DNA from: a virus
Reading direction: 5' to 3' (one strand)
Length of the DNA stretch: 64,000 nt
Virus record (IMG/VR): IMGVR_UViG_3300042562_002450
Location: 96,001-160,000 of that record
The notes under the pieces were generated by a model that did no database searches, had not been told where the DNA came from, and worked only from the letters and a program-made list of their open reading frames with translations. Shown here piece by piece: positions 1-64,000 of the stretch. The position numbers and the translations under genes are program-made. The number at the start of each line of letters is the position of its first letter. Position 1 is the stretch's first letter.

Positions 1-327
1 ATATGGATTGATTCTGCCCTTATCAGTATGCAAGGGAAGCCCATCTCCTTTTGTGTACTTATCTATGCCAAATTGGAATGACTGTATATCATTTTTTATT
101 TGGTCATCTACTGATAACTGGCTAAGTATTAGATCTTTGATCTTAATATCTAAGTCCTTATCTACTTCCATTATCTTGTACTTAATATCTTCACTTGGTT
201 CTTCATCCCCAGCATATTTAAGAGAATCAAGATAATCTACAAAACCTTCTGGAATCTGTATCTTAGTGAAAACAAAGTCATTCTGAACCAAATCAGTATA
301 AGTTATATCTTTCTTTTTAAATAGCAT
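1..327 (-). CDS. 2OG-Fe(II) oxygenase, partial (runs off window start; absent from ORF track)
   Basis: Manual translation from ATG 327 gives 109 open codons, MLFKKKDITY...QFGIDKYTKGDGLPLHTDKGRINPY. KYxxGxxLxxHxD is the HxD strand of prolyl-hydroxylase-like oxygenases. Confidence 0.75.
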   Translation of the reverse strand, partial: MLFKKKDITYTDLVQNDFVFTKIQIPEGFVDYLDSLKYAGDEEPSEDIKYKIMEVDKDLDIKIKDLILSQLSVDDQIKNDIQSFQFGIDKYTKGDGLPLHTDKGRINPY

Positions 328-352
328 AGGTAGTTTCTTCTTTTGTTCTACA

Positions 353-403
353 ATCTTAACATTAAAAAACTAAATTGCAATTCCAAAAATACCAGATTAT
401 AAT
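353..403. promoter_or_regulatory. Divergent sigma70-type promoters sharing a palindromic -35
   Basis: Plus strand: TTGCAA (375-380), 17 nt, TATAAT (398-403). Minus strand: TTGCAA (380-375), 16 nt, TGnTAAGAT (358-353). Confidence 0.55.
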
Positions 404-409
404 CACTAA

Positions 410-949
410 ATGATTACCAAACATGGCACGATACTATATGGACATAAAGTCTTTTCTGATACTTTTTGCTGGAAAGCAATTGACTCGATGACTTCTCAAA
501 ATAAATTAAATAGAGGATATGGAGCAGAATGTTTTGATCTTGATATAACTCAATCCATGATAAGTGAGATAAAGAATGTCTTTACTGAAGCAAGGAAATC
601 TATTGAGATACCTCCATTAATTATAAGAAATAGAGGAGAGGTTCTCAAGTATACTCCAGGTATGAAGCTAGATACTCATTTTGATATTCCATACTGCAAA
701 GATGACTTCTATCCATTCGTAACTGTGATTAACTTAAACGAAGGATATGGAGGAGGTCTTTACTTTGACTGTGCTGATTTAGAAATAGAAGGAATGGGAT
801 CTATCGTAATGACCCCATCTTCTTTTATGTCAACTCACTCAGTAAGAGAAATAACTGGAAAAGATAGATACTCTTTGCTATTGGATATTACATATCCCGA
901 AATGCTTGAAAAGTGTTCTGGAAAAAAAGAAGATTGGATATTTATCTAG
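410..949 (+). CDS. 2OG-Fe(II) oxygenase (prolyl 4-hydroxylase-like)
   Basis: VLKYTPGMKLDTHFD (HxD), VINLNEGYGGGLYF, THSVREITGKDRYS (distal His and RxS). Confidence 0.85.
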   Translation: MITKHGTILYGHKVFSDTFCWKAIDSMTSQNKLNRGYGAECFDLDITQSMISEIKNVFTEARKSIEIPPLIIRNRGEVLKYTPGMKLDTHFDIPYCKDDFYPFVTVINLNEGYGGGLYFDCADLEIEGMGSIVMTPSSFMSTHSVREITGKDRYSLLLDITYPEMLEKCSGKKEDWIFI

Positions 950-1245
950 TCTTTCTTATTCATAATTCTAGTAACTAATGGAATTAAGTATGGTGATACT
1001 TCTATTCCTAATGCTATGATCTGTTCATTAGAAATGCCTGACATTTCTTTTGAAATATTATTAAGTCCTGAGAATCCATCTTTAACTTTTTTTAAGAAAA
1101 TCTTATCTTGTGTTAGTTTAGAATAAACAGAAATAAGGTCTTCAAGATCAGCTCCATCTTCTAGACGATTAAGAGCAAACTCAACAATAGAAACAAGTGC
1201 AATTATTGCTTCTTTTGTATCTTTAGTTCCAATATCAATACTCAT
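946..1245 (-). CDS. Small helical hypothetical protein, likely paralog of 1325..1642
   Basis: 99 aa ORF with GGAG ribosome binding site; amphipathic helical pattern like its neighbour. Confidence 0.6.
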   Translation of the reverse strand: MSIDIGTKDTKEAIIALVSIVEFALNRLEDGADLEDLISVYSKLTQDKIFLKKVKDGFSGLNNISKEMSGISNEQIIALGIEVSPYLIPLVTRIMNKKD

Positions 1246-1260
1246 AAAATCTCCAGAATA

Positions 1261-1285
1261 AAAAAGGGGAAGCCATAGCCTCCCC
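1261..1285 (-). terminator. Rho-independent terminator
   Basis: Minus strand GGGGAGGC-TATG-GCTTCCCC followed by TTTTT. Confidence 0.75.
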
Positions 1286-1324
1286 TCATTATAACATTTA
1301 AATAAGTTTTAGGCTATTAGCCTT

Positions 1325-1642
1325 TTAGCCTTTTACAAGTTTAACAAGCTCTGCAATCCCAACAACTAGATCAAATGATTTCTCAATGATCTCTTCTGTT
1401 CTTTCAGATTTAAGAACAAACTTAGACTTAAGACTAGCAATTAACTCAGCTTTTTGCTCTGGAGTTGCAGAAGCAAGTTCATCTTTCGCAGCTTTAAAAG
1501 CTGAAAGAGCTGGACCGATTTGCATAGCTGGAGCCATGATGTGAGGGATATCCAAGAAGTCAACTTTGTTATCAGCCAAGACTTTGTCTACTGAGTTTGC
1601 AAAAGTAACTGCGAAATTAACGATAGTTTTTAAAGATTCCAT
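1325..1642 (-). CDS. Small helical hypothetical protein
   Basis: 105 aa ORF, strong AAGGAG ribosome binding site, followed by a terminator. Confidence 0.65.
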   Translation of the reverse strand: MESLKTIVNFAVTFANSVDKVLADNKVDFLDIPHIMAPAMQIGPALSAFKAAKDELASATPEQKAELIASLKSKFVLKSERTEEIIEKSFDLVVGIAELVKLVKG

Positions 1643-1789
1643 AGAATTCTCCTTAATTTTTTTAATCTTAAATTAGATTAAAATAAAACATAGTAATAAT
1701 ACTTTTTATTAAAAAGTAAAGCAAGACACATTTTGTCATACTTTCTAATGAATTAATTTTAGGCAATTTGTATATAGCAAGTATAATCA

Positions 1790-1816
1790 ATGGAAGCTCT
1801 TTTATTGAGCTTCCAT
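1790..1816. repeat. Perfect 10 bp inverted repeat (hairpin)
   Basis: ATGGAAGCTC-ttttatt-GAGCTTCCAT, intergenic, downstream of the 632 aa gene. Confidence 0.7.
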
Positions 1817-1818
1817 CT

Positions 1819-1847
1819 ATTCTATCAACTTATTTTTTTTAAATCAA
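1819..1847 (-). promoter_or_regulatory. Sigma70-like promoter with extended -10
   Basis: TTGATT (1847-1842), 17 nt, TAGAAT (1824-1819) preceded by TGA; same elements recur at 22044-22071. Confidence 0.5.
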
Positions 1848-1849
1848 AT

Positions 1850-3748
1850 CTAACTAAGTTTTGTTATATTAATAATTCTAACTTCAACGACTTCGCCTGC
1901 AAGAAGCTGACCGCCTCCATTAGCAGTAAGAGTAAGAACAGAACCTGCGATAGTATAACCAACTCCACCAATGAGCATTGCTCCATCTCTATTAACTAAA
2001 GCATTCATGTATGTAGCACTAGACAAATCTTGAACAGTTCCTCCTGTAAGCTGATCAACAAAGTCAGCTGTAAGATTTAGTGAAGTTGCGCCAGTTGACA
2101 TAGCTTCATGTAATCCTCTTTTTAAATTTACAAGATTAAGAGCTTCTACTTTTGTGTCGACTTCAACTAAAACATCTTCAAGAGAAACAGCAGTAAAGCG
2201 GTCTCCTGCATCATGAACAGAAATTAGAGATGCACCATTACCAAAAGATGCAGATGATAAATCTGCCTTATGTGCAAGATCTAATGCAAATAAATCAGAA
2301 AGATCTGAAGTATGTTGAGCAAGAGTTGCAGTGTGACTAATGATAGTAGCTTCAGCATTATTTATATCTAGCTCTGCAATATCGATATGTTCTCGTGCTT
2401 CTTTCAAAGCTTCTTCCACAGTTAATGCAAGATACAGATTATTGGTATCATGAATACCAATCAATGATGCGCCATTGTTTGAAGCATACATTGCTTCTTG
2501 TGAATTTTGAGAAGTTAAAATAGCTGAATCACGATCAAGAACTTCTTGTGCAATAGATGTAGCAATTGCTGAATTTCTATTAGTAACTTCTAAGGCAATA
2601 GCATCTGATAAATCTGTAGCTGTATCTGTTTTATTCTTTTCTATATTCCCATCAAGTTTTTGAAGACCAGTCTGAACCGAATCTCCAGAAACGATAGTTT
2701 GACCACCAGGGCCAGCAAGGTAGTCATTTGTAATTACAATACTTGTTGCAGTCTCCCAATCAAGATCTCCAAGTTTAAGTGCAGTTTTTGGAGCTCCATC
2801 TTCAATGTGGTAAATAGCTTGAGTCTCTTTATCTTCAGGAGAACCAAGAAGATCTTTGCCAACAATAAAGGTGTCGCCAGCAGTAACTGCTCGTGAAACT
2901 TTTAAATTTATATCTACTTCTGTTTCATCATAATATTTCTTAGTACCAACAATATCTCTAACAATCATTAGCTTAGGTTCTTCTCCTGCTTTAAGAAAAA
3001 CGATGTTTGAACCAACTGGAATATTTGCCACTGTAGCATAATCAGGACCTTGATCATCTTCGAATAAACGAAGATCTCCAGCTCCATAACTAGAGTCAAG
3101 AAGAGTACTTCCATTTGCAGGGATAGAACCACTAGTAAATTTTGTTATGAAATTGACTTTAGATCTCCACTGAAGTGAAGTTGCAGATGATGAAATTGAA
3201 GAATAGATAGCTGCAACAATAGCATCAAGCTGAGCCTTCTGAACAGCTTGATCTCCATTAATGGCTGCAGGTACATTGTTTAAAAACTTATTATTAACAT
3301 TTACATTTCCAGTTAGAGCTCTTGAGCCATCTAACTTGAAAAGAGTATCTGTATCAGCTATGCGATCTGAAGTCTCAGTAGAAATTGCAAGTGCATTCGC
3401 TGCGATATTATCTTCTAATGGCTTGAGGTCAGCATGCTTCTTGTGTGCATAAAAAGATGAGTTAGCAGCATCATAATAAAGAACAGCTCCATAGCCAGCT
3501 GGGATCACTTTTGAAAATGAACCAATTGAAATTGAAATTGGACTTGTAAGGTGAGCATTAGAAATAACGATTTCTTGTCCATCAATTAAATACTGATGTC
3601 CCAATAATGAAGTTATAGATCCAACTGCTGCATCAGACAAAACAAAAATTGTTGCCTGATCTAATATCAACTGACCCCCAGCAAGAGCTGAGGATAGTAC
3701 TTTAACTTTAGGTTTCGCAACGCTTCTAAAGGTTGTCTGAATTGTCAT
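1850..3748 (-). CDS. Fibre/whisker-like virion protein
   Basis: 632 aa; KLDGSRALTGNVNV fibre motif, coiled-coil shaft, two GASLI(G/S)(I/V)HD repeats, C-terminal NRDGxxLxxGxxY beta module. Confidence 0.6.
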   Translation of the reverse strand: MTIQTTFRSVAKPKVKVLSSALAGGQLILDQATIFVLSDAAVGSITSLLGHQYLIDGQEIVISNAHLTSPISISIGSFSKVIPAGYGAVLYYDAANSSFYAHKKHADLKPLEDNIAANALAISTETSDRIADTDTLFKLDGSRALTGNVNVNNKFLNNVPAAINGDQAVQKAQLDAIVAAIYSSISSSATSLQWRSKVNFITKFTSGSIPANGSTLLDSSYGAGDLRLFEDDQGPDYATVANIPVGSNIVFLKAGEEPKLMIVRDIVGTKKYYDETEVDINLKVSRAVTAGDTFIVGKDLLGSPEDKETQAIYHIEDGAPKTALKLGDLDWETATSIVITNDYLAGPGGQTIVSGDSVQTGLQKLDGNIEKNKTDTATDLSDAIALEVTNRNSAIATSIAQEVLDRDSAILTSQNSQEAMYASNNGASLIGIHDTNNLYLALTVEEALKEAREHIDIAELDINNAEATIISHTATLAQHTSDLSDLFALDLAHKADLSSASFGNGASLISVHDAGDRFTAVSLEDVLVEVDTKVEALNLVNLKRGLHEAMSTGATSLNLTADFVDQLTGGTVQDLSSATYMNALVNRDGAMLIGGVGYTIAGSVLTLTANGGGQLLAGEVVEVRIINITKLS

Positions 3749-3810
3749 TATGTCCTCTCAATTTTATTTTTCTTTTTAAGTATAATCTGTTCTATTTATC
3801 TCGTCTAGCA

Positions 3811-5301
3811 TTATGATCTAGAGACTTCTCTCCAGATTCCATCATCAAATGATAATGTAATGCCACCATAATCATTTGTATTCGTATATGTTGTGCTGCC
3901 TTTCAGCAATACTTTTTGAGTTGCAGTCACATTGTTAAAAAGAATAGTAAATGAGTTTGCAGGTACTTTTTTGTAAAGATGGATTATTTGTCCTTCTCTT
4001 CCTTCAATGAATCCTTTAATCTCTATGTTTCCTGCTGTCGTATCAATCATTATTTTAGATTTTTCTTTGACATTAATTTGCTGACCCAAGCCAACTATTG
4101 AATGTGTTGCATTCTCAATCCCAAAGCTTGCAGGCATATGGGTAGAAGCCCTATCTATCTTACCAAGGACTAATTTATCAGTTAATCCAACATCTCCAAC
4201 CGAAACTGTTGAAAGAGTAATAGATGCTCCATAAGTCCCATTTGAGTAATCTTCTTCTGAGGAAACTGAAAATTCAGCTCCAGTTAGGAAGTCAACTCCA
4301 TCATAGCCCTGGAAGCCTTGATTATAGATCTCATGCTGAAGAGGAATTGGAATAGGTACAACACTTGATCCTAATGCTTTTCTTACTATGCTTTGTATAG
4401 GATTATTATCAGAAAAAAGTTTTTCTTCTATTATTGATTGATTCTCAGAAACAAAGAGAATTCCATCTTTATTAAAAAGATGAGTAGCACTACCTTCAAA
4501 TATTAAGTTTAGATTACCAGACACAGAGCTGATACCAGTAGTCGACAAACTAGAGAAAGTCAAAGATGGAGTAGACAAAGAACCTGCAGGTAGAACCATC
4601 TGGTCTGCAAGCAATGTTAATGCGGAACCACTAAGACTTAACTTCTTAGAACCACTAACTCCAAAATGAAGAACTGAATCTACATTATCTTTAAATAAGC
4701 CCGTGGTTGGTTCGGAACTAAATGAGTAGGCAGGGCTTAATGCAGAGCCATTAATTAATCTTAAATTGCTAAGAAGTTTTGTTTCAGTATCTGAGAATAC
4801 AGCTTTTTCTGTTGCTGCCCCAGTAAGACTTGTGATCTTGAAACCTGACAGATCAGAACCAAGAGCCCATAGTAAATTTGGTGCTGATGAGTTTAATATC
4901 TGAAGCTGTGTGCCATTTGCTGCTTTTAATGTAAGGGCTGAAGTTGTTAAATTGAATGGCTCTAAGCCATTTAATACAATAGAGAGTTGATTGCTTCCAA
5001 GTGATGCAATCCCTGCTGTTCCAATACTAAGAGAAGGAACGGCTAAAGTTCCTGTACCTAAACTTATTTTAGACGATACTAGGTTAAGAATATAACCATT
5101 AGAAAAAGAAGCTGGAATAGAACCTAGGCTATACTGATTATTTGCTACAGGAAGAATATCTCTATCTAAGAATAATAGATCCTCATCTGCATCAGCTATG
5201 GCTTTTAAGTGAGCATCGTTTTCAAATAAACTATTAAAATAGTTAAGATCTACAGGTACCCCATTAATTTTTCGAACTAGACTTAAGTCATTGTATGGCA
5301 T
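3811..5301 (-). CDS. Tail fibre-like protein
   Basis: 496 aa; repeated GxxxxPS/A-x-x-F..TG fibre units; C-terminal domain shared with N-terminus of 5933..7198. Confidence 0.6.
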   Translation of the reverse strand: MPYNDLSLVRKINGVPVDLNYFNSLFENDAHLKAIADADEDLLFLDRDILPVANNQYSLGSIPASFSNGYILNLVSSKISLGTGTLAVPSLSIGTAGIASLGSNQLSIVLNGLEPFNLTTSALTLKAANGTQLQILNSSAPNLLWALGSDLSGFKITSLTGAATEKAVFSDTETKLLSNLRLINGSALSPAYSFSSEPTTGLFKDNVDSVLHFGVSGSKKLSLSGSALTLLADQMVLPAGSLSTPSLTFSSLSTTGISSVSGNLNLIFEGSATHLFNKDGILFVSENQSIIEEKLFSDNNPIQSIVRKALGSSVVPIPIPLQHEIYNQGFQGYDGVDFLTGAEFSVSSEEDYSNGTYGASITLSTVSVGDVGLTDKLVLGKIDRASTHMPASFGIENATHSIVGLGQQINVKEKSKIMIDTTAGNIEIKGFIEGREGQIIHLYKKVPANSFTILFNNVTATQKVLLKGSTTYTNTNDYGGITLSFDDGIWREVSRS

Positions 5302-5305
5302 GATC

Positions 5306-5932
5306 TCATCCTACTTTTTGTTTGATTATATCAACTTTCATTTTAACTGTAGAAAAGTCTTCACTAAGCTCTATAGTATTAGTATTTATAATAGTCCATG
5401 TAGAGTCATTACTTGATGATCTGTATCCATTAATGTATACGTCAACTCGACCTTCATTTAATAAGAACTCTGCAGTTATTCTTGTCTTCCCTCCGAAAAC
5501 GATAGGAGGTAATGCTCTAATGGAAGGAATGCTATTGTCTGTATAGACAGTTGCTTCAATCATCGATTGGACATATCCGCTTGTGCCAGAAACTGGAGGA
5601 GCAACAGGAATAGAGCTAACAACACCAGAGGCTCCTGTTAACTTTTTTACTTCAATTGTTTCAGTATCAAGCAAGCCAGGAAAGACTCTAATCACATTAG
5701 AGCCAACAATATCATAGCCTTGACTTTGATGCAGGAATGCTCCATCTCTAAAAATAGAGATTAAGCCAGAATCCTCTAAGCTTATTCCAATCCCATCTCC
5801 AACAAGTTGAGACTGAAGATCTATGTCTGTGTAAGCCATGAAAGATTGAGTAGTTGGTGTTCCGTAAAATTTACCAGTTAGGTATGTATATGCGAAGTAC
5901 TGAGGGAATCCATTAACGACTTTTTGTGTCAT
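5306..5932 (-). CDS. Virion protein with two small beta-sandwich modules
   Basis: 208 aa; IFRDGAFLHQSQGYDIVG and VYINGYRSSSNDSTWTII modules. Confidence 0.5.
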   Translation of the reverse strand: MTQKVVNGFPQYFAYTYLTGKFYGTPTTQSFMAYTDIDLQSQLVGDGIGISLEDSGLISIFRDGAFLHQSQGYDIVGSNVIRVFPGLLDTETIEVKKLTGASGVVSSIPVAPPVSGTSGYVQSMIEATVYTDNSIPSIRALPPIVFGGKTRITAEFLLNEGRVDVYINGYRSSSNDSTWTIINTNTIELSEDFSTVKMKVDIIKQKVG

Positions 5933-7198
5933 TTAAATCACGCATCTAGTTACAACGAGAACTAGTCCTTCTTCTGCTGTCAGCTTGTCTTCTAATGCTC
6001 TTGCAACAACTTGTCCAATAACGCCAGACTCTCCAACTCCAGGAAGATTAGAAAGAACAATAGCATCTCCCTTCTGAATCAAACCAATAACTCTACATGG
6101 TACGCGACCAGCCAAAGCAACATATGGATGTGTATCATCTAAACCAGCATCAACATTCATTTTAAATCCTGGATTCGCAGAAATAATACCAAATGGATTG
6201 AACCCATCTGCGATTGTAATTTCTTTAGCTCCACCAATTTTAACTATTGTTCCTGCTGGGTAAATAGCATCAGCTTCATATCTTTCAGCTAAGTCAGCGT
6301 ATAAAGCACTTGTTGCAGTTCCTATAAACTGACCTGCTGTTCTAACATTCCCTTTTGAATAAATTCCATTAGTAGGAATTAATATTGAATCAGTATCCAG
6401 ATCAGATGACAACAAGCTACTGATTCTTAATTGCTGAGGAGTTGTTCCATCTATTCCAGTTAGTTTGAACACTCCAGAACTTCTTAAATTTGGATTTTGA
6501 AGCTCAAGAGCTCCAGCCTTATGGAAGGTTATTCTTGAAATAGCATCCATTGAAATATCAATTCCATTAACGGTTTTAACGAATCCAGTATCTGAATCAT
6601 TAATAAAAGATATCCCTGGATTAAGAAGAGAACCATCTTGAAATAGTGATGGAACTAACATATTAAATGTTGTCTGGTTATACCAAAACTTTTCAACTCC
6701 TGCTGATGTAAAACCAACATTTCCACTAGATTTTAAATATAATCCAGTAGAGCTATCTGAAGCAAAAGCAATAGATGGACTTCCAACTAATCCATTTGCA
6801 AAAAACCCATTTGTATCTATCTGATACCAGTAAGAGTTTGCACCCTCTACTCTACAGATTAACATTACTCCACCATACTGAGATGAAGCTAGAGTTAAGT
6901 TCTGCTTATTTGCTATTCTTACATTCTGAGTACCAGTACCATGCTGAAGAATAAAAGTATTAGAAAGTGAGGGTTTATAAATTAAAAGAACTTGCCCATC
7001 GACACCGCCAGAGAATCCTGTGATCGTGACGTTTGATAGTGATGTATCGATAACAAGATTACTCTTGCCTCCAACATTAATAATTCCATCTGAAGTAACA
7101 ACCAATGATGGTGTAATCCAAAGGACTGGAGCCTTTAATGAATTTGCATGAATTGGGCCAGTATAATTATCCTGATAATATGCATATGGAAAAGGCAT
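5933..7198 (-). CDS. Tail fibre with C-terminal chaperone/peptidase-G2-like domain
   Basis: 421 aa; GxxxxPxxxFxxDxxTG repeats; TATSALYADLAERY...GIIS.NPG...VALAGRVPCRV C-terminal domain typical of phage fibres. Confidence 0.7.
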   Translation of the reverse strand: MPFPYAYYQDNYTGPIHANSLKAPVLWITPSLVVTSDGIINVGGKSNLVIDTSLSNVTITGFSGGVDGQVLLIYKPSLSNTFILQHGTGTQNVRIANKQNLTLASSQYGGVMLICRVEGANSYWYQIDTNGFFANGLVGSPSIAFASDSSTGLYLKSSGNVGFTSAGVEKFWYNQTTFNMLVPSLFQDGSLLNPGISFINDSDTGFVKTVNGIDISMDAISRITFHKAGALELQNPNLRSSGVFKLTGIDGTTPQQLRISSLLSSDLDTDSILIPTNGIYSKGNVRTAGQFIGTATSALYADLAERYEADAIYPAGTIVKIGGAKEITIADGFNPFGIISANPGFKMNVDAGLDDTHPYVALAGRVPCRVIGLIQKGDAIVLSNLPGVGESGVIGQVVARALEDKLTAEEGLVLVVTRCVI

Positions 7199-8118
7199 TA
7201 CTCTAGCTCCTCAATCACTGAGGCATATAATTTTCCCCCAGCTTTTATGAAAGTGAATCCACTCTGTTTCCCAGCACGAATAAGGGTAAGAGGCAATCCT
7301 CCCTGCCATAGTGCAACAGGAAAAGTTACATTTATATTTGAACCACTATTGTTTTTAATAAAGAAAGTTTTAACTTTCCCATCTTGATCATTGTTAAAAG
7401 TAAATGTTGTATTTGCTGATAGCTCAGAGTAAAAATACTCAGCAGTATTCCAATCAACAATATTTGAAAAGATTTGAAGATATCTTTCATCTAGCTCAAA
7501 CGTAGTTAGTTCTGATTCATCAAAGAAACAGATTCCACCATTTGAGATTAGTTCTATATAAAATTTAACATAACGAGTATTCGGCTTAAGAGACCTTATA
7601 GATGAAGCTGATTCACCAAAAGCTGTAGATTTATAAAAAGAATAAACGTTAGTTGAAACTGGAGTTACAGCATTAGCTACAAATCCTCCATTGGTCCCAA
7701 GATAGACTTGGTCTTCATCGTAACATCTTATTCCAACATTTACAGTTGTTGCTAAATTATTTGCTCCAAAATAAATTTTTGCGGTAGCTCCTCTAGTATC
7801 AGAAACAGGAACAAATCTATTATATTCAAAGATTCCAGTTTCACTAATTTCATATCTTCCTTTACCAATCTTACTTGCACCAAACTGATTATAAGTAAGC
7901 GTTCCTGTTCCGCTAACTCTAGTCCACTTATCAACGAAAAGACCTTTCTTTGACCAGTTAATTAAACCAGGAGACATAGCATCAGGAGATGAATCTTTTA
8001 AACCATTATCAATTGCAATTAGTAAAGCATCTAGACTTACACCAGAAGCATTCGCTAAGTATGGAAGAACTCTCTCCACTCTAATATCAATAACTTCAGC
8101 TTTAGTTGTTAGTGCCAT
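7198..8118 (-). CDS. Fibre-associated protein with carbohydrate-binding-like domain
   Basis: 306 aa; central beta-sandwich similar to C-terminus of 22082..24787; C-terminal VDWNTAEYFYSELSANTTFTF..WQGG domain. Confidence 0.55.
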   Translation of the reverse strand: MALTTKAEVIDIRVERVLPYLANASGVSLDALLIAIDNGLKDSSPDAMSPGLINWSKKGLFVDKWTRVSGTGTLTYNQFGASKIGKGRYEISETGIFEYNRFVPVSDTRGATAKIYFGANNLATTVNVGIRCYDEDQVYLGTNGGFVANAVTPVSTNVYSFYKSTAFGESASSIRSLKPNTRYVKFYIELISNGGICFFDESELTTFELDERYLQIFSNIVDWNTAEYFYSELSANTTFTFNNDQDGKVKTFFIKNNSGSNINVTFPVALWQGGLPLTLIRAGKQSGFTFIKAGGKLYASVIEELE

Positions 8119-8127
8119 CTTTTAATC

Positions 8128-11070
8128 CTAATAAAAATTTGCAGCTGGTGCAGTACCCATCATTTGTACTCCATCAACAATAAATTGTCTTCTGTCTTCT
8201 ATAACCCCTATCTTAACCGCAGCATCGCCAAGTGTAAATCCACCATTTAAAGTTCTCCATGGTTTAAAATTACCTTGAGAAGTTAAATATAATGGCTTGC
8301 CAATATCTTGATCATCAAATGCTATTTCTGAAGAGTGAAGTGAAATTGACTTATGTATATCAATAGAGTCTCCAATATTGATATTAATAGTAGGATTAAC
8401 CATACCTATAACCCAAAACTTTTGATCAAGATTTGCATTAGCCTTATCGGCTTTATAAATACGACTTCTGGTTTCTCCATCTATAGCAAAACGAACTAGT
8501 TTAGTTTCATTTGCATTAAACGCTTCTCCTGCGATTCCGACTTTCCATGCTCTAGAAGACCTAGGTACAAGGACAACCTTAACAAGCAAATGACCACCAT
8601 CTACAAGTCCAACCTGAACTTCTTCGTCATTTGGAAGATAAGTAACATTTGATCTGGAAACAATAGATCCAGGATTTCTTGGATCAACAACAAGTAATGT
8701 ATCATGAGCTATGCCCAAACCTGTAAGCTTAAACTGACCCGATATGACAACAAGGCCAGTTGTTCCTACTTGTATATTCTCAGCAGCAAGACCAATACAT
8801 CTCGAAGCACTTAAACTATTTGAAGTATCACAAAGGATAACAGCGTTAGGCAAAGATGGATGCAGGGCAAGAGCTTTGCCTTTAGGAATTAGAATTCCAG
8901 TACCATTAAACATTTCGATTTTAACTACAGTTTTTGCTTCGTCAATTTCATTTAAAATGTTAATATCTTTAGCTACGTTATTCTTATATTGATGATATAT
9001 CAAATCAGAATTACTATTTACATATAATTGATTTTGATCAAGATCTCCAACTAGTGTGCTTATCTTTTGGAATAATAAACTCTTTAAATTAAAAATTTTA
9101 TTTGTTATGTTTACGCTACCAGCTATATCTAAAAGTAGATCGGTATCATAAGATAACATTTGGACTGGGCCATAAAGACCAGCTATCGAGATGATTGGTC
9201 CAGCAAGATAAGCAGATTGTAATGTTGGAACTTCAAAGCCACCTGTAACTGCTGCGGCGGCATATGTTACTCTAAAATGTATTGAACTATTTGGAGCAAT
9301 ATCTTTAAGAGCTCTGATTCTACCAATTGGCTCACCTTGTGTCTCTTCGTAATCCTTACCAACTTCTTGATATAGTCCATCTATATAGACTTCTAGTTGT
9401 CCTCTGCCTGGCTTGTATGTTTGAAGCAAACCACCAGCTCTACTATTTGACGGAAGAGTAACTAAGGCACCAGCCGCAACACCTGAGATGCCAACTAAGA
9501 CAACTTCATCATAATACGCTGCAGACATTCCCATAGTAAGGAAAGGTCTTTGATCTTCGAGTATCTCGATAGAAGAGAGAGATATACCACCAAGGCCATC
9601 TCCTTGAACAATAAACATTGCAAGTTTCATGAATGCAGAAGGGATGAAGTTAGCATATTCCGCTATAGCATCAGCTCTTAATGTTCTTTGTGGTCCATAG
9701 TAAAAATGAACAGTATCATTGTCTTTAATGTATACATTAAATATTTGCCACTTGCTTCCAAGACCTACAGCTTGAGCGTCAGAAATAAACTTAGCCTGAA
9801 TATCGATAGTAGCCCCAGCATAGCTAGAGGCTCTTTCCATTCCAATCCATGCTCCTATCTTTTCACCATCATAATTAATTGAATAACCAGGTGCAACTGT
9901 TAGTTGCTTAACCCCAGGAATAAGTTTAACTTTGAGCAAGTCAGTAAAGGTTAAATCTCCAATCCCAACATAGCCTGTTCTATTTGGCAGTTTCCAGATC
10001 TGACTTTGCGTTAATGACTGCTTGGTTAAGGTACCATTGAATGCAGTTGTTCTGTCAGACAATTCATAAGTTGTCCCTAGGACATTCCCTTGATCAGTAA
10101 CTTGAAATCCAAGTCGTTTTTGTGAATCAAGTATTTTTAAATTAGTAGAGTCATTATTTGCACCTAATTCAAAAGAATAGTTAAGTGCTGATTTACCAAG
10201 AAAATCATTAAAACTTGTGCTGTATCCAGTACCTGTTTTGTTGATAACAAGAGCATCATTTGATGATGACTCGTTGATTGTAAGACGACCAGTAAAGATG
10301 TCTGTCGAGTTTCTTAATGATCTATTAAGTGATGTTTGTGCATTTGCAGAACTATTATTTTTAACTGTTGAACTATTGCTTGCACTGTAAGCTTGAATTA
10401 ATGGTGTAGACCATGCGATCTGATTTCCATTATAATCAACTACTGTTATTGTTCTTGTTTCTGGTCCGGCTACTGTTGATTGGAATTCTACAGTATCACC
10501 TGGATTAAACCATTTAATATCTACAGCTGAGATATTTGCTTGGGTTGCCCCCGTATTAATACTTATAGGTAATACGTATTGGTTTCCAACACTAATAGCA
10601 GATGCATCATGTGCATTACTTGTTTTTTCAAGATGTGCAATTAGATTACTAAATTGCTCTGCGATGTCACCAGTTATGCTTGGGAAAAGAATACCATAAA
10701 GATTTTGAACTTGAGTTCCAAGTTCATTATGTTGAAACTCAAGGCTTGAAATTAAATTACTAAGGACTAGGTAGTCAGCATCAGTCATTGCATTAAATGC
10801 TAATTTAAGCTTTGTGATAGTGCTATTGGCAATCACTCCACCATCAATACTATTAGGAAGTAAAGAATGTGCAGTTGCTAAGTCTTTAGCTATATGCAAA
10901 GTAATTGAAGCTGAATTTGCAATTGCTTCGTTTAAAGTAGTTCCAGTCCCAGTGAATCCATTAAGCTGGTTCAACAAAGAGGCATTAACACTTAACCCTG
11001 CTAACAGATTGATTTGATCTTCTGTTGTTGTTATATTCTGGAGATCCCTCCATCGAGTTATACCACTCAT
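8128..11070 (-). CDS. Large multidomain fibre/virion protein with two DUF2190-like modules
   Basis: 980 aa; AHDASAIS motif, VYIDGLYQEVGKDY module, two C-terminal units (CIGLAAENIQVG and GIAGEAFNANE..PLYLTSQG). Confidence 0.55.
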   Translation of the reverse strand: MSGITRWRDLQNITTTEDQINLLAGLSVNASLLNQLNGFTGTGTTLNEAIANSASITLHIAKDLATAHSLLPNSIDGGVIANSTITKLKLAFNAMTDADYLVLSNLISSLEFQHNELGTQVQNLYGILFPSITGDIAEQFSNLIAHLEKTSNAHDASAISVGNQYVLPISINTGATQANISAVDIKWFNPGDTVEFQSTVAGPETRTITVVDYNGNQIAWSTPLIQAYSASNSSTVKNNSSANAQTSLNRSLRNSTDIFTGRLTINESSSNDALVINKTGTGYSTSFNDFLGKSALNYSFELGANNDSTNLKILDSQKRLGFQVTDQGNVLGTTYELSDRTTAFNGTLTKQSLTQSQIWKLPNRTGYVGIGDLTFTDLLKVKLIPGVKQLTVAPGYSINYDGEKIGAWIGMERASSYAGATIDIQAKFISDAQAVGLGSKWQIFNVYIKDNDTVHFYYGPQRTLRADAIAEYANFIPSAFMKLAMFIVQGDGLGGISLSSIEILEDQRPFLTMGMSAAYYDEVVLVGISGVAAGALVTLPSNSRAGGLLQTYKPGRGQLEVYIDGLYQEVGKDYEETQGEPIGRIRALKDIAPNSSIHFRVTYAAAAVTGGFEVPTLQSAYLAGPIISIAGLYGPVQMLSYDTDLLLDIAGSVNITNKIFNLKSLLFQKISTLVGDLDQNQLYVNSNSDLIYHQYKNNVAKDINILNEIDEAKTVVKIEMFNGTGILIPKGKALALHPSLPNAVILCDTSNSLSASRCIGLAAENIQVGTTGLVVISGQFKLTGLGIAHDTLLVVDPRNPGSIVSRSNVTYLPNDEEVQVGLVDGGHLLVKVVLVPRSSRAWKVGIAGEAFNANETKLVRFAIDGETRSRIYKADKANANLDQKFWVIGMVNPTININIGDSIDIHKSISLHSSEIAFDDQDIGKPLYLTSQGNFKPWRTLNGGFTLGDAAVKIGVIEDRRQFIVDGVQMMGTAPAANFY

Positions 11071-12023
11071 TATTTCTCTCCAGTAATGTCAATATCATAA
11101 TGAATCCAGATCATATCATCTGACCCGTTTGTATCGCTTTCTAATGCAGGCCTTATTGATGTAATCGTAAAGCCCTTATTGTTTGGATGTTCTGTATAGA
11201 ACTTTGATTTCTTCTGCTCTACTCCATTGATTAAAACCTTCAAAGAACCAGGATTAAATTCTTCACCAGAAGGAAGATAGTAATCTCTATTAGTTCCATC
11301 AAGAGCACCAATTGGAGTTACATGATATCTATGCTCATGGAACTTAAGATGCCTATGATCCATTGAGTTAAAATCAGAGTTATAATTATGAGAATCTTGT
11401 ATAGCTTTGATCTGATCGAAAAGAGAATGGATAAGAGACTGAGTCCCATTTCCTTGCAAGTAAGAGCTACTTCCAGACACGTCTAATGCTAATTGATCAA
11501 TAAATCTTGAGTGACTACTAATCGCTCCATCTATAGAAGAAGGGCTTGATTCTGTCCCAGGGTTGAATATTCTAGATCCAATTGCTTGTTTTTGTCGTGG
11601 CGTTAAACCACTGTTCTTATTTGTCTGTGCAATTTTTATATCTAAATCTTGAATGTTTTGGTTCAACTGATTTTGAATTTTATTGAATGTTTCTTTTATT
11701 GTTAAGGGTCTTCTTGAATCATCATTGTAGAATCGACCATTGTCAGAGACTGAGGTAGAGGTTAAGTCTGTAAAAAATTGACTACCATCAAAACCATTAA
11801 GAAATGGATTTGGTGTAGAAGTTCTATTATCTTTAATTACACCAATAGAACCTGTAGGTAAAGTATCTATTAATGGTTGTAGTTGCGTATTCCATGCAAT
11901 ACTGATTTGAGCTAAAGAATTCTTTATCTCTTCCATTGTGGCGTTATAGTCTGCAGAAGATGTTGGCCCCTTATTTGGAGCAATCCTTTCCGTCAAACCT
12001 ACATCTATCTTATTTAATGCCAT
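11070..12023 (-). CDS. Virion structural protein (helical N-terminus plus beta module)
   Basis: 317 aa; C-terminal GSLKVLINGVEQKKSKFYTE module. Confidence 0.5.
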   Translation of the reverse strand: MALNKIDVGLTERIAPNKGPTSSADYNATMEEIKNSLAQISIAWNTQLQPLIDTLPTGSIGVIKDNRTSTPNPFLNGFDGSQFFTDLTSTSVSDNGRFYNDDSRRPLTIKETFNKIQNQLNQNIQDLDIKIAQTNKNSGLTPRQKQAIGSRIFNPGTESSPSSIDGAISSHSRFIDQLALDVSGSSSYLQGNGTQSLIHSLFDQIKAIQDSHNYNSDFNSMDHRHLKFHEHRYHVTPIGALDGTNRDYYLPSGEEFNPGSLKVLINGVEQKKSKFYTEHPNNKGFTITSIRPALESDTNGSDDMIWIHYDIDITGEK

Positions 12024-12034
12024 ATCTTCCCTAA

Positions 12035-14119
12035 CTATCTAATCTTAACTAAATATTCAGTTAAGATAGGTGATACATTGTTATTCGTTGTTTCAAGGAT
12101 TGCCTTAAAAATCAAACCCTTAATGTTCTCAGCACTATGTAGCTTTGTTATTATAGAGAATGTTTCATTGTTTATCAATCCAATATCTGGATCCGACTTT
12201 ACAATAATACGTTCTTGATTAGTATTATCTATTTTATAGGAGAAAACATCAAGTTCATTTTTAGCTTTTGATACAAAAGTATCGAAATTAAACTCTCTCA
12301 TCTTAATTGCCCAGCAATTCCTAGGATTACTAGAATAGATCCCAGATTTATCAATAATTTTAAGTAGAGTGGTATCATCAATAACTTGAGATAGACTCCT
12401 CCCATAGAGTGTTTGGCCAATGCCTTCAATCAAATATTTATGATTATATGGATATAAAGGATCTACAGATTGAGTTGATGCTACAGGCAATGAAGATAAG
12501 TCAATTGACTTCCAATTGTCCCTATGCGTCACTATGAAGTTCAGGCCCTTAGCTATGCCAACTTTACCATTAACTTTTTTATTATTAATGAAAATTTCAG
12601 TTGAGCCAGTATCAATAAGTATTCCATCTTCATCTTCCACTAAGAGATATGTTGAATAGTAAGAACCATCGAATGCCCAACCAGTTTGAGTCTTAAGATT
12701 CTCTAAGCCAAGACTTAGTTGAGAGTTCTGATCTAATCCATTCCTTAGAAGGGTAGTTTGGCTTTTTGAGTATCCAGAAGGAAGCACCGTGTCTAGGCAG
12801 AAATCATATTGCGCTTTGTCTTTATAGCTTAGACTTTCCTTAAGATTTAAATTATTAATTACAGGAAAGCTTGAAACATTTAAAAAGTCGAAAACAACAA
12901 GATCTTTGTCTGCAAAATTTAATGGATAATAAGTAAGATCCAAGATGCTTTTTATTTGATTATTAATATCTTCTAGCTCACTTTCATAGACTGGAGCTAG
13001 TGAGTATTTAATAGAAGATTCTGATGGCTTAGAGTCACAAATCTTAACACTAGCAATCTTTATATTATTTTTAAAAACAATAGGTTTTGAATAAAAGTAA
13101 CCAAGATCATTTCTTGATATCTTATTGTATTTTTTACCATAAAAAGAAACAGATCTAAGCCCGAAGTTATAAACATAAGAGTCAGAAAAGAATCCATCAT
13201 TCCCAAATTTTGTAAGCCTAATTTTCCAGTATTCTGACTTTAATCCTTTGAAAGATAAAGATGTAAGATTCTGAAGTCTCTTCTTATTTTCACCATCTGG
13301 AATAAGCCAGTTGAGTCCATCATTAGAATAATAAATTTCTAGATTAACTTGAGTTCTTAAATCTACAGAATAAGGATCGAATACAATCTTATTAACTTCA
13401 ACTTCTGAAGAGGGAACTCTGATTATAATATCAACATAAACTGATGACAAAGCTTCTGATGCTGATATTTGATGCATCCAAACTTTGTTACTTCCTTTTA
13501 CTATATTCTCAATTCCCATCTCTCCAACATCTACTGAGTTGCTTATTCTAGGATTGACCTCAGCTAAAAGCCGAATATCTACAGCACTAGTAGCAAGGTC
13601 TATGCCGTACTGCTCTTTACTTTGTAAGCTAACTTCCCCTAATGCTAAATTGGCATCTATCGTTGAATTCTTAATATCAACCATATCTTTAGATGAAAAC
13701 TTTTCATAAAAAAGCTCTTCATGAGTATCTGTGTTCTTTGATTCAAAAAGAACTTTCTCAACATTTTTTTTGATTGTATCTATCTTGTTCTGAAGACTTT
13801 TAAGTTTTGAAAAACTAGTATCATATAGATCGGAAACTTTATTTTCCTGATCTAGGACAGCATTAATGCAAGTATTTAAATCTAACTCTATAGCTTCAAA
13901 TGTCTGATTACTTTTTGAGGCAGAAGATATCTCTCCTTCTTCAATGTAGTAATTAGTTCCTGCTAAGATTGGATTTTGAAATTGATTACTTTTCAAAGCA
14001 AAAGCATTTATCTTTTCTTCTATTTGTAATTGAGTTGGGATCTTTGAACTTTTAAGAAAATCTTTTAAGATCTTGCCTTTCATGAATTCATAATAAAAAG
14101 CAGAAATTGAATATTTCAC
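12035..14119 (-). CDS. Baseplate-periphery structural protein, paralog 3 of trio
   Basis: 694 aa, GTG start overlapping upstream TGA; helical N-terminus followed by discoidin/galactose-binding-like domain (IENIVKG..VWMH..IEIYYSNDGLNW). Confidence 0.55.
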   Translation of the reverse strand: MKYSISAFYYEFMKGKILKDFLKSSKIPTQLQIEEKINAFALKSNQFQNPILAGTNYYIEEGEISSASKSNQTFEAIELDLNTCINAVLDQENKVSDLYDTSFSKLKSLQNKIDTIKKNVEKVLFESKNTDTHEELFYEKFSSKDMVDIKNSTIDANLALGEVSLQSKEQYGIDLATSAVDIRLLAEVNPRISNSVDVGEMGIENIVKGSNKVWMHQISASEALSSVYVDIIIRVPSSEVEVNKIVFDPYSVDLRTQVNLEIYYSNDGLNWLIPDGENKKRLQNLTSLSFKGLKSEYWKIRLTKFGNDGFFSDSYVYNFGLRSVSFYGKKYNKISRNDLGYFYSKPIVFKNNIKIASVKICDSKPSESSIKYSLAPVYESELEDINNQIKSILDLTYYPLNFADKDLVVFDFLNVSSFPVINNLNLKESLSYKDKAQYDFCLDTVLPSGYSKSQTTLLRNGLDQNSQLSLGLENLKTQTGWAFDGSYYSTYLLVEDEDGILIDTGSTEIFINNKKVNGKVGIAKGLNFIVTHRDNWKSIDLSSLPVASTQSVDPLYPYNHKYLIEGIGQTLYGRSLSQVIDDTTLLKIIDKSGIYSSNPRNCWAIKMREFNFDTFVSKAKNELDVFSYKIDNTNQERIIVKSDPDIGLINNETFSIITKLHSAENIKGLIFKAILETTNNNVSPILTEYLVKIR

Positions 14120-16875
14120 AAAGATTCCTTCGGAGTTGTAATAAGATTGTATTCCATAATAAATGGAGTAACATAAGGAAGCAAGTCAGATAATGATTCT
14201 TTGATTTCTTCAGTGTATGAATACTCAACTTTAAGAAGAGAAGACAATGAAGGATCATCAAAAGATGAATTAAAAAAATCACTAACAAACTTTTCGCTAA
14301 ACTCTAACTCTTGGTTATCTCTACGAATAACATAGCTTGTTTCTGGAATCTTAGAAACAATATTATACTCTGCATAATAATTACTATTAATTAGTATCCC
14401 AGAGAAAGTTCCACTTTCTTTTTCTTGTAAGTAAACAATACCATTCTTGTAATCAATAGCATATCTTCCACTTGATCCTAGTTCGTTGAACTTCTTTTCC
14501 ATTTCAGAATACTGGACTTCTTCTTTCATTGTAGAAGGAATTTCAATAAAAGAAACTGTTTTTTCTTCTATGTTTTTAAATCCAAGATTAACAGCATAAG
14601 TATCTACAGGTGCGATAATCTTAAAAGTTCTATTCTCTTTCTTTAAGATTTCTGTTGTAATTAACTCTCCATCATTTAAGTCAAAAGAGATCGGATTCTT
14701 TTTCTTATATGAGATGTTAACTCTAACTTCATCAGTTGAGCTTAATGGCTTATACGTATATAAGATCCCTCTTTTTTTATCAATTGAGTAATCTCCATTA
14801 GAAAATAATTCTAATACCCCATTGATATAGTCCTTTTCAGATAAAAGAACAGATTCCGTATCAGCAAGAACGCTAACAGACTGAACTTCAGAAAGACCTG
14901 TCCTATGAACAGACGCTAGGTTCCTTAGTTTGAATACTGACTCGGATATACTTTCATCTATGGAATAGATTGAGATATTATCCTTAATAGCATCATGTCT
15001 AAAATTAGTCTTAATTAAAGTACCTTTCTCTCTAGGAGAAAGAGTTACATTTTCTCTTTTTAATTTAAAGAATATATCACCGCTTGGCTTTTTCCCAAGT
15101 CTTGCTGAGTTTTCTTCTTTATGAAATGTTGCAATATTATTTAGATAATCAAACTCATAGACTAGTGAGTTTACATTATGAGATGGTAAGAACTTATCAA
15201 CTCTAGTCCAAAGATAATTATCAATAAATAATTCTTCTTGATCTATCTGAATAGAATCAAGACCAAAAACATCTAATGGCATCTGTACAAGATACCTATC
15301 TGTTAATTCTTTAACTAAGTTAGCTTTTACTTTTAAGTATGTATCTTTTCCTACAGATCCAAAGTTTGTTCTGTATAAAAAGACTTGACCAAATGGCTTC
15401 TGGTTAAGAGATAAGATTTTAGATCCAATAGGAATACTTTTAAATTCAACTTGTTTTTTTGTTATTGGACTAGAGAGTACAGAAGCACCGTCTTCACTTT
15501 CTTTTATTGAGAAATCAGCTTTAAGTTTAACAGAAATTATTGGAAAATCTGTCTTTTTTGAATCAACTAGGTAATCAACATTATATGTTAATATCTCTGG
15601 AATCTTATCTTTTATTTTTTGGGTTGGAGAAATCTCCTCCCAATTAAGTCCATCATCCACTGAGATAAAATAGTCGAATTTGCTTTCAAATCCAGCAGGA
15701 GAATATTCTTTTGTAAACAAGCCTATTTTAGATATTTCTTTATTTGAAAGAAATGTTGTTGTTACAAGTTGTCCCTCGTTCTTATATTTTTGAGATTTTA
15801 TTTTAATTTCTCTAAGCCCGATTGCTCTTCTGTATTTAGTTCCTGAAGATGTTCTTATGAAATAAGAGCTATCTTCAATAAGTTTAATTGATAAGAATTT
15901 AATTTTTTTTGGATAGAAATATAATAAATTTTCTGAATTTGGATTCTCTAGATTATTTCCTAGTTGTATAATTGAATTTCCAATTGAATCAAACCCTTGA
16001 TCTCCAAGATATAACTTTTTCAAATCAAAAAAAGATGAACCATCAACTGAACCTTTAATCTCAAGGATAGCAGGAGATGAGCCATTAGGCATTTGGACTG
16101 TTGCAATATCTAAAAGATTAAAAAATATTTCTTTTTCAAGTTCTAGTTTTAAATTCAAAACAGTAGGAGCTTCAAGTTCATTTGTTCCTACTTGTTCGAA
16201 CTCGAACCACGTATCGTTAGATCCATCAATTGCAAGTCTTAAAGCATCTCTCGCTAGAGAGTTTAGCTCTTGGTTGTTTCCTGATGTTCCTATGCTATCC
16301 TCTACTATATTTAATCGTAAGACTTTAGCAGACTCAGCTTCTTTATTTAGTGGGAGTACAGCATTACTATTAAAGATATCAATAAAAGCTTTTTCTTTTG
16401 TGAACTTAGTTTTGTCATTTTCTATCTTATAAAGATTAAAGAAAGAATCAGAAAAAAGAGGTGAAAACTTATTTGTATTCTGAATTTTATAGTCTATAAG
16501 CTTTGATGATGCTTCCGCTATATCGGACTTGAGCTTAAGGCTCATGCCTGACAATGTATTGTAATTGCTTGATAAGACATCTCTAATACTTGATAGTGTC
16601 TGATAAAGAATATTTAAATCATTATAAGCATTATAGTAATTATTATTTATTTTAACTATATCGGGATTTGATCCTTCGAGAATAGAGCTATGTTTAAATA
16701 TGCTTCTATTAAGATTACTATAGTATTCTTTTGTTACCTTATTAAAGGCAGATGAAATATCTTCCTTTGTTGAAAGTCCCAATACTCCTAGCTCACTGTT
16801 CAGATCATTTAGAATTGTTCTTAGTTTAATATCTAAGTAGATTCCAGAATGTGATGTCTCTATTTTATTTGTCAT
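14116..16875 (-). CDS. Baseplate-periphery structural protein, paralog 2 of trio
   Basis: 919 aa; LRLAIDGSNDTWFE discoidin-like domain; YFISVDDGLNWEEI; repeated YxIDxKxGIxY units. Confidence 0.55.
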   Translation of the reverse strand: MTNKIETSHSGIYLDIKLRTILNDLNSELGVLGLSTKEDISSAFNKVTKEYYSNLNRSIFKHSSILEGSNPDIVKINNNYYNAYNDLNILYQTLSSIRDVLSSNYNTLSGMSLKLKSDIAEASSKLIDYKIQNTNKFSPLFSDSFFNLYKIENDKTKFTKEKAFIDIFNSNAVLPLNKEAESAKVLRLNIVEDSIGTSGNNQELNSLARDALRLAIDGSNDTWFEFEQVGTNELEAPTVLNLKLELEKEIFFNLLDIATVQMPNGSSPAILEIKGSVDGSSFFDLKKLYLGDQGFDSIGNSIIQLGNNLENPNSENLLYFYPKKIKFLSIKLIEDSSYFIRTSSGTKYRRAIGLREIKIKSQKYKNEGQLVTTTFLSNKEISKIGLFTKEYSPAGFESKFDYFISVDDGLNWEEISPTQKIKDKIPEILTYNVDYLVDSKKTDFPIISVKLKADFSIKESEDGASVLSSPITKKQVEFKSIPIGSKILSLNQKPFGQVFLYRTNFGSVGKDTYLKVKANLVKELTDRYLVQMPLDVFGLDSIQIDQEELFIDNYLWTRVDKFLPSHNVNSLVYEFDYLNNIATFHKEENSARLGKKPSGDIFFKLKRENVTLSPREKGTLIKTNFRHDAIKDNISIYSIDESISESVFKLRNLASVHRTGLSEVQSVSVLADTESVLLSEKDYINGVLELFSNGDYSIDKKRGILYTYKPLSSTDEVRVNISYKKKNPISFDLNDGELITTEILKKENRTFKIIAPVDTYAVNLGFKNIEEKTVSFIEIPSTMKEEVQYSEMEKKFNELGSSGRYAIDYKNGIVYLQEKESGTFSGILINSNYYAEYNIVSKIPETSYVIRRDNQELEFSEKFVSDFFNSSFDDPSLSSLLKVEYSYTEEIKESLSDLLPYVTPFIMEYNLITTPKESL

Positions 16876-18771
16876 CTATTCTTCCTTACCAGCTAAACGA
16901 TAATAATCCAGATATGGAGTTAGAAAACTAGTCTCAACATGATTCCTAATAATAACATGCACGTAGACATCTGTCTTTGTGATTTCTTGTCCTCTAATAG
17001 TATCTGGAGTAAGTATAGAGTTATTTTCTAAAAATCTAACATTATTGTCAATCACTAGTTCTTCTGGTTCTAAGATATATCTAGGAGTATATTTTGCTGT
17101 ATAAATTCCATTAATAATCTGGTCTGCTCTATGCATCAATTCAATGGCTGTCTTGTTTTCTGTTTCAAGAACGAATGGACTATTAGATGCAAGATCTTGT
17201 CTTTTATTAAATTTCCAGTCAACTCCTCTAATTAGGAGTTCTCCATTCCTGTAGAGCTCTATATTTGAGCCATCTCCATCTTTCTTATGAGCAAGGAATC
17301 TTAATCCAACTATGGATGTCTTTTCAAAATAAAGTCTTTCATTTGGTACTTCTAATGTCCCAATTGGCAAAATGTTAATAAAAGAAGTCTTCATTAGATT
17401 TCCATTAGAATCATAGTCTTTTTTGAATAAGCTATATTCGATTGAACCAGAAAGGATCTCTTGATTTGTTTCCCAGTGTTTTGCAGTTGGTATCATATCT
17501 TTAACATATAAACCAAGATTCCTTAGTGACTTAAACTCTTCAGGCTTAGATACATAAATGCCTTTGTTCTTATAACTATCATTTGATACTGTTATGGAAT
17601 TTAAAAGAAAAGAATAATGATACATTAAAACTGAATCTTCTAATCTTTTTTGCTCTAGACCAAGAATGTTTTTAACATTTGGGTCTTTTATTGACTCTCT
17701 AACCTGGGTGTCTATTGAGTCTAAACTTAGAGGTAAGCTTGGCTTCCTTTGCAGTTCAGCTAATGTTATTGGCTTTAATGGATTGAATGGAACTACCTGA
17801 CTAACGTCTTGTTTGAAAACAAAGAACAAACCTTTAGAAACTCTTTTTCTGAAAAGAATAGTTTTTGTTTCTGAAAGAATTCCTTTCTCTATTTCTATAC
17901 TTTCTTTTATATTATTACTGTCTAGAGTGTAGACCTCATCTAAGTAAGCAGGATCACTAGAGTTTGGTGAGATGGTTACTGAGTTAAATTCCTTAATGTC
18001 TCCAAAGTCTAATGCGATGACTAGCTTTGCTGGCTCTTTTAATTGTTTTCTAACTAAGACAGAATAACCCCAAGACTGAATAAAAGAAGGACTAACAATA
18101 TTTAGAATATCATTACCTGGATATGAGATGTCATGCTCAGAAGTAGTTGTCTGTTCTGCGACTACTCTAACTTCTGGAATAGCAATATTTACTCCATTAA
18201 ATTTTGGAAGAGATAGCTTCCCTTGTTTTGTATCTATACTACAAAGACTAATAAGATCTCCACGTTTTGCCATAGGGAAATCATAATAAAACTCTTTTGC
18301 AGAGTTATTTAAAAAATCAAGTTTATAAGATCCATCAATGAATGTATTATGATATATCTGATTAAATGCATTACTCGGAGAAGTTTCAATCTTTGCTGAT
18401 TCTAGATTCTGCTCTAATCTTTTGATTAAGAGCTCAGCCTCTGTGACTCCTCTTTCGAAAAAAATCTCTTGAGACTTTATCTTTGAAAATACATAATTTA
18501 TTTCCTGAAAGAGAACTTCAATGTCAGCTAATATTTCATCATTATTATTATTAAAGACTTCAGAATAAGCAATTCCAGGAGAAAGAAGTAAAGGAACAAA
18601 AAGAGGCTGATTGGCTGTTGACGCCACCTCTACTAAGTTATTCTTTAAGTCTTGTTTAAATTCTAATTCATTCCTATAAAAGCCTTGATCTTTCTTTTTT
18701 GAAAGCTTTCTTAATACTTGATTTCCTTGCAAGCTACCAATGAGTGAGCCAATACTCTCTAGTATCTTCAT
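16876..18771 (-). CDS. Baseplate-periphery structural protein, paralog 1 of trio
   Basis: 631 aa; same helical plus discoidin-like layout (ILNIVSPSFIQSWGY..LVIALDFGDIKEFNSVTISP). Confidence 0.55.
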   Translation of the reverse strand: MKILESIGSLIGSLQGNQVLRKLSKKKDQGFYRNELEFKQDLKNNLVEVASTANQPLFVPLLLSPGIAYSEVFNNNNDEILADIEVLFQEINYVFSKIKSQEIFFERGVTEAELLIKRLEQNLESAKIETSPSNAFNQIYHNTFIDGSYKLDFLNNSAKEFYYDFPMAKRGDLISLCSIDTKQGKLSLPKFNGVNIAIPEVRVVAEQTTTSEHDISYPGNDILNIVSPSFIQSWGYSVLVRKQLKEPAKLVIALDFGDIKEFNSVTISPNSSDPAYLDEVYTLDSNNIKESIEIEKGILSETKTILFRKRVSKGLFFVFKQDVSQVVPFNPLKPITLAELQRKPSLPLSLDSIDTQVRESIKDPNVKNILGLEQKRLEDSVLMYHYSFLLNSITVSNDSYKNKGIYVSKPEEFKSLRNLGLYVKDMIPTAKHWETNQEILSGSIEYSLFKKDYDSNGNLMKTSFINILPIGTLEVPNERLYFEKTSIVGLRFLAHKKDGDGSNIELYRNGELLIRGVDWKFNKRQDLASNSPFVLETENKTAIELMHRADQIINGIYTAKYTPRYILEPEELVIDNNVRFLENNSILTPDTIRGQEITKTDVYVHVIIRNHVETSFLTPYLDYYRLAGKEE

Positions 18772-19460
18772 AGAAGATCTCCTGGTGTGTATTTTATATT
18801 CAAAGTAAATAAATGATTTCCTGATTCTTTAATATATTCTGGAATTTTTAATTTAAATTTAATGCTGGCTTCTTCAAATCTTTGAATAACTCCTGCATTA
18901 TAAAGTAAAGGAATTGGATAATCAGAAGAAGATCCAAGTTTGCTTTTAATTATATGCTCAGTTGTGATTTGAATCTTATATCGATCACCCTCTAACGCTG
19001 CAGTAAAGTTATCATTAAGAGTGAATAGATTATTAACTGTATCGTAACTAGTAACAGTTCTTTTTTCTCCATTAGAAAAACCTGATAGCATTTCAATTTC
19101 TGACCCTGTAAAAATATCTCTTGTTTCTTTTCTTGAAATATCAACTAGTCTCCGGCTATCCTGTCTATATACTTCACCATAAAGTAATATATCTTGCTTG
19201 ATACACAGACCATAACCAGGATAATTATCTGCAAACCATAAGATTTTTTCAAAATCATATTCTTTGGTTTTAGTGCCATTATAATAATTATCATAAGGAG
19301 AGATGAACAATCCACAATCGACTATTGGCTTATTTGAATTGTGATTTATCTTAATCTCTAGGAAATCTGTTTCTGATTCTTTCTGTAATATACCTAGGTC
19401 TATATTGTCACGAATAATCTTATCATTTATTTTAAATGTTATAGCTGTACTGTTACTCAT
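18768..19460 (-). CDS. Virion structural protein (start likely ATG 19460, not 19490)
   Basis: ATGAGTAA overlap with upstream stop; EIEMLSGFSNGEKRTVTSY module shared with the 769 aa protein. Confidence 0.5.
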   Translation of the reverse strand: MSNSTAITFKINDKIIRDNIDLGILQKESETDFLEIKINHNSNKPIVDCGLFISPYDNYYNGTKTKEYDFEKILWFADNYPGYGLCIKQDILLYGEVYRQDSRRLVDISRKETRDIFTGSEIEMLSGFSNGEKRTVTSYDTVNNLFTLNDNFTAALEGDRYKIQITTEHIIKSKLGSSSDYPIPLLYNAGVIQRFEEASIKFKLKIPEYIKESGNHLFTLNIKYTPGDLL

Positions 19461-21762
19461 ATGATCCATTCCCGAATTCCTTCTCTCCATACTTCATACT
19501 AGGTAAACTACTTGAGTAGTTAAATGGCATGAATCCTAGAATCTTCGACCCAAGTCTAGATATCCCACCGACTATAGGAACAATCTGAACGTAATAATTT
19601 TTATCATTTTCTAAATTTTTTAATGTAATACTTGTTCTTGTTCCTGGCTCTGATGAATACTTCTGAAGGTTATCTGGGCTATTGCCAAGATAGATATCAT
19701 AATAATTGGCATTAATTAAACGCCATTCAAGATAAGCCTCTTTATCTCTAGGAGTAATATTTAGTATCTCTGTAGATTCATCATAGTATTCTATTATAAT
19801 AAAAGAACCACTTGAAGTATGTCTCTTAACTATCTCTTCTACTTGTTCTCTTCCAAATTCACCACCAAGCTCTTTTAGTATATATCTTGGAAGGTTAACA
19901 ACAATCGTTCCCATTCCAGGATATGCTTTCCCATCCCAGTTCCCTAGATCCCAGTACCATTCAGATTCATTTTGAAGTTTAATTGCCGAGCCTATTTGCT
20001 CTTTTGCAATTCCTCCACCTAATATTCTTGTGTCAAGCAACTCGATATCGGGAATTGATAATGTTTGTAATATAAAAGCTTCTGCAATTATTAAATAAAA
20101 TCGGCCTTGTGCAAGTGATTCCCACCCGCCATAAAAATAGCCAGATGAAGTATAAGAAGAAACTTTTTTAATAATTCTATAAACTGTTTCTTTTTCTATA
20201 TCTTGACTTGCACTATTGGTTAAAGATAATGTCTTAAGTAATGAGTTATAACCTGAAATTTTTGTTTTAAAACCAGAGTTAGGTCCAGAAAGTAATTCAA
20301 TCTCATAACCTGAATAGAAATCAGATTCCGAAAGGTTTGGATCTGAAAGAGTATTGTGAGAACCACCTGCAGCAATGCCATTAAAATTTGTATATCCTTG
20401 TGTCTCTGATGATTCTAGAATTGAATCATCATTATCAATAACAAGATGATGTACTCCTCTACTACTAGCATTTGGTACCATGTAGAAGATTATTTTCTTA
20501 CCTAAAATATCTGGATTTATATTAGGATTAACTGAAAGGTCATCATATGAATAGTATCTTTCAACGTATCGATAAGAAGCATAAACATTACTACCTTCTT
20601 CTATGTCCCTGTCTAATTGAAAGAAACCTGAGTTTGAAGATACAGATTTTATTGCATTCTTTTCATAGAAGATATCACTAACAAAACCTTGTTTTGTTAT
20701 GTATGTGTCAGAGTCAGGGTCATCCGTAAAAGCATGAGTTATTGCTCCATCTTCTTTTTTTACTACAATGTAAAAATAGAACTCTTGAATTCCTAAATTT
20801 GATATTGGATTAATATCAAGATGGAAAAGACTTGAGTTTATTCTTGTTGCTTTCTGTTCTTTTATTACTCTATAAGGAAATGCTGGATTAAAGAGCTGAG
20901 TGTAGTATTCAGGTACCCAATATTTTTTTCCATTATAGAAGAAGTCGCCTGGGGTGATTTTAAAATTCCATCGATCTTGCATCCCACCTAGTGCTGGAGC
21001 TTCTACTGATATCTTGCTTTGCTTCCTTCTTTTAAACCAAAATCTTTGAGAGTCAGTGGATGGTGTTGGACTTTTATTATAAGAATCAAAACCAACTTTT
21101 ACTGAGTAGCTATTCCCAACTTGAGTAATTGTATACTCTCTTTTCTCTGAAGAAGAAGAGTAAGATGCTTGCTGATAAAAAATTCTAGAATCAAGAAGAC
21201 TCTCGACGACTAGTTGATTGTCGAGGTTCTTATATCTAACATAGTATATTTCATATACTTCTTCTTTTATATTGCAAATTAGATTTGTATATATCCCTTT
21301 TTTAGAATATCCAATGGTTGCCGATTCATCATAATAAGACCAGAGTGTTTTACTAACTGGAAGCTTATCTTCATTTAGTAGTTCAATATTACTTATATTC
21401 TGAACATGACTTAAGTCATGCCAGTAGTAAAGTGGAGTATCTACTCCATCTGTATTTTTTACAACATCTGTAATATGAAATCCAGCATAGTCGATAACAA
21501 TATCATCTACTCTGAATTCTTCTTCTTCAATGCTTTCTTTTGAGTTACGACTAATAACATTAGACTTATCTATGATTAGAATATTTTTCTTTGTATTAAT
21601 CTTTGGAGATGAGATATATGAAACCCCTAGACTTTGATTCGCATAGCGAGACCCTAGTCTTAAGAATTCAATCTCATCTTTAACATTAATTCTAGTATCA
21701 AATTTCTTTTCAATACTATGATTATTTAAAGTATAATTAAAGCTAACAGAACCAATTGGCAT
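19453..21762 (-). CDS. Baseplate-associated protein with C-terminal fibronectin type III domain
   Basis: 769 aa; AYLEWRLINANYYDIY..ITLKNLENDKNYYVQIVP is the FN3 signature; GGAG ribosome binding site. Confidence 0.6.
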   Translation of the reverse strand: MPIGSVSFNYTLNNHSIEKKFDTRINVKDEIEFLRLGSRYANQSLGVSYISSPKINTKKNILIIDKSNVISRNSKESIEEEEFRVDDIVIDYAGFHITDVVKNTDGVDTPLYYWHDLSHVQNISNIELLNEDKLPVSKTLWSYYDESATIGYSKKGIYTNLICNIKEEVYEIYYVRYKNLDNQLVVESLLDSRIFYQQASYSSSSEKREYTITQVGNSYSVKVGFDSYNKSPTPSTDSQRFWFKRRKQSKISVEAPALGGMQDRWNFKITPGDFFYNGKKYWVPEYYTQLFNPAFPYRVIKEQKATRINSSLFHLDINPISNLGIQEFYFYIVVKKEDGAITHAFTDDPDSDTYITKQGFVSDIFYEKNAIKSVSSNSGFFQLDRDIEEGSNVYASYRYVERYYSYDDLSVNPNINPDILGKKIIFYMVPNASSRGVHHLVIDNDDSILESSETQGYTNFNGIAAGGSHNTLSDPNLSESDFYSGYEIELLSGPNSGFKTKISGYNSLLKTLSLTNSASQDIEKETVYRIIKKVSSYTSSGYFYGGWESLAQGRFYLIIAEAFILQTLSIPDIELLDTRILGGGIAKEQIGSAIKLQNESEWYWDLGNWDGKAYPGMGTIVVNLPRYILKELGGEFGREQVEEIVKRHTSSGSFIIIEYYDESTEILNITPRDKEAYLEWRLINANYYDIYLGNSPDNLQKYSSEPGTRTSITLKNLENDKNYYVQIVPIVGGISRLGSKILGFMPFNYSSSLPSMKYGEKEFGNGSYE

Positions 21763-22018
21763 TGCTTAATTCTCCAAAAACTTCATCACCACCAACAATT
21801 AACTCATCGCGTGATCTAAGATATAATGCAGGCACCTGACTAACAGGGGAGATACCAACAAGATTATTATCAATATAAGATTCTATTTTTCCTTCATTAT
21901 CAGATTTTACATAAACTAGCGTTAAGCATCTAGTCCATTTTTCAGAATCTTTTTGGCTTATTATCTTAAGTAGAAATGAGCAAATAAGGCAATCTTCTGA
22001 TAGAAATAAGTAATTCAT
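21743..22018 (-). CDS. Small protein resembling part of a LamG/ConA fold
   Basis: 91 aa; KWTRCLTLVY..IESYIDNNLVG..LIVGGDEVFGEL; GAGGT ribosome binding site. Confidence 0.4.
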   Translation of the reverse strand: MNYLFLSEDCLICSFLLKIISQKDSEKWTRCLTLVYVKSDNEGKIESYIDNNLVGISPVSQVPALYLRSRDELIVGGDEVFGELSNANWFC

Positions 22019-22025
22019 TTAAACC

Positions 22026-22071
22026 TCAAGTGATAATTATGATATTCTATCACTTGAAGTTTAATAATCAA
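22026..22071 (-). promoter_or_regulatory. Promoter overlapped by a 10 bp inverted repeat
   Basis: TTGATT, 16 nt, (TGA)TAGAAT at 22071-22044; inverted repeat TCAAGTGATA (22026-22035) / TATCACTTGA (22048-22057). Confidence 0.5.
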
Positions 22072-22081
22072 AGAACTTATT

Positions 22082-24787
22082 TTACGACCAAGAACTTGCT
22101 CTAGCATATGTCATATTGAAAATCTCAAAAGAGTCAAAAACAATGCCTGTACTGCTTAGTGTAACATTTATGATTGGCTGAACAAATCTAGTATCGACAG
22201 GGAACATTAATCCTGTATATCCAGAAGTTCCTACCATCATTGCTTTATAAAAGTTTTCATCCATTGATGTATTTAATAGAGAGAAACCGCTAAGGATAAA
22301 ATATCTAGTACCAAGGTAAGCATAGTCTGCGCTATAGCAATCTACGCCAACAGAGGCTCCACCTGTTGCCCCTCCTCTTATAATATTAATATGCCCAGCA
22401 ATACCAACATTAATATTTACTGGTAGCATTTTCTTAGAAACAATAGTGCCATCTCCAACAATCTTGAATGCTCCTTTACCCATAGCTCCTGGTAGCGTAT
22501 TGTCAAAAGTAACAATAGATGATCCTGCTTTAACAACGTATTCATTAAGGATTTCATCTTTTAAAGACCAGTCATTAACTGTTGAACCAGAATAACATAT
22601 TGCATTCTTGGATACAGTCTGAACTGTTTTAATCAATGAAGCGCCTGTGTACTCAGTTGTTTTTATACAATTAAAGAAATTTACATTCTCTAATATTCTT
22701 AGATCATTAGCGCTAGAAGTTATCTGTATCGCGGTATTTAATGAAGAACAATTAACTTTAGAAATAACGCAATTGCTTGTATTTGCTAGTATTCCAATTG
22801 CTGCATTTTGAATAAGGACATCGCAGACTTTTGATCCTGACCCCATACTTATCAATGTTCCAGTACCAGTTATTGTTGTAGAATTTCCTGCACCCTCAAG
22901 AATAACATTTGCAGGAAGTGTAATCGTATTACCTAGAATATTGTAGTTACCAGCAAGAACTTTAATTGTTCCACCATAAGCAACATCATCAAGAGCTGAT
23001 GTGAAGGTACTATAGCTTTGCCCGTTATACTTACCAAAACTATTAATTCCATCTCCGATTACTACGGTATATCCTGAGAAAGCCCATGGACTTATCCACT
23101 TAGATCCATTGTAAAAGACAATAGCTTTTTCAAGAGAACTATATAGAAGCTTCCCTTCTTCTGCTGTAGTTCCAGCAGTAGTCCGTGGAATGAATGTTAG
23201 TTCATCATTAATGTATACTTTCCCTTGCATGAAGATTGTATCTGATGCTAGATGGCCTAGTACTATATTTCCAGAAGTTCGAATGTCTCCTTCGAGAAAG
23301 ATATTTTTACGTGCTGAGTTTAGGTCACTGACTGCACCTTGAATCCATAGTCCACAATCAATTATACCTGTAGTTAAGCCACCGTAAGCATGATCAATGT
23401 TATATGTTTTGAATTTAGCATATTTAATTTCTGGACCTTTGGCTATATTTCCAAAGTATAAAGAATTAGAGTCTGAGTCAACATTGTAGTTTTCATGAAT
23501 TGAATCACTTGCACCTGTTGAGTTACTGCCAATTACAACATGGCCTCTGATTATATTACCTCCAGCTCCTTTATCTGTATCAGTAAAACCATCTCGATGA
23601 AAATACATAGAGTGATCATTATTAATAATGTTAGAAGGGCCATAATATTTAGATCTATTTGTGATGCTTACGGTTCCAGTTCTAAGGTCTAATAGATTTT
23701 TGTGACTAATTAATCGGGTCATATCGTTTCCGACACCCGTATTGCCATAGACTATTTGAGTAAGGCCACTGAGCTGAGTTGCTATACTATTTGCAGCAAC
23801 GACAATAACATACTTACCAGATGCTACATTTAATATAATATCTGACTCAGTTTGCATTGTGAATTGATACTTTCTAGCTGAGCTTGAAGTTGCAGCCTGA
23901 AGGAAAATGATACCTTCAACTTCTCTTTTAGTATTCCAATCATATAACTTAATTAAGTTTAAAGGTATTTGTTTTGAAAATCCATTAGTATCATCAGCAT
24001 CTAATCCCAGTCCATCAAGACCAAAGAAAAATTTTGGTAACTCATATTGACTATTAAGGCCAACACTAGAAACCTTATTCGAAGCAGAGAAGTCAACAAT
24101 AGCACCAAGCTTATCGTACATCTTAGTTCTTACTGGTAATGTAACTTCATAAATCTTAGCATTAGAATCGATAACACTAATTGAAACAAATGGTCCATCA
24201 TTTTCAGCTTGTGCTAAATTTGGGATTGTATTTTCTGATGCAGATTCAAGAGAAGAACCTCTTCCTGATGTGACTTTTTTAAATATAATACTACCGCCCT
24301 CAGATGGGGCATGAGTAACTAGTTTCCTTCCTCTTTTAATATTCCCAGCTTCAACATAAGAAGATACTATAGTCCAGTCGCCTGGGGTCTCAAGTAGTTC
24401 TACTGTATTCTTATACTGACCAATAGAGACTGATGAGTCAGAACTAAGATCGATCAAGTCGTTAAGTGATCCAACTGGAATCATATCCATCTCGTGCTCA
24501 ACAGCACCCAGAGTTAGATTCTGAGTATATCCTGTCAACTCATAGGCGGGAAGTATGTGTGGATTTAATTTACTGAAGTCACCAAGATTTCTAGCGAGTG
24601 TAGCGACCCATGTATTAAATTGCCCTTCTTCTCCTGCGAGATCTCCTATCTTGTTTTCAAGATATTCTATAGCAGAATCTGCTTGTCTCATCATCCCTTG
24701 TAGCTTTTCAGCTGTCGGAGATTCACCAGGAACAAATGATGTTACTAGAGGAGTAAGGTCACGGATTTTATCATTCTTATATGTCAT
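22082..24787 (-). CDS. Tail/baseplate protein with short beta-helix (pectate-lyase-like) and CBM-like domain
   Basis: 901 aa; ALDDVAYGGTIKVLAGNY..ITLPANVILEGAG is a typical beta-helix start. Confidence 0.6.
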   Translation of the reverse strand: MTYKNDKIRDLTPLVTSFVPGESPTAEKLQGMMRQADSAIEYLENKIGDLAGEEGQFNTWVATLARNLGDFSKLNPHILPAYELTGYTQNLTLGAVEHEMDMIPVGSLNDLIDLSSDSSVSIGQYKNTVELLETPGDWTIVSSYVEAGNIKRGRKLVTHAPSEGGSIIFKKVTSGRGSSLESASENTIPNLAQAENDGPFVSISVIDSNAKIYEVTLPVRTKMYDKLGAIVDFSASNKVSSVGLNSQYELPKFFFGLDGLGLDADDTNGFSKQIPLNLIKLYDWNTKREVEGIIFLQAATSSSARKYQFTMQTESDIILNVASGKYVIVVAANSIATQLSGLTQIVYGNTGVGNDMTRLISHKNLLDLRTGTVSITNRSKYYGPSNIINNDHSMYFHRDGFTDTDKGAGGNIIRGHVVIGSNSTGASDSIHENYNVDSDSNSLYFGNIAKGPEIKYAKFKTYNIDHAYGGLTTGIIDCGLWIQGAVSDLNSARKNIFLEGDIRTSGNIVLGHLASDTIFMQGKVYINDELTFIPRTTAGTTAEEGKLLYSSLEKAIVFYNGSKWISPWAFSGYTVVIGDGINSFGKYNGQSYSTFTSALDDVAYGGTIKVLAGNYNILGNTITLPANVILEGAGNSTTITGTGTLISMGSGSKVCDVLIQNAAIGILANTSNCVISKVNCSSLNTAIQITSSANDLRILENVNFFNCIKTTEYTGASLIKTVQTVSKNAICYSGSTVNDWSLKDEILNEYVVKAGSSIVTFDNTLPGAMGKGAFKIVGDGTIVSKKMLPVNINVGIAGHINIIRGGATGGASVGVDCYSADYAYLGTRYFILSGFSLLNTSMDENFYKAMMVGTSGYTGLMFPVDTRFVQPIINVTLSSTGIVFDSFEIFNMTYARASSWS

Positions 24788-24794
24788 ATTTCAC

Positions 24795-27700
24795 CTATAC
24801 ATTGATATCGATATATGTAGCTGTATTAATTTGAGATCTCTCATAACTCAAAGGAGGGGTTGGTAATGTCCATGTCCCTGTCTGAATTGGAGAGTACTCA
24901 CATGTTAAGCTTACAATGTTTGAATACACTCTAGCACCATCTATGTCAACAAAAGCTCTTGCTTCAATATTCTTCTTAGCTACGACATAAAAGCCTCTAA
25001 GGCTTGGTTCATAGTTTGGAGCATATGGATCAAAAGGTTGAGGTAACTGCTCGCTAAAACCAATAATGGATCCAGCAAGATATTCTCCACGAACTGGAGC
25101 TCCATCTTTATATAAAAGGACTAAACGTCCACCTTTTCTTGTAATGCTATTATATGGTAAAAAGTTATCGTTATCATCTAAAATTTTAAATATTAAAATA
25201 TTAGCAAGATCACCTTGTATGGTTTCACTTAGCTTTAATGAGTAATAAGGGAATCCACCTTTAGTGCCATAGTTGTTCTCTAAAGAACTACCTGCAGTAG
25301 AGATAGAAAGCCCAGCCTCATAAAGATCAACGCGCATACCCATATCTTCAAGTCGAGAAGATGGGATGTATGTAGTTGAGACGTAACCATCTGAATTTGT
25401 TACTAAAGCCTTATCTCTAAATGCACCTGCACCATTAATGAATTCAAAATTAATCTTGGTTCCTGATACTAGTTCATCATCTTGTGTCAATACAACTGCA
25501 GATATCTCTGCAGTTTCAAATACGTTAATTGCTTTAGATGCAAATTCCGCAACAATCTGACTTGGTATTATCTTTTTTCTATCAAGATAAAGGAAACCTG
25601 CATTCATATTCTGCTTAGTTAAATTAAGATCAATGCTCTTTGCAGTCCAAAGATTGTTTGATTCTTCTGGTTCAAATTGGATTTTAAGTGTTGGTTTATA
25701 GCCAGCAAGTACTCTTAAATACTTGCCAGGAATTTGTCCTGTTATATTATTTCCAAATTTAATTAAACCAAGAGCAGGGTCTACTTCATAAACCTTATCA
25801 GTAGGTCCATATCCTGATATGCTCTTAACTCTTCTCCAGTCTGAATCAAAAGAATTGTCATATTCATCATAAAGAAATATCGAAAAATTCTTAGTATCAA
25901 GTAGTTGAATACTAGAGTAATCTATAATTGGAAAATCGCTTAATCTAAAAGACTGTAATGGATTTCCACTTGAGAAGCCTAAGTTGTCAAGTGTCCCAAG
26001 ATCTGAGAAATTTGGATCTGTAATTCTAGACCCCTTATCTGAAGTATAATCATGATTAAATTCAATCACTGCGGGGTAATCGAAAACATAAGAGATACTT
26101 CCTAGATCCTTATATGGATAGGCTAAACTAACTTCAACTTCTCCTGTTTGGTAATCAACAGCATAATCTCCAATCTCTTCAACGCCTTCTCCAAAAAGAA
26201 AAGAGCCATAGCTTGCTTCACCATATCTGTTTGCTTTTGTTTTTTGTTTTTTAAATATATCTTTTCTAGAAAAAATCATATTAAATTCTTTCAATGGAAC
26301 TGATGGTAATTGAAAAAAATAAGAACCAGCAATCAGATCAGTAGTTATTGGAATTTTCCAATTCTCCATTTTATTATTTTTATTTAGCTTAACAATAAAC
26401 TCATCTTGATTTGAATCAATGTTAGATGGATTTTCTGTGTTTAACTCAACTCCATTTACAATCTTACCAGTAAAGCTTGCTTTCTTTAATATCTTCTTCT
26501 TTTGTAGAGTAACCTTGGTATCTGGATCTTCCTTCATTGAGAAAGCGGCAACAGGTATTCCAATCTTAGGATAATATAAAAGATTGTGATAAGACCTTCC
26601 ATCTTCTGTTTTTTGTTCACTTAGGTATTCAATAATTGATTCATCACTAAATAAATAATACGGAACATTCTCAATATAGTAAGTCCCATGATTTAGTTTT
26701 GCATACCATGACTCTTGATCATTTTGTTTATTTTTATATATCCCATTAACACTTAAGGCATTATCAGAACCAACTCCAGATTCAAAAAAAAGATTTGGAA
26801 TATTCCCTGTTGTTGGATCCCAAAGAGTAGGGACAGAAAGTTCTTTATTCTTTTGATTTTCTGGAAGAAGGTAACCTTCATCCCACTGAAATCCTTCTTG
26901 ATTTTTAAATAGATCTTCTCTCGATGGATTGACGTACTGAGCATAAATTGCTTGGATTGTATCATAATCTTTCTTTACTTTTCCAGCTCCAGCACCTAAT
27001 ACATAACGTACATTATCTATTTTCTTTTGAATAGTAAGATCTGCTGACATAACAATTAAGTCACCAAGGAGAATTTCTCCTGGTATTGTTATAGTTCTAA
27101 TCTTTGTACTTTCAAAAGAAACAATTCGTGTTGGATATCCACCAAAAGAAACAGCACTAAGAGCACAAAGATTTTTGACTAAAACACTTGAATTTAAAGC
27201 GACTCCATTCTCGGGAGTTTCTGAAAAGACTTCTAACCTATATGCGGAGGAGTCTTGTGTTTTTAATTTTAATAAAAAAATCTCTGTAGAGTCAATAACA
27301 ACTGAACCATGTAATTGTCCACCTGAAATATGGATACCAAGCTTTTCTACTGAATTTGGATTAATTGACTCTTCAACTCTTGAGATTAAAGAAGTCCCTA
27401 GTTTTTCTTCTAAGACTAGCTGGTAACCTTTGAGTTCGCTATAGTTAAAATATAAGCGAATTTTCTTTGAAGTATTATCTTCACTTATTAATTCAAAACC
27501 TAATAGCTTTGCATTCTTAATCAAAGGTAACGATAGAGGCAATATAGAGAAATCTAATAACATCTTAAAAGCAGAAGGCATAAGTCTATCTAATCTAAAA
27601 GAAGATCTTTGAGAAAGATTCTCAGTTATGTTCAACTTAATCCCAGCTGTATTATCTTCAAGAGATGCTAGGTTTGTAGATGTATTAATTACATTACTTA

Positions 27701-27809
27701 TCGATGGGACTATCTCATACTTTGGCTTGAGAAAATTATTACCAGTGATGTCAATTGTAACGCCACCAGTAATCTTTGAAGTTTTTGGTTCAATACTGAA
27801 TATTGCCAC
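24795..27809 (-). CDS. Baseplate protein with IPT/TIG-like and Big_1-like Ig domains
   Basis: 1004 aa, GTG start; FSIEPKTSKITGGVTIDITGNNF; YEVDPALGLIKFGNNITGQIP wedge-type motif; AVVLTQDDELVSGTKINF..VTNSDGYV. Confidence 0.6.
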   Translation of the reverse strand: MAIFSIEPKTSKITGGVTIDITGNNFLKPKYEIVPSISNVINTSTNLASLEDNTAGIKLNITENLSQRSSFRLDRLMPSAFKMLLDFSILPLSLPLIKNAKLLGFELISEDNTSKKIRLYFNYSELKGYQLVLEEKLGTSLISRVEESINPNSVEKLGIHISGGQLHGSVVIDSTEIFLLKLKTQDSSAYRLEVFSETPENGVALNSSVLVKNLCALSAVSFGGYPTRIVSFESTKIRTITIPGEILLGDLIVMSADLTIQKKIDNVRYVLGAGAGKVKKDYDTIQAIYAQYVNPSREDLFKNQEGFQWDEGYLLPENQKNKELSVPTLWDPTTGNIPNLFFESGVGSDNALSVNGIYKNKQNDQESWYAKLNHGTYYIENVPYYLFSDESIIEYLSEQKTEDGRSYHNLLYYPKIGIPVAAFSMKEDPDTKVTLQKKKILKKASFTGKIVNGVELNTENPSNIDSNQDEFIVKLNKNNKMENWKIPITTDLIAGSYFFQLPSVPLKEFNMIFSRKDIFKKQKTKANRYGEASYGSFLFGEGVEEIGDYAVDYQTGEVEVSLAYPYKDLGSISYVFDYPAVIEFNHDYTSDKGSRITDPNFSDLGTLDNLGFSSGNPLQSFRLSDFPIIDYSSIQLLDTKNFSIFLYDEYDNSFDSDWRRVKSISGYGPTDKVYEVDPALGLIKFGNNITGQIPGKYLRVLAGYKPTLKIQFEPEESNNLWTAKSIDLNLTKQNMNAGFLYLDRKKIIPSQIVAEFASKAINVFETAEISAVVLTQDDELVSGTKINFEFINGAGAFRDKALVTNSDGYVSTTYIPSSRLEDMGMRVDLYEAGLSISTAGSSLENNYGTKGGFPYYSLKLSETIQGDLANILIFKILDDNDNFLPYNSITRKGGRLVLLYKDGAPVRGEYLAGSIIGFSEQLPQPFDPYAPNYEPSLRGFYVVAKKNIEARAFVDIDGARVYSNIVSLTCEYSPIQTGTWTLPTPPLSYERSQINTATYIDINV

Positions 27810-29119
27810 TATAGACCCCAGGCTTGTTTGTTTGCAGAAAGTGTTTTAGATATGTATCCTATCATTTCAGCTTTTGGTTGGCTAGACACAAAACGATCTC
27901 TAAAATCATCATAGATTATTTTTTCTTTCTGAGAGAACAAAGAAAACTCAGATTCCTTATCTGAGAAATCAATAATACTTGCAGGGGCATGCTCTAGCTG
28001 AAACGGAAATTCCATATATGTATAGCTAACCTGACCTTGACCATTAGGTAGTAGGTTAGAGCTAACTACCCCCTCACTGTAGTTGACTGCATAATATGGT
28101 CCATAAACTTCTGGATCCACTATGTCCTCTTCCTTACCAAAGACTAATGACTCTGAAAAATTAAGAGTTCCTTGTTTGATATTTTTATTTTTAATTTTAA
28201 ATAATCGAGAAAGAGGAACATCTTCATCGAATATTCTAATATCTGAATCTTTTTGTTTAAATGTGAATGCTGGGAGTTCTTCTTTATATGGTCTCTTGTC
28301 TGTTAGTTGGAAAAAAGAACTTTCTTTATTCACCAAGGAACAAAGTGAGCGATGCGTAAGATTTCGATCTGTAATATCAATGATAAGATCTAATTGATAA
28401 TTCTCTTCATTTAAGTAATCTTTATAGAAGATAATTCTAGATGCTGTAACTTTTACTCTTGGCCTGTTTAGATTTAATGAAAACTTTGGATTAACCCTAT
28501 GTGCTATCTTCTTATTTAATGTAAAGCTTTTATTTGTATTTGAAATAATAAGATACTTATCATCTTCTAATGACATAGAATAGTTAACAAAAGAATTTGG
28601 AATATACTCAGCATTAATAATAAAAGTCTGACCTATTAAAAGATCATTAGGATCTATATTCAGAATCACTTCATTTGCGGTATTTGATATAATCTGGAAT
28701 TTTTTATTTGAAATACTTAGAGTTAATCCAGCCAAGTAGTTGATAGGCCATGTATCATCTGTCACAATTAGTTTGTTACCTAGAAACCGCTTTTCTATTC
28801 CATCAATCAATCCCTGATAACTTCTATTATCTGTTATGATATATTCTGTAAACTGAAAAGCTGAATCAGAGAGATCTCCCTCTAATATCTTTTTAAAATC
28901 AATAGAAACAACTTCTTCTTGTTTTAATCCAAGCTCTCTATTTATTCCATTAATAAGACCTGTGTATGATGAATTTGCAACCTTGGTGCTTGACTCTAGT
29001 ATTCTCTTCTTGTATTCAAAGAGCTTCTCTCCAGGAATACGAGTAAGATCAAAAAGCATACCTATCTCATCGGCACTTGTTACTGTATTGAATTTTTCTG
29101 GAAAATATCTTTTTGTCAT
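27809..29119 (-). CDS. Baseplate wedge-like protein
   Basis: 436 aa; DEIGMLFDLTRIPGEKLFEYKKRI resembles wedge LDxxG..RxxGExDxxYRxRI motif. Confidence 0.55.
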   Translation of the reverse strand: MTKRYFPEKFNTVTSADEIGMLFDLTRIPGEKLFEYKKRILESSTKVANSSYTGLINGINRELGLKQEEVVSIDFKKILEGDLSDSAFQFTEYIITDNRSYQGLIDGIEKRFLGNKLIVTDDTWPINYLAGLTLSISNKKFQIISNTANEVILNIDPNDLLIGQTFIINAEYIPNSFVNYSMSLEDDKYLIISNTNKSFTLNKKIAHRVNPKFSLNLNRPRVKVTASRIIFYKDYLNEENYQLDLIIDITDRNLTHRSLCSLVNKESSFFQLTDKRPYKEELPAFTFKQKDSDIRIFDEDVPLSRLFKIKNKNIKQGTLNFSESLVFGKEEDIVDPEVYGPYYAVNYSEGVVSSNLLPNGQGQVSYTYMEFPFQLEHAPASIIDFSDKESEFSLFSQKEKIIYDDFRDRFVSSQPKAEMIGYISKTLSANKQAWGL

Positions 29120-29121
29120 TT

Positions 29122-31161
29122 TTAATCCACATCGATTGAGGTGTACTCTTCTGAAGAATAAATAACCTTATTTATATAGTCAATAACGATACCATCTTTG
29201 TGAAACTTAATCTTGTGAAGACTTGAAATGTCTGTGTATATTTTAAGCTCTTGGTCTGTATCTATAAAAATAGAAACTGGAACTGCATCTCCAAGGATTC
29301 TTTTTAATTTATATTTAGCTAAAGCACAGTTCTTAACTATATGAGCAAAAGAAAAATCTCTAGAGATGTCCCCACCAGAATACATTGTTTCTAGTTCGAA
29401 AAGATATTCTCCAGCCATATCTGCATTAAAGCTATTTTCTATTGGATCAATAATATAACTATCTACTTTTAGAAAAATACTAGCTATGCTTGGATCTGAT
29501 GTTATCGTTCCATCTTTTAAAATAAAGATAATACTGTTATCTGGCTTTGTTACTTTTATTCTATACTTAATGACCTTACGGCCTGGGATAGATTGGATGC
29601 ATTTAATTAAGATTTCTTTTAAACCATTCTCATCTAAAAAAGAAGCATCAGAGACAAGAGTTAATGAAAAGTCAGCAGATCCATTATTGCCAGGTATCTT
29701 TTTAAGAGTTTTAGGATATGCTTCTCTCTTGTCAAAGATATATAGGAAGTCATTTGTAACACCATATGCAAAGTTAGAATTAGAATCTGAAACAATGTCT
29801 ATCAATTCGAGAGGTGTCTCATTATCAATATCGTAAAGTCCTGATTCGGAAACGACCTCTGTTCTACCTCCAAACTTAAGGACATCAAGAGCTGACTCTC
29901 CTATTGTTCTATTTCTTTGAAGCACACTAATCTGATTCCTATTATCCAATGACCATATTGCAAGATCAGATGTTCCATCTACATTCGTTATTCTTTTTGA
30001 ATCAGTAATTAAATGCAATGGATCAGGAAAGTGCAATATCTTAAATGTTATTTCTTGTTTTTTTAAATTAAAAAACTGAATTGAAACTAACTTTTTCCAT
30101 GACTTTCGAGTATATAGATATCTTTCATTATAGATTACAATCTCTTCTTCTTCTTCTTTGTCGAATATAGAGATCCCTTTTATCTTACACTTAAGAAAAG
30201 AATATTTAGTATCTGGATCCTTATACACAGATGTATTAACACCTAGACAATAGATAACACACGTACCCTCTCTTTCAAGAGTTTTATTTAGTTGAATTTC
30301 CAGCTCACTAGCTAGTGTTTCATAGACTAATGTATTATCTGAAAGTCTTGTTTCTTCTGTGTTTATTCTTGTTGGCAACTTTTTATAATATAATGACTTT
30401 AATGTATTCTCTTCTGGTGCAAATAGATCAAATCGCGTTATCCCTTGAACCCCACTAATATCTGGCTGAACAAAAAAAGGAGAGCCATCTTGGTTAAAGA
30501 ATTTCTTAAATTCAAAGTTTTTATCAAGATCATATTTATATAATAGAGATAGCTCATTAAGATCTGCAGTCTGTATAGTTGAGTTCTTAAAAATGTTGGA
30601 AATTAAAGCTTGGCTTTTTTCCAAAGCTTCACCTAGTGGATTTAGTAATTGTTGAAAATTAGAGTACTTATCATATCTTGCTCTTGACCAGTCAGGTAGT
30701 CTGTTTGCAAGTGACTGGGTATGGCTTGAATAGAAGTAATCAGTTGGATTAGAATTTTCGAAAATTCCTTCTTCTGTTGTGAAGACAAAACTATCTGATA
30801 TCTTTTCCTCTTCTCCATTTTCATTTGTTCCCCAGGCAGTAAAGCTACAAATGTATCGAGAATTATATTCGAGAACACTAGGGAATAAATCTCTCATTCC
30901 ATATTTTAAATCTCTTTGACCATATCGGTACTCATCACCAAATTTTATTCTTCTTTTAGTATATAGACTGACTACTAATTCATGATCAGTAATCCCATGG
31001 TAGATAGAGAAAACACTAGGAACAACTTCCACATTGTTAAGCTTAAAAGATATGTTTCTAGGATCTAATTTAAAGTCTGCTTGAATACGTAACTCTAAGT
31101 CCTGATTAACAGAGACATTTGTTGAGTTCTTGCCTGGAGTAATACTAGATACTGTAATCAT
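29122..31161 (-). CDS. Baseplate protein with N-terminal Ig-like domain
   Basis: 679 aa; ITVSSITPGKNSTNVSVNQDLELRI (SbsA/Big_5-like); directly after baseplate J. Confidence 0.5.
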   Translation of the reverse strand: MITVSSITPGKNSTNVSVNQDLELRIQADFKLDPRNISFKLNNVEVVPSVFSIYHGITDHELVVSLYTKRRIKFGDEYRYGQRDLKYGMRDLFPSVLEYNSRYICSFTAWGTNENGEEEKISDSFVFTTEEGIFENSNPTDYFYSSHTQSLANRLPDWSRARYDKYSNFQQLLNPLGEALEKSQALISNIFKNSTIQTADLNELSLLYKYDLDKNFEFKKFFNQDGSPFFVQPDISGVQGITRFDLFAPEENTLKSLYYKKLPTRINTEETRLSDNTLVYETLASELEIQLNKTLEREGTCVIYCLGVNTSVYKDPDTKYSFLKCKIKGISIFDKEEEEEIVIYNERYLYTRKSWKKLVSIQFFNLKKQEITFKILHFPDPLHLITDSKRITNVDGTSDLAIWSLDNRNQISVLQRNRTIGESALDVLKFGGRTEVVSESGLYDIDNETPLELIDIVSDSNSNFAYGVTNDFLYIFDKREAYPKTLKKIPGNNGSADFSLTLVSDASFLDENGLKEILIKCIQSIPGRKVIKYRIKVTKPDNSIIFILKDGTITSDPSIASIFLKVDSYIIDPIENSFNADMAGEYLFELETMYSGGDISRDFSFAHIVKNCALAKYKLKRILGDAVPVSIFIDTDQELKIYTDISSLHKIKFHKDGIVIDYINKVIYSSEEYTSIDVD

Positions 31162-31162
31162 A

Positions 31163-32395
31163 TTAATTATTATCTATAATTGTAATTGGATTAGAAATTG
31201 ATGTCTCAAGAGTTACGCGTTCATAACTCTTAGGGCTATAATTTCCTATAAGACTTTTTCTCGTTAAGCTATTTGATGCTTGCGTCCTTTTGTAAAGAAA
31301 AACATTCTGGAAGTTACTTGAAGAATCAGCATCACCCATTGATTCAATTTGATCACTTGAAGATAATACAATCCTAACAATCTGATCAAGAATAATTGGT
31401 TCTGCAATTGAAAGATTATTAACATAAGAAGAAACATTATTCTTCACAATATTTCTTATATTTTCTTTTTCTTTATCTTCTAATCTACCTCTATATGTTA
31501 ATGAGAAAATAAATTCAATACCAATTAAAACTGGTGCTCGAGCTATGTTGCTCATTCCTACTGACTGCTTCTCTGCTATTACTCTTTGAGCTGTATTCAA
31601 AAGTTCATCTGATACTTCTACTGAACTAGAACTAATAAGCCAGTCACAAGTGCCAATTCCTCTAGAGTATGGAATCTGAACAATATTAGCAATACCAGGT
31701 ATAACTAAAAGAGCTAGTCTTATTGCCGTTTCATTACCAGCTTCAGATGATATTTTTTCTTTTTGAATTCTGTATCTATAATTCTCATCAGATTCTCGAT
31801 CTCTTCCATATGTGATACTATTGCTATTGCTTACAGCAAGAGAGTTCCCAAAAGAATCAGCATAGCCTTTAAAGTTATGATAAATTAATGTATTAGATCC
31901 TGCATTTGCATTAGATCCAGAAGTAATAGCGTGAGCAGAGAAGAAAACTCTATCCTCATTTGCTTTTAGTATTATATCTTCTTTATTTCTATAAAGAATA
32001 TCTTCAGAAGAAAACAATGAACTATTTGATATTTGGACAGTACCTGCTTTAATTAGTATGTCTTCTTCATTATTGATATTTCCAAAAGTCCCACCTATTG
32101 TATAGAATGAGAAATTTCGCTCTGAACTATAAATCTGAGATCGAACTTCCTGTAATCTTTCTAATCCAAAAACTTCTCCGATATAATCAAGAGTATTGCC
32201 CTTAGCTTCTCTTAATAAGCCAGCTCCAATATTGGAATCGAACTGAGCAGCTTGTAGTCCAATCTCTTCACTAAGAATATCAACAAGCATCCTAGCTTTA
32301 GATCCTGGAGAAAGGAACGTAATATTGCTAAAGGTATTCAGCTTCTGCAGCGCATTGCTTATGATCTCTGATGTCTTTAGGTCTAATAATTCCAT
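31163..32395 (-). CDS. Baseplate J-like wedge protein
   Basis: 410 aa; AKGNTLDYIGEVFGLER, GRDRESDENYRYRI, IRLALLVIPGIA; follows gp25-like gene. Confidence 0.85.
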   Translation of the reverse strand: MELLDLKTSEIISNALQKLNTFSNITFLSPGSKARMLVDILSEEIGLQAAQFDSNIGAGLLREAKGNTLDYIGEVFGLERLQEVRSQIYSSERNFSFYTIGGTFGNINNEEDILIKAGTVQISNSSLFSSEDILYRNKEDIILKANEDRVFFSAHAITSGSNANAGSNTLIYHNFKGYADSFGNSLAVSNSNSITYGRDRESDENYRYRIQKEKISSEAGNETAIRLALLVIPGIANIVQIPYSRGIGTCDWLISSSSVEVSDELLNTAQRVIAEKQSVGMSNIARAPVLIGIEFIFSLTYRGRLEDKEKENIRNIVKNNVSSYVNNLSIAEPIILDQIVRIVLSSSDQIESMGDADSSSNFQNVFLYKRTQASNSLTRKSLIGNYSPKSYERVTLETSISNPITIIDNN

Positions 32396-32396
32396 A

Positions 32397-32840
32397 CTAA
32401 GTTCTCACTATTCGAGGAGTTGCTGTTTTTAAATCAAAAACAATCCTAACACTCTCTAACCTATAGTCAATAAGTTTTCTTATATTATCGGAGAAAACAA
32501 CCTTCACAGCAACCTCATTTATATCTATTGCAATGGCTTCAACATTGAAGTCAGATGTAGATAAGAAGTCGTTAAAAGTTAATGCGTTAGATATCGATTC
32601 CTCAATACTAGAAATCAGACTATCGCTAATCATTCTTCCTTCAAAGACATGAAGATTAGCTCCTTTCTCTTCTTCAAAATACCAGTCTCCATAACTGCTT
32701 TTAATCCTTAGTTCAACTTCTTCCATAAACCCAAGTCCATGAAATTTCATTGTGTCCTTAAGATCTCCATGCTCAATTATAAAGTCTCCATGTTCCGAAA
32801 AGTTGAAATCTTTTCTTTTTACTACAATTGCTCTTATCAT
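32397..32840 (-). CDS. gp25/gpW-like baseplate wedge (sheath initiator)
   Basis: 147 aa; GDFIIEHGDL..EEVELRIKSSYGDWYFEEEKGANL..IEESISNAL pattern; canonical position. Confidence 0.75.
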   Translation of the reverse strand: MIRAIVVKRKDFNFSEHGDFIIEHGDLKDTMKFHGLGFMEEVELRIKSSYGDWYFEEEKGANLHVFEGRMISDSLISSIEESISNALTFNDFLSTSDFNVEAIAIDINEVAVKVVFSDNIRKLIDYRLESVRIVFDLKTATPRIVRT

Positions 32841-32849
32841 ACTAACCTT

Positions 32850-33398
32850 TTAACCTAGTGCGCCAACTAAGGTACTTATTAATGCAATATCTTTAACTAT
32901 AGGGCCAAGCATGGCTCCAACTGGTAGTGACCATTGGAATGTTGGAATTGGAGTAACCATGGTAGATGCAAAGCCTGTCATCAGTAGTGGGTTTAATGTC
33001 ATGATCCCTCCTATTCTTATCTCATGAGGTTGAGCTGAAAAGCTTGTTGGTCCTTTAACAATATTTCCAAATTCCCTTGTAGAGAAAAACCCATTAGTTT
33101 TTGATCCTCTAAGGCTAGCCTGACTGTCGTTAACTTCAATTATTGGAGCATCTGGAGCAGCAAGTGTTTTTAATACTTTTGAATTACTTTTATCGAAAGT
33201 TTTGCTCTGATCAATTTCTCCATCTAAATGCATTGGCTGGTGAAATGGCTCTCCTGTTTCGAGACTTACAATCTTAAGTCTGTGTGTACTTGGATTGTAA
33301 TCTTGGATCTTAACTAATGTTCCAGATAATTCTGACTTTTTTATATCAGAGGTTTTACTAACTAATTCATATTCAGAAAATGAAGATCCTTGTTTCAA
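32850..33398 (-). CDS. Putative baseplate spike-related protein
   Basis: 182 aa, TTG start; beta-rich; between hub and gp25-like genes. Confidence 0.4.
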   Translation of the reverse strand: MKQGSSFSEYELVSKTSDIKKSELSGTLVKIQDYNPSTHRLKIVSLETGEPFHQPMHLDGEIDQSKTFDKSNSKVLKTLAAPDAPIIEVNDSQASLRGSKTNGFFSTREFGNIVKGPTSFSAQPHEIRIGGIMTLNPLLMTGFASTMVTPIPTFQWSLPVGAMLGPIVKDIALISTLVGALG

Positions 33399-33622
33399 AA
33401 TAATCCTAATGACTTATTTGCCGTAATTGATGTTACTGGTCCATCTATTTTTGTTTCAGTCTCATATTGACTTATATCTAAGTCTTTCTTACCTAAAAGA
33501 TGAATGGTTCCATGCTGTGTAATATATCCTATCTCTCCAACTAAATCACCTAAAAAAGGAGATAGGAGATAGTGCCAATCTGGAGTAAAGAGCATCTCCG
33601 CTACATTATTCTTAGTTGCCAT
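33395..33622 (-). CDS. Small hypothetical baseplate-region protein
   Basis: 75 aa; coupled on both sides (TAATG and TTGA overlaps). Confidence 0.5.
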   Translation of the reverse strand: MATKNNVAEMLFTPDWHYLLSPFLGDLVGEIGYITQHGTIHLLGKKDLDISQYETETKIDGPVTSITANKSLGLF

Positions 33623-36600
33623 TATTTTTTTCCTTGCGCTGCTTTAAATTTTTCTTCTAATTTTTCCCATCTTTTAGGGTCATTATCCTTAAGTCCACCA
33701 CTATACGGAATCGCATAATAATTATCAACCAGAAATCTACCAAGATCAACACCATTAACTTCTACTGATCTGAATTTTACTTCTGCAACTTTTCTTCCGT
33801 AATTATCACTCTCATATCTTACTATGCTAATTTTAGTTCCTGGAGTGAGTAGCATTGAGACAGCTTCAGTTGCACGTTTCCCCATTCTATATTCTGCAGT
33901 ATTCTTATCTGCTTTTGATTCTCCAGTATCTATTCCTGAGATACGTATCGTTTCATTTCTACCAGTTATTATTGCTGGACTTGTAATTCTTCCACCTTCT
34001 GTCTCAATTGTATCTCCATCTAAAACTCTCGTAACAACTTCTTCTTCTGTATTTCCACCAACAACTGGCTCTCTAAGCCATGGATCTAAAAAGGTAGAAA
34101 CTAAGAATGCTGTAGCCCCAAGCTTATCTGCTCCTCTTGCTGCTTGCAACTCTAAATGCTCAAGTGGAGTATTTTCTTTAAATCCATTAAGAGCAGCCAT
34201 CCAAGGCTTACCATCTTTAGTTAATGGGAAGATAGAAATGGGTTGTCTATATGCCATGAAATTGATGAATCCTTCAACAGCACTATCTATTGCAGCCTCA
34301 ACAAGGAAGCCACCTGCAATTCCTCCCAGAGTACCAAGACCAAGTTTTCCTAAAACAAGACCGCCAGTTAATCCAGCCTTAAAAGTAGTCTTAGCTGCAG
34401 TCACTCCCGTTCTTATGCTATTAGTATTTTTTATAGCATTAAAAGCACTTTTCCCAGCATTGCTTGCTAGCTTTGCTTGTTGAATCGCAAGTTCAAAATT
34501 CTTAGTATTAATTGGTATAGATCCAAGATACTCTCCACCTATGTCATAGATACCTTTGATACCTTTGACTACTCCTTTGTCTATCCCTCTAGATAAAACA
34601 TATGGAGCAATAACTTTATTGCCAACTACAGAACCACCAAGATGTGATCCAAGTGTAGCACTATCTATAATAGCTTTATTGCTTAAAAGAAAGCTTTCCC
34701 CTTCTGTTTCAACTTTTTCTTTTGGTACGTCACCTAACATTAATGGATCAGGCTCTAAGTCCTGGAATCCTTGATTTTCTAGTTGTTCAATTGACCTGTC
34801 TAGATCCTCATCAATGTCAGCTCTTCTTGTTGCATCAGAAGGTAAAAACTTTTCCATATTTGAATAGAAAAGATCAGCCTCTGCCCCTAACCAGTATCTT
34901 GCTGCCTTTAAAATTGATTTTATCTGATAAGCACCAGTACTAGTATCTGGAATAGCTATAAACTTAGGAGTTATACTTGTGATCCATCCTGATGTTGGCG
35001 AAATAGTATGCATGACTCTTTGGACTCCAATTGGTCCACTTATCTTATTATGCTTGTCATCAAGGATAACAATATCATGAGGCTTAATTCCTTTTCTTCC
35101 TAGTATCGTTAACTTACCTTTATATATATTTTCAAGTTCTTTACACAGAACTGCTTTTGCATATTTCTCTGGAAGATGCAATCCAGGATGATCTTCATGT
35201 GCATTGTGAAATGTAAATGTTTTATTATTTATAAGATTACTATGCAGATCATCATCTGCTTTCATCCTATCTGTTATTTTGTAACTACTAAACCATCTGC
35301 TTCCAGTAAATTCTGTTTGTCCACTTGTACCTGGATGGTGAACCTGAACAGAGTTAGCTACCCCAATAGATGAGGCTTCTATTCTATTGGAAACAATGTC
35401 GTGATGAGAGGTAACAATATGATAAGCTCTGAAGTTCTTTTGCATTCCAAGTATTGCTATTGACTGAGCATCTGTCTTTGTTATTGTAGAGTTTTGCAAT
35501 GCTCTTTTTTCAAGTCTCTCCTTTGAGTCCACTCTTGAAGTTGGTGTTGTAGAATCACCTAATGTTTTAATATTTTCTGCATCTGAAAACTCTGCTTTTG
35601 CATCATATATTTCTCTAAGAGTTGCTCTTTCTCCTAATCCTAATTCGTTTGAAGCTTTGATCTTTAAAGCTTTCTCTAAAGCTGTTGCAGCTCCACGACA
35701 AAAATAAACACCATCTGGCTCTCCGAAATAGATAGTACTTCTATTGTCAAAAGGAACAACAGCTGTAACATATCCTGGATGTCTTAATGTCATCTCTTGT
35801 AAAACATCCCATACTGTCTGTTGAAAAATTGTGAACTGAGCAGGATTAGTCTCTTGCTTAGCAGCATCCCATACTTCACCTAGTGTACCTATGCCAAAAG
35901 CTGCTACTGCTGCTACTAATCCAAGTGGACCAAATAATCCAGCAACACCAACTAGCGGTATTAAGATACCACCAAAAAGAGAAACAGCGGAACCAGTTCT
36001 TAAGAGTGCTCCCTCGATAAATGTTCCCCATCCTTTAACTGGTCTATGCATTACTGGTGCATAGATATTATCTAATGCATTCCTTCCACCTAACAATAGT
36101 GGTAGATCTAGACCAAAGTTTCCTTTGATCTTATAATTTGTATTTCCAAAACTTTTAATCTCATCAGCTTGTGCGATAACTTTAGCTAATAAGTCATTAG
36201 TACCTGAATTCCATGAATATGTCTTTTTTTCATCTCCAACTCCAATAGTATTCTGAATAAGCTCATGACCATCTCCCATGCAATATATTTCAATAATATC
36301 ACCATTAGATATAGCTGCTATCCTTCCATTGAATTCTAATTCGAGAGCCCCTATGTCGTTTGAGTTGCCTAAAAAGGCTCTAATTTTTATTCCTTCTTTT
36401 AATCCAATATCTTCTAAATTAGTATTGTAAGTATCATGCATGGTGGTCTGCCCACTCATTGCATCACTAATAAGTCTGCCTGCTACATCCAATATATCTT
36501 CTCCATCCTTCCTGTGAAACGATGGATCCTTAGATTGCTTTGTCATTAAGGATTTATGAGTACCCAAGACTCTTATAATCATGACATCTGCTGCTTCGTA

Positions 36601-39600
36601 TTCATCTTTTATTATTCGAATATCAACGATTGAAGAGAGATCATATATATCAAGCAGGTCTCTTTGATTCTTAGCCATTGCCTCTAAACTTTTAAGATCC
36701 TCAGAAGAATAAGCTTGTGAATGAGACAGTTTTTCACTAAAGAGTTGAACTTGAAAAGCTGGATAAACCTGATCAAGTGAGTGAACAGGGGGTGTAGTCT
36801 CTGCAATTGCTTGCCTTACAGCTTGAAAGCGATAGTCCTCACTCATTAGATTATGTACTCTTGCAGATGAATCTAGATTTTCAGAATCAGTTCCAGCGTA
36901 ATTTGCAGCTGGAGCATAATCAGTTTCTCCAGCTTTAAGATCTTTAGAAAGAGTAGATCCCCGATAAGGATTTAAAGTTTCTTGTGTCTTTGCAAGGAAT
37001 GTTGGTTCAATCAATTTTTGTTTTATAGCTTTAGTGGTACTTCCATAAACACCTGCCATACTATTTATTATTGTATTTCTGTAACCATTAACTCTATAAG
37101 AGTTATTGTCTAGATAGTATGCAGGAGAGACTATCTTATCTGGGAGTAGCATATCTGGATATAGATCTTTTAGGTTTTTAGGTCTAACATCTGTATAGTT
37201 AGTGAAGAGATCTACGTAGTCAGCTACCCACTCTTCTCCTTTTTCAAGTCCTTTTATGAAATCTGAGTAGAGTGACAGGACAAAGTTATTAACCCAAGTA
37301 ACATTAAAGTGTTCACTAAATTGATCAGTAATGAAATTTTCAATCTCTTTTTTTATTGCTCTTTTTTCTTCAGTTTCTTTTATCGACAATGGGCCATAAA
37401 GAGCTCTTGTTACTTTTTTTAATTCTTTAGATTCTTTTTGAGTTAATGGGTTCTCTGTGTGTACTCTTTTAATTTTTTCGCTAAAGAAAAACTTTGACTT
37501 ATAAGCAGCATCAATTGGCTGACTATTAACCTCCGCCATCTCGTCATCACTCATTCCTCGTCGACCCATTGGCGATAACTCTGTAGATGAGAATGTTGCA
37601 TCCCCATTAAGCAGGTCGTATAAGTCTTTGTCTCCTGCCAATAATTGATTTAATGCATTTGCAAGTTTTTTTCCTGCTATTGATTCTGCACTCCACTTAT
37701 GTCTATCTAAAATGGTATCATTAACAAAACCCTGACGACCAAAAGTACAACCAGAATTAATATAAATTTTTTCTATGATTTTCTTTTGAATTTTAAAAGC
37801 ATCAGAAGATCCAGTGTCTCCTTCGTACTTAATAGGGAAACTAGCTTTGGCAAGTCGTGTCTCTTTGAAATCAATCTGAATGCTTGATGCGAAAGGTAGA
37901 TTAGGAATAGTTGAAGACTTAGTGCTTGAAACAATAACAGGAAGATATTGATCAATCTTAAATTCCTTCGGTTCACCATTCTTTTCAATATATTTATAAC
38001 TTTTCTTATCTACATTGTGTGATCTATATTTTAAAAGCTTAGCTAGTGGATGTGAGATTAGAAGATGATTCTCTTTTGAGAATTTAGAATAGGTAATCCT
38101 ATCTGCAGAAACTTTTTTAAAAATTGAAGAAAGAGTCGCAAGAGAATTCGAAGTTCCTACTGCTGTCTTATTCTGTTCTCCAGCATACTCTGCTGCTGCA
38201 AAAACTATTGCTCTAAGCTCTGATGTGTTCCCACCTAAGAACTGAACTGTTGGCATGGAATATAAGTCCATCTCGATATAGGTTGGATTGGTATTAAATG
38301 AGAAGCTAACATTCTGAAGAATTAAAGCTCCAGATGTTCCTCTTGGATTGAAATCAGCAAATGGTATTTCAAATCTTCTCCATCTATAAAAAATACCAGA
38401 AATAGGTTTCCCTAGTCTGCCTTCTTCTTCTTCTTCTGCAAGATACCATCCTTCTTCTTTTTTCTTATTAATAAAAAGAGCTGCATCAAAGCTTATACCT
38501 TTAGCATCCGTATTTAGTTGTGATCCTTTTGTATTTCTTTGAACAACAATAGTTGTTTCTTTTTCAAAAGAACCATACTCTTTATACATGAGTACCATTT
38601 TATCTTTTTCATCAAGAAGCCCAGGGTCATTAATTAAATTTCCGCCTACAGTTGTTGTTTCATTTTCGTAAAATTTCTTAAAAAGGCTAGATGGTGCTCT
38701 TTGTTTTCTTGGCTTACCATCAATCATCTCTATGAATTTAACTTCCTCAACATAAGGTGCATGGTTAAACCATGTTAGCTGAAGAGTACATCTAATAATT
38801 CCTGGGTGATCTTCTTCTGAGTATCCATTAATATTTTCAACAATTACAGCAATATTTGAGTTATCACTAGGATTATTAAAAAGTTCTTTTCTTATTTTTT
38901 CATTATCAATAATAGCAATTGGACTTTTCTTTGACTGGATTATCATTCGACTTAGTTTGTCATAACCATGAAAGCTTGTATCAATAGGAAAGTTTACGAT
39001 CATTCTTATTCGTTTTTTTCCAGACTGTGCCATTACTGGAGTTTCTTCTCTCATTAACATTATTGAATTGGCATATTCATCCATGTCTATAGAAATTGAT
39101 TCTGGCGGAATATCGAAAACAATATCATTGAATCTAAAATATCCCGAAGCAATTCGATTATTAATATCTATTGACTCACCATCATCTATGTCTCTAACTG
39201 GAGAGGCTTGAGCTAATGCTATGGCATCAGCTTCAGCTTGATTTGGATCTAAAACTAAGCCTTCCATTTGATTTGTTAACGCAGGTAGCCCTGTAGCTTT
39301 AGCTAGATTGTTAATTCTTTTCTTCCAACCATTAGAGAATACCTTATTTTCGGGTCTTCTTTTGACTATCTCTTGATAATCATTCATCTCTTTTTCTAAG
39401 AACTCAATCTGTACTTTTTTTGATTCATCTGAGGAGAGTTGATTTATTTTCTCAACCATCTCAGGAGTTACAGTTCCATTCTTTGGTAATCCGAGAATCT
39501 GCTTAAGATGACCTACTGGCCTGCTTCCTTTATTAAAAGTCTGGTCAAAAAGGGGAAGACTAACTTTAAGATTGTTAATCTCATCACCTCTTATCTTGTC

Positions 39601-39801
39601 CCATCTTTCCTTGTAAATAGCTCTTACTTGACTATTGGATATTGACCTTAACTCTGCTTTTGTTGCTGGACGGTTTAAGTACTCGGAATAGCTACCAATC
39701 GTAATACCTTTGTTAGTGGCACCGCCACTATCATTAGGGTTGTCACTCCAACCTCCCTCTTCCTTCAAAACATGTTTCATTGCTTTATCAAAATTAGTCA
39801 T
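33622..39801 (-). CDS. Baseplate hub fusion: GH108 muramidase + tube/hub domains + SNase nuclease
   Basis: N-terminus HVLKEEGGWSDNPNDSGGATNKGIT (GH108) plus PG-binding GWKKRI; gp27/gpD-like YKGKLTILGRKGIKPHDIV; C-terminus VLDGDTI/RISGIDTGE/DNYGRKVA (thermonuclease). Confidence 0.85.
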   Translation of the reverse strand: MTNFDKAMKHVLKEEGGWSDNPNDSGGATNKGITIGSYSEYLNRPATKAELRSISNSQVRAIYKERWDKIRGDEINNLKVSLPLFDQTFNKGSRPVGHLKQILGLPKNGTVTPEMVEKINQLSSDESKKVQIEFLEKEMNDYQEIVKRRPENKVFSNGWKKRINNLAKATGLPALTNQMEGLVLDPNQAEADAIALAQASPVRDIDDGESIDINNRIASGYFRFNDIVFDIPPESISIDMDEYANSIMLMREETPVMAQSGKKRIRMIVNFPIDTSFHGYDKLSRMIIQSKKSPIAIIDNEKIRKELFNNPSDNSNIAVIVENINGYSEEDHPGIIRCTLQLTWFNHAPYVEEVKFIEMIDGKPRKQRAPSSLFKKFYENETTTVGGNLINDPGLLDEKDKMVLMYKEYGSFEKETTIVVQRNTKGSQLNTDAKGISFDAALFINKKKEEGWYLAEEEEEGRLGKPISGIFYRWRRFEIPFADFNPRGTSGALILQNVSFSFNTNPTYIEMDLYSMPTVQFLGGNTSELRAIVFAAAEYAGEQNKTAVGTSNSLATLSSIFKKVSADRITYSKFSKENHLLISHPLAKLLKYRSHNVDKKSYKYIEKNGEPKEFKIDQYLPVIVSSTKSSTIPNLPFASSIQIDFKETRLAKASFPIKYEGDTGSSDAFKIQKKIIEKIYINSGCTFGRQGFVNDTILDRHKWSAESIAGKKLANALNQLLAGDKDLYDLLNGDATFSSTELSPMGRRGMSDDEMAEVNSQPIDAAYKSKFFFSEKIKRVHTENPLTQKESKELKKVTRALYGPLSIKETEEKRAIKKEIENFITDQFSEHFNVTWVNNFVLSLYSDFIKGLEKGEEWVADYVDLFTNYTDVRPKNLKDLYPDMLLPDKIVSPAYYLDNNSYRVNGYRNTIINSMAGVYGSTTKAIKQKLIEPTFLAKTQETLNPYRGSTLSKDLKAGETDYAPAANYAGTDSENLDSSARVHNLMSEDYRFQAVRQAIAETTPPVHSLDQVYPAFQVQLFSEKLSHSQAYSSEDLKSLEAMAKNQRDLLDIYDLSSIVDIRIIKDEYEAADVMIIRVLGTHKSLMTKQSKDPSFHRKDGEDILDVAGRLISDAMSGQTTMHDTYNTNLEDIGLKEGIKIRAFLGNSNDIGALELEFNGRIAAISNGDIIEIYCMGDGHELIQNTIGVGDEKKTYSWNSGTNDLLAKVIAQADEIKSFGNTNYKIKGNFGLDLPLLLGGRNALDNIYAPVMHRPVKGWGTFIEGALLRTGSAVSLFGGILIPLVGVAGLFGPLGLVAAVAAFGIGTLGEVWDAAKQETNPAQFTIFQQTVWDVLQEMTLRHPGYVTAVVPFDNRSTIYFGEPDGVYFCRGAATALEKALKIKASNELGLGERATLREIYDAKAEFSDAENIKTLGDSTTPTSRVDSKERLEKRALQNSTITKTDAQSIAILGMQKNFRAYHIVTSHHDIVSNRIEASSIGVANSVQVHHPGTSGQTEFTGSRWFSSYKITDRMKADDDLHSNLINNKTFTFHNAHEDHPGLHLPEKYAKAVLCKELENIYKGKLTILGRKGIKPHDIVILDDKHNKISGPIGVQRVMHTISPTSGWITSITPKFIAIPDTSTGAYQIKSILKAARYWLGAEADLFYSNMEKFLPSDATRRADIDEDLDRSIEQLENQGFQDLEPDPLMLGDVPKEKVETEGESFLLSNKAIIDSATLGSHLGGSVVGNKVIAPYVLSRGIDKGVVKGIKGIYDIGGEYLGSIPINTKNFELAIQQAKLASNAGKSAFNAIKNTNSIRTGVTAAKTTFKAGLTGGLVLGKLGLGTLGGIAGGFLVEAAIDSAVEGFINFMAYRQPISIFPLTKDGKPWMAALNGFKENTPLEHLELQAARGADKLGATAFLVSTFLDPWLREPVVGGNTEEEVVTRVLDGDTIETEGGRITSPAIITGRNETIRISGIDTGESKADKNTAEYRMGKRATEAVSMLLTPGTKISIVRYESDNYGRKVAEVKFRSVEVNGVDLGRFLVDNYYAIPYSGGLKDNDPKRWEKLEEKFKAAQGKK

Positions 39802-39833
39802 TACTTACCTGTTGCTTTTACTGGAAATATCTT

Positions 39834-39862
39834 ATTATAAAGTTGAGAAGATAGAACAGCAA
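39834..39862 (-). promoter_or_regulatory. Sigma70-like promoter for hub/baseplate operon
   Basis: TTGCTG, 17 nt, TATAAT, then AGGTA ribosome binding site and ATG 39801. Confidence 0.45.
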
Positions 39863-40104
39863 CCTTATTTATTCATTCTGAATTTTTTATTGACTTAGAT
39901 TCTTTATAGAAAAAAAGAAAGGGTATAGCTTGAAAGTGAACTCTAGTTATGTTTTCTAGCGAAAACAAAAGAAGAAAGAAAGAATCAAAGTGAAATACTT
40001 AAAAAGAGTTTATCATGGAATTCTCAGGATAGGAAGGTTAATACATTGGATTATTTTAAAGAAAATATGATATAGTTAATAGATAGAACTAGTTAAGGAG
40101 TAAA

Positions 40105-40587
40105 ATGTATTATCTTACTTTTATATTTAAAGATCCAGATACACTTATAATTAAGTGTGTTGGTGTTAAATATAAGAAAACAGAGTTTGAAGACTCCGAT
40201 ATTGCTAAGTTGCTGAAACTAGGCACTTCTAATATTGAGACTAAGTTTTGGCTTAAGGAACTAAGAAAAGAAAATAAGATACCAGTTCTTGAGATACTAT
40301 ATAAAGGTCTAAGTTCAGCTGAAGCTTGCTTTGCAAAACAACAAATACTAATACAATCTGTAGAAGAAAAGATTGACCTAATTGGTCAACAACCTTTAAC
40401 TAAGAAGTATACAAAAAAGATGAGAAGCAATAATAGTATGCGCTCTGCTATTGTTGATCAGTTTGGAAATAACTACTCAGGCATACTAGAAGCAGCAGAA
40501 AGATTACTACTAGCTCCATCTAATATTTCAAAAGTTTTACATGGTAAGCTTGAACATATTGGTGGATATATCTTTAGCTTTCTTTAA
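40105..40587 (+). CDS. Degenerate GIY-YIG-like protein with C-terminal NUMOD1-type helix-turn-helix
   Basis: YYLTFIFKDPDTLIIKCVG and WLKELRKENKIPVLEIL match GIY-YIG scaffold; YSGILEAAERLLLAPSNISKVLHGKLEHIGGYIFSF is NUMOD1-like; AAGGAG ribosome binding site. Confidence 0.65.
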   Translation: MYYLTFIFKDPDTLIIKCVGVKYKKTEFEDSDIAKLLKLGTSNIETKFWLKELRKENKIPVLEILYKGLSSAEACFAKQQILIQSVEEKIDLIGQQPLTKKYTKKMRSNNSMRSAIVDQFGNNYSGILEAAERLLLAPSNISKVLHGKLEHIGGYIFSFL

Positions 40588-43500
40588 TATCCTCTGCCTA
40601 TCTTGTCTTGCATATCGTGATAATCAAAGTTTCTAGTGTCATCTTTTATTCTCATACTAGATGTATTGTGCTCAGCAGCGTACTTATTTATTTGGAAACC
40701 AGTTCTTGCATTCCCTGATATTGATGGCTTCATGTGTCTTGGACTTTTTATATTTGGAGCACCAGGAGGACTAAAACCGACTCCATTACTTTTGTTATGT
40801 CCAGATTGCATATCTCCAAACTCAACATCAGCTTCAATGCTTGATCTTGCCCCAAATACTGTTCCAAGCAATCCTAAGATTGCTGCTGGAGCAAGTGCGT
40901 ACTTAGCTAAGTTTCCACCAAAGCCTTTACTCATTGCCTTCACATCATCAGTATTATCCATTATTGTTTTAACAAATTCTGATTGTTTTACCTTACTGCC
41001 TTCTAGTATTCTATTTAATTCCCTTGCTTGATCAGCTGCATTCATTCCACCTTTATATTCTCCAGCAAGGTTGCTTACTTCCATTAGGTCTGTTACTGCC
41101 TCATCTGAAGTAAGGTAAAGGAAATCTTTCTTACTGACACCACCTTCTCTGGAAAAGATAGCTTCAATTTCTTCTGAAGTCTCTCCTGCTCTGATCTTGT
41201 CTCCAAGATTTACGGTTGATTTCTCATTAAGACTTAAAAAGAGTTCATCTGAAAAATCTCTAAAAGTTTTTATTTTCTCAGTTATATGCTTAGATCCAAA
41301 CTCTCCATCTCCAGTTATGGAATCTAGAACTTTTTTTGCTCTTCCACTTATCAGATCTTCAGTTGATTGTGCTTTTCCTTTGATAATGTTTTCAGCAAAA
41401 AGATGCAAGGTATTCTCTACTCTAGCGAACTTTTTAATATCACCATTATTAAGCATGGCATTCATCTGGTGTAACGGACTGGCACTATTAGAAGCTATTC
41501 CAATAAAGCCTTTTTCTAAATCTTTAGCAAGAAAGGTTGAGAGTCTCATTTCCGCTAAGTCATTAGTAAGAACAGATGCTGCCTCTCGACCTTTTAGGGT
41601 ATACCTTGTTTTGATTTCTTGAGCTTTCCTTAATTCAATTGAGTCTTCTGTATTTCCATATGCTCTTTCTTTAACTTCATTTGCTGCAGCTTCTGTCTTT
41701 GCAGCGATAAGAGACATCGTATCTCCATCATAATCTCCATAAACCATTCTAAGGATATTGTTTTTTTTGCCTGAAGCAATAGCCATCCTTTCATCAGAAA
41801 GGGCTTCTAAGCCTTCTATCGAATCAGAAGGTACAACATTCACGGTAATTGCTGAAAGCCCCTCTACTGGCTCTCTAACAGCTACAGCCCATGTATCTGA
41901 GAATCTATTAGCACCTGTCTTCTTGTGAAAGGCATCGTAAGCATCTTCTCCATACATCTCTATGAATTTATTCTTATTAACAGCAACAACAAATGGTTGA
42001 GCGTTTTTAGTCTTAAACTTAGCAGCTAAACTATCAGCATATTCTTCAAGAGCATTTGAACCTGATGAAACTTGAGCATTCATACTGCTAGTTACTTTTC
42101 CCTTAAATATTTTGCTTCTTAAATCATCACGCATCTGAGAGATTGCACTGTCATAGTTAGTAACCAATGTAGTTAATCTTTCTTTATTTCTTTCTAGTTT
42201 TGGTTTTCCCATTTCACTTATTATATCTTTGGTTATCGTATCTAGTTCTGTATATTTTTTATACTTACCGCCATGTCCAATCTTTTCTCCAATATGACCT
42301 TTCATTGAAGGATCTGTGAAAATCCCTATCTTTCGATATCCTAAGATTTCATCTTCAAGGTCAACATAAGCAACACCATCAATAGCCTCATTACTAAGGT
42401 ATGCTGCCCTTTGCTTAAGAACACTATTAGATCCTAGCTTTTCTCCTTCAACATCTAAAGGAAAGACATTAGAATTAAAGTCTCCTCCTTGTAGTTTTTC
42501 TGGATTAATAATGCCAGCTTTAGTTGGATTAGTTATGTCTTTCATCATTCGATGTGATGCTTCAAAACTATTAAGTCTTGCATTGGCTCCTGGGTCTAAT
42601 CTTCTTGACATGACATCTTCAGCAAAGGCATCAAGTCCCATAACGCTATAGAGTCCTATGTGTCTTTCAGAGAAGAATCCTAGACCACCAGCTCCTGTAT
42701 CTATTGCAGCATTACCGAATGCAACATCTTTATTTTTAAAAAAACCTACATTGGATCTTAGTCCACTAATTTCTTCAAATTCATCTTTACCACCAATGAT
42801 AGTTTCTATTCTTTTAAAATAGTTCATTTTTTCAGTATCATCTATTCTTTCAAAATTAGAAAGAAGGTCTTCCCCAGCTTCATATATTGCTGCCCATTTA
42901 TTATTTTCAGCATCAGACATCTTAGATGCCCCATAGGTTATTCTCTGTCTAGCCTCATGTCTAATGGAATGAAACATACTAGATAAATTACGTGGATCTA
43001 ATCCGCTTTTCATTGCACTTGAGTTTGCTATTACTTCTACGTTTTTTATTCTTCTAATGACTTCAGGATCTAATGGCTTATTACCATTTAATTCTTGATA
43101 GTATCTCAATATATACTTCTCTAATCCATCGATACTTCTTTTAACTGTAGCTTTAACCTCACCTGCAATGTCATGAATCTTATCTCCTTGATCAAGCAAT
43201 CTTTGCTTCCTAAAGCCATAAGTTAATCCTTCATTCTCAGAGATGTGAATATCATCAAGATACAATCCTCTATGTTCTTTTTCTAGTTGAACTTTTCTTT
43301 GTCCATCTCTTGAGATTCCTAGTAAGTTTCTATTTCTAAACTGTTCTTCTCTGGTTATTATTTCTTTTTCTATTTTCTCAATTTCAGAAGATAATGATCC
43401 TTGCCCCTTAAGTCTTTCAGCATCAGCAAAATATATCTGCTCACCTACTGGACCTGAAATTACTCCAGCTGAATTTGAGTTAACTTTAAGATATGCTTGT

Positions 43501-44993
43501 CTTTTGTTTTTTGAATCCTCTATAGCTTTTTTTAAATATTCATGATAGTCATCAACATTAATTTTTGTTAGTTTTGCTCTAACCTCAGGGCTAAATGCTT
43601 GGAAGCCCCCACCTTGTTTTAGCTTTGCTGCAAAATCTTTTTCAGACAAGCCAGCGGCATCACTCATCCTCCCCATTAAAAAGCGGGAAAGATCTGTCTC
43701 TTTTCCTGCATGGATCTGGAGTGATCGAGTATTATCTACAAGAGTTCCAGCAAGCTGCCTATTTGTTAAAAGTTCTTCTTTTCCTAAGTGACCGAATGAC
43801 TTACCTTCCTCAGCTAAGTATTCATTTATTCTTGTTATCCCTTTTTCATCCATAAAAAGAACTTCTTGATTATGATTAAAAGAGTGGTTACCTTTTGAGT
43901 CTATATGGGATGTATTAGTTCTTAATCCTTGCTTGGAATTACTGGCTTCTTTTGCGAAAGGCTTTTGCTCTATAACATTGCCTTTTAGGTAAATGATACC
44001 TTTATTTACATCTGAAGCATTTCCTGCATTCCTTCCATCTAAGGCTTCATTTTTAAGTATTTGTTTTTTATCAAATTCACTCATTGGTTGAAATGGATTA
44101 GCCTTGGCACTATGTCTATGTAAAGCAATAGCTTCTGGATTCATTTTTGATGTATTCATAAACCCAGTAGCTTTGTCATTATATTGCATTAATTCCATAA
44201 ACCTATTGTTATACTCGTCTAAGTTCATTTCTCCACTTATGAATTTACTATAGTTTTCTCTTATTCCTCTGACATATGCGACATCAGCTCCTACTATTTC
44301 TCCAATACCAGTTCCTGTTGAGTTACTATTAAATACTCCTCTAATCACAGACTGATTCTGACCAGCAGAACCCATTGTTACCATGCCTTCTTTGTTAACA
44401 GTATGAACTTTTATTTTCCCAGCTTTAGAAGGAATACCAATAGAGGTTATCTGACCAGTGCTATCAAAGTTAACTGATATCGCACTTGATCTTCCTCTCT
44501 TTCTTCCTGACGCTAACCCTTCTACTGAGTTGTCTGCTTGATCTATTGTAACTTGAAGAGCTTTTAGCTCATCCATTAGTGTTGCACTTTGGTTTCTATA
44601 TCCACCATCTAAGAAATCAGCTATTCCACCGCCAGCTTTTGAGCCACCTGACATTATGATCTCATCATTAATATTATTTATTGCTGCAAAGTTTCTTCTT
44701 TTAGATACAGCTTTTTCAGTATCTGTATATGTATATAAATCTGTATTCTTTAATAAAGAATCTATAGGCTTTTGATCCTCGACAGCTTGAGCTACATCTT
44801 TGTTCATTAGACTACTTAAGTTCTTAATGAATTTATTATTTTCTTTTCTTAGCTTGCCCCTACCTGTCTTGAAGTGACCATGCTTGATAGACTTGTCTAA
44901 AGCTACAGCAGCACCACCAAATAAGGCGGCTCTTCCTGCAATTGAAAAAAAATCATAATTAACATCAAATCTATCTTCTGTCGTTGTGATCAT
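40584..44993 (-). CDS. Putative single-chain two-barrel RNA polymerase (virion RNAP candidate), 1469 aa
   Basis: Ordered motifs: RLLDQGDKIHDIAGEVKAT, VEVIANSSAMKSG, FFSERH (beta-like); GKVTSSMNAQV, AVREP, YGDYDGDTMSL (beta'-like). True start ATG 44993 overlaps TGA of the tape measure. Confidence 0.8.
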   Translation of the reverse strand: MITTTEDRFDVNYDFFSIAGRAALFGGAAVALDKSIKHGHFKTGRGKLRKENNKFIKNLSSLMNKDVAQAVEDQKPIDSLLKNTDLYTYTDTEKAVSKRRNFAAINNINDEIIMSGGSKAGGGIADFLDGGYRNQSATLMDELKALQVTIDQADNSVEGLASGRKRGRSSAISVNFDSTGQITSIGIPSKAGKIKVHTVNKEGMVTMGSAGQNQSVIRGVFNSNSTGTGIGEIVGADVAYVRGIRENYSKFISGEMNLDEYNNRFMELMQYNDKATGFMNTSKMNPEAIALHRHSAKANPFQPMSEFDKKQILKNEALDGRNAGNASDVNKGIIYLKGNVIEQKPFAKEASNSKQGLRTNTSHIDSKGNHSFNHNQEVLFMDEKGITRINEYLAEEGKSFGHLGKEELLTNRQLAGTLVDNTRSLQIHAGKETDLSRFLMGRMSDAAGLSEKDFAAKLKQGGGFQAFSPEVRAKLTKINVDDYHEYLKKAIEDSKNKRQAYLKVNSNSAGVISGPVGEQIYFADAERLKGQGSLSSEIEKIEKEIITREEQFRNRNLLGISRDGQRKVQLEKEHRGLYLDDIHISENEGLTYGFRKQRLLDQGDKIHDIAGEVKATVKRSIDGLEKYILRYYQELNGNKPLDPEVIRRIKNVEVIANSSAMKSGLDPRNLSSMFHSIRHEARQRITYGASKMSDAENNKWAAIYEAGEDLLSNFERIDDTEKMNYFKRIETIIGGKDEFEEISGLRSNVGFFKNKDVAFGNAAIDTGAGGLGFFSERHIGLYSVMGLDAFAEDVMSRRLDPGANARLNSFEASHRMMKDITNPTKAGIINPEKLQGGDFNSNVFPLDVEGEKLGSNSVLKQRAAYLSNEAIDGVAYVDLEDEILGYRKIGIFTDPSMKGHIGEKIGHGGKYKKYTELDTITKDIISEMGKPKLERNKERLTTLVTNYDSAISQMRDDLRSKIFKGKVTSSMNAQVSSGSNALEEYADSLAAKFKTKNAQPFVVAVNKNKFIEMYGEDAYDAFHKKTGANRFSDTWAVAVREPVEGLSAITVNVVPSDSIEGLEALSDERMAIASGKKNNILRMVYGDYDGDTMSLIAAKTEAAANEVKERAYGNTEDSIELRKAQEIKTRYTLKGREAASVLTNDLAEMRLSTFLAKDLEKGFIGIASNSASPLHQMNAMLNNGDIKKFARVENTLHLFAENIIKGKAQSTEDLISGRAKKVLDSITGDGEFGSKHITEKIKTFRDFSDELFLSLNEKSTVNLGDKIRAGETSEEIEAIFSREGGVSKKDFLYLTSDEAVTDLMEVSNLAGEYKGGMNAADQARELNRILEGSKVKQSEFVKTIMDNTDDVKAMSKGFGGNLAKYALAPAAILGLLGTVFGARSSIEADVEFGDMQSGHNKSNGVGFSPPGAPNIKSPRHMKPSISGNARTGFQINKYAAEHNTSSMRIKDDTRNFDYHDMQDKIGRGY

Positions 44994-47900
44994 ACAACAT
45001 AACCCCATTCTCTTAAGGCATCATTTCGTTCACTTCTTCTATCTAAAGTTATATCTAGATCAGGACTATTATCTAACCCTGGACGCATTACCACAAGGGC
45101 ATTTTCAACACCACTAGCACTAAGGCTAGAATAGTGCGAAGCGTAGTCTGAGCTGGAAGAAGCAGGAATATTAACAGTAGCTGCTGCAACTTGAGATAGA
45201 TCTCCTTCTCTTGCTGATCTTCTTCCTGTATATGCATGAGTATCTCTTGCCGCATTTTCTAAGTATCTATTCTGAGCACTATCTACACTTACAGCAGGAC
45301 TCCATCCAACCCAGTCATTTCCAGGCATTCTTGATTGATAGTCTTGCAACTCAGCTGAACGTCTTGCTTGAATTGCTCTCTGTCTTGCTTCTACATCTTT
45401 CATTACTTTCTTTCTTTGCTGATTAGACATTGACTGGCTTTTCATTGCTTCTTGTCTTATTTGATTATCCATTTGTGCTTGGTAAGCATCACGATGTCTT
45501 GGATTAACTCTCCCAATCATTTTTACTTGTGTGGCTCTATCAGTCTTAATAAAATACTTATATGAAGCTCTTTCATTTTTTGGTAATGATCTCACAACAT
45601 CAGACGGATGTGAATATAAATCCTTACCTGTATATGTCTTCTGTGCCATTATTGTATATCTATCTGCAGACTTAAGATCGCCTTTTGATTGTGCATCTCT
45701 TGCTAAGTTTGTGAATTTCATATAATCAGTTTTATCAAAGTAATCTGCAATTTCTGCTTGATCACTGCTCATGTCAATTCCACCAAGCCCCATGCTATTA
45801 AGGGTCATACTAACAGTTGGCATTATAAAATCGTCAATAGGATTCGCCCAGTTTCTGTAATCCTTGGAGTATCTTTGCTCTTCCAAGACATCTTCAATAT
45901 CTGGTGGTGCTAAGAATTTATGTGCAGGAGAAACTGGTAATAATGTTTCTAGTGGATTTGATCTTGCAAGGTCAGTTAAGACTGCAGAGTATCTACCTAA
46001 AAAACTATCATAGGTACTTGGGTCTCTAGCATTAAGTTCAGACTTTTTCTTTTCATCAACTTGTCTTTGTACATCATCAAAGATATCTTGTTCATACTGA
46101 GTTAGTTCTCTGTTCTGTAATTTACCTTTAATGTTTCGATGTTCCATAGAGCCATAAGCGACATCAGATAAAATCTTATATTTAAAGATATCAGGATAAT
46201 CATTTGGATCCATCCCTTTTAGTTCTTCATATTTTTGAGCGAAGCCCTCACCAGGCAATCTTGAATAGCCATCTTTAACTTTAAGAAATGGATCACCATG
46301 TTGAAAATCTTGATAAAAATCAGAACCAGGCATCCAGCTAGGCATCATATTCTTTAATGGATTAAGATTAATCGTAGCATCCATCTGAGCTTTCTGGAAA
46401 CCATCTTGATTCTGGAATACCCTTCGTAATGCTTCTGTTGTTAAGATACCACCACCTAACTGGAGATCATAAAAGTCTCTAGTTATTGAATCAATATCTT
46501 TTGCTGATCTTACTTCATTTGGATCTGAAAATATCTCACTAGAACCTGTTATGGTTTCCTTTATTGCTTTAACTGCAAAGCCTCTTAGTCCCATAAATTC
46601 AAGAGCAGAGTTCCATTGCTTTCTAGCAAGCGCATCAATATCATATTCTGTGTTATCTAAAAATCCTTCTGGAAGTTCAGACTCGTGCATAGTAGCAACT
46701 GGCTTTATAATCCTTCCAAGAGATGCCTCATAGGCAGGACCAAAGATACCAAGCATACTTCCATCTGGACCAGTTAATGGATATGGTTGATCAAAGTATC
46801 TATTCTTTTCCAACCAAAATGGATCATATATGGATCTTCCTAGCTTTGTGAATGGTGAAATATTCCCACCATAAAGCTCTTCATTTTTAGAATCATCTAT
46901 TAATTTGGCGTACCAATTAGGTCTGTAGTAATCAACCTCAGATCCTTCCCATGGCGTAAAGGATGATTCCCAGAATCTACCTTTCTTAACTGCTACTTCT
47001 TTTTCTCCACTATATTCTAAACCTAATTCAGAAGCAGATTTATCTGCTCCAAATCCGGCTAAAGTAAAAGGTAGGGCAAGTGCAAAGCCAATAGCTCCAC
47101 CAGTCCTTATAGCTTTACCTGTTTTGGTTACATTCTTTTTAAATATTTTACCTAAGATCCCATCGAATGATTCTGTCTTCTCTGCATTCTTTAGGAATTG
47201 GCCATACTTGTCTGTTGCAGAAGACTCTAATGCTAGTCCTTGTACGGAACCCCAAAGCCCTCCAGCCATACCTCCAGCAAGAGTTAATCCTATAGTTGAC
47301 TGCCAGCCTTCTGATCCTGGTGCTTTGGATTCTATATAATCTCTGAAACCAGTTAGTCCAGTTATGTCTGAAAGTCTTGCATATGTCTCATGTGCTTTCC
47401 GTACACTATAAGCAGCTCCACCAAGTAGTCCAGCATCTCCAATTGGAGTTCCATCGGGAGCTATCTTTTCTGCACCCCAATTTAAAGTTCCTAGTCCAAA
47501 GTAAGCTAAAGCTCCAACTCCTGCAAGCTTCCCTCCATGAGACTTAAGCATACCTTGCCAGTTAGTCGCAAGCTCATTTCCATCTAGTCCAGTATTAAAA
47601 AATTTAGCGATAAATCCATCAGGACCCAATGTCTTTTTCATCCATGGAGTAAAATAATCATCTAACTCTGGTATAACGTCCGTCAATGCTTCAAAGGGAT
47701 CACTCATTAACTTCATTGGCTTACTTACAGTTTCATGAATAAAAGCACTAGCAAAATGATCAACACCATTAGTAATAAGGAAATCAAACTTAGACATCTG
47801 CTGAACATTCTTCAATCCAAGTTGGGAGAGATGCGACCTTGCAATTGAAGCCATGCTCTTTGATTGATTATTATCTGTTACAGTTTTCATTAAAGAGAAT

Positions 47901-50473
47901 GATCCTTTCATCTCTTCGACTACATTCCCTCTGTGAAGCATTAGCTTCCCATTTTCAAAAACAACTTTATGTATCCCCTCTTCTCTAAACTTTCTATTGA
48001 AAGCTTTGTCCATATATTTGGCATATGATTCGCCTTGTTGTGTTTTAAAATCAACTTCAAAACGGGCAGTATCATACATACCATAGCTGGCAATGTCTCC
48101 TAGCCCAAAAGCTTTTGGAAAGCCACCAAGAGAAGCCTCTGCTCGTCTTATTGTAGAAACAAGTAAGTCCTGAGCAGTTGAGTGAGTTCTGTTTAAAAGT
48201 TTTTCATTATCCACTAATGGACTAAGCGCACCTAGGTATTTAACATCATTAAGTCTTCTCTTAGAAGCTTGATGCTTAAATACTGAGTAAGCTCCTATAG
48301 TCCCTAATCCTGTCAACCCTATCTGAGTCCATGACATTGGATCTTCATTAGGATCTTCTGGCTTATGAAAGTCCTGTGTTCTAAAACCAGAACCAAATGA
48401 TGTATTGTATTTCCTTTGATTTTGAGTCGGGGATCCATGCTGGAGTCCCTCTATTGTATTTGCCTCATCATCACTACCGGAAAATTTAAATAGATTAGTC
48501 ATTGCACTTCCGAGCATGACTGCACCGAAAAGCATTGTTCCCATTTTTGCTGTTTTCAATGCTTTAGTCTGAGCATCTGTTATGTCTGGAATCGCTTTAT
48601 TGCTACGAAGAAAAGTCATTCCCTCATCTGAGTTTTTATATTTTAAAAGCTCTTCATCGTATAGTTTTTGTGAATTAGCAATATCATCTGTAAAAATTAG
48701 ATTTTCTTTATTATATTTAGGATTTATTTTCCCTAAGCTTTCTCCTGCTTCAATGTTACCCTTTATCATCTTAGCCATTGACTCTCGATACAAAACAGGT
48801 TCTTCAGCCTGTCTCATCTTCAGCCAACTATCTGTTGCCTTGCTTAACTCTCCCCCTCCTTCAACTTCCTTCATTGCATTAACAAGCATTTTGGAAAGTC
48901 TTCCCTGCTGAAAGTTATCTAAGTTACCATCATGCCATTCTTTCTCACCTAAGAATGATCTAGCTAAGAAATTAATATTAGTTCCAACGCCAAAACGACT
49001 AGTCTTAGCAATAAGATTTTTCTGCTGAGCCATTGCATTCAATGTTTTAGATAATTCCTGTATCTCAATAATACTACCCTTAGAATCAAGAGCCTCATTT
49101 AATATTTGAGTTGCTCTTATCTTTTGGTTAGAAACCAATCTATTAAAACCTTCTTCTTCTGTTATCTCTCCTCTTTTAACTTTACCTAATATGCTTTTTC
49201 TTTGCATACTTTGTTCTGACCTTAACTGCATATATTCTTGTGAGTAACGAACAGGACTTCGACCGTCAAACAGTTCTTCAAAATGATCTATCTCAAAGTT
49301 TGCATTCATTGCAAGAATATTCTTTTTATTTTTCTTTGCATCTTCTAAGAAACCATGAACATATCCTTGTACTGATCTTCTTTTTGCAACTTCGGCAATA
49401 ACGTTTCCTGCGAAACCTTCTTGAGTATTTGAAAGTTGTTTTGAATAATCATTTACTTTTTGGATTTTAGTAAAATCAAAATTCTTTTCCTTATGTAGCT
49501 TTCCTATTGCAGTTTGATCATAAAGGAATGGATGATTTTCTAATTTGAAATTATTAGGTTGCTGCATAAAGATAGAGTGATAATCATTCCCTCTTTTTAG
49601 CGAGACTTGAAACATTGAATGCTTACTTGACTTTAATGACTTTGTTTCGATATCAACACCATATTGATCATCAAAAGCATTATCAATATCCCCACTGGTA
49701 AGTTTTAGGATATCTGAAAAATCACCTAGTCGAAAAGGAGATCCAAATGCAGTTGCCATCTTTCTCATCTTTCCAAACCAACCATGACCCATACCTTCTA
49801 TTATTGGCCTAGCTTCTCTTCTCATGTTCCTAATGAAAGGATTATTGCTTTTGATTCCAGCATGCACAATAGATTGAGATTTAATCTCTTGAAGTCTAGA
49901 ATAGTCACCTGCGAAATCTGCATGATTTAAGGCAGAAAATTTTTGATCTGAGTTGTTAAAAATAGGTAGTGCTTTTTTCTCAATAAAAGACTGAACTCTC
50001 TTTACTTTACTTAGATCATTCTGGTATTTATCAAAATCATACTTTTGATGAATAGTCTTTTGCATGTAAGGATTATCTTGATTAATATAATGAAGATATC
50101 CTTTCTTTATCTTTGAGTTGTGCATTAAAGCATTGAGCTCTGATTGGTCTACGGACTTAGCTTTATTCATTATTATATTTTCAAAATCAGCAGCAGATAC
50201 AGCTTTAACCTTTCCTATGCCGTCTTTTGAAACTTCATCAATAAAACCAAATTCTCCACCATTCGTATTCTTTATCTTTACATCATTTTTTATAATATCC
50301 TTTTCAGATATCCTTTTCTTTTTTACTATTTCTTTCAATGTATCATTTGATCTTTTTTGCAGACGTTGAATAGTATCAGGGGTATTTTTTTGAATAAAAG
50401 ACTTTAATAGATCCTCATGGGTCTTTCCAAAGTCAGAAGCCTTAACTGGGAGATGTTTTCTTTTATTATCCAT
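44990..50473 (-). CDS. Tape-measure-like protein with embedded DEDDh-like exonuclease domain
   Basis: 1827 aa directly after chaperone pair; several Gly/Ala-rich hydrophobic segments; VDIET, AMNANFE and WHDGNLD motifs. Confidence 0.7.
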   Translation of the reverse strand: MDNKRKHLPVKASDFGKTHEDLLKSFIQKNTPDTIQRLQKRSNDTLKEIVKKKRISEKDIIKNDVKIKNTNGGEFGFIDEVSKDGIGKVKAVSAADFENIIMNKAKSVDQSELNALMHNSKIKKGYLHYINQDNPYMQKTIHQKYDFDKYQNDLSKVKRVQSFIEKKALPIFNNSDQKFSALNHADFAGDYSRLQEIKSQSIVHAGIKSNNPFIRNMRREARPIIEGMGHGWFGKMRKMATAFGSPFRLGDFSDILKLTSGDIDNAFDDQYGVDIETKSLKSSKHSMFQVSLKRGNDYHSIFMQQPNNFKLENHPFLYDQTAIGKLHKEKNFDFTKIQKVNDYSKQLSNTQEGFAGNVIAEVAKRRSVQGYVHGFLEDAKKNKKNILAMNANFEIDHFEELFDGRSPVRYSQEYMQLRSEQSMQRKSILGKVKRGEITEEEGFNRLVSNQKIRATQILNEALDSKGSIIEIQELSKTLNAMAQQKNLIAKTSRFGVGTNINFLARSFLGEKEWHDGNLDNFQQGRLSKMLVNAMKEVEGGGELSKATDSWLKMRQAEEPVLYRESMAKMIKGNIEAGESLGKINPKYNKENLIFTDDIANSQKLYDEELLKYKNSDEGMTFLRSNKAIPDITDAQTKALKTAKMGTMLFGAVMLGSAMTNLFKFSGSDDEANTIEGLQHGSPTQNQRKYNTSFGSGFRTQDFHKPEDPNEDPMSWTQIGLTGLGTIGAYSVFKHQASKRRLNDVKYLGALSPLVDNEKLLNRTHSTAQDLLVSTIRRAEASLGGFPKAFGLGDIASYGMYDTARFEVDFKTQQGESYAKYMDKAFNRKFREEGIHKVVFENGKLMLHRGNVVEEMKGSFSLMKTVTDNNQSKSMASIARSHLSQLGLKNVQQMSKFDFLITNGVDHFASAFIHETVSKPMKLMSDPFEALTDVIPELDDYFTPWMKKTLGPDGFIAKFFNTGLDGNELATNWQGMLKSHGGKLAGVGALAYFGLGTLNWGAEKIAPDGTPIGDAGLLGGAAYSVRKAHETYARLSDITGLTGFRDYIESKAPGSEGWQSTIGLTLAGGMAGGLWGSVQGLALESSATDKYGQFLKNAEKTESFDGILGKIFKKNVTKTGKAIRTGGAIGFALALPFTLAGFGADKSASELGLEYSGEKEVAVKKGRFWESSFTPWEGSEVDYYRPNWYAKLIDDSKNEELYGGNISPFTKLGRSIYDPFWLEKNRYFDQPYPLTGPDGSMLGIFGPAYEASLGRIIKPVATMHESELPEGFLDNTEYDIDALARKQWNSALEFMGLRGFAVKAIKETITGSSEIFSDPNEVRSAKDIDSITRDFYDLQLGGGILTTEALRRVFQNQDGFQKAQMDATINLNPLKNMMPSWMPGSDFYQDFQHGDPFLKVKDGYSRLPGEGFAQKYEELKGMDPNDYPDIFKYKILSDVAYGSMEHRNIKGKLQNRELTQYEQDIFDDVQRQVDEKKKSELNARDPSTYDSFLGRYSAVLTDLARSNPLETLLPVSPAHKFLAPPDIEDVLEEQRYSKDYRNWANPIDDFIMPTVSMTLNSMGLGGIDMSSDQAEIADYFDKTDYMKFTNLARDAQSKGDLKSADRYTIMAQKTYTGKDLYSHPSDVVRSLPKNERASYKYFIKTDRATQVKMIGRVNPRHRDAYQAQMDNQIRQEAMKSQSMSNQQRKKVMKDVEARQRAIQARRSAELQDYQSRMPGNDWVGWSPAVSVDSAQNRYLENAARDTHAYTGRRSAREGDLSQVAAATVNIPASSSSDYASHYSSLSASGVENALVVMRPGLDNSPDLDITLDRRSERNDALREWGYVV

Positions 50474-50537
50474 TGCCTCATTCTATCATTTATAAATAAT
50501 AGCATCATCTAGTAAAAATACTAAACCGAGCTACAAA

Positions 50538-51122
50538 TCATATAAGTGTTTGATTTTCTTTACTAAAGTCAATGTACTCTTGGCCATCTGCTCCTTTCTT
50601 CATTGCTGGAGCTCTAGCTTTATCAACCTTATTAGCTTTGGGATTTGAAACAAAATCAAAGGTAGTTCCAAGTATCTTTTCTGCTTGAACTAGTCTTCTC
50701 ATCTGTGTCTTCCATTCCATATCCTCAACTTCCTCTGGGGTGTATGCAGGGAATGCCTGACAGATTTTAACTATAATTTCATCTCTGAGATTCATTGAGC
50801 TATCTCGTACTGAACTCAATTCTTCTTGGATTTCTTTTTCTGATGTTGGATTAGAGAATCCTAGGATTAAACGAACTATAGTAGATACAACACCAGCATT
50901 AAGAGTATTAATTGTTCCTCTTAATGTATGCTCTACTACACATTCTTCCCATATGTTATCTTCAACAATAGGGGCTAGAGCTGGATATGCTTGGCATATT
51001 CTTTTGGCAGTTTCACATTTAGAATAACTTAATGGCTTAAATAAAACTGAACCTTTACCTGTATTAAACAGATAAAGGTTCTTATACTTTCCATATAATT
51101 CAAATGCATTGCCATTATTCAT
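50538..51122 (-). CDS. Tail assembly chaperone 2
   Basis: 194 aa; N-half paralogous to upstream chaperone (LYLF..VLFKPL..TLNAGVV..LIL..SN); just before tape measure. Confidence 0.7.
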   Translation of the reverse strand: MNNGNAFELYGKYKNLYLFNTGKGSVLFKPLSYSKCETAKRICQAYPALAPIVEDNIWEECVVEHTLRGTINTLNAGVVSTIVRLILGFSNPTSEKEIQEELSSVRDSSMNLRDEIIVKICQAFPAYTPEEVEDMEWKTQMRRLVQAEKILGTTFDFVSNPKANKVDKARAPAMKKGADGQEYIDFSKENQTLI

Positions 51123-51125
51123 TTT

Positions 51126-51689
51126 CTATAGTTTTCTAACTAGAGTTACGGCTCTTTCTGGCTCCATGAAATTAGATGCTTGAAGGATTAAATTTCTGAT
51201 TGCTTCTGGAGCTCCAGCAGTTAATACATTAATATTAGCTTGATTTAGCAATGGCCAAACGACACCAGCCATCACAATACCTTCTGTTCTTTGCTGCTCA
51301 GATAGTTTTGATTTTTCAAATCTTTGCATAAGCTCACGCCATTCTTGACGTTTCAGAGGTCTGAAAAGAAAGTTTTCTTTTTCACTTAAAGAGCAAAGGT
51401 ATATTTCTCCATGCTTACCTTTAAGTGTTTCTATTTCAGTTTCAGAAGGACGACGTTCAAGACTTTTAAATGTTTGAATTACAAAGTCTGAATTACTTTT
51501 TTTCTTTAGAAGTTCTTCTAGTTGTTTTTCTTCTTCTATGGAAAGAAGGTATGACACATCATCAATATCTACTGGGATATCCTTATCTAGGGATTCAAGA
51601 TCCATAGCAAAAACATCATCTAAATTAGGCTCTTGTTCTTCTGTATTGTAAAAACTATCATCAACTTCAGTTTTAACTTGGTCAGTCAT
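51126..51689 (-). CDS. Tail assembly chaperone 1
   Basis: 187 aa; LKGKHGEIY..FLFRPLKRQEWREL..LTAGAPEAIRNLILQASNF; between tube genes and tape measure. Confidence 0.75.
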   Translation of the reverse strand: MTDQVKTEVDDSFYNTEEQEPNLDDVFAMDLESLDKDIPVDIDDVSYLLSIEEEKQLEELLKKKSNSDFVIQTFKSLERRPSETEIETLKGKHGEIYLCSLSEKENFLFRPLKRQEWRELMQRFEKSKLSEQQRTEGIVMAGVVWPLLNQANINVLTAGAPEAIRNLILQASNFMEPERAVTLVRKL

Positions 51690-51721
51690 GTCATCTCCAA
51701 TTCTTTTATTTGATGACTAAA

Positions 51722-52408
51722 CTATATAAGGTTTTTAGCAAAAAAGCTATAGCTTTCTTTTAGGGCTTCTCCATTAGCGGATATGAGTCTACCTCTACCA
51801 ACAAGTTTAACATCAATGATCTGTTCTCCTATTGTGTCTTCATTGATTACAGATCCGTAACCTATCTTAATGTTAAATGTAGGTATCGCAAATGGATCAT
51901 ATGCTCCACTCTGATCACTCGTTACTGTAGAGTTTGGAAGAAGAGAATCCAATCTTCCTTTTATAGTCTGCCCTTTTCCATCTGAGTCATTTTTCTTTTT
52001 ATTGAAAAAATCCTCCAACATTTGTCTCTTTGTAATTGCATCATTGTAACTAGAATCAAAATCGTATGGACCGATTGGGGTTTTTATTGGTTGACCATCT
52101 TTATCTAAGCCTTCTTTGAATCTTTTTGCTTCAAGGAAAGGATATGATCCTTCATTTTTTTTTCTATAATGTTCGAGTATAGCAAAAAGATAATTTGGTT
52201 CTCTGAAATTAATTGTAAAACTTCCCTGTACCATTATTCGACCTTGCGCTGCATGACTCCAGAAGGTATCTCCGTAACCATATATAGGCATTGAGTTAGA
52301 ACCAACAGAGCATTGCCAATCAACAATATCATCTACCCATAATTCTCCAATAAAAATTGAAGCTTGTGATCCTGAAAAATATTCAGTATTTAATTCTGTA
52401 CGTGCCAT
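51722..52408 (-). CDS. Tail tube paralog (tube initiator/hub-proximal)
   Basis: 228 aa; YFSGSQASIFIG..PIYGYG..GRIMVQGSFTINF aligns by eye with the tube. Confidence 0.7.
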   Translation of the reverse strand: MARTELNTEYFSGSQASIFIGELWVDDIVDWQCSVGSNSMPIYGYGDTFWSHAAQGRIMVQGSFTINFREPNYLFAILEHYRKKNEGSYPFLEAKRFKEGLDKDGQPIKTPIGPYDFDSSYNDAITKRQMLEDFFNKKKNDSDGKGQTIKGRLDSLLPNSTVTSDQSGAYDPFAIPTFNIKIGYGSVINEDTIGEQIIDVKLVGRGRLISANGEALKESYSFFAKNLI

Positions 52409-53556
52409 TAGAATAGTCCTCTGCTTCGCTGTAGCATATCATTAACACTATGATTTTCTTTACCCTGATTTCCTGTAATTAAATCCCTTAGTGTTGTTGT
52501 CTGATTTCCATTGTAAAACTTTAAACTCTTACCTGCAATAATAGTAGGATGAAGCATCGAAAGACTTGTTTCAAAAAGGTTACCAGCATTCTCAATTGTC
52601 ATAATATCTTCAGCATAGAACGTAACATTGTTCATTAGGGCTAAGTCATTCGCTGATGATTGCTGAGCTTCAGTTGAAATAGTGACACCAAACATGTGCA
52701 TAAGAGAAGCTCCACCATATTCATTAATCATTATTAGCATTAGATTGAATTTTGGCAATTGATCAAGTAATACAATCTCATTAGCAGTAGTACGATTACC
52801 ATCACTATCGACTCTGTATCTTAAGAAATCCATAAGTTCATGTGACTGAAAAACGGCAAAGTTCATCGACCCAGCAATCGTACGTTGCCCTCTAGTGTAA
52901 TCTTTAGCACTAACTCTACCTAGACTTCTTACTGCAGTCTTTTCTCTATAAGATGAATAGTTGAAAGAGTACAAAGATCCAAGTTCAATAATTGGCTTAT
53001 CGGTAAGATCGCCTTTCTTTCCATCTACTGTTTTTCTTTCTTTATTTTTATTCTTTATATTTTGTTTTTGAATTTGAAAATCTCTAATTGAAGCTAAAGC
53101 AGCTTTGGATCCTCCATTCCTAATTACATCTATAAAACCAGGATTAACTTTATTTGTTTGAACATTGTCATAATTAAGTTTTGGATTGCCTCTTGTCATA
53201 TTCGCTACATTTGAAGAGTCTCCATATTCGTCTTCAATATCTTCTTGTGTTTTATCGGAACTAATAGTTTCATTTGGTCTTCCATCTTTGAATTCAACAG
53301 TAATTTTACCTAGTTCTTTTATGCTTACTCTACCAGATGCTATCTGCTCAATTCCGTCAGCTATTAATTTATCTGTTTCTTCTAAAGATATACTGTCAAA
53401 CTGTTCCTCTCCTGGAGCAAGATTTGATTTCATTCTGACTTCATTGCCATCTACGATTTCTCTATGGCTAACTTTTTTAAAATCATTAATATGTCTATAT
53501 GCATAAACCTTAATATCTGAACCTGAGAATGTTGTATTGTTTTCAAGATAAATCAT
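52408..53556 (-). CDS. Tail tube paralog with large insertion
   Basis: 382 aa; TFSGSDIKV...FNYSSYREKTAVRSLGRVSAKDYTRGQRTIAGSMNF..DQLPKFNL mirrors the tube. Confidence 0.75.
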   Translation of the reverse strand: MIYLENNTTFSGSDIKVYAYRHINDFKKVSHREIVDGNEVRMKSNLAPGEEQFDSISLEETDKLIADGIEQIASGRVSIKELGKITVEFKDGRPNETISSDKTQEDIEDEYGDSSNVANMTRGNPKLNYDNVQTNKVNPGFIDVIRNGGSKAALASIRDFQIQKQNIKNKNKERKTVDGKKGDLTDKPIIELGSLYSFNYSSYREKTAVRSLGRVSAKDYTRGQRTIAGSMNFAVFQSHELMDFLRYRVDSDGNRTTANEIVLLDQLPKFNLMLIMINEYGGASLMHMFGVTISTEAQQSSANDLALMNNVTFYAEDIMTIENAGNLFETSLSMLHPTIIAGKSLKFYNGNQTTTLRDLITGNQGKENHSVNDMLQRSRGLF

Positions 53557-53570
53557 TAGATTCCTGATAT

Positions 53571-53601
53571 AAAAATAAAGGGGAGAGTAAAAACTCTCCC
53601 C
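53571..53601 (-). terminator. Rho-independent terminator after sheath-tube
   Basis: 9 bp perfect stem GGGGAGAGT/ACTCTCCCC, 4 nt loop, then TTTATTTTT on the minus strand. Confidence 0.85.
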
Positions 53602-53637
53602 CTATTGTAAACTAACTTTTTTCGAGCATCAATGAAA

Positions 53638-54219
53638 TTATCGAGGTACTACGCCAGCAATCTTCGAAGAAGATTTCCATGGAGTAATGCCAGTTGCAAT
53701 AAATGTATATTGCTGCTCCACAACAATGTCATCAATTGAAAAGCCAGAATTTTCATTCATAAGCTCAACACCTGAAACTGTCATAGAAGCTCTAGCACCG
53801 TATTCGTTAACTGCAGAAATAACAACATCGAACGGAGGGATCTGATCCACGTACGTTGGAGTTGCTAACTGATGTGACTCAAAGCCTTCATCGTCAAGAT
53901 CAACGTCTGCATTTGCTCCATTTCCAAATCTTGACTCAAATCCGACTTCTTCAGTATCAGCAAGGAACTGAGCCTTACTGAAATGTGAAAGAACTGGATT
54001 TGCATCAAAAAGGATAAAAATTAATGATCCTGCGATCATTCTTTTTCCTCTTGAAAAAGATCTTGGATTTGCGCTTCCCATTGTATAGATTGCAGCTTTC
54101 TCTCTCTGGATAGAGTAAGAGAAGGCTTGAATCGTACCAATTGTTTGGCCAGCGAAAACAGCAGTAATATCTGCACCTGAAAAACTATTGAACGTTCTGT
54201 TTATTTGTTCTGTAGCCAT
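53638..54219 (-). CDS. Tail tube protein
   Basis: 193 aa right after sheath; SFSGADI..FSYSIQREKAAIYTMG..FSRGKRMIAGSLIF..DQIPPFD; own terminator. Confidence 0.85.
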   Translation of the reverse strand: MATEQINRTFNSFSGADITAVFAGQTIGTIQAFSYSIQREKAAIYTMGSANPRSFSRGKRMIAGSLIFILFDANPVLSHFSKAQFLADTEEVGFESRFGNGANADVDLDDEGFESHQLATPTYVDQIPPFDVVISAVNEYGARASMTVSGVELMNENSGFSIDDIVVEQQYTFIATGITPWKSSSKIAGVVPR

Positions 54220-54231
54220 TGTGTTTTCTCC

Positions 54232-56325
54232 TTATTCTCTTGCTAATGAAGTATAGACTCGGATCTTCTTCATCTCAAATGGAGGAACAACAATAAGTTC
54301 AACATCACAATCGCCTTCAATTCTCTGTTTAGTTGTAGCTGAAACAGAAATTTCAAAACGTTGCATCAAGTTGTTCTTTTGCTCAAGAGAAAGTCTTTGT
54401 CTTAAGTTTGTCTCAAGAGAAAGTCTTGCTGAGCTGCTGTTTGGCTCACCGATATAAGGCTGAGCTACTTCTCTCACAATGTCGATGATTCTATCAAGAA
54501 CACGAACCGTAGATAGTCTGACAAAGTCAGAACCAGGTCTAGCAGCAGTAGGAGCATCAGAAATTCTGAAAACTCTATTCTTCTGTTTTAATCCTACGTA
54601 GTGATACTTAGAAAGAGAATCAAGTTTGATCTTAGGTAGTTTTACCAAAGAGTCAGCACCTGAAGCTACTTTATTAGTAGGAGCACTTTGAGGGATTAAA
54701 GATGAAATCATACCAGCATAGTAAGTAGCACCATTTGAAACATAACCAAATCCAGTTTCATCAACTGGGTTTATAAATGTTTGTGGGTAGCAATATACAG
54801 AAAGGAATCGACCAATATCAATTGGCTTCCCGCCTCTATCTTTCAGTACGGCATTAGAACTTACACCAGAAGCTCCAGGTATAATACCTGAGTCTGTAGC
54901 ATAGAATCCAGGCTTATAGTTTAGTTTCCCAACCATATGCTTGTTTCCAAGTAATCCTGTACCATTCTGAACAATCTCGCCCTCAGTATCAAGTACTGGT
55001 TCTTTACCAACCCAAAGAGAAATATCCTTGGTTGACATAGAAGCTGGAAGAGAAGTTCCGATAACACCTGTAACATTGTACTCATTAGCTGAAGTAACAA
55101 AACAAGCATTTGCTAATTGATAAGCGAAGTTTACTTCTTTAAAGTCTGCAGCAGTTAAAATCTCTCCAGATATTTTAGTAGTAGCAGAAGCAGAACCTAC
55201 GCTTGGGTAGATATCAGCAGAACCATTACCATTAATGTCCCAGAAGTAGAAATTTTCACCTTCGAACTCTTCTTTGAAAAGCTTACCAAGAGCGTCGCCC
55301 TTAGAACCAGCTACTGGATATCTCTGACCAGCAGGGATACTTTCATCAGAAGAAAGAATACAGATATCTCCATTAACTACGTTAGCTGCATCAAGTGTAG
55401 CTCCCATAGGTAGAAGTTGCTTAAACTCTTCAGTTTCAATAACTGAATAGGCTTTCTCAAGAGCTTCGTAAAGCTCCATTCCAGAAAGATTGATACCATC
55501 AGAACCATTACGTAAGTTATGGCTTGTGTCAGAATCATAAGCAAATTCAACTACAACTTCTTTATCGTCAGCATCAGCAGGGACATCAAAAGCAACAACA
55601 GCGCCAACTACAGAGTAGCTGTCTTTTGAAACTTCAGAACCATCCAAGGAAACTTTAACTGAACCAGAATTTGCAACTTGAGATAAAGTGAAAGAAGCAG
55701 GAGCAGGATCTACAGCAGCAAAAGTATCAATAACAGAAACTTGATCCATAGCAATGTTTCCTAAAGAAACAAAACTATCTGGATTGTTTACTGTACCAAT
55801 ATTAGCACCACCAGTAAAATCACCTGATACCATTACTTCTCCAAGGTCGAGCGGTTGCCCACCTGGATTGTTGTCAAATACCATTTGACCAACAGCATTC
55901 TGAACTTGAATGCGACCAATCTCTTGGTTAGGTCCACGAGTGATTGGATTTATGTATCTAACAAAATAGACGTTCGCAGCATCTTTATCTTTTAAAAGAG
56001 TTTCGATAGATGTTGGGTTTGATACCATATCATCAGTTCCTACTCCATAAAGGATGGCAGACTTTGCGCCGATTCTCATTTGGTAGATATTAGTAGCTCC
56101 ACCAGCACCAGCTTCATACATACCTCTGGTAAGGGTACCTTTGATTCCAAATCTAGCTTCGGCTTCTTGGGCCTTGCGAGCTTGAATTGGCTTCTCAGAA
56201 ACACCCTTCTCAGCTGTACCAAGAATCAAGATTGAAGGATCAGTATTGTTTACAACAATCTTGAACGCACCATCTTGAATTTCACTGATAATTGCTGGGA
56301 GATTTTCATATCTGTCAATAGCCAT
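54232..56325 (-). CDS. Contractile tail sheath protein
   Basis: 697 aa; ILILGTAEKG..FGIKGTL N-terminus; LSTVRVLDRIIDIVREVAQPYIGEPN..VELIVVPPFEMKKI C-terminus; inserted beta module. Confidence 0.9.
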   Translation of the reverse strand: MAIDRYENLPAIISEIQDGAFKIVVNNTDPSILILGTAEKGVSEKPIQARKAQEAEARFGIKGTLTRGMYEAGAGGATNIYQMRIGAKSAILYGVGTDDMVSNPTSIETLLKDKDAANVYFVRYINPITRGPNQEIGRIQVQNAVGQMVFDNNPGGQPLDLGEVMVSGDFTGGANIGTVNNPDSFVSLGNIAMDQVSVIDTFAAVDPAPASFTLSQVANSGSVKVSLDGSEVSKDSYSVVGAVVAFDVPADADDKEVVVEFAYDSDTSHNLRNGSDGINLSGMELYEALEKAYSVIETEEFKQLLPMGATLDAANVVNGDICILSSDESIPAGQRYPVAGSKGDALGKLFKEEFEGENFYFWDINGNGSADIYPSVGSASATTKISGEILTAADFKEVNFAYQLANACFVTSANEYNVTGVIGTSLPASMSTKDISLWVGKEPVLDTEGEIVQNGTGLLGNKHMVGKLNYKPGFYATDSGIIPGASGVSSNAVLKDRGGKPIDIGRFLSVYCYPQTFINPVDETGFGYVSNGATYYAGMISSLIPQSAPTNKVASGADSLVKLPKIKLDSLSKYHYVGLKQKNRVFRISDAPTAARPGSDFVRLSTVRVLDRIIDIVREVAQPYIGEPNSSSARLSLETNLRQRLSLEQKNNLMQRFEISVSATTKQRIEGDCDVELIVVPPFEMKKIRVYTSLARE

Positions 56326-56335
56326 GTAAAACTCC

Positions 56336-57052
56336 TTATGTCGTTTTTAAGTTTAGCTTAATCTTTTGTAAAACTTGTTCAGTCGTTATCGATACTTCTT
56401 CTGTAGTAAGATAATACATTAACGGCCTAACATGGATAACGCTATCGCCTTCCTTGACAACACTATCCGATTCTCTCTCTATGAAATAATATCTGATTAT
56501 ACCCTTTAAGGCAAAAAACTTCTTGTGTACACTCAATAAATTTTGAAACCAAGTAGCAACTTGATTGGCTTCCTTATTGCTTCTAGCGTGAATTGTAAAG
56601 CATATTTGATTATCATATAATTGTCCAAAATAATAGATCCATGTAGACCTATCTTCTTCATCTGCTTTTTGAATTGACCTAAGTGAAGGTCGGATTTCTC
56701 TAGTCCCTGCATTTGTCATTGGACTATTAGTCTGACTAAAAGACCCTGGCTTTTGACCTCTGACACTGCAAGTCACAACTGCGAGAACTTCTGTCTTTGG
56801 ATTCTTTGGATCTTCAAAAATATTATTCTTTGAAAAATCATCAATAAGGATTACTTTGTGGGTCTTCCCTTCTTGATGAATATCCATTAATTGCCTAGTA
56901 AGTGTAAGAAAATTATCCAGAGAACAGTGCACCGGGTTATACTCAACACCAGAGTACTTTGATTCGATATAATCTTCTTTGATTAAAGTATCAAGATACT
57001 CAAGACTAAAGTCGGAGTCTACATTAACTTCAATATCTTGATTGTGACTCAT
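56336..57052 (-). CDS. Putative tail terminator/completion protein
   Basis: 238 aa immediately before sheath; YDNQICFTIHARSNKEANQVATWF pattern. Confidence 0.55.
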   Translation of the reverse strand: MSHNQDIEVNVDSDFSLEYLDTLIKEDYIESKYSGVEYNPVHCSLDNFLTLTRQLMDIHQEGKTHKVILIDDFSKNNIFEDPKNPKTEVLAVVTCSVRGQKPGSFSQTNSPMTNAGTREIRPSLRSIQKADEEDRSTWIYYFGQLYDNQICFTIHARSNKEANQVATWFQNLLSVHKKFFALKGIIRYYFIERESDSVVKEGDSVIHVRPLMYYLTTEEVSITTEQVLQKIKLNLKTT

Positions 57053-57054
57053 AG

Positions 57055-57636
57055 TTATAATCTTATGCTATTATCAAAATTACTAATTAAATTTATTTTA
57101 AAAAACTCAACTCGACCAAATTTATCAAGTCGATAAGGCTCAGAAGAGCCGATATCATACTTAACTCTAATAGCGAGTGGAGAGCTTACGGTACCATTAA
57201 TATCTATCTCTGGCTCTATAATTTTATCAAATTCATCAGGCATATCTTTCAAGTTACTTGTATGCTTAAAAAGAACATCATGTTCAAGGTATAAAACTAA
57301 AGCATCTGATCTGCTATCTCCATATTCTTTTACCTTACCAGGCTCATGGAAATTCGAGCCTTCAGAAAGATAGGCAGTAACCATGTAGTCATCAAAGAGA
57401 TACTTCATCCCTTTATTTGTTCCAAAAGTTGCCTCTCCACTTCTGTTCTCAAGAGTTGAACTTGCAGCTATTGGATATCCCTGACTATCTCTTCGTACTC
57501 TTCTGTAAATATAGTAAGATCCTCTTTCTTCAGTAAAGAGTAATCTTTTGATTTCTTTACGTATATCTGGTTCTCCAGATATTGTTTTGTTATTTCCGTA
57601 AGGATTCTTACTTGGTTTTTTTGAATAAAAATCCAT
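57055..57636 (-). CDS. Putative head closure/neck protein
   Basis: 193 aa; position in neck module; beta-rich. Confidence 0.45.
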   Translation of the reverse strand: MDFYSKKPSKNPYGNNKTISGEPDIRKEIKRLLFTEERGSYYIYRRVRRDSQGYPIAASSTLENRSGEATFGTNKGMKYLFDDYMVTAYLSEGSNFHEPGKVKEYGDSRSDALVLYLEHDVLFKHTSNLKDMPDEFDKIIEPEIDINGTVSSPLAIRVKYDIGSSEPYRLDKFGRVEFFKINLISNFDNSIRL

Positions 57637-57644
57637 ATTTAATC

Positions 57645-58349
57645 CTATTGTGGTTCTCTGTTTGTTACTTTATACCAATCAAAAGGTTCTTTGTTTGTCA
57701 TTTGATACCTATCAAGAGTTCGTATGAAACCAGTCATCTGAGGTAAGCTCCCAGATCTAAGAAACGTTCTTCCGAACATTGGACGATGCAATGACTGCCC
57801 CTTAGTTGCAAGCTGTGGAACTAGAGGGTTATTATTAATTAAGCTTTTGATACAATCGATCAATGGATCTTTGCATGAGATTACTGCTACTGAAAGCTTC
57901 ATGGATTCACATTCAAGCTTCTCAATTAAGCCATCTGCAGGACTTGATCCGTCTTTTTTTGCATCTTTTGATATTGAAAAATCACCAAGTTTCTTATAGA
58001 CCTTTTGACCTGTATCTCCAAGATATATCTCTGCATTATATATTGCATTAAGAGCAGCTCGATAAGTGACCCATAAAGATGCGAAGTATCTCCATTTTTC
58101 AAAATTCACAGTAGAGCAAATAGAAATTGCATTAGCCTCAACAGAATACGTATGTATTAAATATAAAAGAATTTCATCAGAAACGTCTTTAAGGTAAGAT
58201 CCTGCAATGGCTCTAATCTTGTTTGGTGTAGAATATAGAGGATCAAATGTTGTAGAGAAAGAATAAAAAAGATCAGGATAGAGGTCACCGTCTGTGCTCT
58301 CTATTCCACTAATATTAATTTCTACTATTTGGTTATTAGTCAATTCCAT
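57645..58349 (-). CDS. Putative head-tail adaptor
   Basis: 234 aa; LYSTPNKIR..VSDEILLYLIH helical adaptor pattern; KKLGDFSISK. Confidence 0.5.
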   Translation of the reverse strand: MELTNNQIVEINISGIESTDGDLYPDLFYSFSTTFDPLYSTPNKIRAIAGSYLKDVSDEILLYLIHTYSVEANAISICSTVNFEKWRYFASLWVTYRAALNAIYNAEIYLGDTGQKVYKKLGDFSISKDAKKDGSSPADGLIEKLECESMKLSVAVISCKDPLIDCIKSLINNNPLVPQLATKGQSLHRPMFGRTFLRSGSLPQMTGFIRTLDRYQMTNKEPFDWYKVTNREPQ

Positions 58350-58351
58350 AT

Positions 58352-61300
58352 TTAGTCCCTAATCTTTATAGTTACTATATTCCCTGAAACTGATTCTATA
58401 CTACCTAGTACTCTTGGAACATAGTTCGGAGAATACCTAGTAACTCCAACAGCATCACTTGCAGTTAGAAAATAATCATTTGTTTTTTCTTTAGCAGTAA
58501 AAGATGTAAGTCCAGATGTTGTCATTCCGCCGCCAGCATTAACAAACGAAACAGATAGAGGAGTTACTCGTGAAAGATTTAGTTCATGAACTCTTAGTTG
58601 ACAAGTTCCACCAGTAAGAAGTCCGACATCTGCAATACTTGCTGTACTTGAAGATGTATTAACAAGTCTTCCTGCAAATCCTGGTTTGTACCATTCTAGC
58701 TTAATTGAAGAGCCATTAACAATTGCTTTGCATCTATGCCCATTTGTAGATGTTACTAATGGAGCTCTGAACATTGTTTTATTTATTGTTTCTGCAAGGT
58801 TGAAAGCCGTACCTGCTATCGTTGTTGATAGTTGAAAATCTGTCCAAACAGTAGGAAGTAGTTTTGCTACGAATGTTGTAGTCACAGCTTCTGTTGTTAA
58901 GCTTGCTGGTATCGTAATTGTAAATGATTGACCCTCGGTCAAGGCAGCATTAATATTAATTGTTCTAGATGGAGCAGTTCCCCATATTCCAGCTCTTAAG
59001 TATGTTGGTGCTCCAAATTCACCTGAATTCAAATCATACGAAACATCATTAATAGTTCCAATTATATTGTCTCGTGTTTTTTCTGTTCTTAATTCTTGAG
59101 GGATAGCAATATCCTGATTTAACTTAAACTCACCATCTGCCACAACAGGAACAACTAATGTGGATGCTGTTAATGTTTTATTTCCAATGATTATTTCATC
59201 ATGATCAGCAATAGTAGCAGAACTTGTAATAGTAAAATCTGCATAAGATAATCTAAGAGGATAAAGCCTTGCACCTTTAATAAAAGTTGAACTATTAAGA
59301 CTAGTTGAGCTTGTTGCTTTTAAGTTATGTGTTCCACTTGAATAGAATATTCCTGTAGTACTTGCTGGTACTGTAGTCGCTGGATAGTAAACAGCTCCTT
59401 TATTTGGCCAGAAGAAATCAACTTGAGCAGGAAGATATTCATTCGCAGGATGGAGATCTGCTATATGTGGACAGATCCTATCGTAAGCATCAACAAAAAA
59501 TGGAAATACGAAATCGATATCATAGCCAAACTGATTAACAAGGGAGAGTGCAATATTGTCTGAGACTTTTTTTAACCCACTAAGAACACTAGATCCAAGG
59601 ATAGGATTAATCGTTGTTGCACCTGATTCACTAAAATTAACATCTTGTATCTTTACTCCCTTTGATGGAAGCGTTGCTTTTATGATTACATCCCCAGCAG
59701 TAGATGTGAGTGTCAAATCAGAAATTGGCTCGATAGCAAGAGTTCCTAATGATTTAATCTTAGCTAATGTCTGTTGAAAGTTAATATCTTTTCTGAAAGC
59801 AATATCTGCCAATCTGAAAGTAACTAAGCTATCCCCAGATGTTGTGTCTTTAAATGTTAATCCATTTGCTGTTAAGTTTAATTCTTTAGCTGCAGCTGTA
59901 TTGTCATAAACATTTTGTAGATTAGTTACACTATTCTGTTTAATATCTATTGAGTTTCCAGCTGTTGAAACCGATAAAGAGCTATCACTTGAAGAGATAG
60001 AAACAGATCCAGATAATCCTTGAAGTGTCTTAACATTATTATGAGGATTAGATGCTGCAATGTGAGCAGCAAAAGCAGAATGGGAAGTACCATCATCTGC
60101 AAGATGTGAAGTTGAGTTATTAAGTAGGTTGACTATATTTAACCCACCAATTACTGCCGAATTTGATATTAAGTCACCAAGACCAGTTATGCTGAAAGTT
60201 TCAACTCCAAATTGATTTCTTACTGAAATTCTTTTTGCTGAGTTATTACCTGATTCAGCTTGAGTTGTTATGATTTTATGAAAACCAGTAACTGCATCAT
60301 GCTGATTAGCAAAGAGGGAGGTTGTATTCCCAATTGTCGTAATGTCTGTTTTTAATTCATTAATTGCACCAATAATATTTTTCTTACTTGTTGAAAGATC
60401 AGTAACAGAAGCATCAGAGAAAGGAAATGAAACCCTTTTATCTTGAATGATCAGTTCACTAAGACCAGAACTCAAAAGAGGAGTCTCAACTTTATTTGAA
60501 CTCTTAATAGGATCTGAACTAATATATCCAGCAGTATCTGCAATCGTTGTATTGCTTCCTACCTTTAGGTCTCCAACTTTTGCTTTTCTTGTTGCATTCA
60601 AGTTACCAACAACTCTGAATGTATCGGATGTAGAGGTCGGACTTGCATCCTCAATGATTAGACCTCCCTGAGTTGTGTTTGTTACCAATTTTGGAGGAGA
60701 GGACTGACCGTATACAGCCTGAAGACTAGTGTTAAAAGAACTAGCTTTCAATTCGTTAATTGCTCCAACTAAACTCTGTGAAGTAGTAGAGAGAGCAGGA
60801 TTCCCAGGCTCTGAAATTGTTACAGGATTTGTTAAGAAAATATCTTTTAAATAAATATAGTTTTCTGATTTTAAAGTTAATTTTGAACCTGGAGAAATTG
60901 CTCCAACAAGAAGATCTCCAAGACTTGTAGTAACACTAATATTAGTAAGATCTAAAGTTGTAAAACCACTACCTTTCACTTTCATTGTTACTGGTTTGAA
61001 ACTTAAGTTCCCTGAATCATCTAATCTTATTTCTTCTCTTGTTCCAAAGATAAGAGGTTTGCTTGCTATTAATGATATTGTGCTTCCGTTAAGGTACATG
61101 TCCTGAAGAGAAGAGTTTCCAGATATAGCCTCTAGTATCGATATCCTTTCTGCAATCCCGCTATTTGCTTTTAATATATTAGCAGGAGAAAGGGTAGAAG
61201 TTTTGAGTAAGATAGTCTGGGTATCACGAATAGCATCAGCAAGCTCATTTGGATCTCTTGCATCAATGTCATCGCCAATGATAGAAATTCCATCATTTAT

Positions 61301-61360
61301 TTTATAAACCCACTCATCTGGTTGGGCCTGATCTATATTCTTAATTCTAAATTGGCTCAT
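58352..61360 (-). CDS. Neck/whisker or fibre-like protein
   Basis: 1002 aa; two LSTxxxxxxGAINELK repeats; two TxTxx..F..xxT.xNxxxxIN modules at C-terminus. Confidence 0.55.
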   Translation of the reverse strand: MSQFRIKNIDQAQPDEWVYKINDGISIIGDDIDARDPNELADAIRDTQTILLKTSTLSPANILKANSGIAERISILEAISGNSSLQDMYLNGSTISLIASKPLIFGTREEIRLDDSGNLSFKPVTMKVKGSGFTTLDLTNISVTTSLGDLLVGAISPGSKLTLKSENYIYLKDIFLTNPVTISEPGNPALSTTSQSLVGAINELKASSFNTSLQAVYGQSSPPKLVTNTTQGGLIIEDASPTSTSDTFRVVGNLNATRKAKVGDLKVGSNTTIADTAGYISSDPIKSSNKVETPLLSSGLSELIIQDKRVSFPFSDASVTDLSTSKKNIIGAINELKTDITTIGNTTSLFANQHDAVTGFHKIITTQAESGNNSAKRISVRNQFGVETFSITGLGDLISNSAVIGGLNIVNLLNNSTSHLADDGTSHSAFAAHIAASNPHNNVKTLQGLSGSVSISSSDSSLSVSTAGNSIDIKQNSVTNLQNVYDNTAAAKELNLTANGLTFKDTTSGDSLVTFRLADIAFRKDINFQQTLAKIKSLGTLAIEPISDLTLTSTAGDVIIKATLPSKGVKIQDVNFSESGATTINPILGSSVLSGLKKVSDNIALSLVNQFGYDIDFVFPFFVDAYDRICPHIADLHPANEYLPAQVDFFWPNKGAVYYPATTVPASTTGIFYSSGTHNLKATSSTSLNSSTFIKGARLYPLRLSYADFTITSSATIADHDEIIIGNKTLTASTLVVPVVADGEFKLNQDIAIPQELRTEKTRDNIIGTINDVSYDLNSGEFGAPTYLRAGIWGTAPSRTININAALTEGQSFTITIPASLTTEAVTTTFVAKLLPTVWTDFQLSTTIAGTAFNLAETINKTMFRAPLVTSTNGHRCKAIVNGSSIKLEWYKPGFAGRLVNTSSSTASIADVGLLTGGTCQLRVHELNLSRVTPLSVSFVNAGGGMTTSGLTSFTAKEKTNDYFLTASDAVGVTRYSPNYVPRVLGSIESVSGNIVTIKIRD

Positions 61361-61372
61361 GTTACTCTCTTC

Positions 61373-62734
61373 TTAGTTTCCAATAGTTGTATAAGTTCCT
61401 TTGATCTCTACATGACCTATAGTCAGTGAGTCACATTGAACAAAAAATCCATATTGGGTAATATCTGTAATTGATACATTGTTATAGTTTGAACTCTTAA
61501 GTGGGTCAATAGAAAGAGTCACAGAAGATGGAGTAGTTATCATTTTAGATTTAAAGTTAACTCCATATCCCTGGAACTTTCCACCTGCATTATCTGAATG
61601 AAATTTCATTCCAAAATAGCCTACTTCTTGTACGTTTCTTTTTAATATTGAGTTACCTGTAATTATTTGATTCTGATCTGCTTTTAAAATAATATTAGTT
61701 GAAGTGTCTAATGTTCCAAAGTCACCATCTTTAGTAACTATTAACTCTGAAGTTCCTTCATTATTATCTGAATCTAGTCTTAACGTATAAGTTCCACTTT
61801 GAACATCAATCTTGTTATGTTCGAAAACTGACTGAACACTAGTTCCAAGAACTAGAGAGTTAGTCAATTCACAAGAAGAAGAAGCAATACTCGACAATAC
61901 TGATAATAGTCCAGTCTCATCAAGAGTGAGCACTGGAGAACTTACTCCATTTAATATCTGGAACTTTGAATTAGCAGAGAGACCATCAATAGCATCTTCT
62001 GAGTCTAATGTGAAAATAATATCATTAATTGATTTAAGATAAATCCCATTACTTAGGAATGATAGATTTGTATATTCAAATGAATCCTTAGCACCGATCT
62101 TTGAAGTATTAGGCATTACTATATTTTGACCAACTTCTAATTGACCAGAGATAAGCAAGTCTCTACCTATCGTTGTATCTCCGCTAATTACTACTGTATT
62201 ACTTACAGAAGAACCAAGCTGAACATTTGCTAATGCTGCAAAAGCTCCTTGAACAGAAAGTGTACCTGTAACAACTGCAGATCCACTTTGTAGTATGTAT
62301 CTATTATCTAGTGTATTTCCTTCTACGTAGCCACCTGACATTATGTTGTCAATATCGTTCTGAAGTTCTTCGAATGCTTGCTGACCTCTAGTTGAATTTA
62401 GATTACCTATTGCTGTTACTTGAATAACATTTGAATGATGTTGAAAAGGATCAGTTGGCATGACAAAAGATAAATGCCCCTCAAAAGCTGTTTGCCTATC
62501 CTTTAATGCACCATCGAGAATTTCTAATGAAGTTTTGATACTAGAGGCAGCAGGAATATAATGATTAGAGGCAAGACTCATACTGAGTCCAGCTCCCGCA
62601 ATTACGATTTCAATATTTCTAGTTGCATCTTGCAGATCATTTACATGCTCTGCTTTTACATAATCAACACCATTTACTTTTGTATAACTTGGGTTGACAA
62701 AAGAATCAATTGAATTTGGGAAATTACTAGCCAT
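61373..62734 (-). CDS. Fibre-like virion protein
   Basis: 453 aa; FPNSIDSF..DYVKAEHVNDLQDA N-terminal anchor motif; beta-strand shaft; GVNFKSKMITTPS C-terminal domain. Confidence 0.55.
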   Translation of the reverse strand: MASNFPNSIDSFVNPSYTKVNGVDYVKAEHVNDLQDATRNIEIVIAGAGLSMSLASNHYIPAASSIKTSLEILDGALKDRQTAFEGHLSFVMPTDPFQHHSNVIQVTAIGNLNSTRGQQAFEELQNDIDNIMSGGYVEGNTLDNRYILQSGSAVVTGTLSVQGAFAALANVQLGSSVSNTVVISGDTTIGRDLLISGQLEVGQNIVMPNTSKIGAKDSFEYTNLSFLSNGIYLKSINDIIFTLDSEDAIDGLSANSKFQILNGVSSPVLTLDETGLLSVLSSIASSSCELTNSLVLGTSVQSVFEHNKIDVQSGTYTLRLDSDNNEGTSELIVTKDGDFGTLDTSTNIILKADQNQIITGNSILKRNVQEVGYFGMKFHSDNAGGKFQGYGVNFKSKMITTPSSVTLSIDPLKSSNYNNVSITDITQYGFFVQCDSLTIGHVEIKGTYTTIGN

Positions 62735-62744
62735 ATATCTATCC

Positions 62745-63737
62745 TTATTGGAAATTAATTATTAACTTATTATCTTGTATTTCATATGTAAAGTCTAAAG
62801 GTCCATAATACGAACTAACAGTAGACTCTGTAATTGTCTTAATCTTTTCAGATGTAATTGAAGCAGGGTTAATAGACTTATTAAATGTAAAAGTCACAAC
62901 CTTATTCTCTGAATTATTCATTACAGAATTTAATGCAGGAGAAATAGAAACTAACTTAAATGCTGATGTTGGATCAGTAGGAGTATTATTTTCCTGTATT
63001 GGGAGTCCAACTACAACACCTGAGTTTTGATCCGAAGGAAGAACATAAAGACTATCACCTGTCTTGAAGTCCCAAGAGTAAATCTCATTCGTCTTAACTA
63101 AAGGCTTAACTTTTATTGTGAAGATATCTCCAGCGACATAAGTGCCTATATCAAATTTAAAGAATAGACCTTCTTCAATTTCTATAAATCTTTTCTTTGC
63201 TGTCAGGTCTATTGAACTATAGTTATCAGATGATCTTGTTATTCTATATTTAGCAGTAGATTCAGACCCACCGATTATTACTTCTAATGTATACGTATTG
63301 TCAATAAGTCCATTGTATGGACCCTTAACTAGAGGGCTAATTGATCCTGTATTCAGATTTGAAGCTTGAATATCAAAGACAGATTGCTTCCCGATTTCTT
63401 TACTTAAAATTACTGAATATTCAGAGTTAGCAGAAAGAGGAGATGATGATGTGATCTCTATTAAAGATCTATACAACTCTCCAGCTTGAGCACTGTCCCC
63501 GTAATCACTTCCCGTAAAAAGACTATTAGATAGCAGTTGAACTCTTTTAAGGTTTACTTTTATTGGAGTTGGTAGTGTTTGATTTAAATTAAGATTAGTA
63601 ATCTTTTTAATTAGAAAACAATTAACAGGAGTTACGCTTCCCTCATCTAGAGAAAAAGGATAGAGTGCTGTAATCACAGGCATTAATGCAATTCCATCAG
63701 CATTATGAGCTGGACTAACTATAGGTAGTACTGCCAT
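62745..63737 (-). CDS. Ig-like (SbsA/Big_5-like) domain virion protein
   Basis: 330 aa; IVSPAHNADGIAL and LVSISPALNSV..VTFTFNKSINPASIT. Confidence 0.6.
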   Translation of the reverse strand: MAVLPIVSPAHNADGIALMPVITALYPFSLDEGSVTPVNCFLIKKITNLNLNQTLPTPIKVNLKRVQLLSNSLFTGSDYGDSAQAGELYRSLIEITSSSPLSANSEYSVILSKEIGKQSVFDIQASNLNTGSISPLVKGPYNGLIDNTYTLEVIIGGSESTAKYRITRSSDNYSSIDLTAKKRFIEIEEGLFFKFDIGTYVAGDIFTIKVKPLVKTNEIYSWDFKTGDSLYVLPSDQNSGVVVGLPIQENNTPTDPTSAFKLVSISPALNSVMNNSENKVVTFTFNKSINPASITSEKIKTITESTVSSYYGPLDFTYEIQDNKLIINFQ

Positions 63738-63738
63738 G

Positions 63739-63993
63739 TTATTCCTGTACTTTTACATTCTTAGTAGGCTTCTTTTTAGTAGAAGGCTTATTTTCTTTTA
63801 TGTCTTTTGATTCTGATTTTATCAGTTCTTCGACTTGAACACTAATAGTAATTTTTTTAGCTTTAACAGAAGCCTTAATCTGATCTAGTTCCCATTTCTC
63901 TAGTTTTGACTCATCGAGTTCAATAGCAGGATTGTTTTCACTTAAACTATGAGTTAGGGTAAGTGTTCTTGGATTCATTAAACCCCAAAACAT
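63739..63993 (-). CDS. Small hypothetical protein
   Basis: 84 aa, Lys-rich tail, 1 nt spacing to next gene. Confidence 0.45.
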   Translation of the reverse strand: MFWGLMNPRTLTLTHSLSENNPAIELDESKLEKWELDQIKASVKAKKITISVQVEELIKSESKDIKENKPSTKKKPTKNVKVQE

Positions 63994-64000
63994 TTGATTA

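Follow-up and report, generated by a model that had tools for sequence, protein, structure and literature searches.

Three giant genes in the tail module of a freshwater contractile-tailed phage: a predicted two-barrel RNA polymerase core between a nuclease-bearing protein and a muramidase-bearing hub

Can a contractile tail carry enzymes into the host cell together with the phage genome? The question is raised by an uncultured freshwater (lake) phage of 199 kb with a contractile tail, in which three giant genes, all on the minus strand, lie between the sheath, tube and chaperonin genes and the baseplate genes. A sequence-only reading of the locus had described an exonuclease-bearing tape measure, an RNA polymerase (RNAP) and a muramidase-hub-nuclease, together forming a set of enzymes injected through the tail. 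We followed up this proposal in a window of 64,000 nucleotides, the whole stretch of DNA analysed, with searches extended to relatives and to the rest of the genome record (completeness estimate, 89%). All the enzyme domains that had been named proved to be real, and what can be read from the genes suggests that the tail of the lake phage delivers enzymes besides DNA.

The tail module and its relatives

As listed in Table 1, the giant genes are embedded in a set of recognizable contractile-tail parts (sheath, tube, tube paralogue, a chaperonin-like gene and a gpJ-like wedge), which agrees with the contractile-tail parts named in the sequence-only reading. The neighbouring tail proteins were compared by blastp with a small local database. 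Upstream of gene 1, the 228-aa protein was gp142-N-like (gp142, 7e-16), and the 187-aa protein was tail-chaperonin-like, matching the ME3_33 "putative tail chaperonin" (9e-6) as well as the gp143 C-terminus (3e-5) and the gp144 N-terminus (3e-4); no relative of the 194-aa protein, which occupies the gp144/ME3_34 position, was found in that database. Downstream of gene 3 we observed an ME3_39-like protein (182 aa, 1e-11), an ME3_40-like protein (147 aa, 1e-7) and a P2 gpJ/gp151-like wedge (410 aa; PHROG baseplate wedge phrog_6, 1.3e-29; gp151, 3e-13). The tail tube and its paralogue both match phrog_9206, whose label, "major head protein", we read as a mis-annotation.

Table 1. Features of the tail module, in window coordinates. 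Residue numbers in the active-site signature of gene 2 are those of P0002.
Feature	Positions	Strand	Assignment or evidence
Tail sheath, 697 aa	54232-56325	-	PHROG tail sheath phrog_16991, 6.7e-74
Tail tube, 193 aa	53638-54219	-	blastp to 0305phi8-36 gp140 (tail tube), 2e-20
Tube paralogue, 382 aa	52408-53556	-	blastp to 0305phi8-36 gp141 (tube paralogue), 1e-18
Three small genes upstream of gene 1	50538-52408	-	228 aa, 187 aa, 194 aa
Gene 1 (P0001), 1827 aa	44990-50473	-	gp145-type giant virion-protein homologue
PD-(D/E)XK fold, gene 1 res 1-170	49964-50473	-	VIA structure match
DEDDh-type 3'-5' exonuclease domain, gene 1 res 262-542	48848-49690	-	motifs and fold match
Gene 2 (P0004), 1469 aa	40584-44993	-	single-chain two-barrel-RNAP-like (predicted); ATGA-coupled to gene 1
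Candidate beta-type barrel, gene 2	43119-43331	-	G-D-K ... G-x-x-K, two invariant lysines
Beta'-type active-site signature, gene 2	41721-41876	-	R1045-E-P1047 ... 44 residues ... G-D1092-Y-D1094-G-D1096
Hydrophobic helix (res 1365-1392) and conserved tail ending ...RGY, gene 2 C-terminus	40587-40916	-	hydropathy peak
Opposite-strand gene, 160 aa	40105-40587	+	I-HmuI NUMOD-like DNA-binding domain, PF22083, 7.4e-9 (over cut-off)
Gene 3 (P0003), 2059 aa	33622-39801	-	GH108 muramidase, gp147-type hub, SNase
GH108 muramidase, gene 3 res 1-190	39232-39801	-	Pfam, 5.2e-19
gp147/ME3_37-type baseplate-hub core, gene 3 about res 1053-1618	34948-36645	-	tblastn
SNase, gene 3 res about 1920-2057	33631-34044	-	Pfam, 4.2e-6
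Downstream baseplate genes	31163-33622	-	75 aa, 182 aa, 147 aa, 410 aa

A search for synteny found the same gene order in all six related metagenomic contigs, with a 697-aa sheath orthologue at the equivalent position in each. The layout also parallels gp143-gp151 of Bacillus phage 0305phi8-36, ME3_33-41 of Acinetobacter phage ME3, and the modules of Bacillus phages WH1 and KLEB27-3 and Moorella phage MTATph1; the lake phage belongs to the 0305phi8-36 lineage. The three counterparts of the giant genes in 0305phi8-36, gp145, gp146 and gp147, have been detected in virions by mass spectrometry, according to the record annotation.

The description of three consecutive giant genes held for their size, but not for strict adjacency, because the 160-aa opposite-strand gene separates genes 2 and 3, as it does in 6/6 related contigs. 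The span assigned to the cassette, ending at 50488, ran 15 nt past the start codon of gene 1.

Gene 2 and the two-barrel polymerase fold

Genes 1 and 2 share an ATGA, readable directly in the sequence: the end of gene 1 (...GTT GTA TGA) overlaps the beginning of gene 2 (ATG ATC ACA). This 4-nt overlap is kept in all six related contigs, and hence in 7/7 genomes with the lake phage. The true start of gene 2 is 44993, within an open reading frame spanning 40584-45008; P0004 equals P0002 from residue 6.

By sequence, gene 2 matched nothing in Pfam, PHROG or the PDB (profile-to-PDB searches included), and in particular none of the described RNAP families (PF05183, PF00623, PF00562, PDB RNAP sequences). 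Its own family comprises 48 clusters among 1.84 billion representatives, with full-length members of about 1350-1600 aa; the family profile found no YonO or RdRP proteins in that collection. The nearest named cluster in a language-model atlas was a viral RdRP-family cluster (score 0.83), which we take as a lead only.

The structural model of gene 2 was only of moderate confidence (mean pLDDT 62.5, pTM 0.46). The best 50 Foldseek matches in the PDB were all RNAP beta'/largest-subunit chains, and the best 13 VIA matches were all RNAP largest subunits, QDE-1 or RDR2, with Z-scores of 8.4-10.5; matches to largest subunits aligned 220-360 residues. The region of the double-psi beta-barrel (DPBB) also matched isolated DPBB domains (Z 7-8, rmsd 2.3). 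The model thus predicts a beta'-type DPBB with the metal-binding DxDxD triad, and the R-x-P motif is found upstream of it (REP at 1045-1047 and GDYDGD at 1091-1096, P0002 numbering). The R-to-D spacing is 47 residues; it is 45 in QDE-1, and the reference R-x-P positions (R446/P448 in Rpb1, R962/P964 in QDE-1) precede the triad by about 33-45 residues (PMC2919709).

Among 33 relatives, down to 17% identity, the three aspartates of DxDGD and the proline of R-x-P are invariant and the arginine is at least 90% conserved. Just 18 positions are invariant in these sequences, including the triad, that proline and two lysines, K605 and K614 (K610 and K619 in P0002 numbering). To judge from this alignment, the catalytic-type residues are under strong selection. 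The two lysines, 9 apart and ~480 residues upstream of the triad, mark a candidate beta-type barrel, where the pLDDT was only 34-57 and no structural match was obtained; the invariant fourth aspartate of a beta-type barrel was not identified in the alignment of 33 sequences.

An HMM of the gene 2 C-terminus (117 columns) retrieved the last 70 residues of gp146 (E 1.9e-6, 22.2 bits) as its sole match among 220 ORFs, the next ORF having an E of 1.8; the two C-terminal tails are homologous. Since gp146 has no DxDxD, this homology does not carry the enzyme along. The motif itself appears in the gene 2 slot of cultured phages: ME3_36 aligned at REP...DxDxD (hhalign probability 76%, E 2.4e-5) and scored 1.6e-9 with the HMM (12-sequence set), and WH1 gp095 and KLEB27-3 gp034 contain NRYPT...AD(H/Y)DGD within proteins of ~2500 aa.

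Taken together, these data identify gene 2 as encoding a compact single-chain protein with a predicted beta'-type catalytic core of two-barrel RNAPs, its resemblance to these enzymes lying at the level of fold and motif only. The ATGA-coupled RNAP-like gene of the earlier description is therefore borne out by the overlap, the modelled fold and the motif.

A second DxDGD protein occurs together with gene 2 on the same contigs, its gene being at the right genome end, at the end of the small-gene arm. No match to sigma-70, T7-type or Rpb1/Rpb2 families was obtained in the genome record; as this is an estimated 89% complete, it may lack a further polymerase or sigma factor. A search for a conserved early-promoter motif found none.

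Nuclease and muramidase domains of the flanking giants

Gene 1, for which we collected 37 homologues, combines N-terminal nuclease modules with several hydrophobic, glycine-rich segments. Residues 1125-1658 matched 0305phi8-36 ORF145 and ME3_35 by tblastn, each a "virion structural protein", and the family HMM scored 1e-110 for ME3_35, 1e-81 for gp145, 3e-78 for MTATph1 CDS0026 and 2e-74 for WH1 gp096. Beyond the nuclease modules, the protein is a core of the gp145 type. Its description as a tape measure was a label rather than an observation; the position directly after the chaperonin-like genes and the glycine-rich hydrophobic segments fit it, whereas neither gene 1 nor gene 2 gave a tape-measure match in Pfam or PHROG, and in 0305phi8-36 that role was given to the gene 2 slot, not the gene 1 slot (PMC2147016).

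The exonuclease attributed to gene 1 is real. In the AF2 model (pLDDT mostly 85-96 over residues 250-570), the domain has an RNase-H-like fold, with Z 10-12 over ~165 residues to Pol III epsilon, TREX1, ExoI, RNase T and DinG-N; among the listed matches the best was Pol III epsilon (1j53_A, VIA Z 11.6, 155/174 aligned, rmsd 3.0), and a TREX1 homologue (11.3), DinG-N (11.3) and Cap18 (11.2) also scored well. The ExoI, ExoII and ExoIII motifs are all present. The residues D274-x-E276, N390-x2-F393-E394 and H514-x4-D519 are invariant across 18-23 homologues, and ExoII reads N390-A-N-F393-E394, an invariant Glu replacing the Asp of N-x2-(F/Y)-D. Such conservation suggests strong selection on the catalytic residues, and the domain was found in every examined gene 1 homologue of the lake clade.

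Residues 1-170 form a second nuclease fold, overlooked in the sequence-only reading. This PD-(D/E)XK fold (lambda exonuclease/Cas4/RecE-like) matched LHK-Exo (3syy_A, VIA Z 13.5, 160/194 residues, rmsd 3.4), SSO0001 Cas4 (Z 13.1) and lambda exonuclease (Z 12.4). The fold is present but the catalytic motif is not: in the lake phage it is non-canonical (D79 ... K88-x-K90, E-x3-L), the canonical acidic residue and QxxxY being absent here, and the canonical D-x-K and QxxxY occur in distant members P0039-41 only. Activity is accordingly doubtful, or the site may have migrated (E80 where D88 was lost). The domain is also optional, being missing from P0036, P0037 and P0043. Gene 1 of the lake clade thus has a DEDDh exonuclease, usually accompanied by a lambda-exonuclease-like fold.

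In gene 3, both enzyme domains exceeded the curated Pfam cut-offs, in keeping with the muramidase-hub-nuclease architecture proposed for it. The GH108 domain (PF05838) scored 69 bits (cut-off 21.2) and 2.2e-20 in profile-to-PDB searches, with 7dnp and 2ikb as PDB relatives, and has the catalytic motif EEGG at residues 14-17. The SNase domain (PF00565) scored 27.6 bits (cut-off 21) and 6.2e-8 against thermonuclease, with D1930, R1953, D1958, T1959, E1961 and R2003 all in place; D1930, D1958 and T1959 presumably correspond to the Ca ligands D21, D40 and T41, and R1953, E1961 and R2003 to the catalytic R35, E43 and R87.

The hub core between them matched the ME3 "baseplate hub protein" (ME3_37, 3e-19) and 0305phi8-36 ORF147 by tblastn, and the protein has hydrophobic segments from about residue 1265 and at about 1815-1840. 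No direct match to gp27 or another solved hub was obtained in profile-to-PDB searches, and the hub identity follows from the homology to gp147 and ME3_37, the gp147-gp27 link being taken from the literature (PMC2147016); the position just before the wedge genes fits. The product of gene 3 thus appears to be a hub of the gp27-like kind, with a GH108 muramidase at one end and an intact SNase at the other. Among six relatives, GH108 was recorded in three and SNase in two, so that these ends are variable accessories of the hub.

Proposed tail delivery, its rivals and known systems

How might such a module work? The products of genes 1 and 2 would be made together through the ATGA coupling; the chaperonin-like proteins would help to load them, in an extended state, into the tail tube, where they would dock by their C-terminal tails. 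Upon sheath contraction, the hub muramidase would open the wall, and a channel across the envelope would be lined by the hydrophobic, glycine-rich stretches of all three giants. The polymerase would then refold at the inner face and transcribe the first-entering DNA, which may include the gene for the second DxDGD protein, while the exonuclease and SNase would act at the entry site, on host DNA or RNA or on the entering ends. We give about even odds to this whole explanation, namely a tail-interior and hub module of a 0305phi8-36-lineage phage that loads enzymes into the tail and delivers them at contraction. Counting against it, the folded polymerase core, of ~90 kDa, cannot pass through the tail tube without unfolding.

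Gene 2 might instead encode a polymerase that never enters the virion, expressed from a late structural operon and transcribing late or middle genes in the cell like YonO of SPbeta, early genes being left to the other DxDGD protein or to a host enzyme. YonO-like single-chain two-barrel RNAPs do work in the cell, 0305phi8-36 has a separate YonO-like gene outside the tail module (PMC7824862), and gene position on its own is weak evidence. We nonetheless consider this unlikely, given the C-terminal hydrophobic helix and the tail homologous to that of a virion protein, the coupling to a gp145-type protein in every genome compared, and the fact that the chaperonin-to-hub slot holds virion proteins in 0305phi8-36; the second DxDGD gene, lying at the end of a small-gene arm, would also be a better fit for a non-virion enzyme. 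More improbable still is that gene 2 is a tape-measure or tail-lumen protein whose polymerase-like core serves something besides gene expression, such as transcription-like genome pulling, replication priming or pure structure. In its position and at its C-terminus the protein corresponds to gp146, the putative tape measure, the WH1 and KLEB27-3 proteins bearing the motif have a size typical of tape measures, and genome entry driven by transcription is established for T7 and N4. But a purely structural relic would hardly keep its catalytic residues invariant, a protein of 1469 aa that includes a globular core has little length to spare for a ruler, and DNA pulling by transcription would still imply an active RNAP, overlapping with tail delivery.

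A further alternative concerns the nuclease modules. With a likelihood of about one in three, they are not anti-host weapons: the DEDDh domain (and the SNase) could trim or protect the entering DNA ends, or could degrade the nucleotides or oligonucleotides by which host defences signal; or else the modules ride as passengers of little role on a hyperplastic structural scaffold. Enzymes of short oligonucleotides, namely Cap18, REXO2/Orn and diDNases, are among the structural matches of the DEDDh domain; close relatives differ in their hub end domains, and some homologues of gene 1 do without the lambda-exonuclease-like domain. Hardies et al. called the hub ends exchangeable domains and could not explain the SNase on the hub of the prophage-like element BtI1 (PMC2147016). 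On the other side, a DEDDh domain that is universal in the examined clade, with invariant catalytic residues, is not a dispensable passenger.

A broader version of tail delivery, which we regard as possible but rather doubtful, is that jumbo myoviruses of the 0305phi8-36 supergroup, including the cultured Acinetobacter (ME3) and Bacillus (WH1, KLEB27-3) phages, have an ancient and so far unrecognised two-barrel RNAP that is encoded in their "tape-measure" slot and delivered by a contractile tail. In phages of the lake clade, it would be the first to act on the incoming DNA and would switch on the second, equally divergent polymerase, so that transcription would run as a cascade without need of host RNAP, while an active exonuclease on the neighbouring tail-lumen protein would be co-delivered. 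Tail-delivered transcription has so far been documented for one siphovirus, P23-45. If it also holds for contractile-tailed jumbo phages, the tail lumen would be a general enzyme route, beyond ruler and DNA conduit, and a large ancient phage lineage would need re-annotation, because its giant "structural" genes are now blank. The two-barrel polymerase superfamily also gains a deeply divergent clade, the 48 clusters that belong to no family in the databases, and perhaps another one besides. It would also have to be explained how the polymerase core travels through a contractile tail tube and refolds afterwards; ME3, WH1 and KLEB27-3 offer a direct testing ground.

The sequence-only reading had likened the module to crAss-like ejection proteins. 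A nearer analogue is gp96 of Thermus phage P23-45, a tape measure whose N-terminal part is a two-barrel virion RNAP (Chaban et al. 2024, PMC10770324). Common to the two are a DxDGD two-barrel polymerase in the tail-lumen gene slot, membrane segments, an RNAP not recognisable by sequence, a second, very divergent two-barrel RNAP encoded by the phage, and the proposal of tail delivery and pre-early transcription. However, P23-45 is a siphovirus with its RNAP fused to a 5002-aa ruler, whereas the tail of the lake phage is contractile, and gene 2 encodes a separate protein of 1469 aa, in which the polymerase core is central and the gp146-type tail short; the gene before it encodes the nuclease-bearing giant. 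Searches of the PDB, which includes the gp96 structure, gave no sequence similarity between the two. Both activity and packaging have been demonstrated for gp96, whereas for the gene 2 protein they are predictions.

The tail module gp143-gp147 of 0305phi8-36 (Thomas et al. 2007; Hardies et al. 2007, PMC2147016) shares with ours the gene order of sheath, tube, tube paralogue, chaperonins, two giants, hyperplastic gp27-like hub and gpJ-like wedge. Gene 1 and the hub are homologues of gp145 and gp147, respectively, and the C-terminal tail of gene 2 is homologous to that of gp146; SNase on a hub was already noted for its relative BtI1. Unlike their lake counterparts, gp145 lacks a DEDDh domain and gp146 (2537 aa) a DxDxD motif, and gp147 ends in a transglycosylase and a peptidase rather than GH108 and SNase; a polymerase has never been proposed within that module.

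With the QDE-1/YonO type (PF05183; Ruprich-Robert and Thuriaux 2010, PMC2919709), gene 2 shares a single polypeptide, R-x-P ~45 residues before D-aromatic-D-G-D and, for QDE-1, the modelled fold (Z 9.5, 217 aligned, rmsd 4.3), but it has no PF05183 match and differs in its tail-module position and membrane/tail anchor. The concept of a virion-delivered polymerase starting host-independent early transcription is common to the capsid-packaged, ejected RNAPs of other phages, namely crAss-like phi14:2 gp66, N4 vRNAP and the multisubunit vRNAP of phiKZ/AR9, and gp66 is likewise a single-chain two-barrel enzyme within a giant protein. These, however, are podovirus head/muzzle cargo or inner-body proteins, not encoded between chaperonins and hub; N4 vRNAP is T7-like, and the phiKZ type has 4-5 subunits recognisable by Pfam, none of which was detected in the lake phage genome. 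Finally, like T4 gp27-gp5, the hub would be a cell-puncturing device with a peptidoglycan hydrolase that opens the wall at contraction, but in the lake phage it is one 2059-aa chain with an N-terminal GH108 domain (not T4 lysozyme), hydrophobic segments and a C-terminal nuclease.

The phage and its tail module

The virus record is a single sequence of 198,626 bp with 34% G+C; the window covers its bases 96001-160000. Near-identical DNA recurred in metagenomes of lakes and fresh water (at least half of the sampled words in each of five runs, from as many studies, a possible source run being excluded), and we therefore regard the virus as a real, recurring, uncultured freshwater phage. The region of interest is one structural block on the minus strand, whose genes could be named by PHROG and local BLAST comparisons.

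Features of the tail module in window coordinates (gp numbers, Bacillus phage 0305phi8-36; ME3, Acinetobacter phage ME3)
Feature	Position	Strand	Size, E value or basis
Tail sheath	54232-56325	-	6.7e-74
Tail tube	53638-54219	-	PHROG/local BLAST
Tube paralogue	52408-53556	-	PHROG/local BLAST
gp142-N-like gene	in block	-	PHROG/local BLAST
Tail-chaperonin-like gene	51126-51689	-	similar to ME3_33, gp143 C-terminus, gp144 N-terminus
Gene 1 (nuclease-bearing giant)	44990-50473	-	1827 aa
Gene 2 (polymerase-like)	40584-44993	-	1469 aa
Gene 3 (hub)	33622-39801	-	2059 aa
GH108	gene-3 N-terminus	-	5.2e-19, EEGG motif
SNase	gene-3 C-terminus	-	4.2e-6, over cut-off
P2 gpJ-type wedge, downstream	31163-32395	-	1.3e-29

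The tail is contractile and the phage is not a crAss-like podovirus: the sheath, tube and wedge genes, together with the synteny with 0305phi8-36, led us to reject a crAss-like phage or a crAss-type head cargo. In 0305phi8-36, the order is sheath gp139, tube gp140, tube paralogue gp141, gp142, chaperonins gp143/144, three giant genes and V-like/J-like genes. The giants are gp145 (1930 aa), gp146 (2537 aa, 'hypothetical tape measure') and gp147 (1903 aa, 'baseplate hub'), all annotated in that record as detected in the virion by mass spectrometry. The three-giant layout is common to ME3 (ME3_35/36/37), Moorella phage MTATph1 and the Bacillus phages WH1 and KLEB27-3.

The stop codon of gene 1 and the start codon of gene 2 share an ATGA. 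In six metagenomic contigs carrying a gene-2 homologue, the gene order was gene-for-gene identical, the 4-nt overlap of genes 1 and 2 was kept, and so was a small gene that lies, on the opposite strand, between gene 2 and gene 3. The synteny that the sequence-only reading of this module had proposed to look for was thus found. The small gene (40105-40587, plus strand, 160 aa) shares 4 nt with the end of gene 2, encodes an I-HmuI NUMOD-like DNA-binding domain (Pfam, 7.4e-9) and is set apart from the hub gene by ~300 bp of non-coding DNA (39802-40104). Because it sits in the same place in every one of these relatives, a homing endonuclease on the move is less likely than a regulator that has become fixed.

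Two observations concern the tube genes. Both tube proteins (52408-54219) matched phrog_9206, labeled 'major head protein', which looks like a propagated mis-annotation; the MTATph1 record likewise gives its tube genes this name. Directly after the tube gene lies a strong intrinsic-terminator-like hairpin (11 pairs, 6 GC, T-run; 53578-53603, minus strand), which fits an expression of sheath and tube above that of the downstream genes.

Gene 2, a polymerase-like enzyme

Neither gene 2 nor its polymerase core matched anything in Pfam, PHROGs or the PDB, with single sequences or profiles, and a tblastn search of 50,697 phage records gave no match. The language-model atlas returned sub-threshold leads only (0.83-0.85), one of them a viral RdRP-family cluster, and a profile search among 1.84 billion representatives revealed no bridge to the YonO, crAss-like or P23-45 families. 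The family is a small one: it comprises 13 clusters at 90% identity among 5.8 billion proteins, and the domain profile retrieved 48 clusters among the 1.84 billion representatives. Full-length members span ~1350-1600 aa, with the core at the same location.

Across 33 members, with identity down to 17%, only 18 positions are invariant. These include the DxDGD triad (D1087, D1089, D1091), P1042 and two lysines nine residues apart, K605 and K614, while R1040 is at least 90% conserved (numbering from the real start of gene 2, protein P0004; P0002 numbering is higher by 5). This matches the signature set of all two-barrel RNAPs, namely R-x-P, three Asp and two basic residues (PMC2919709), and the R-to-Asp spacing is 47, as compared to 45 in QDE-1.

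For an AF2 model of residues 450-1474, of only moderate quality (pLDDT 62.5), the matches all pointed one way: its best 50 Foldseek matches in the PDB were all beta'/largest-subunit chains, headed by AR9 nvRNAP (9.4e-4). In an independent all-against-all structural search, the model matched Pol I A190 (Z 10.5, 320 residues aligned) and QDE-1 (Z 9.5); the top 12 also contained Pol II, archaeal RpoA', RDR2, vaccinia, Pol III, bacterial beta', AR9 and ASFV enzymes, and isolated DPBB domains came after them. The stretch expected to hold the beta-type second barrel was modeled at low confidence, and for this barrel we rely only on the invariant lysines. On fold and motifs, we conclude that the gene-2 product is a divergent, polymerase-like enzyme of the single-chain two-barrel type; its conservation suggests that it is enzymatically active.

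The gene-2 protein ends in a hydrophobic helix and a conserved tail (...RGY). All 220 ORFs from the loci of 0305phi8-36 and ME3 were searched with an HMM of this C-terminal part (117 columns), and one match was significant: gp146, over its last 70 residues (E 1.9e-6, against 1.8 for the next best ORF). This virion protein is the tape measure proposed by Thomas and Hardies (PMC2147016). Given the shared slot and this sole match, gene 2 is the positional and C-terminal counterpart of gp146. As for the core, gp146 has no DxDxD motif, and hhalign detected no similarity to it in the gene-2 family.

Other cultured phages do carry such motifs in the same slot. ME3_36 ('hypothetical protein', L002:15173-19984, between ME3_35 and the hub) aligns to the gene-2 profile over REP...DxDxD...E-x3-K-x-K, reading REP...GGDHDQD at the aligned motifs (hhalign probability 76%, E 2.4e-5; HMM 1.6e-9 in a 12-sequence set). 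The ~2500-aa proteins in the tape-measure slot of the jumbo phages WH1 (gp095, L012:19265-26812) and KLEB27-3 (gp034, L013:20319-27623) contain N-R-Y-P-T...A-D-(H/Y)-D-G-D near residue 1950-2000, collinear with the gene-2 motifs in a weak hhalign alignment (E 0.01-0.03). The bacterial beta' active-site motif is NRAPT...NADFDGD; the two phage proteins thus bear a near-canonical version of it, unannotated in their records, and we found no papers on either phage. These similarities suggest that the 'tape-measure' gene may long have harbored a polymerase module, and widely so within the 0305phi8-36 supergroup.

The short C-terminal tails of genes 1 (D-R-R...W-G-Y-V-V, 44990-45060) and 2 (D-x-R...R-G-Y, 40587-40650) are alike, and gp145 and gp146 also end in similar short tails. 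The proteins of genes 1 and 2 may dock at equivalent tail sites through them.

Nuclease and muramidase domains of genes 1 and 3

Gene 1 has 37 homologues. Its C-terminal 700-1000 residues form a conserved core common to gp145, ME3_35, MTATph1 CDS0026, WH1 gp096 and KLEB27-3 gp031+gp033 (family HMM, E 1e-110 to 6e-31). Single-sequence and profile searches with the C-terminal 1200 residues gave no match in Pfam, PHROGs or the PDB, and the language-model atlas held nothing for this part. Besides several hydrophobic glycine-rich stretches, it has a highly conserved block around residue 1170. In one homologue (P0046), a 448-aa intein interrupts the invariant ...TPWEG... block after the equivalent of residue ~1177, and in KLEB27-3 a small inserted gene (L013:17328-17963) near the conserved block divides the gene into gp031 and gp033. 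Mobile elements target the conserved C-terminal core of this family, a pattern typical of essential, conserved sites.

Residues 1-660 were modeled with AF2 from a 23-sequence alignment (mean pLDDT 77, mostly 85-96 over 250-570), and structural comparison revealed two nuclease folds. Residues 262-542 adopt a DEDDh exonuclease fold (Z 10-12, ~155-185 residues aligned) matching Pol III epsilon, TREX1, ExoI, RNase T, DinG-N and Cap18. Since the catalytic residues D274-x-E276, N390-x2-F393-E394 and H514-x4-D519 are invariant in all aligned homologues, the sole departure from the canonical motifs being an invariant Glu replacing the ExoII Asp, we take this domain to be a probable active 3'-5' exonuclease. 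By HMM, it is absent from all the cultured-phage gp145 homologues compared.

Residues 1-170 adopt a PD-(D/E)XK fold like that of lambda exonuclease, Cas4 and RecE, with 160 of 194 residues aligned to 3syy_A at Z 13.5. In gene 1 and its close relatives, K, Q or N stands in place of the (D/E)-x-K acid, and QxxxY reads E-x3-L; canonical D-x-K and QxxxY are retained in only three distant family members, and three homologues lack the domain altogether. We consider it an optional module of doubtful activity. Residues 1185-1281 of gp145 (L001:10787-16579), an internal segment, match this N-terminal domain (HMM domain E 3e-5); the module seems to have changed place within the protein family.

In gene 3, the match to ME3_37 and gp147, both annotated as hubs, covers residues 1053-1618; a profile search of the PDB gave no direct match to gp27. 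The protein has two hydrophobic segments, and all six catalytic and Ca-binding equivalents are present in its SNase domain. Among six relatives, GH108 was recorded on three and SNase on two, in line with the view of Hardies that the hub is a conserved scaffold whose end domains can be exchanged (PMC2147016). In BtI1, a relative, the hub had already been noted to carry an SNase, which was left unexplained (PMC2147016); gene 3 adds another member to this known kind.

Other polymerases and comparison with P23-45

In the genome record, estimated to be 89% complete, no sigma-70, T7-type or Rpb1/Rpb2-type families were detectable. A motif scan yielded one other large DxDGD protein (1478-1485 aa; genome 193736-198193, plus strand, equivalent to L005:7740-12197), at the end of a right-hand plus-strand arm of ~40 small genes. 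It has a Cys4 cluster, R1090-x-P1092 and D1147-x-D1149-G-D1151 are invariant in its family (n = 15), and that family shares its contigs with genes 1 and 2. The hhalign alignment with the gene-2 family was motif-centered and not significant (E 0.012, probability 3.6%), lending no support to paralogy. The protein is a candidate non-virion polymerase; should it be a polymerase, it and the gene-2 enzyme would form a pair like that of P23-45, which has one virion and one non-virion RNAP.

As to phage-specific promoters, there were no exact repeated 11-14-mers, and the enriched 8-mers upstream of 110 genes were ribosome-binding site and AT-rich words only; sigma-70 and terminator scans were uninformative. 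No RNA runs with this phage's sequence are listed among public runs, which has no bearing on expression.

The sequence-only reading had seen enzyme-bearing giant genes in the tail core, as we confirm, and took them for a delivery system for wall breach, nucleic-acid attack and early transcription. Domains, contractile-tail context and synteny lend this interpretation partial support, and its remaining steps we infer: the module proteins would lie in the tail lumen, be ejected into the host and refold there, and the gene-2 enzyme would transcribe early genes. The module is open to testing in cultured relatives, with ME3_36 as a handle in a cultured phage.

Our literature searches gave no report of a polymerase within the tail module of this lineage, that of 0305phi8-36, and reviews credit 0305phi8-36 with a separate YonO-like gene only (PMC7824862). 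The closest documented system is gp96 of P23-45, a tape measure protein with an N-terminal two-barrel RNAP, unrecognizable by sequence, that transcribes pre-early genes, among them the gene for a second RNAP; its authors proposed that this RNAP acts at the envelope pore made by the tape measure (PMC10770324). Unlike in P23-45, the present module belongs to a contractile tail, and its polymerase-like enzyme stands alone as a compact protein, with a nuclease-bearing giant before it and a hub with muramidase and nuclease after it.

Follow-up and report, generated by a model that had tools for sequence, protein, structure and literature searches.

RNA polymerases (RNAPs) of the two-barrel type that are carried in virions are known so far from the heads of phiKZ-like phages, from crAss-like podoviruses and from one group of Thermus siphoviruses. 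In the Thermus siphovirus P23-45, the single-chain, two-barrel enzyme gp96 with its DxDxD motif is encoded in the tail, or tape-measure, locus and constitutes the N-terminus of a 5,002-aa tape (PMC10770324); a second single-chain RNAP, the non-virion gp64, is located in the early region, and the host RNAP serves the late genes. The virion-packaged gp66 of the crAss-like podovirus phi14:2 (PDB 6VR4) is also a single-chain two-barrel enzyme, a head protein of ~2,200 aa encoded outside the tail operon. Single-chain polymerases of the QDE-1/RdRP/YonO type, among them gp99 of phage 0305phi8-36, form a further group, whose YonO-type members are non-virion enzymes encoded outside structural operons. 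The virion RNAP of the Schitoviridae N4 and DEV is ejected, free of cysteine and flanked by hydrophobic segments (PMC11445570), but it has a T7-type fold unrelated to the two-barrel enzymes. In a survey of 224 jumbo phages, which mentions phage ME3, 0305phi8-36 and c-st were the only phages with an RNAP that did not belong to the phiKZ group (PMC7824862), and our literature search for a virion RNAP in a tail or tape-measure locus retrieved only the P23-45 paper.

The gene described here lies in a window of 64,000 nucleotides, the whole stretch of DNA that was analyzed, which is part of a lake phage record of 198,626 bp (~89% complete). With a record of 198.6 kb and a relative of 209 kb, the label 'jumbo' given to this phage in an earlier note is borderline but fair. 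The gene occupies positions 40584..44993 on the minus strand and encodes a cysteine-free protein of 1469 aa, a predicted single-chain two-barrel RNAP in the slot of the 'tape measure' gp146 of 0305phi8-36. Translation of the open frame (40584-45008, minus strand) bore out the earlier claim that all listed motifs lie in order on one minus-strand ORF, with the two-lysine segment G608-T621 at 43187-43146, REP at 41876-41868 and DYDGD at 41735-41721 (residue numbers are counted from the first ATG at 45008). This ATG was rejected in favor of the start at 44993 that the note had chosen, where an ATGA overlap links the gene to the stop of the upstream gene and where six of seven close homologs align the first residue; the five extra codons of the longer frame contain its two cysteines, and there are no others. 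The 4-bp overlap is identical in all eight relative loci examined. Contigs of four independent freshwater studies reproduce the RNAP stretch without indels, two of them spanning the junction with the upstream gene, and both the stop codon and the junction are confirmed by independent contigs.

Metagenomic searches yielded 37 full-length homologs of 1350-1599 aa with a median pairwise identity of 21%. Only 18 columns are invariant among them, including K610, K619, R782, P1047, D1092, D1094, D1096, E1206, K1210 and K1212, and because the catalytic residues are found among so few invariant columns the motifs cannot be attributed to chance. The proline of the RxP motif is present in 37 of 37 homologs and the arginine in 36; in cellular enzymes, this arginine senses the ribose 2'-OH. 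The three aspartates of DxDxD are likewise invariant (37/37), and the fourth position of the motif varies (G, K, A, Q, R). A split of the beta and beta-prime parts over several genes, as in phiKZ-type enzymes, was not found: a single ORF carries both halves, so that both barrels reside in one polypeptide, with 444-530 aa between K610 and D1092 across the family and ~390 residues C-terminal to DxDxD. Two of the parallels to cellular subunits drawn in the earlier note hold only in part. The histidine of its ERH motif is kept in just 14 of 37 homologs, although the arginine preceding it is an invariant residue, and the SAMK parallel is weaker than claimed, with the lysine kept in 26 of 37. Searches of Pfam, NCBIfam and PDB sequences gave no match for the RNAP, nor was there a Pfam RdRP hit, and PHROGs returned only a weak match of unknown function (E 0.019). 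When 50,697 phage records were queried by tblastn, neither this RNAP nor the second RNAP described below had a match. Viral and metagenome contigs scanned for sequence patterns yielded no loci, and a weak search gave no fused forms of 2,572-5,000 aa.

Structure prediction followed by Foldseek, as the earlier note had proposed, gave a confident AlphaFold2 model of residues 200-1300 (pLDDT 87, pTM 0.85; 'model' residue ranges refer to this model) and, against PDB, RNAP chains in all top 50 rows, chiefly beta-prime. In the VIA-align comparison QDE-1 ranks first (Z 11.8, 401 aligned residues, rmsd 4.5, both barrels covered), and an unbiased search added matches to P74 gp62 (Z 8.8, 345 aligned, rmsd 4.5), P23-45 gp96 (Z 7.1, 340 aligned, rmsd 4.7) and phi14:2 gp66 (Z 6.7, 448 aligned, rmsd 5.0); judged by their ranges only, the superpositions on these four proteins each extend over both barrels, which together with the pTM lends indirect support to a predicted placement of the Asp triad opposite the two lysines at the barrel interface. 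The top twelve ranks are all polymerases, with moderate Z-scores. Of the cellular beta/beta' matches, beta-type subunits align on model residues 1-603 (Z 7.1-7.8, rmsd 5.1-5.5, 310-363 aligned), and isolated double-psi barrel domains on model residues 775-905 (Z ~8, rmsd ~2); the order of beta-half and beta-prime-half in the model agrees with the order of the motifs.

On the basis of model strands, the alignment of beta-type subunits and invariance, the beta-like barrel region comprises residues ~594-779 (42672..43229, minus strand), with K610 at 43179-43181 and K619 at 43152-43154; the invariant R782 follows the region. Beta-prime N-termini align from model residue 621. A connector of ~195 residues, which is folded in the model, leads to the beta-prime-like double-psi barrel, residues 975-1102 (41703..42086, minus strand), which contains REP and DYDGD and is delimited by the isolated-domain alignments and the invariance of the three aspartates and the proline. 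Conservation and the model suggest that the long helices after this barrel (41373..41556, minus strand), which end with the invariant E1206, K1210 and K1212, might represent the bridge helix and the trigger helix. The compact enzyme accounts for ~1,060 of 1,469 residues in the model. The hydrophobic segments said in the earlier note to flank the protein do exist, with moderate hydropathy (Kyte-Doolittle 1.3 and 1.6): one is Gly/Ala-rich, N-terminal and conserved in the family (44898..44954, minus strand), and the other, at 40854-40910, forms with the conserved last ~60 residues a C-terminal region (40587..40910, minus strand) that matches 0305phi8-36 gp146. Conservation among 37 homologs and the fold matches together support the reading as a single-chain two-barrel RNAP, which is predicted to be active.

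The protein resembles P23-45 gp96 in its single chain, its two barrels, its DxDxD motif and its location in a tail locus. In contrast to the siphovirus P23-45, the phage belongs to the contractile-tailed 0305phi8-36/ME3-like lineage; its RNAP is not the N-terminus of a long tape but a protein of 1,469 aa that is nearly all enzyme, the connector between the barrels is, as judged by aligned ranges, folded in the model rather than short and disordered as in the flat, clamp-less gp96 (residues 613-679), and the two proteins show no sequence similarity. Thus, the enzyme would work like gp96 but stands outside the gp96 family. None of the names and accessions checked against the supplements of PMC10770324 was present there. 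The similarity to phi14:2 gp66 extends to the single-chain two-barrel organization and probably to packaging, but the gene for gp66 is located outside the tail operon. The best structural score links the protein to the QDE-1/RdRP/YonO-type polymerases. A glycine before DxDGD is typical of that group and is present here, whereas YonO-type enzymes differ in their non-virion nature and genomic location. With the unrelated virion RNAP of N4 and DEV the protein has the lack of cysteine and the hydrophobic flanks in common, and with 0305phi8-36 gp146 and the other proteins in its slot the gene order and the lack of cysteine, the C-terminus being common to gp146, WH1 and Edson.

The contractile tail claimed earlier is supported by a sheath match (E 7e-74) and a baseplate wedge. 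The gene order is sheath, tube, tube paralog, small genes, a protein of 1,600-1,830 aa, polymerase, hub and baseplate; it is seen in full on the longer relative contigs, and shorter contigs show the part that they cover. On the minus strand of the window, tail tube paralog, tail tube and tail sheath are found at 52408..56325 (tube identity by synteny with gp140/gp141), followed by two small genes at 50538..51689 in the tail chaperonin gp143/gp144 position, to which they are assigned by position, and by the cysteine-free 1827-aa partner protein at 44990..50473, a homolog of 0305phi8-36 gp145 and ME3 gp35 whose stop overlaps the RNAP start. The RNAP is coupled to this large upstream gene in 8 of 8 relative loci, and the gene in hub position comes next where contigs reach it; in the window it encodes a baseplate hub-like protein with an N-terminal GH108 lysozyme and a C-terminal SNase domain (33622..39801, minus strand; gp147 position). 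The terminal domains of the hub-like protein, of which the staphylococcal nuclease is the last, vary among relatives and are missing in two of them. A sigma70-like promoter, TTGCTG-17-TATAAT, lies upstream of the hub gene (39834..39862, minus strand) and is conserved in six genomes; the gap in which it is found (39802-40104) contains a number of conserved blocks, among them divergent sigma70-like promoters and two more invariant words. In close relatives the tail operon is interrupted by an opposite-strand NUMOD-like HTH gene, which in the window (40105..40587, plus strand, 160 aa) is convergent with the RNAP gene and overlaps its stop; the gene is missing in distant relatives. The partner protein is a candidate tape measure or ejection-channel protein; it contains two hydrophobic segments and a short internal repeat (IEG..HG...FGS.F, twice), and an Atlas search with it gave no match.

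Sheath and upstream protein group the phage with ME3, 0305phi8-36, MTATph1, WH1, Edson and KLEB27-3, and the RNAP occupies the position of 0305phi8-36 gp146. The latter is annotated as a 'hypothetical tape measure protein' and as a virion protein by mass spectrometry. Hardies et al. called it a tape measure mainly by its length, and only its last 60 residues could be aligned with the positional counterpart (PMC2147016). The C-terminus of the RNAP family matches gp146 with a domain E-value of 4e-6, and Edson and WH1 with 0.005 and 0.012, respectively. The slot proteins of four cultured phages, none of which is annotated as a polymerase, contain RxP and DxDxD ~40 residues apart: ME3 gp36 has REP and DHDQD (HMM match E 2e-10, Foldseek E 3e-9), and WH1 gp095, Edson 0920 and KLEB27-3 gp034 have RYP and DHDGD or DYDGD. 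The Bacillus slot proteins are ~1,000 residues longer than the RNAP family and only weakly similar to it by sequence (hhalign 36%), so that the link rests on synteny, motifs and a BFVD match (A0A7R7G2L5_2, E 8e-8) assigned to WH1 gp095 by protein length only. Judged from these features, ME3, WH1, Edson and KLEB27-3 may carry an unrecognized RNAP counterpart in the slot. Our literature search found no paper on WH1 or KLEB27-3. In KLEB27-3 an inserted ORF, suggestive of an intron or mobile element, seems to divide the gp145-like gene into gp031 and gp033.

Gp146 and MTATph1 CDS27 do not contain DxDxD but have other pieces in common with slot proteins, and the gp146 slot therefore looks like an exchangeable cargo position; the polymerase is hence dispensable in the lineage. 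A 184-residue region is common to gp146 and MTATph1 CDS27 (E 4e-10), and 100 residues are common to CDS27 and KLEB27-3 gp034; these regions are candidate cargo domains of the slot.

A virion location of the RNAP is suggested by its position in the tail operon, the suppression of cysteine, the gp146 C-terminus and the scarcity of host promoters in the early arm. Among the proteins that N4-like phages eject, avoidance of cysteine is conserved (PMC11445570; PMC3915230). The tail RNAP family contains one cysteine in 53,524 residues, compared with 245 in 22,334 residues (1.1%) of the second, early-arm RNAP family. The proteins in the gp145 and gp146 slots of six cultured phages contain none, and their hubs contain 5-12; at the structural-arm background of 0.46%, the chance of zero cysteines in one protein is 0.001, although a few other structural proteins are also without cysteine. 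The relatives that infect Gram-positive hosts are cysteine-free too, and the signal should therefore be read as 'ejected or extended' and not strictly as 'periplasm'. Gp146 is the only slot protein with mass-spectrometry evidence, and it is a protein without DxDxD.

A genome-wide motif scan detected a second candidate single-chain two-barrel RNAP of 1,478 aa with the motif DVDGD among small early-type genes (genome 193,760-198,196, plus strand), which is probably a non-virion enzyme. It has 14 homologs, its model shows a beta-type barrel (Z 8-9.5) and its best viral match is another ME3 protein; it also carries a four-cysteine, zinc-ribbon-like insert. Both RNAPs are present on the 209-kb relative. 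Their profiles align with an hhalign probability of 9%, over REP-DxDxD only, and the label 'paralogs' was dropped for two proteins that can barely be aligned. The profile of the second RNAP had no match in five cultured genomes in a search run without positive control. The early arm contains 26 sigma70-like sites compared with 54 +/- 7 in shuffled sequences, and a TTG-TATAAT site is found upstream of 0 of 139 early-arm genes and 3 of 53 structural-arm genes. This pattern is weakly indicative of early transcription by a phage enzyme and late transcription by the host RNAP, the scheme described for P23-45; counts of strong sigma70 sites over five cultured relatives did not tell phages that have a slot RNAP from those that do not. 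The words that emerged from a search for an early promoter specific to the phage were all at chance level, and a 14-mer common to two intergenic sites was discarded as promoter candidate, as it is not conserved in relatives.

Several other features of the early region were observed. The early operon contains repeated stable intergenic hairpins (genome 176,030-187,450; z -4 to -5.7) of two sequence families, most of them without U-tail and just upstream of ribosome-binding sites; they are possibly processing or stabilizing sites, or hairpin promoters. Three intergenic repeats at 177,540-178,200 of the genome show hammerhead-like core words, with no Rfam match at gathering threshold. Where the coding strand changes between structural and early arms, there is an A-tract-rich gap of 762 bp with G/C runs (genome 175,264-176,025), a candidate for the physical genome end or a packaging site.

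We consider it likely that the tail gene encodes a catalytically intact DNA-dependent RNAP which is made late, packaged and ejected and which transcribes the first phage genes, including that of the second RNAP; we infer its activity, packaging and promoters. The RNAP would be produced late together with the tail proteins and enter the virion with its cysteine-free gp145-like partner. The folded core of ~1,060 residues is too wide for the lumen of the tube, and the protein would thus have to pass the tail tube unfolded and refold in the cell. Its hydrophobic ends and the partner might then anchor it near the entry site, from where it would transcribe the first genes, among them the one for the non-virion one-chain polymerase.

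Active but unpackaged, the enzyme might alternatively transcribe middle or late genes and owe its place in the tail operon to history. The virion evidence for RNAP-bearing members is inferential, which leaves some room for this explanation, but we regard it as quite improbable given the family-wide suppression of cysteine that is absent from the second RNAP, the translational coupling within the late operon, the conserved host-type promoters on late genes and an early arm that already has an RNAP of its own. An injected two-barrel enzyme might also have another job, such as primase-like or RNA-templated synthesis, or act as a transcription motor that pulls DNA in. QDE-1, the best structural match, uses both RNA and DNA templates, an Atlas lead points weakly (score 0.83) to an RdRP-family cluster, and both roles can coexist; however, the characterized single-chain two-barrel enzymes of phages that PMC10770324 names are without exception DNA-dependent RNAPs, and an early arm without host promoters calls for a phage enzyme, which makes another job unlikely. 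Finally, two cultured relatives manage without the motif, as might be expected if the protein were a relic that has lost its activity and is retained for a structural role in the tail, or if its motifs were fortuitous; but as the majority of the 18 columns that stay invariant at a median identity of 21% are catalytic residues, we give this very little credence.

Within the preferred reading, a packaged and ejected RNAP, it has to be asked which protein is the tail ruler. The earlier note described a separate gene coupled to the tape measure; the coupling is real, but the upstream gene cannot simply be taken as the ruler, since the RNAP itself holds the gp146 slot. Because this slot is annotated as tape measure in 0305phi8-36, either of the two neighbors may be the ruler: the interval between tail chaperones and baseplate hub holds two large genes, of which the RNAP is the second. 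It is conceivable, though rather doubtful, that the polymerase chain is also the ruler, which would lie stretched out in the tube and, once ejected, refold into an enzyme. In support, its gene sits where the tape measure gp146 is annotated, and the protein has in common with gp146 the C-terminus, the only alignable part of gp146 according to Hardies et al.; it is cysteine-free, family length is held tightly (1350-1599 aa), and P23-45 provides a precedent. Yet the compact enzyme takes up ~1,060 of 1,469 residues and leaves little tape-like sequence, and it is the gp145-like gene that comes immediately after the chaperone genes, where a tape measure is usually encoded. The 486-nm tail of 0305phi8-36, the sole tail length found, corresponds to 0.19 nm/residue for gp146 and 0.25 for gp145, compared with ~0.16 for P23-45 gp96, and neither protein fits cleanly. 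We therefore suggest only tentatively that the annotated tape measure of 0305phi8-36/ME3-like myoviruses is an exchangeable slot for ejected cargo and that the cargo polymerase (1,470 residues) sets tail length in this clade and then folds in the host.

A packaged RNAP in this position would extend host-independent early transcription to a wide contractile-tailed lineage, in which it is invisible to sequence annotation, and it puts the length-based tape-measure label of the 0305phi8-36/ME3 lineage in question. With ME3, WH1, Edson and KLEB27-3 in culture, it can be tested directly whether a large enzyme is packaged, leaves through a contractile tail and refolds, and the slot enzymes may serve as compact, rifampicin-insensitive transcription tools. 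In BFVD, strong fold matches were also found to a 'minor tail protein' of Siphoviridae sp. ctnpt50 (A0A8S5SD80) and to a protein of Microcystis phage MaMV-DC (A0A075BUT7), which, judging from their predicted folds, are likely further unannotated single-chain RNAPs.
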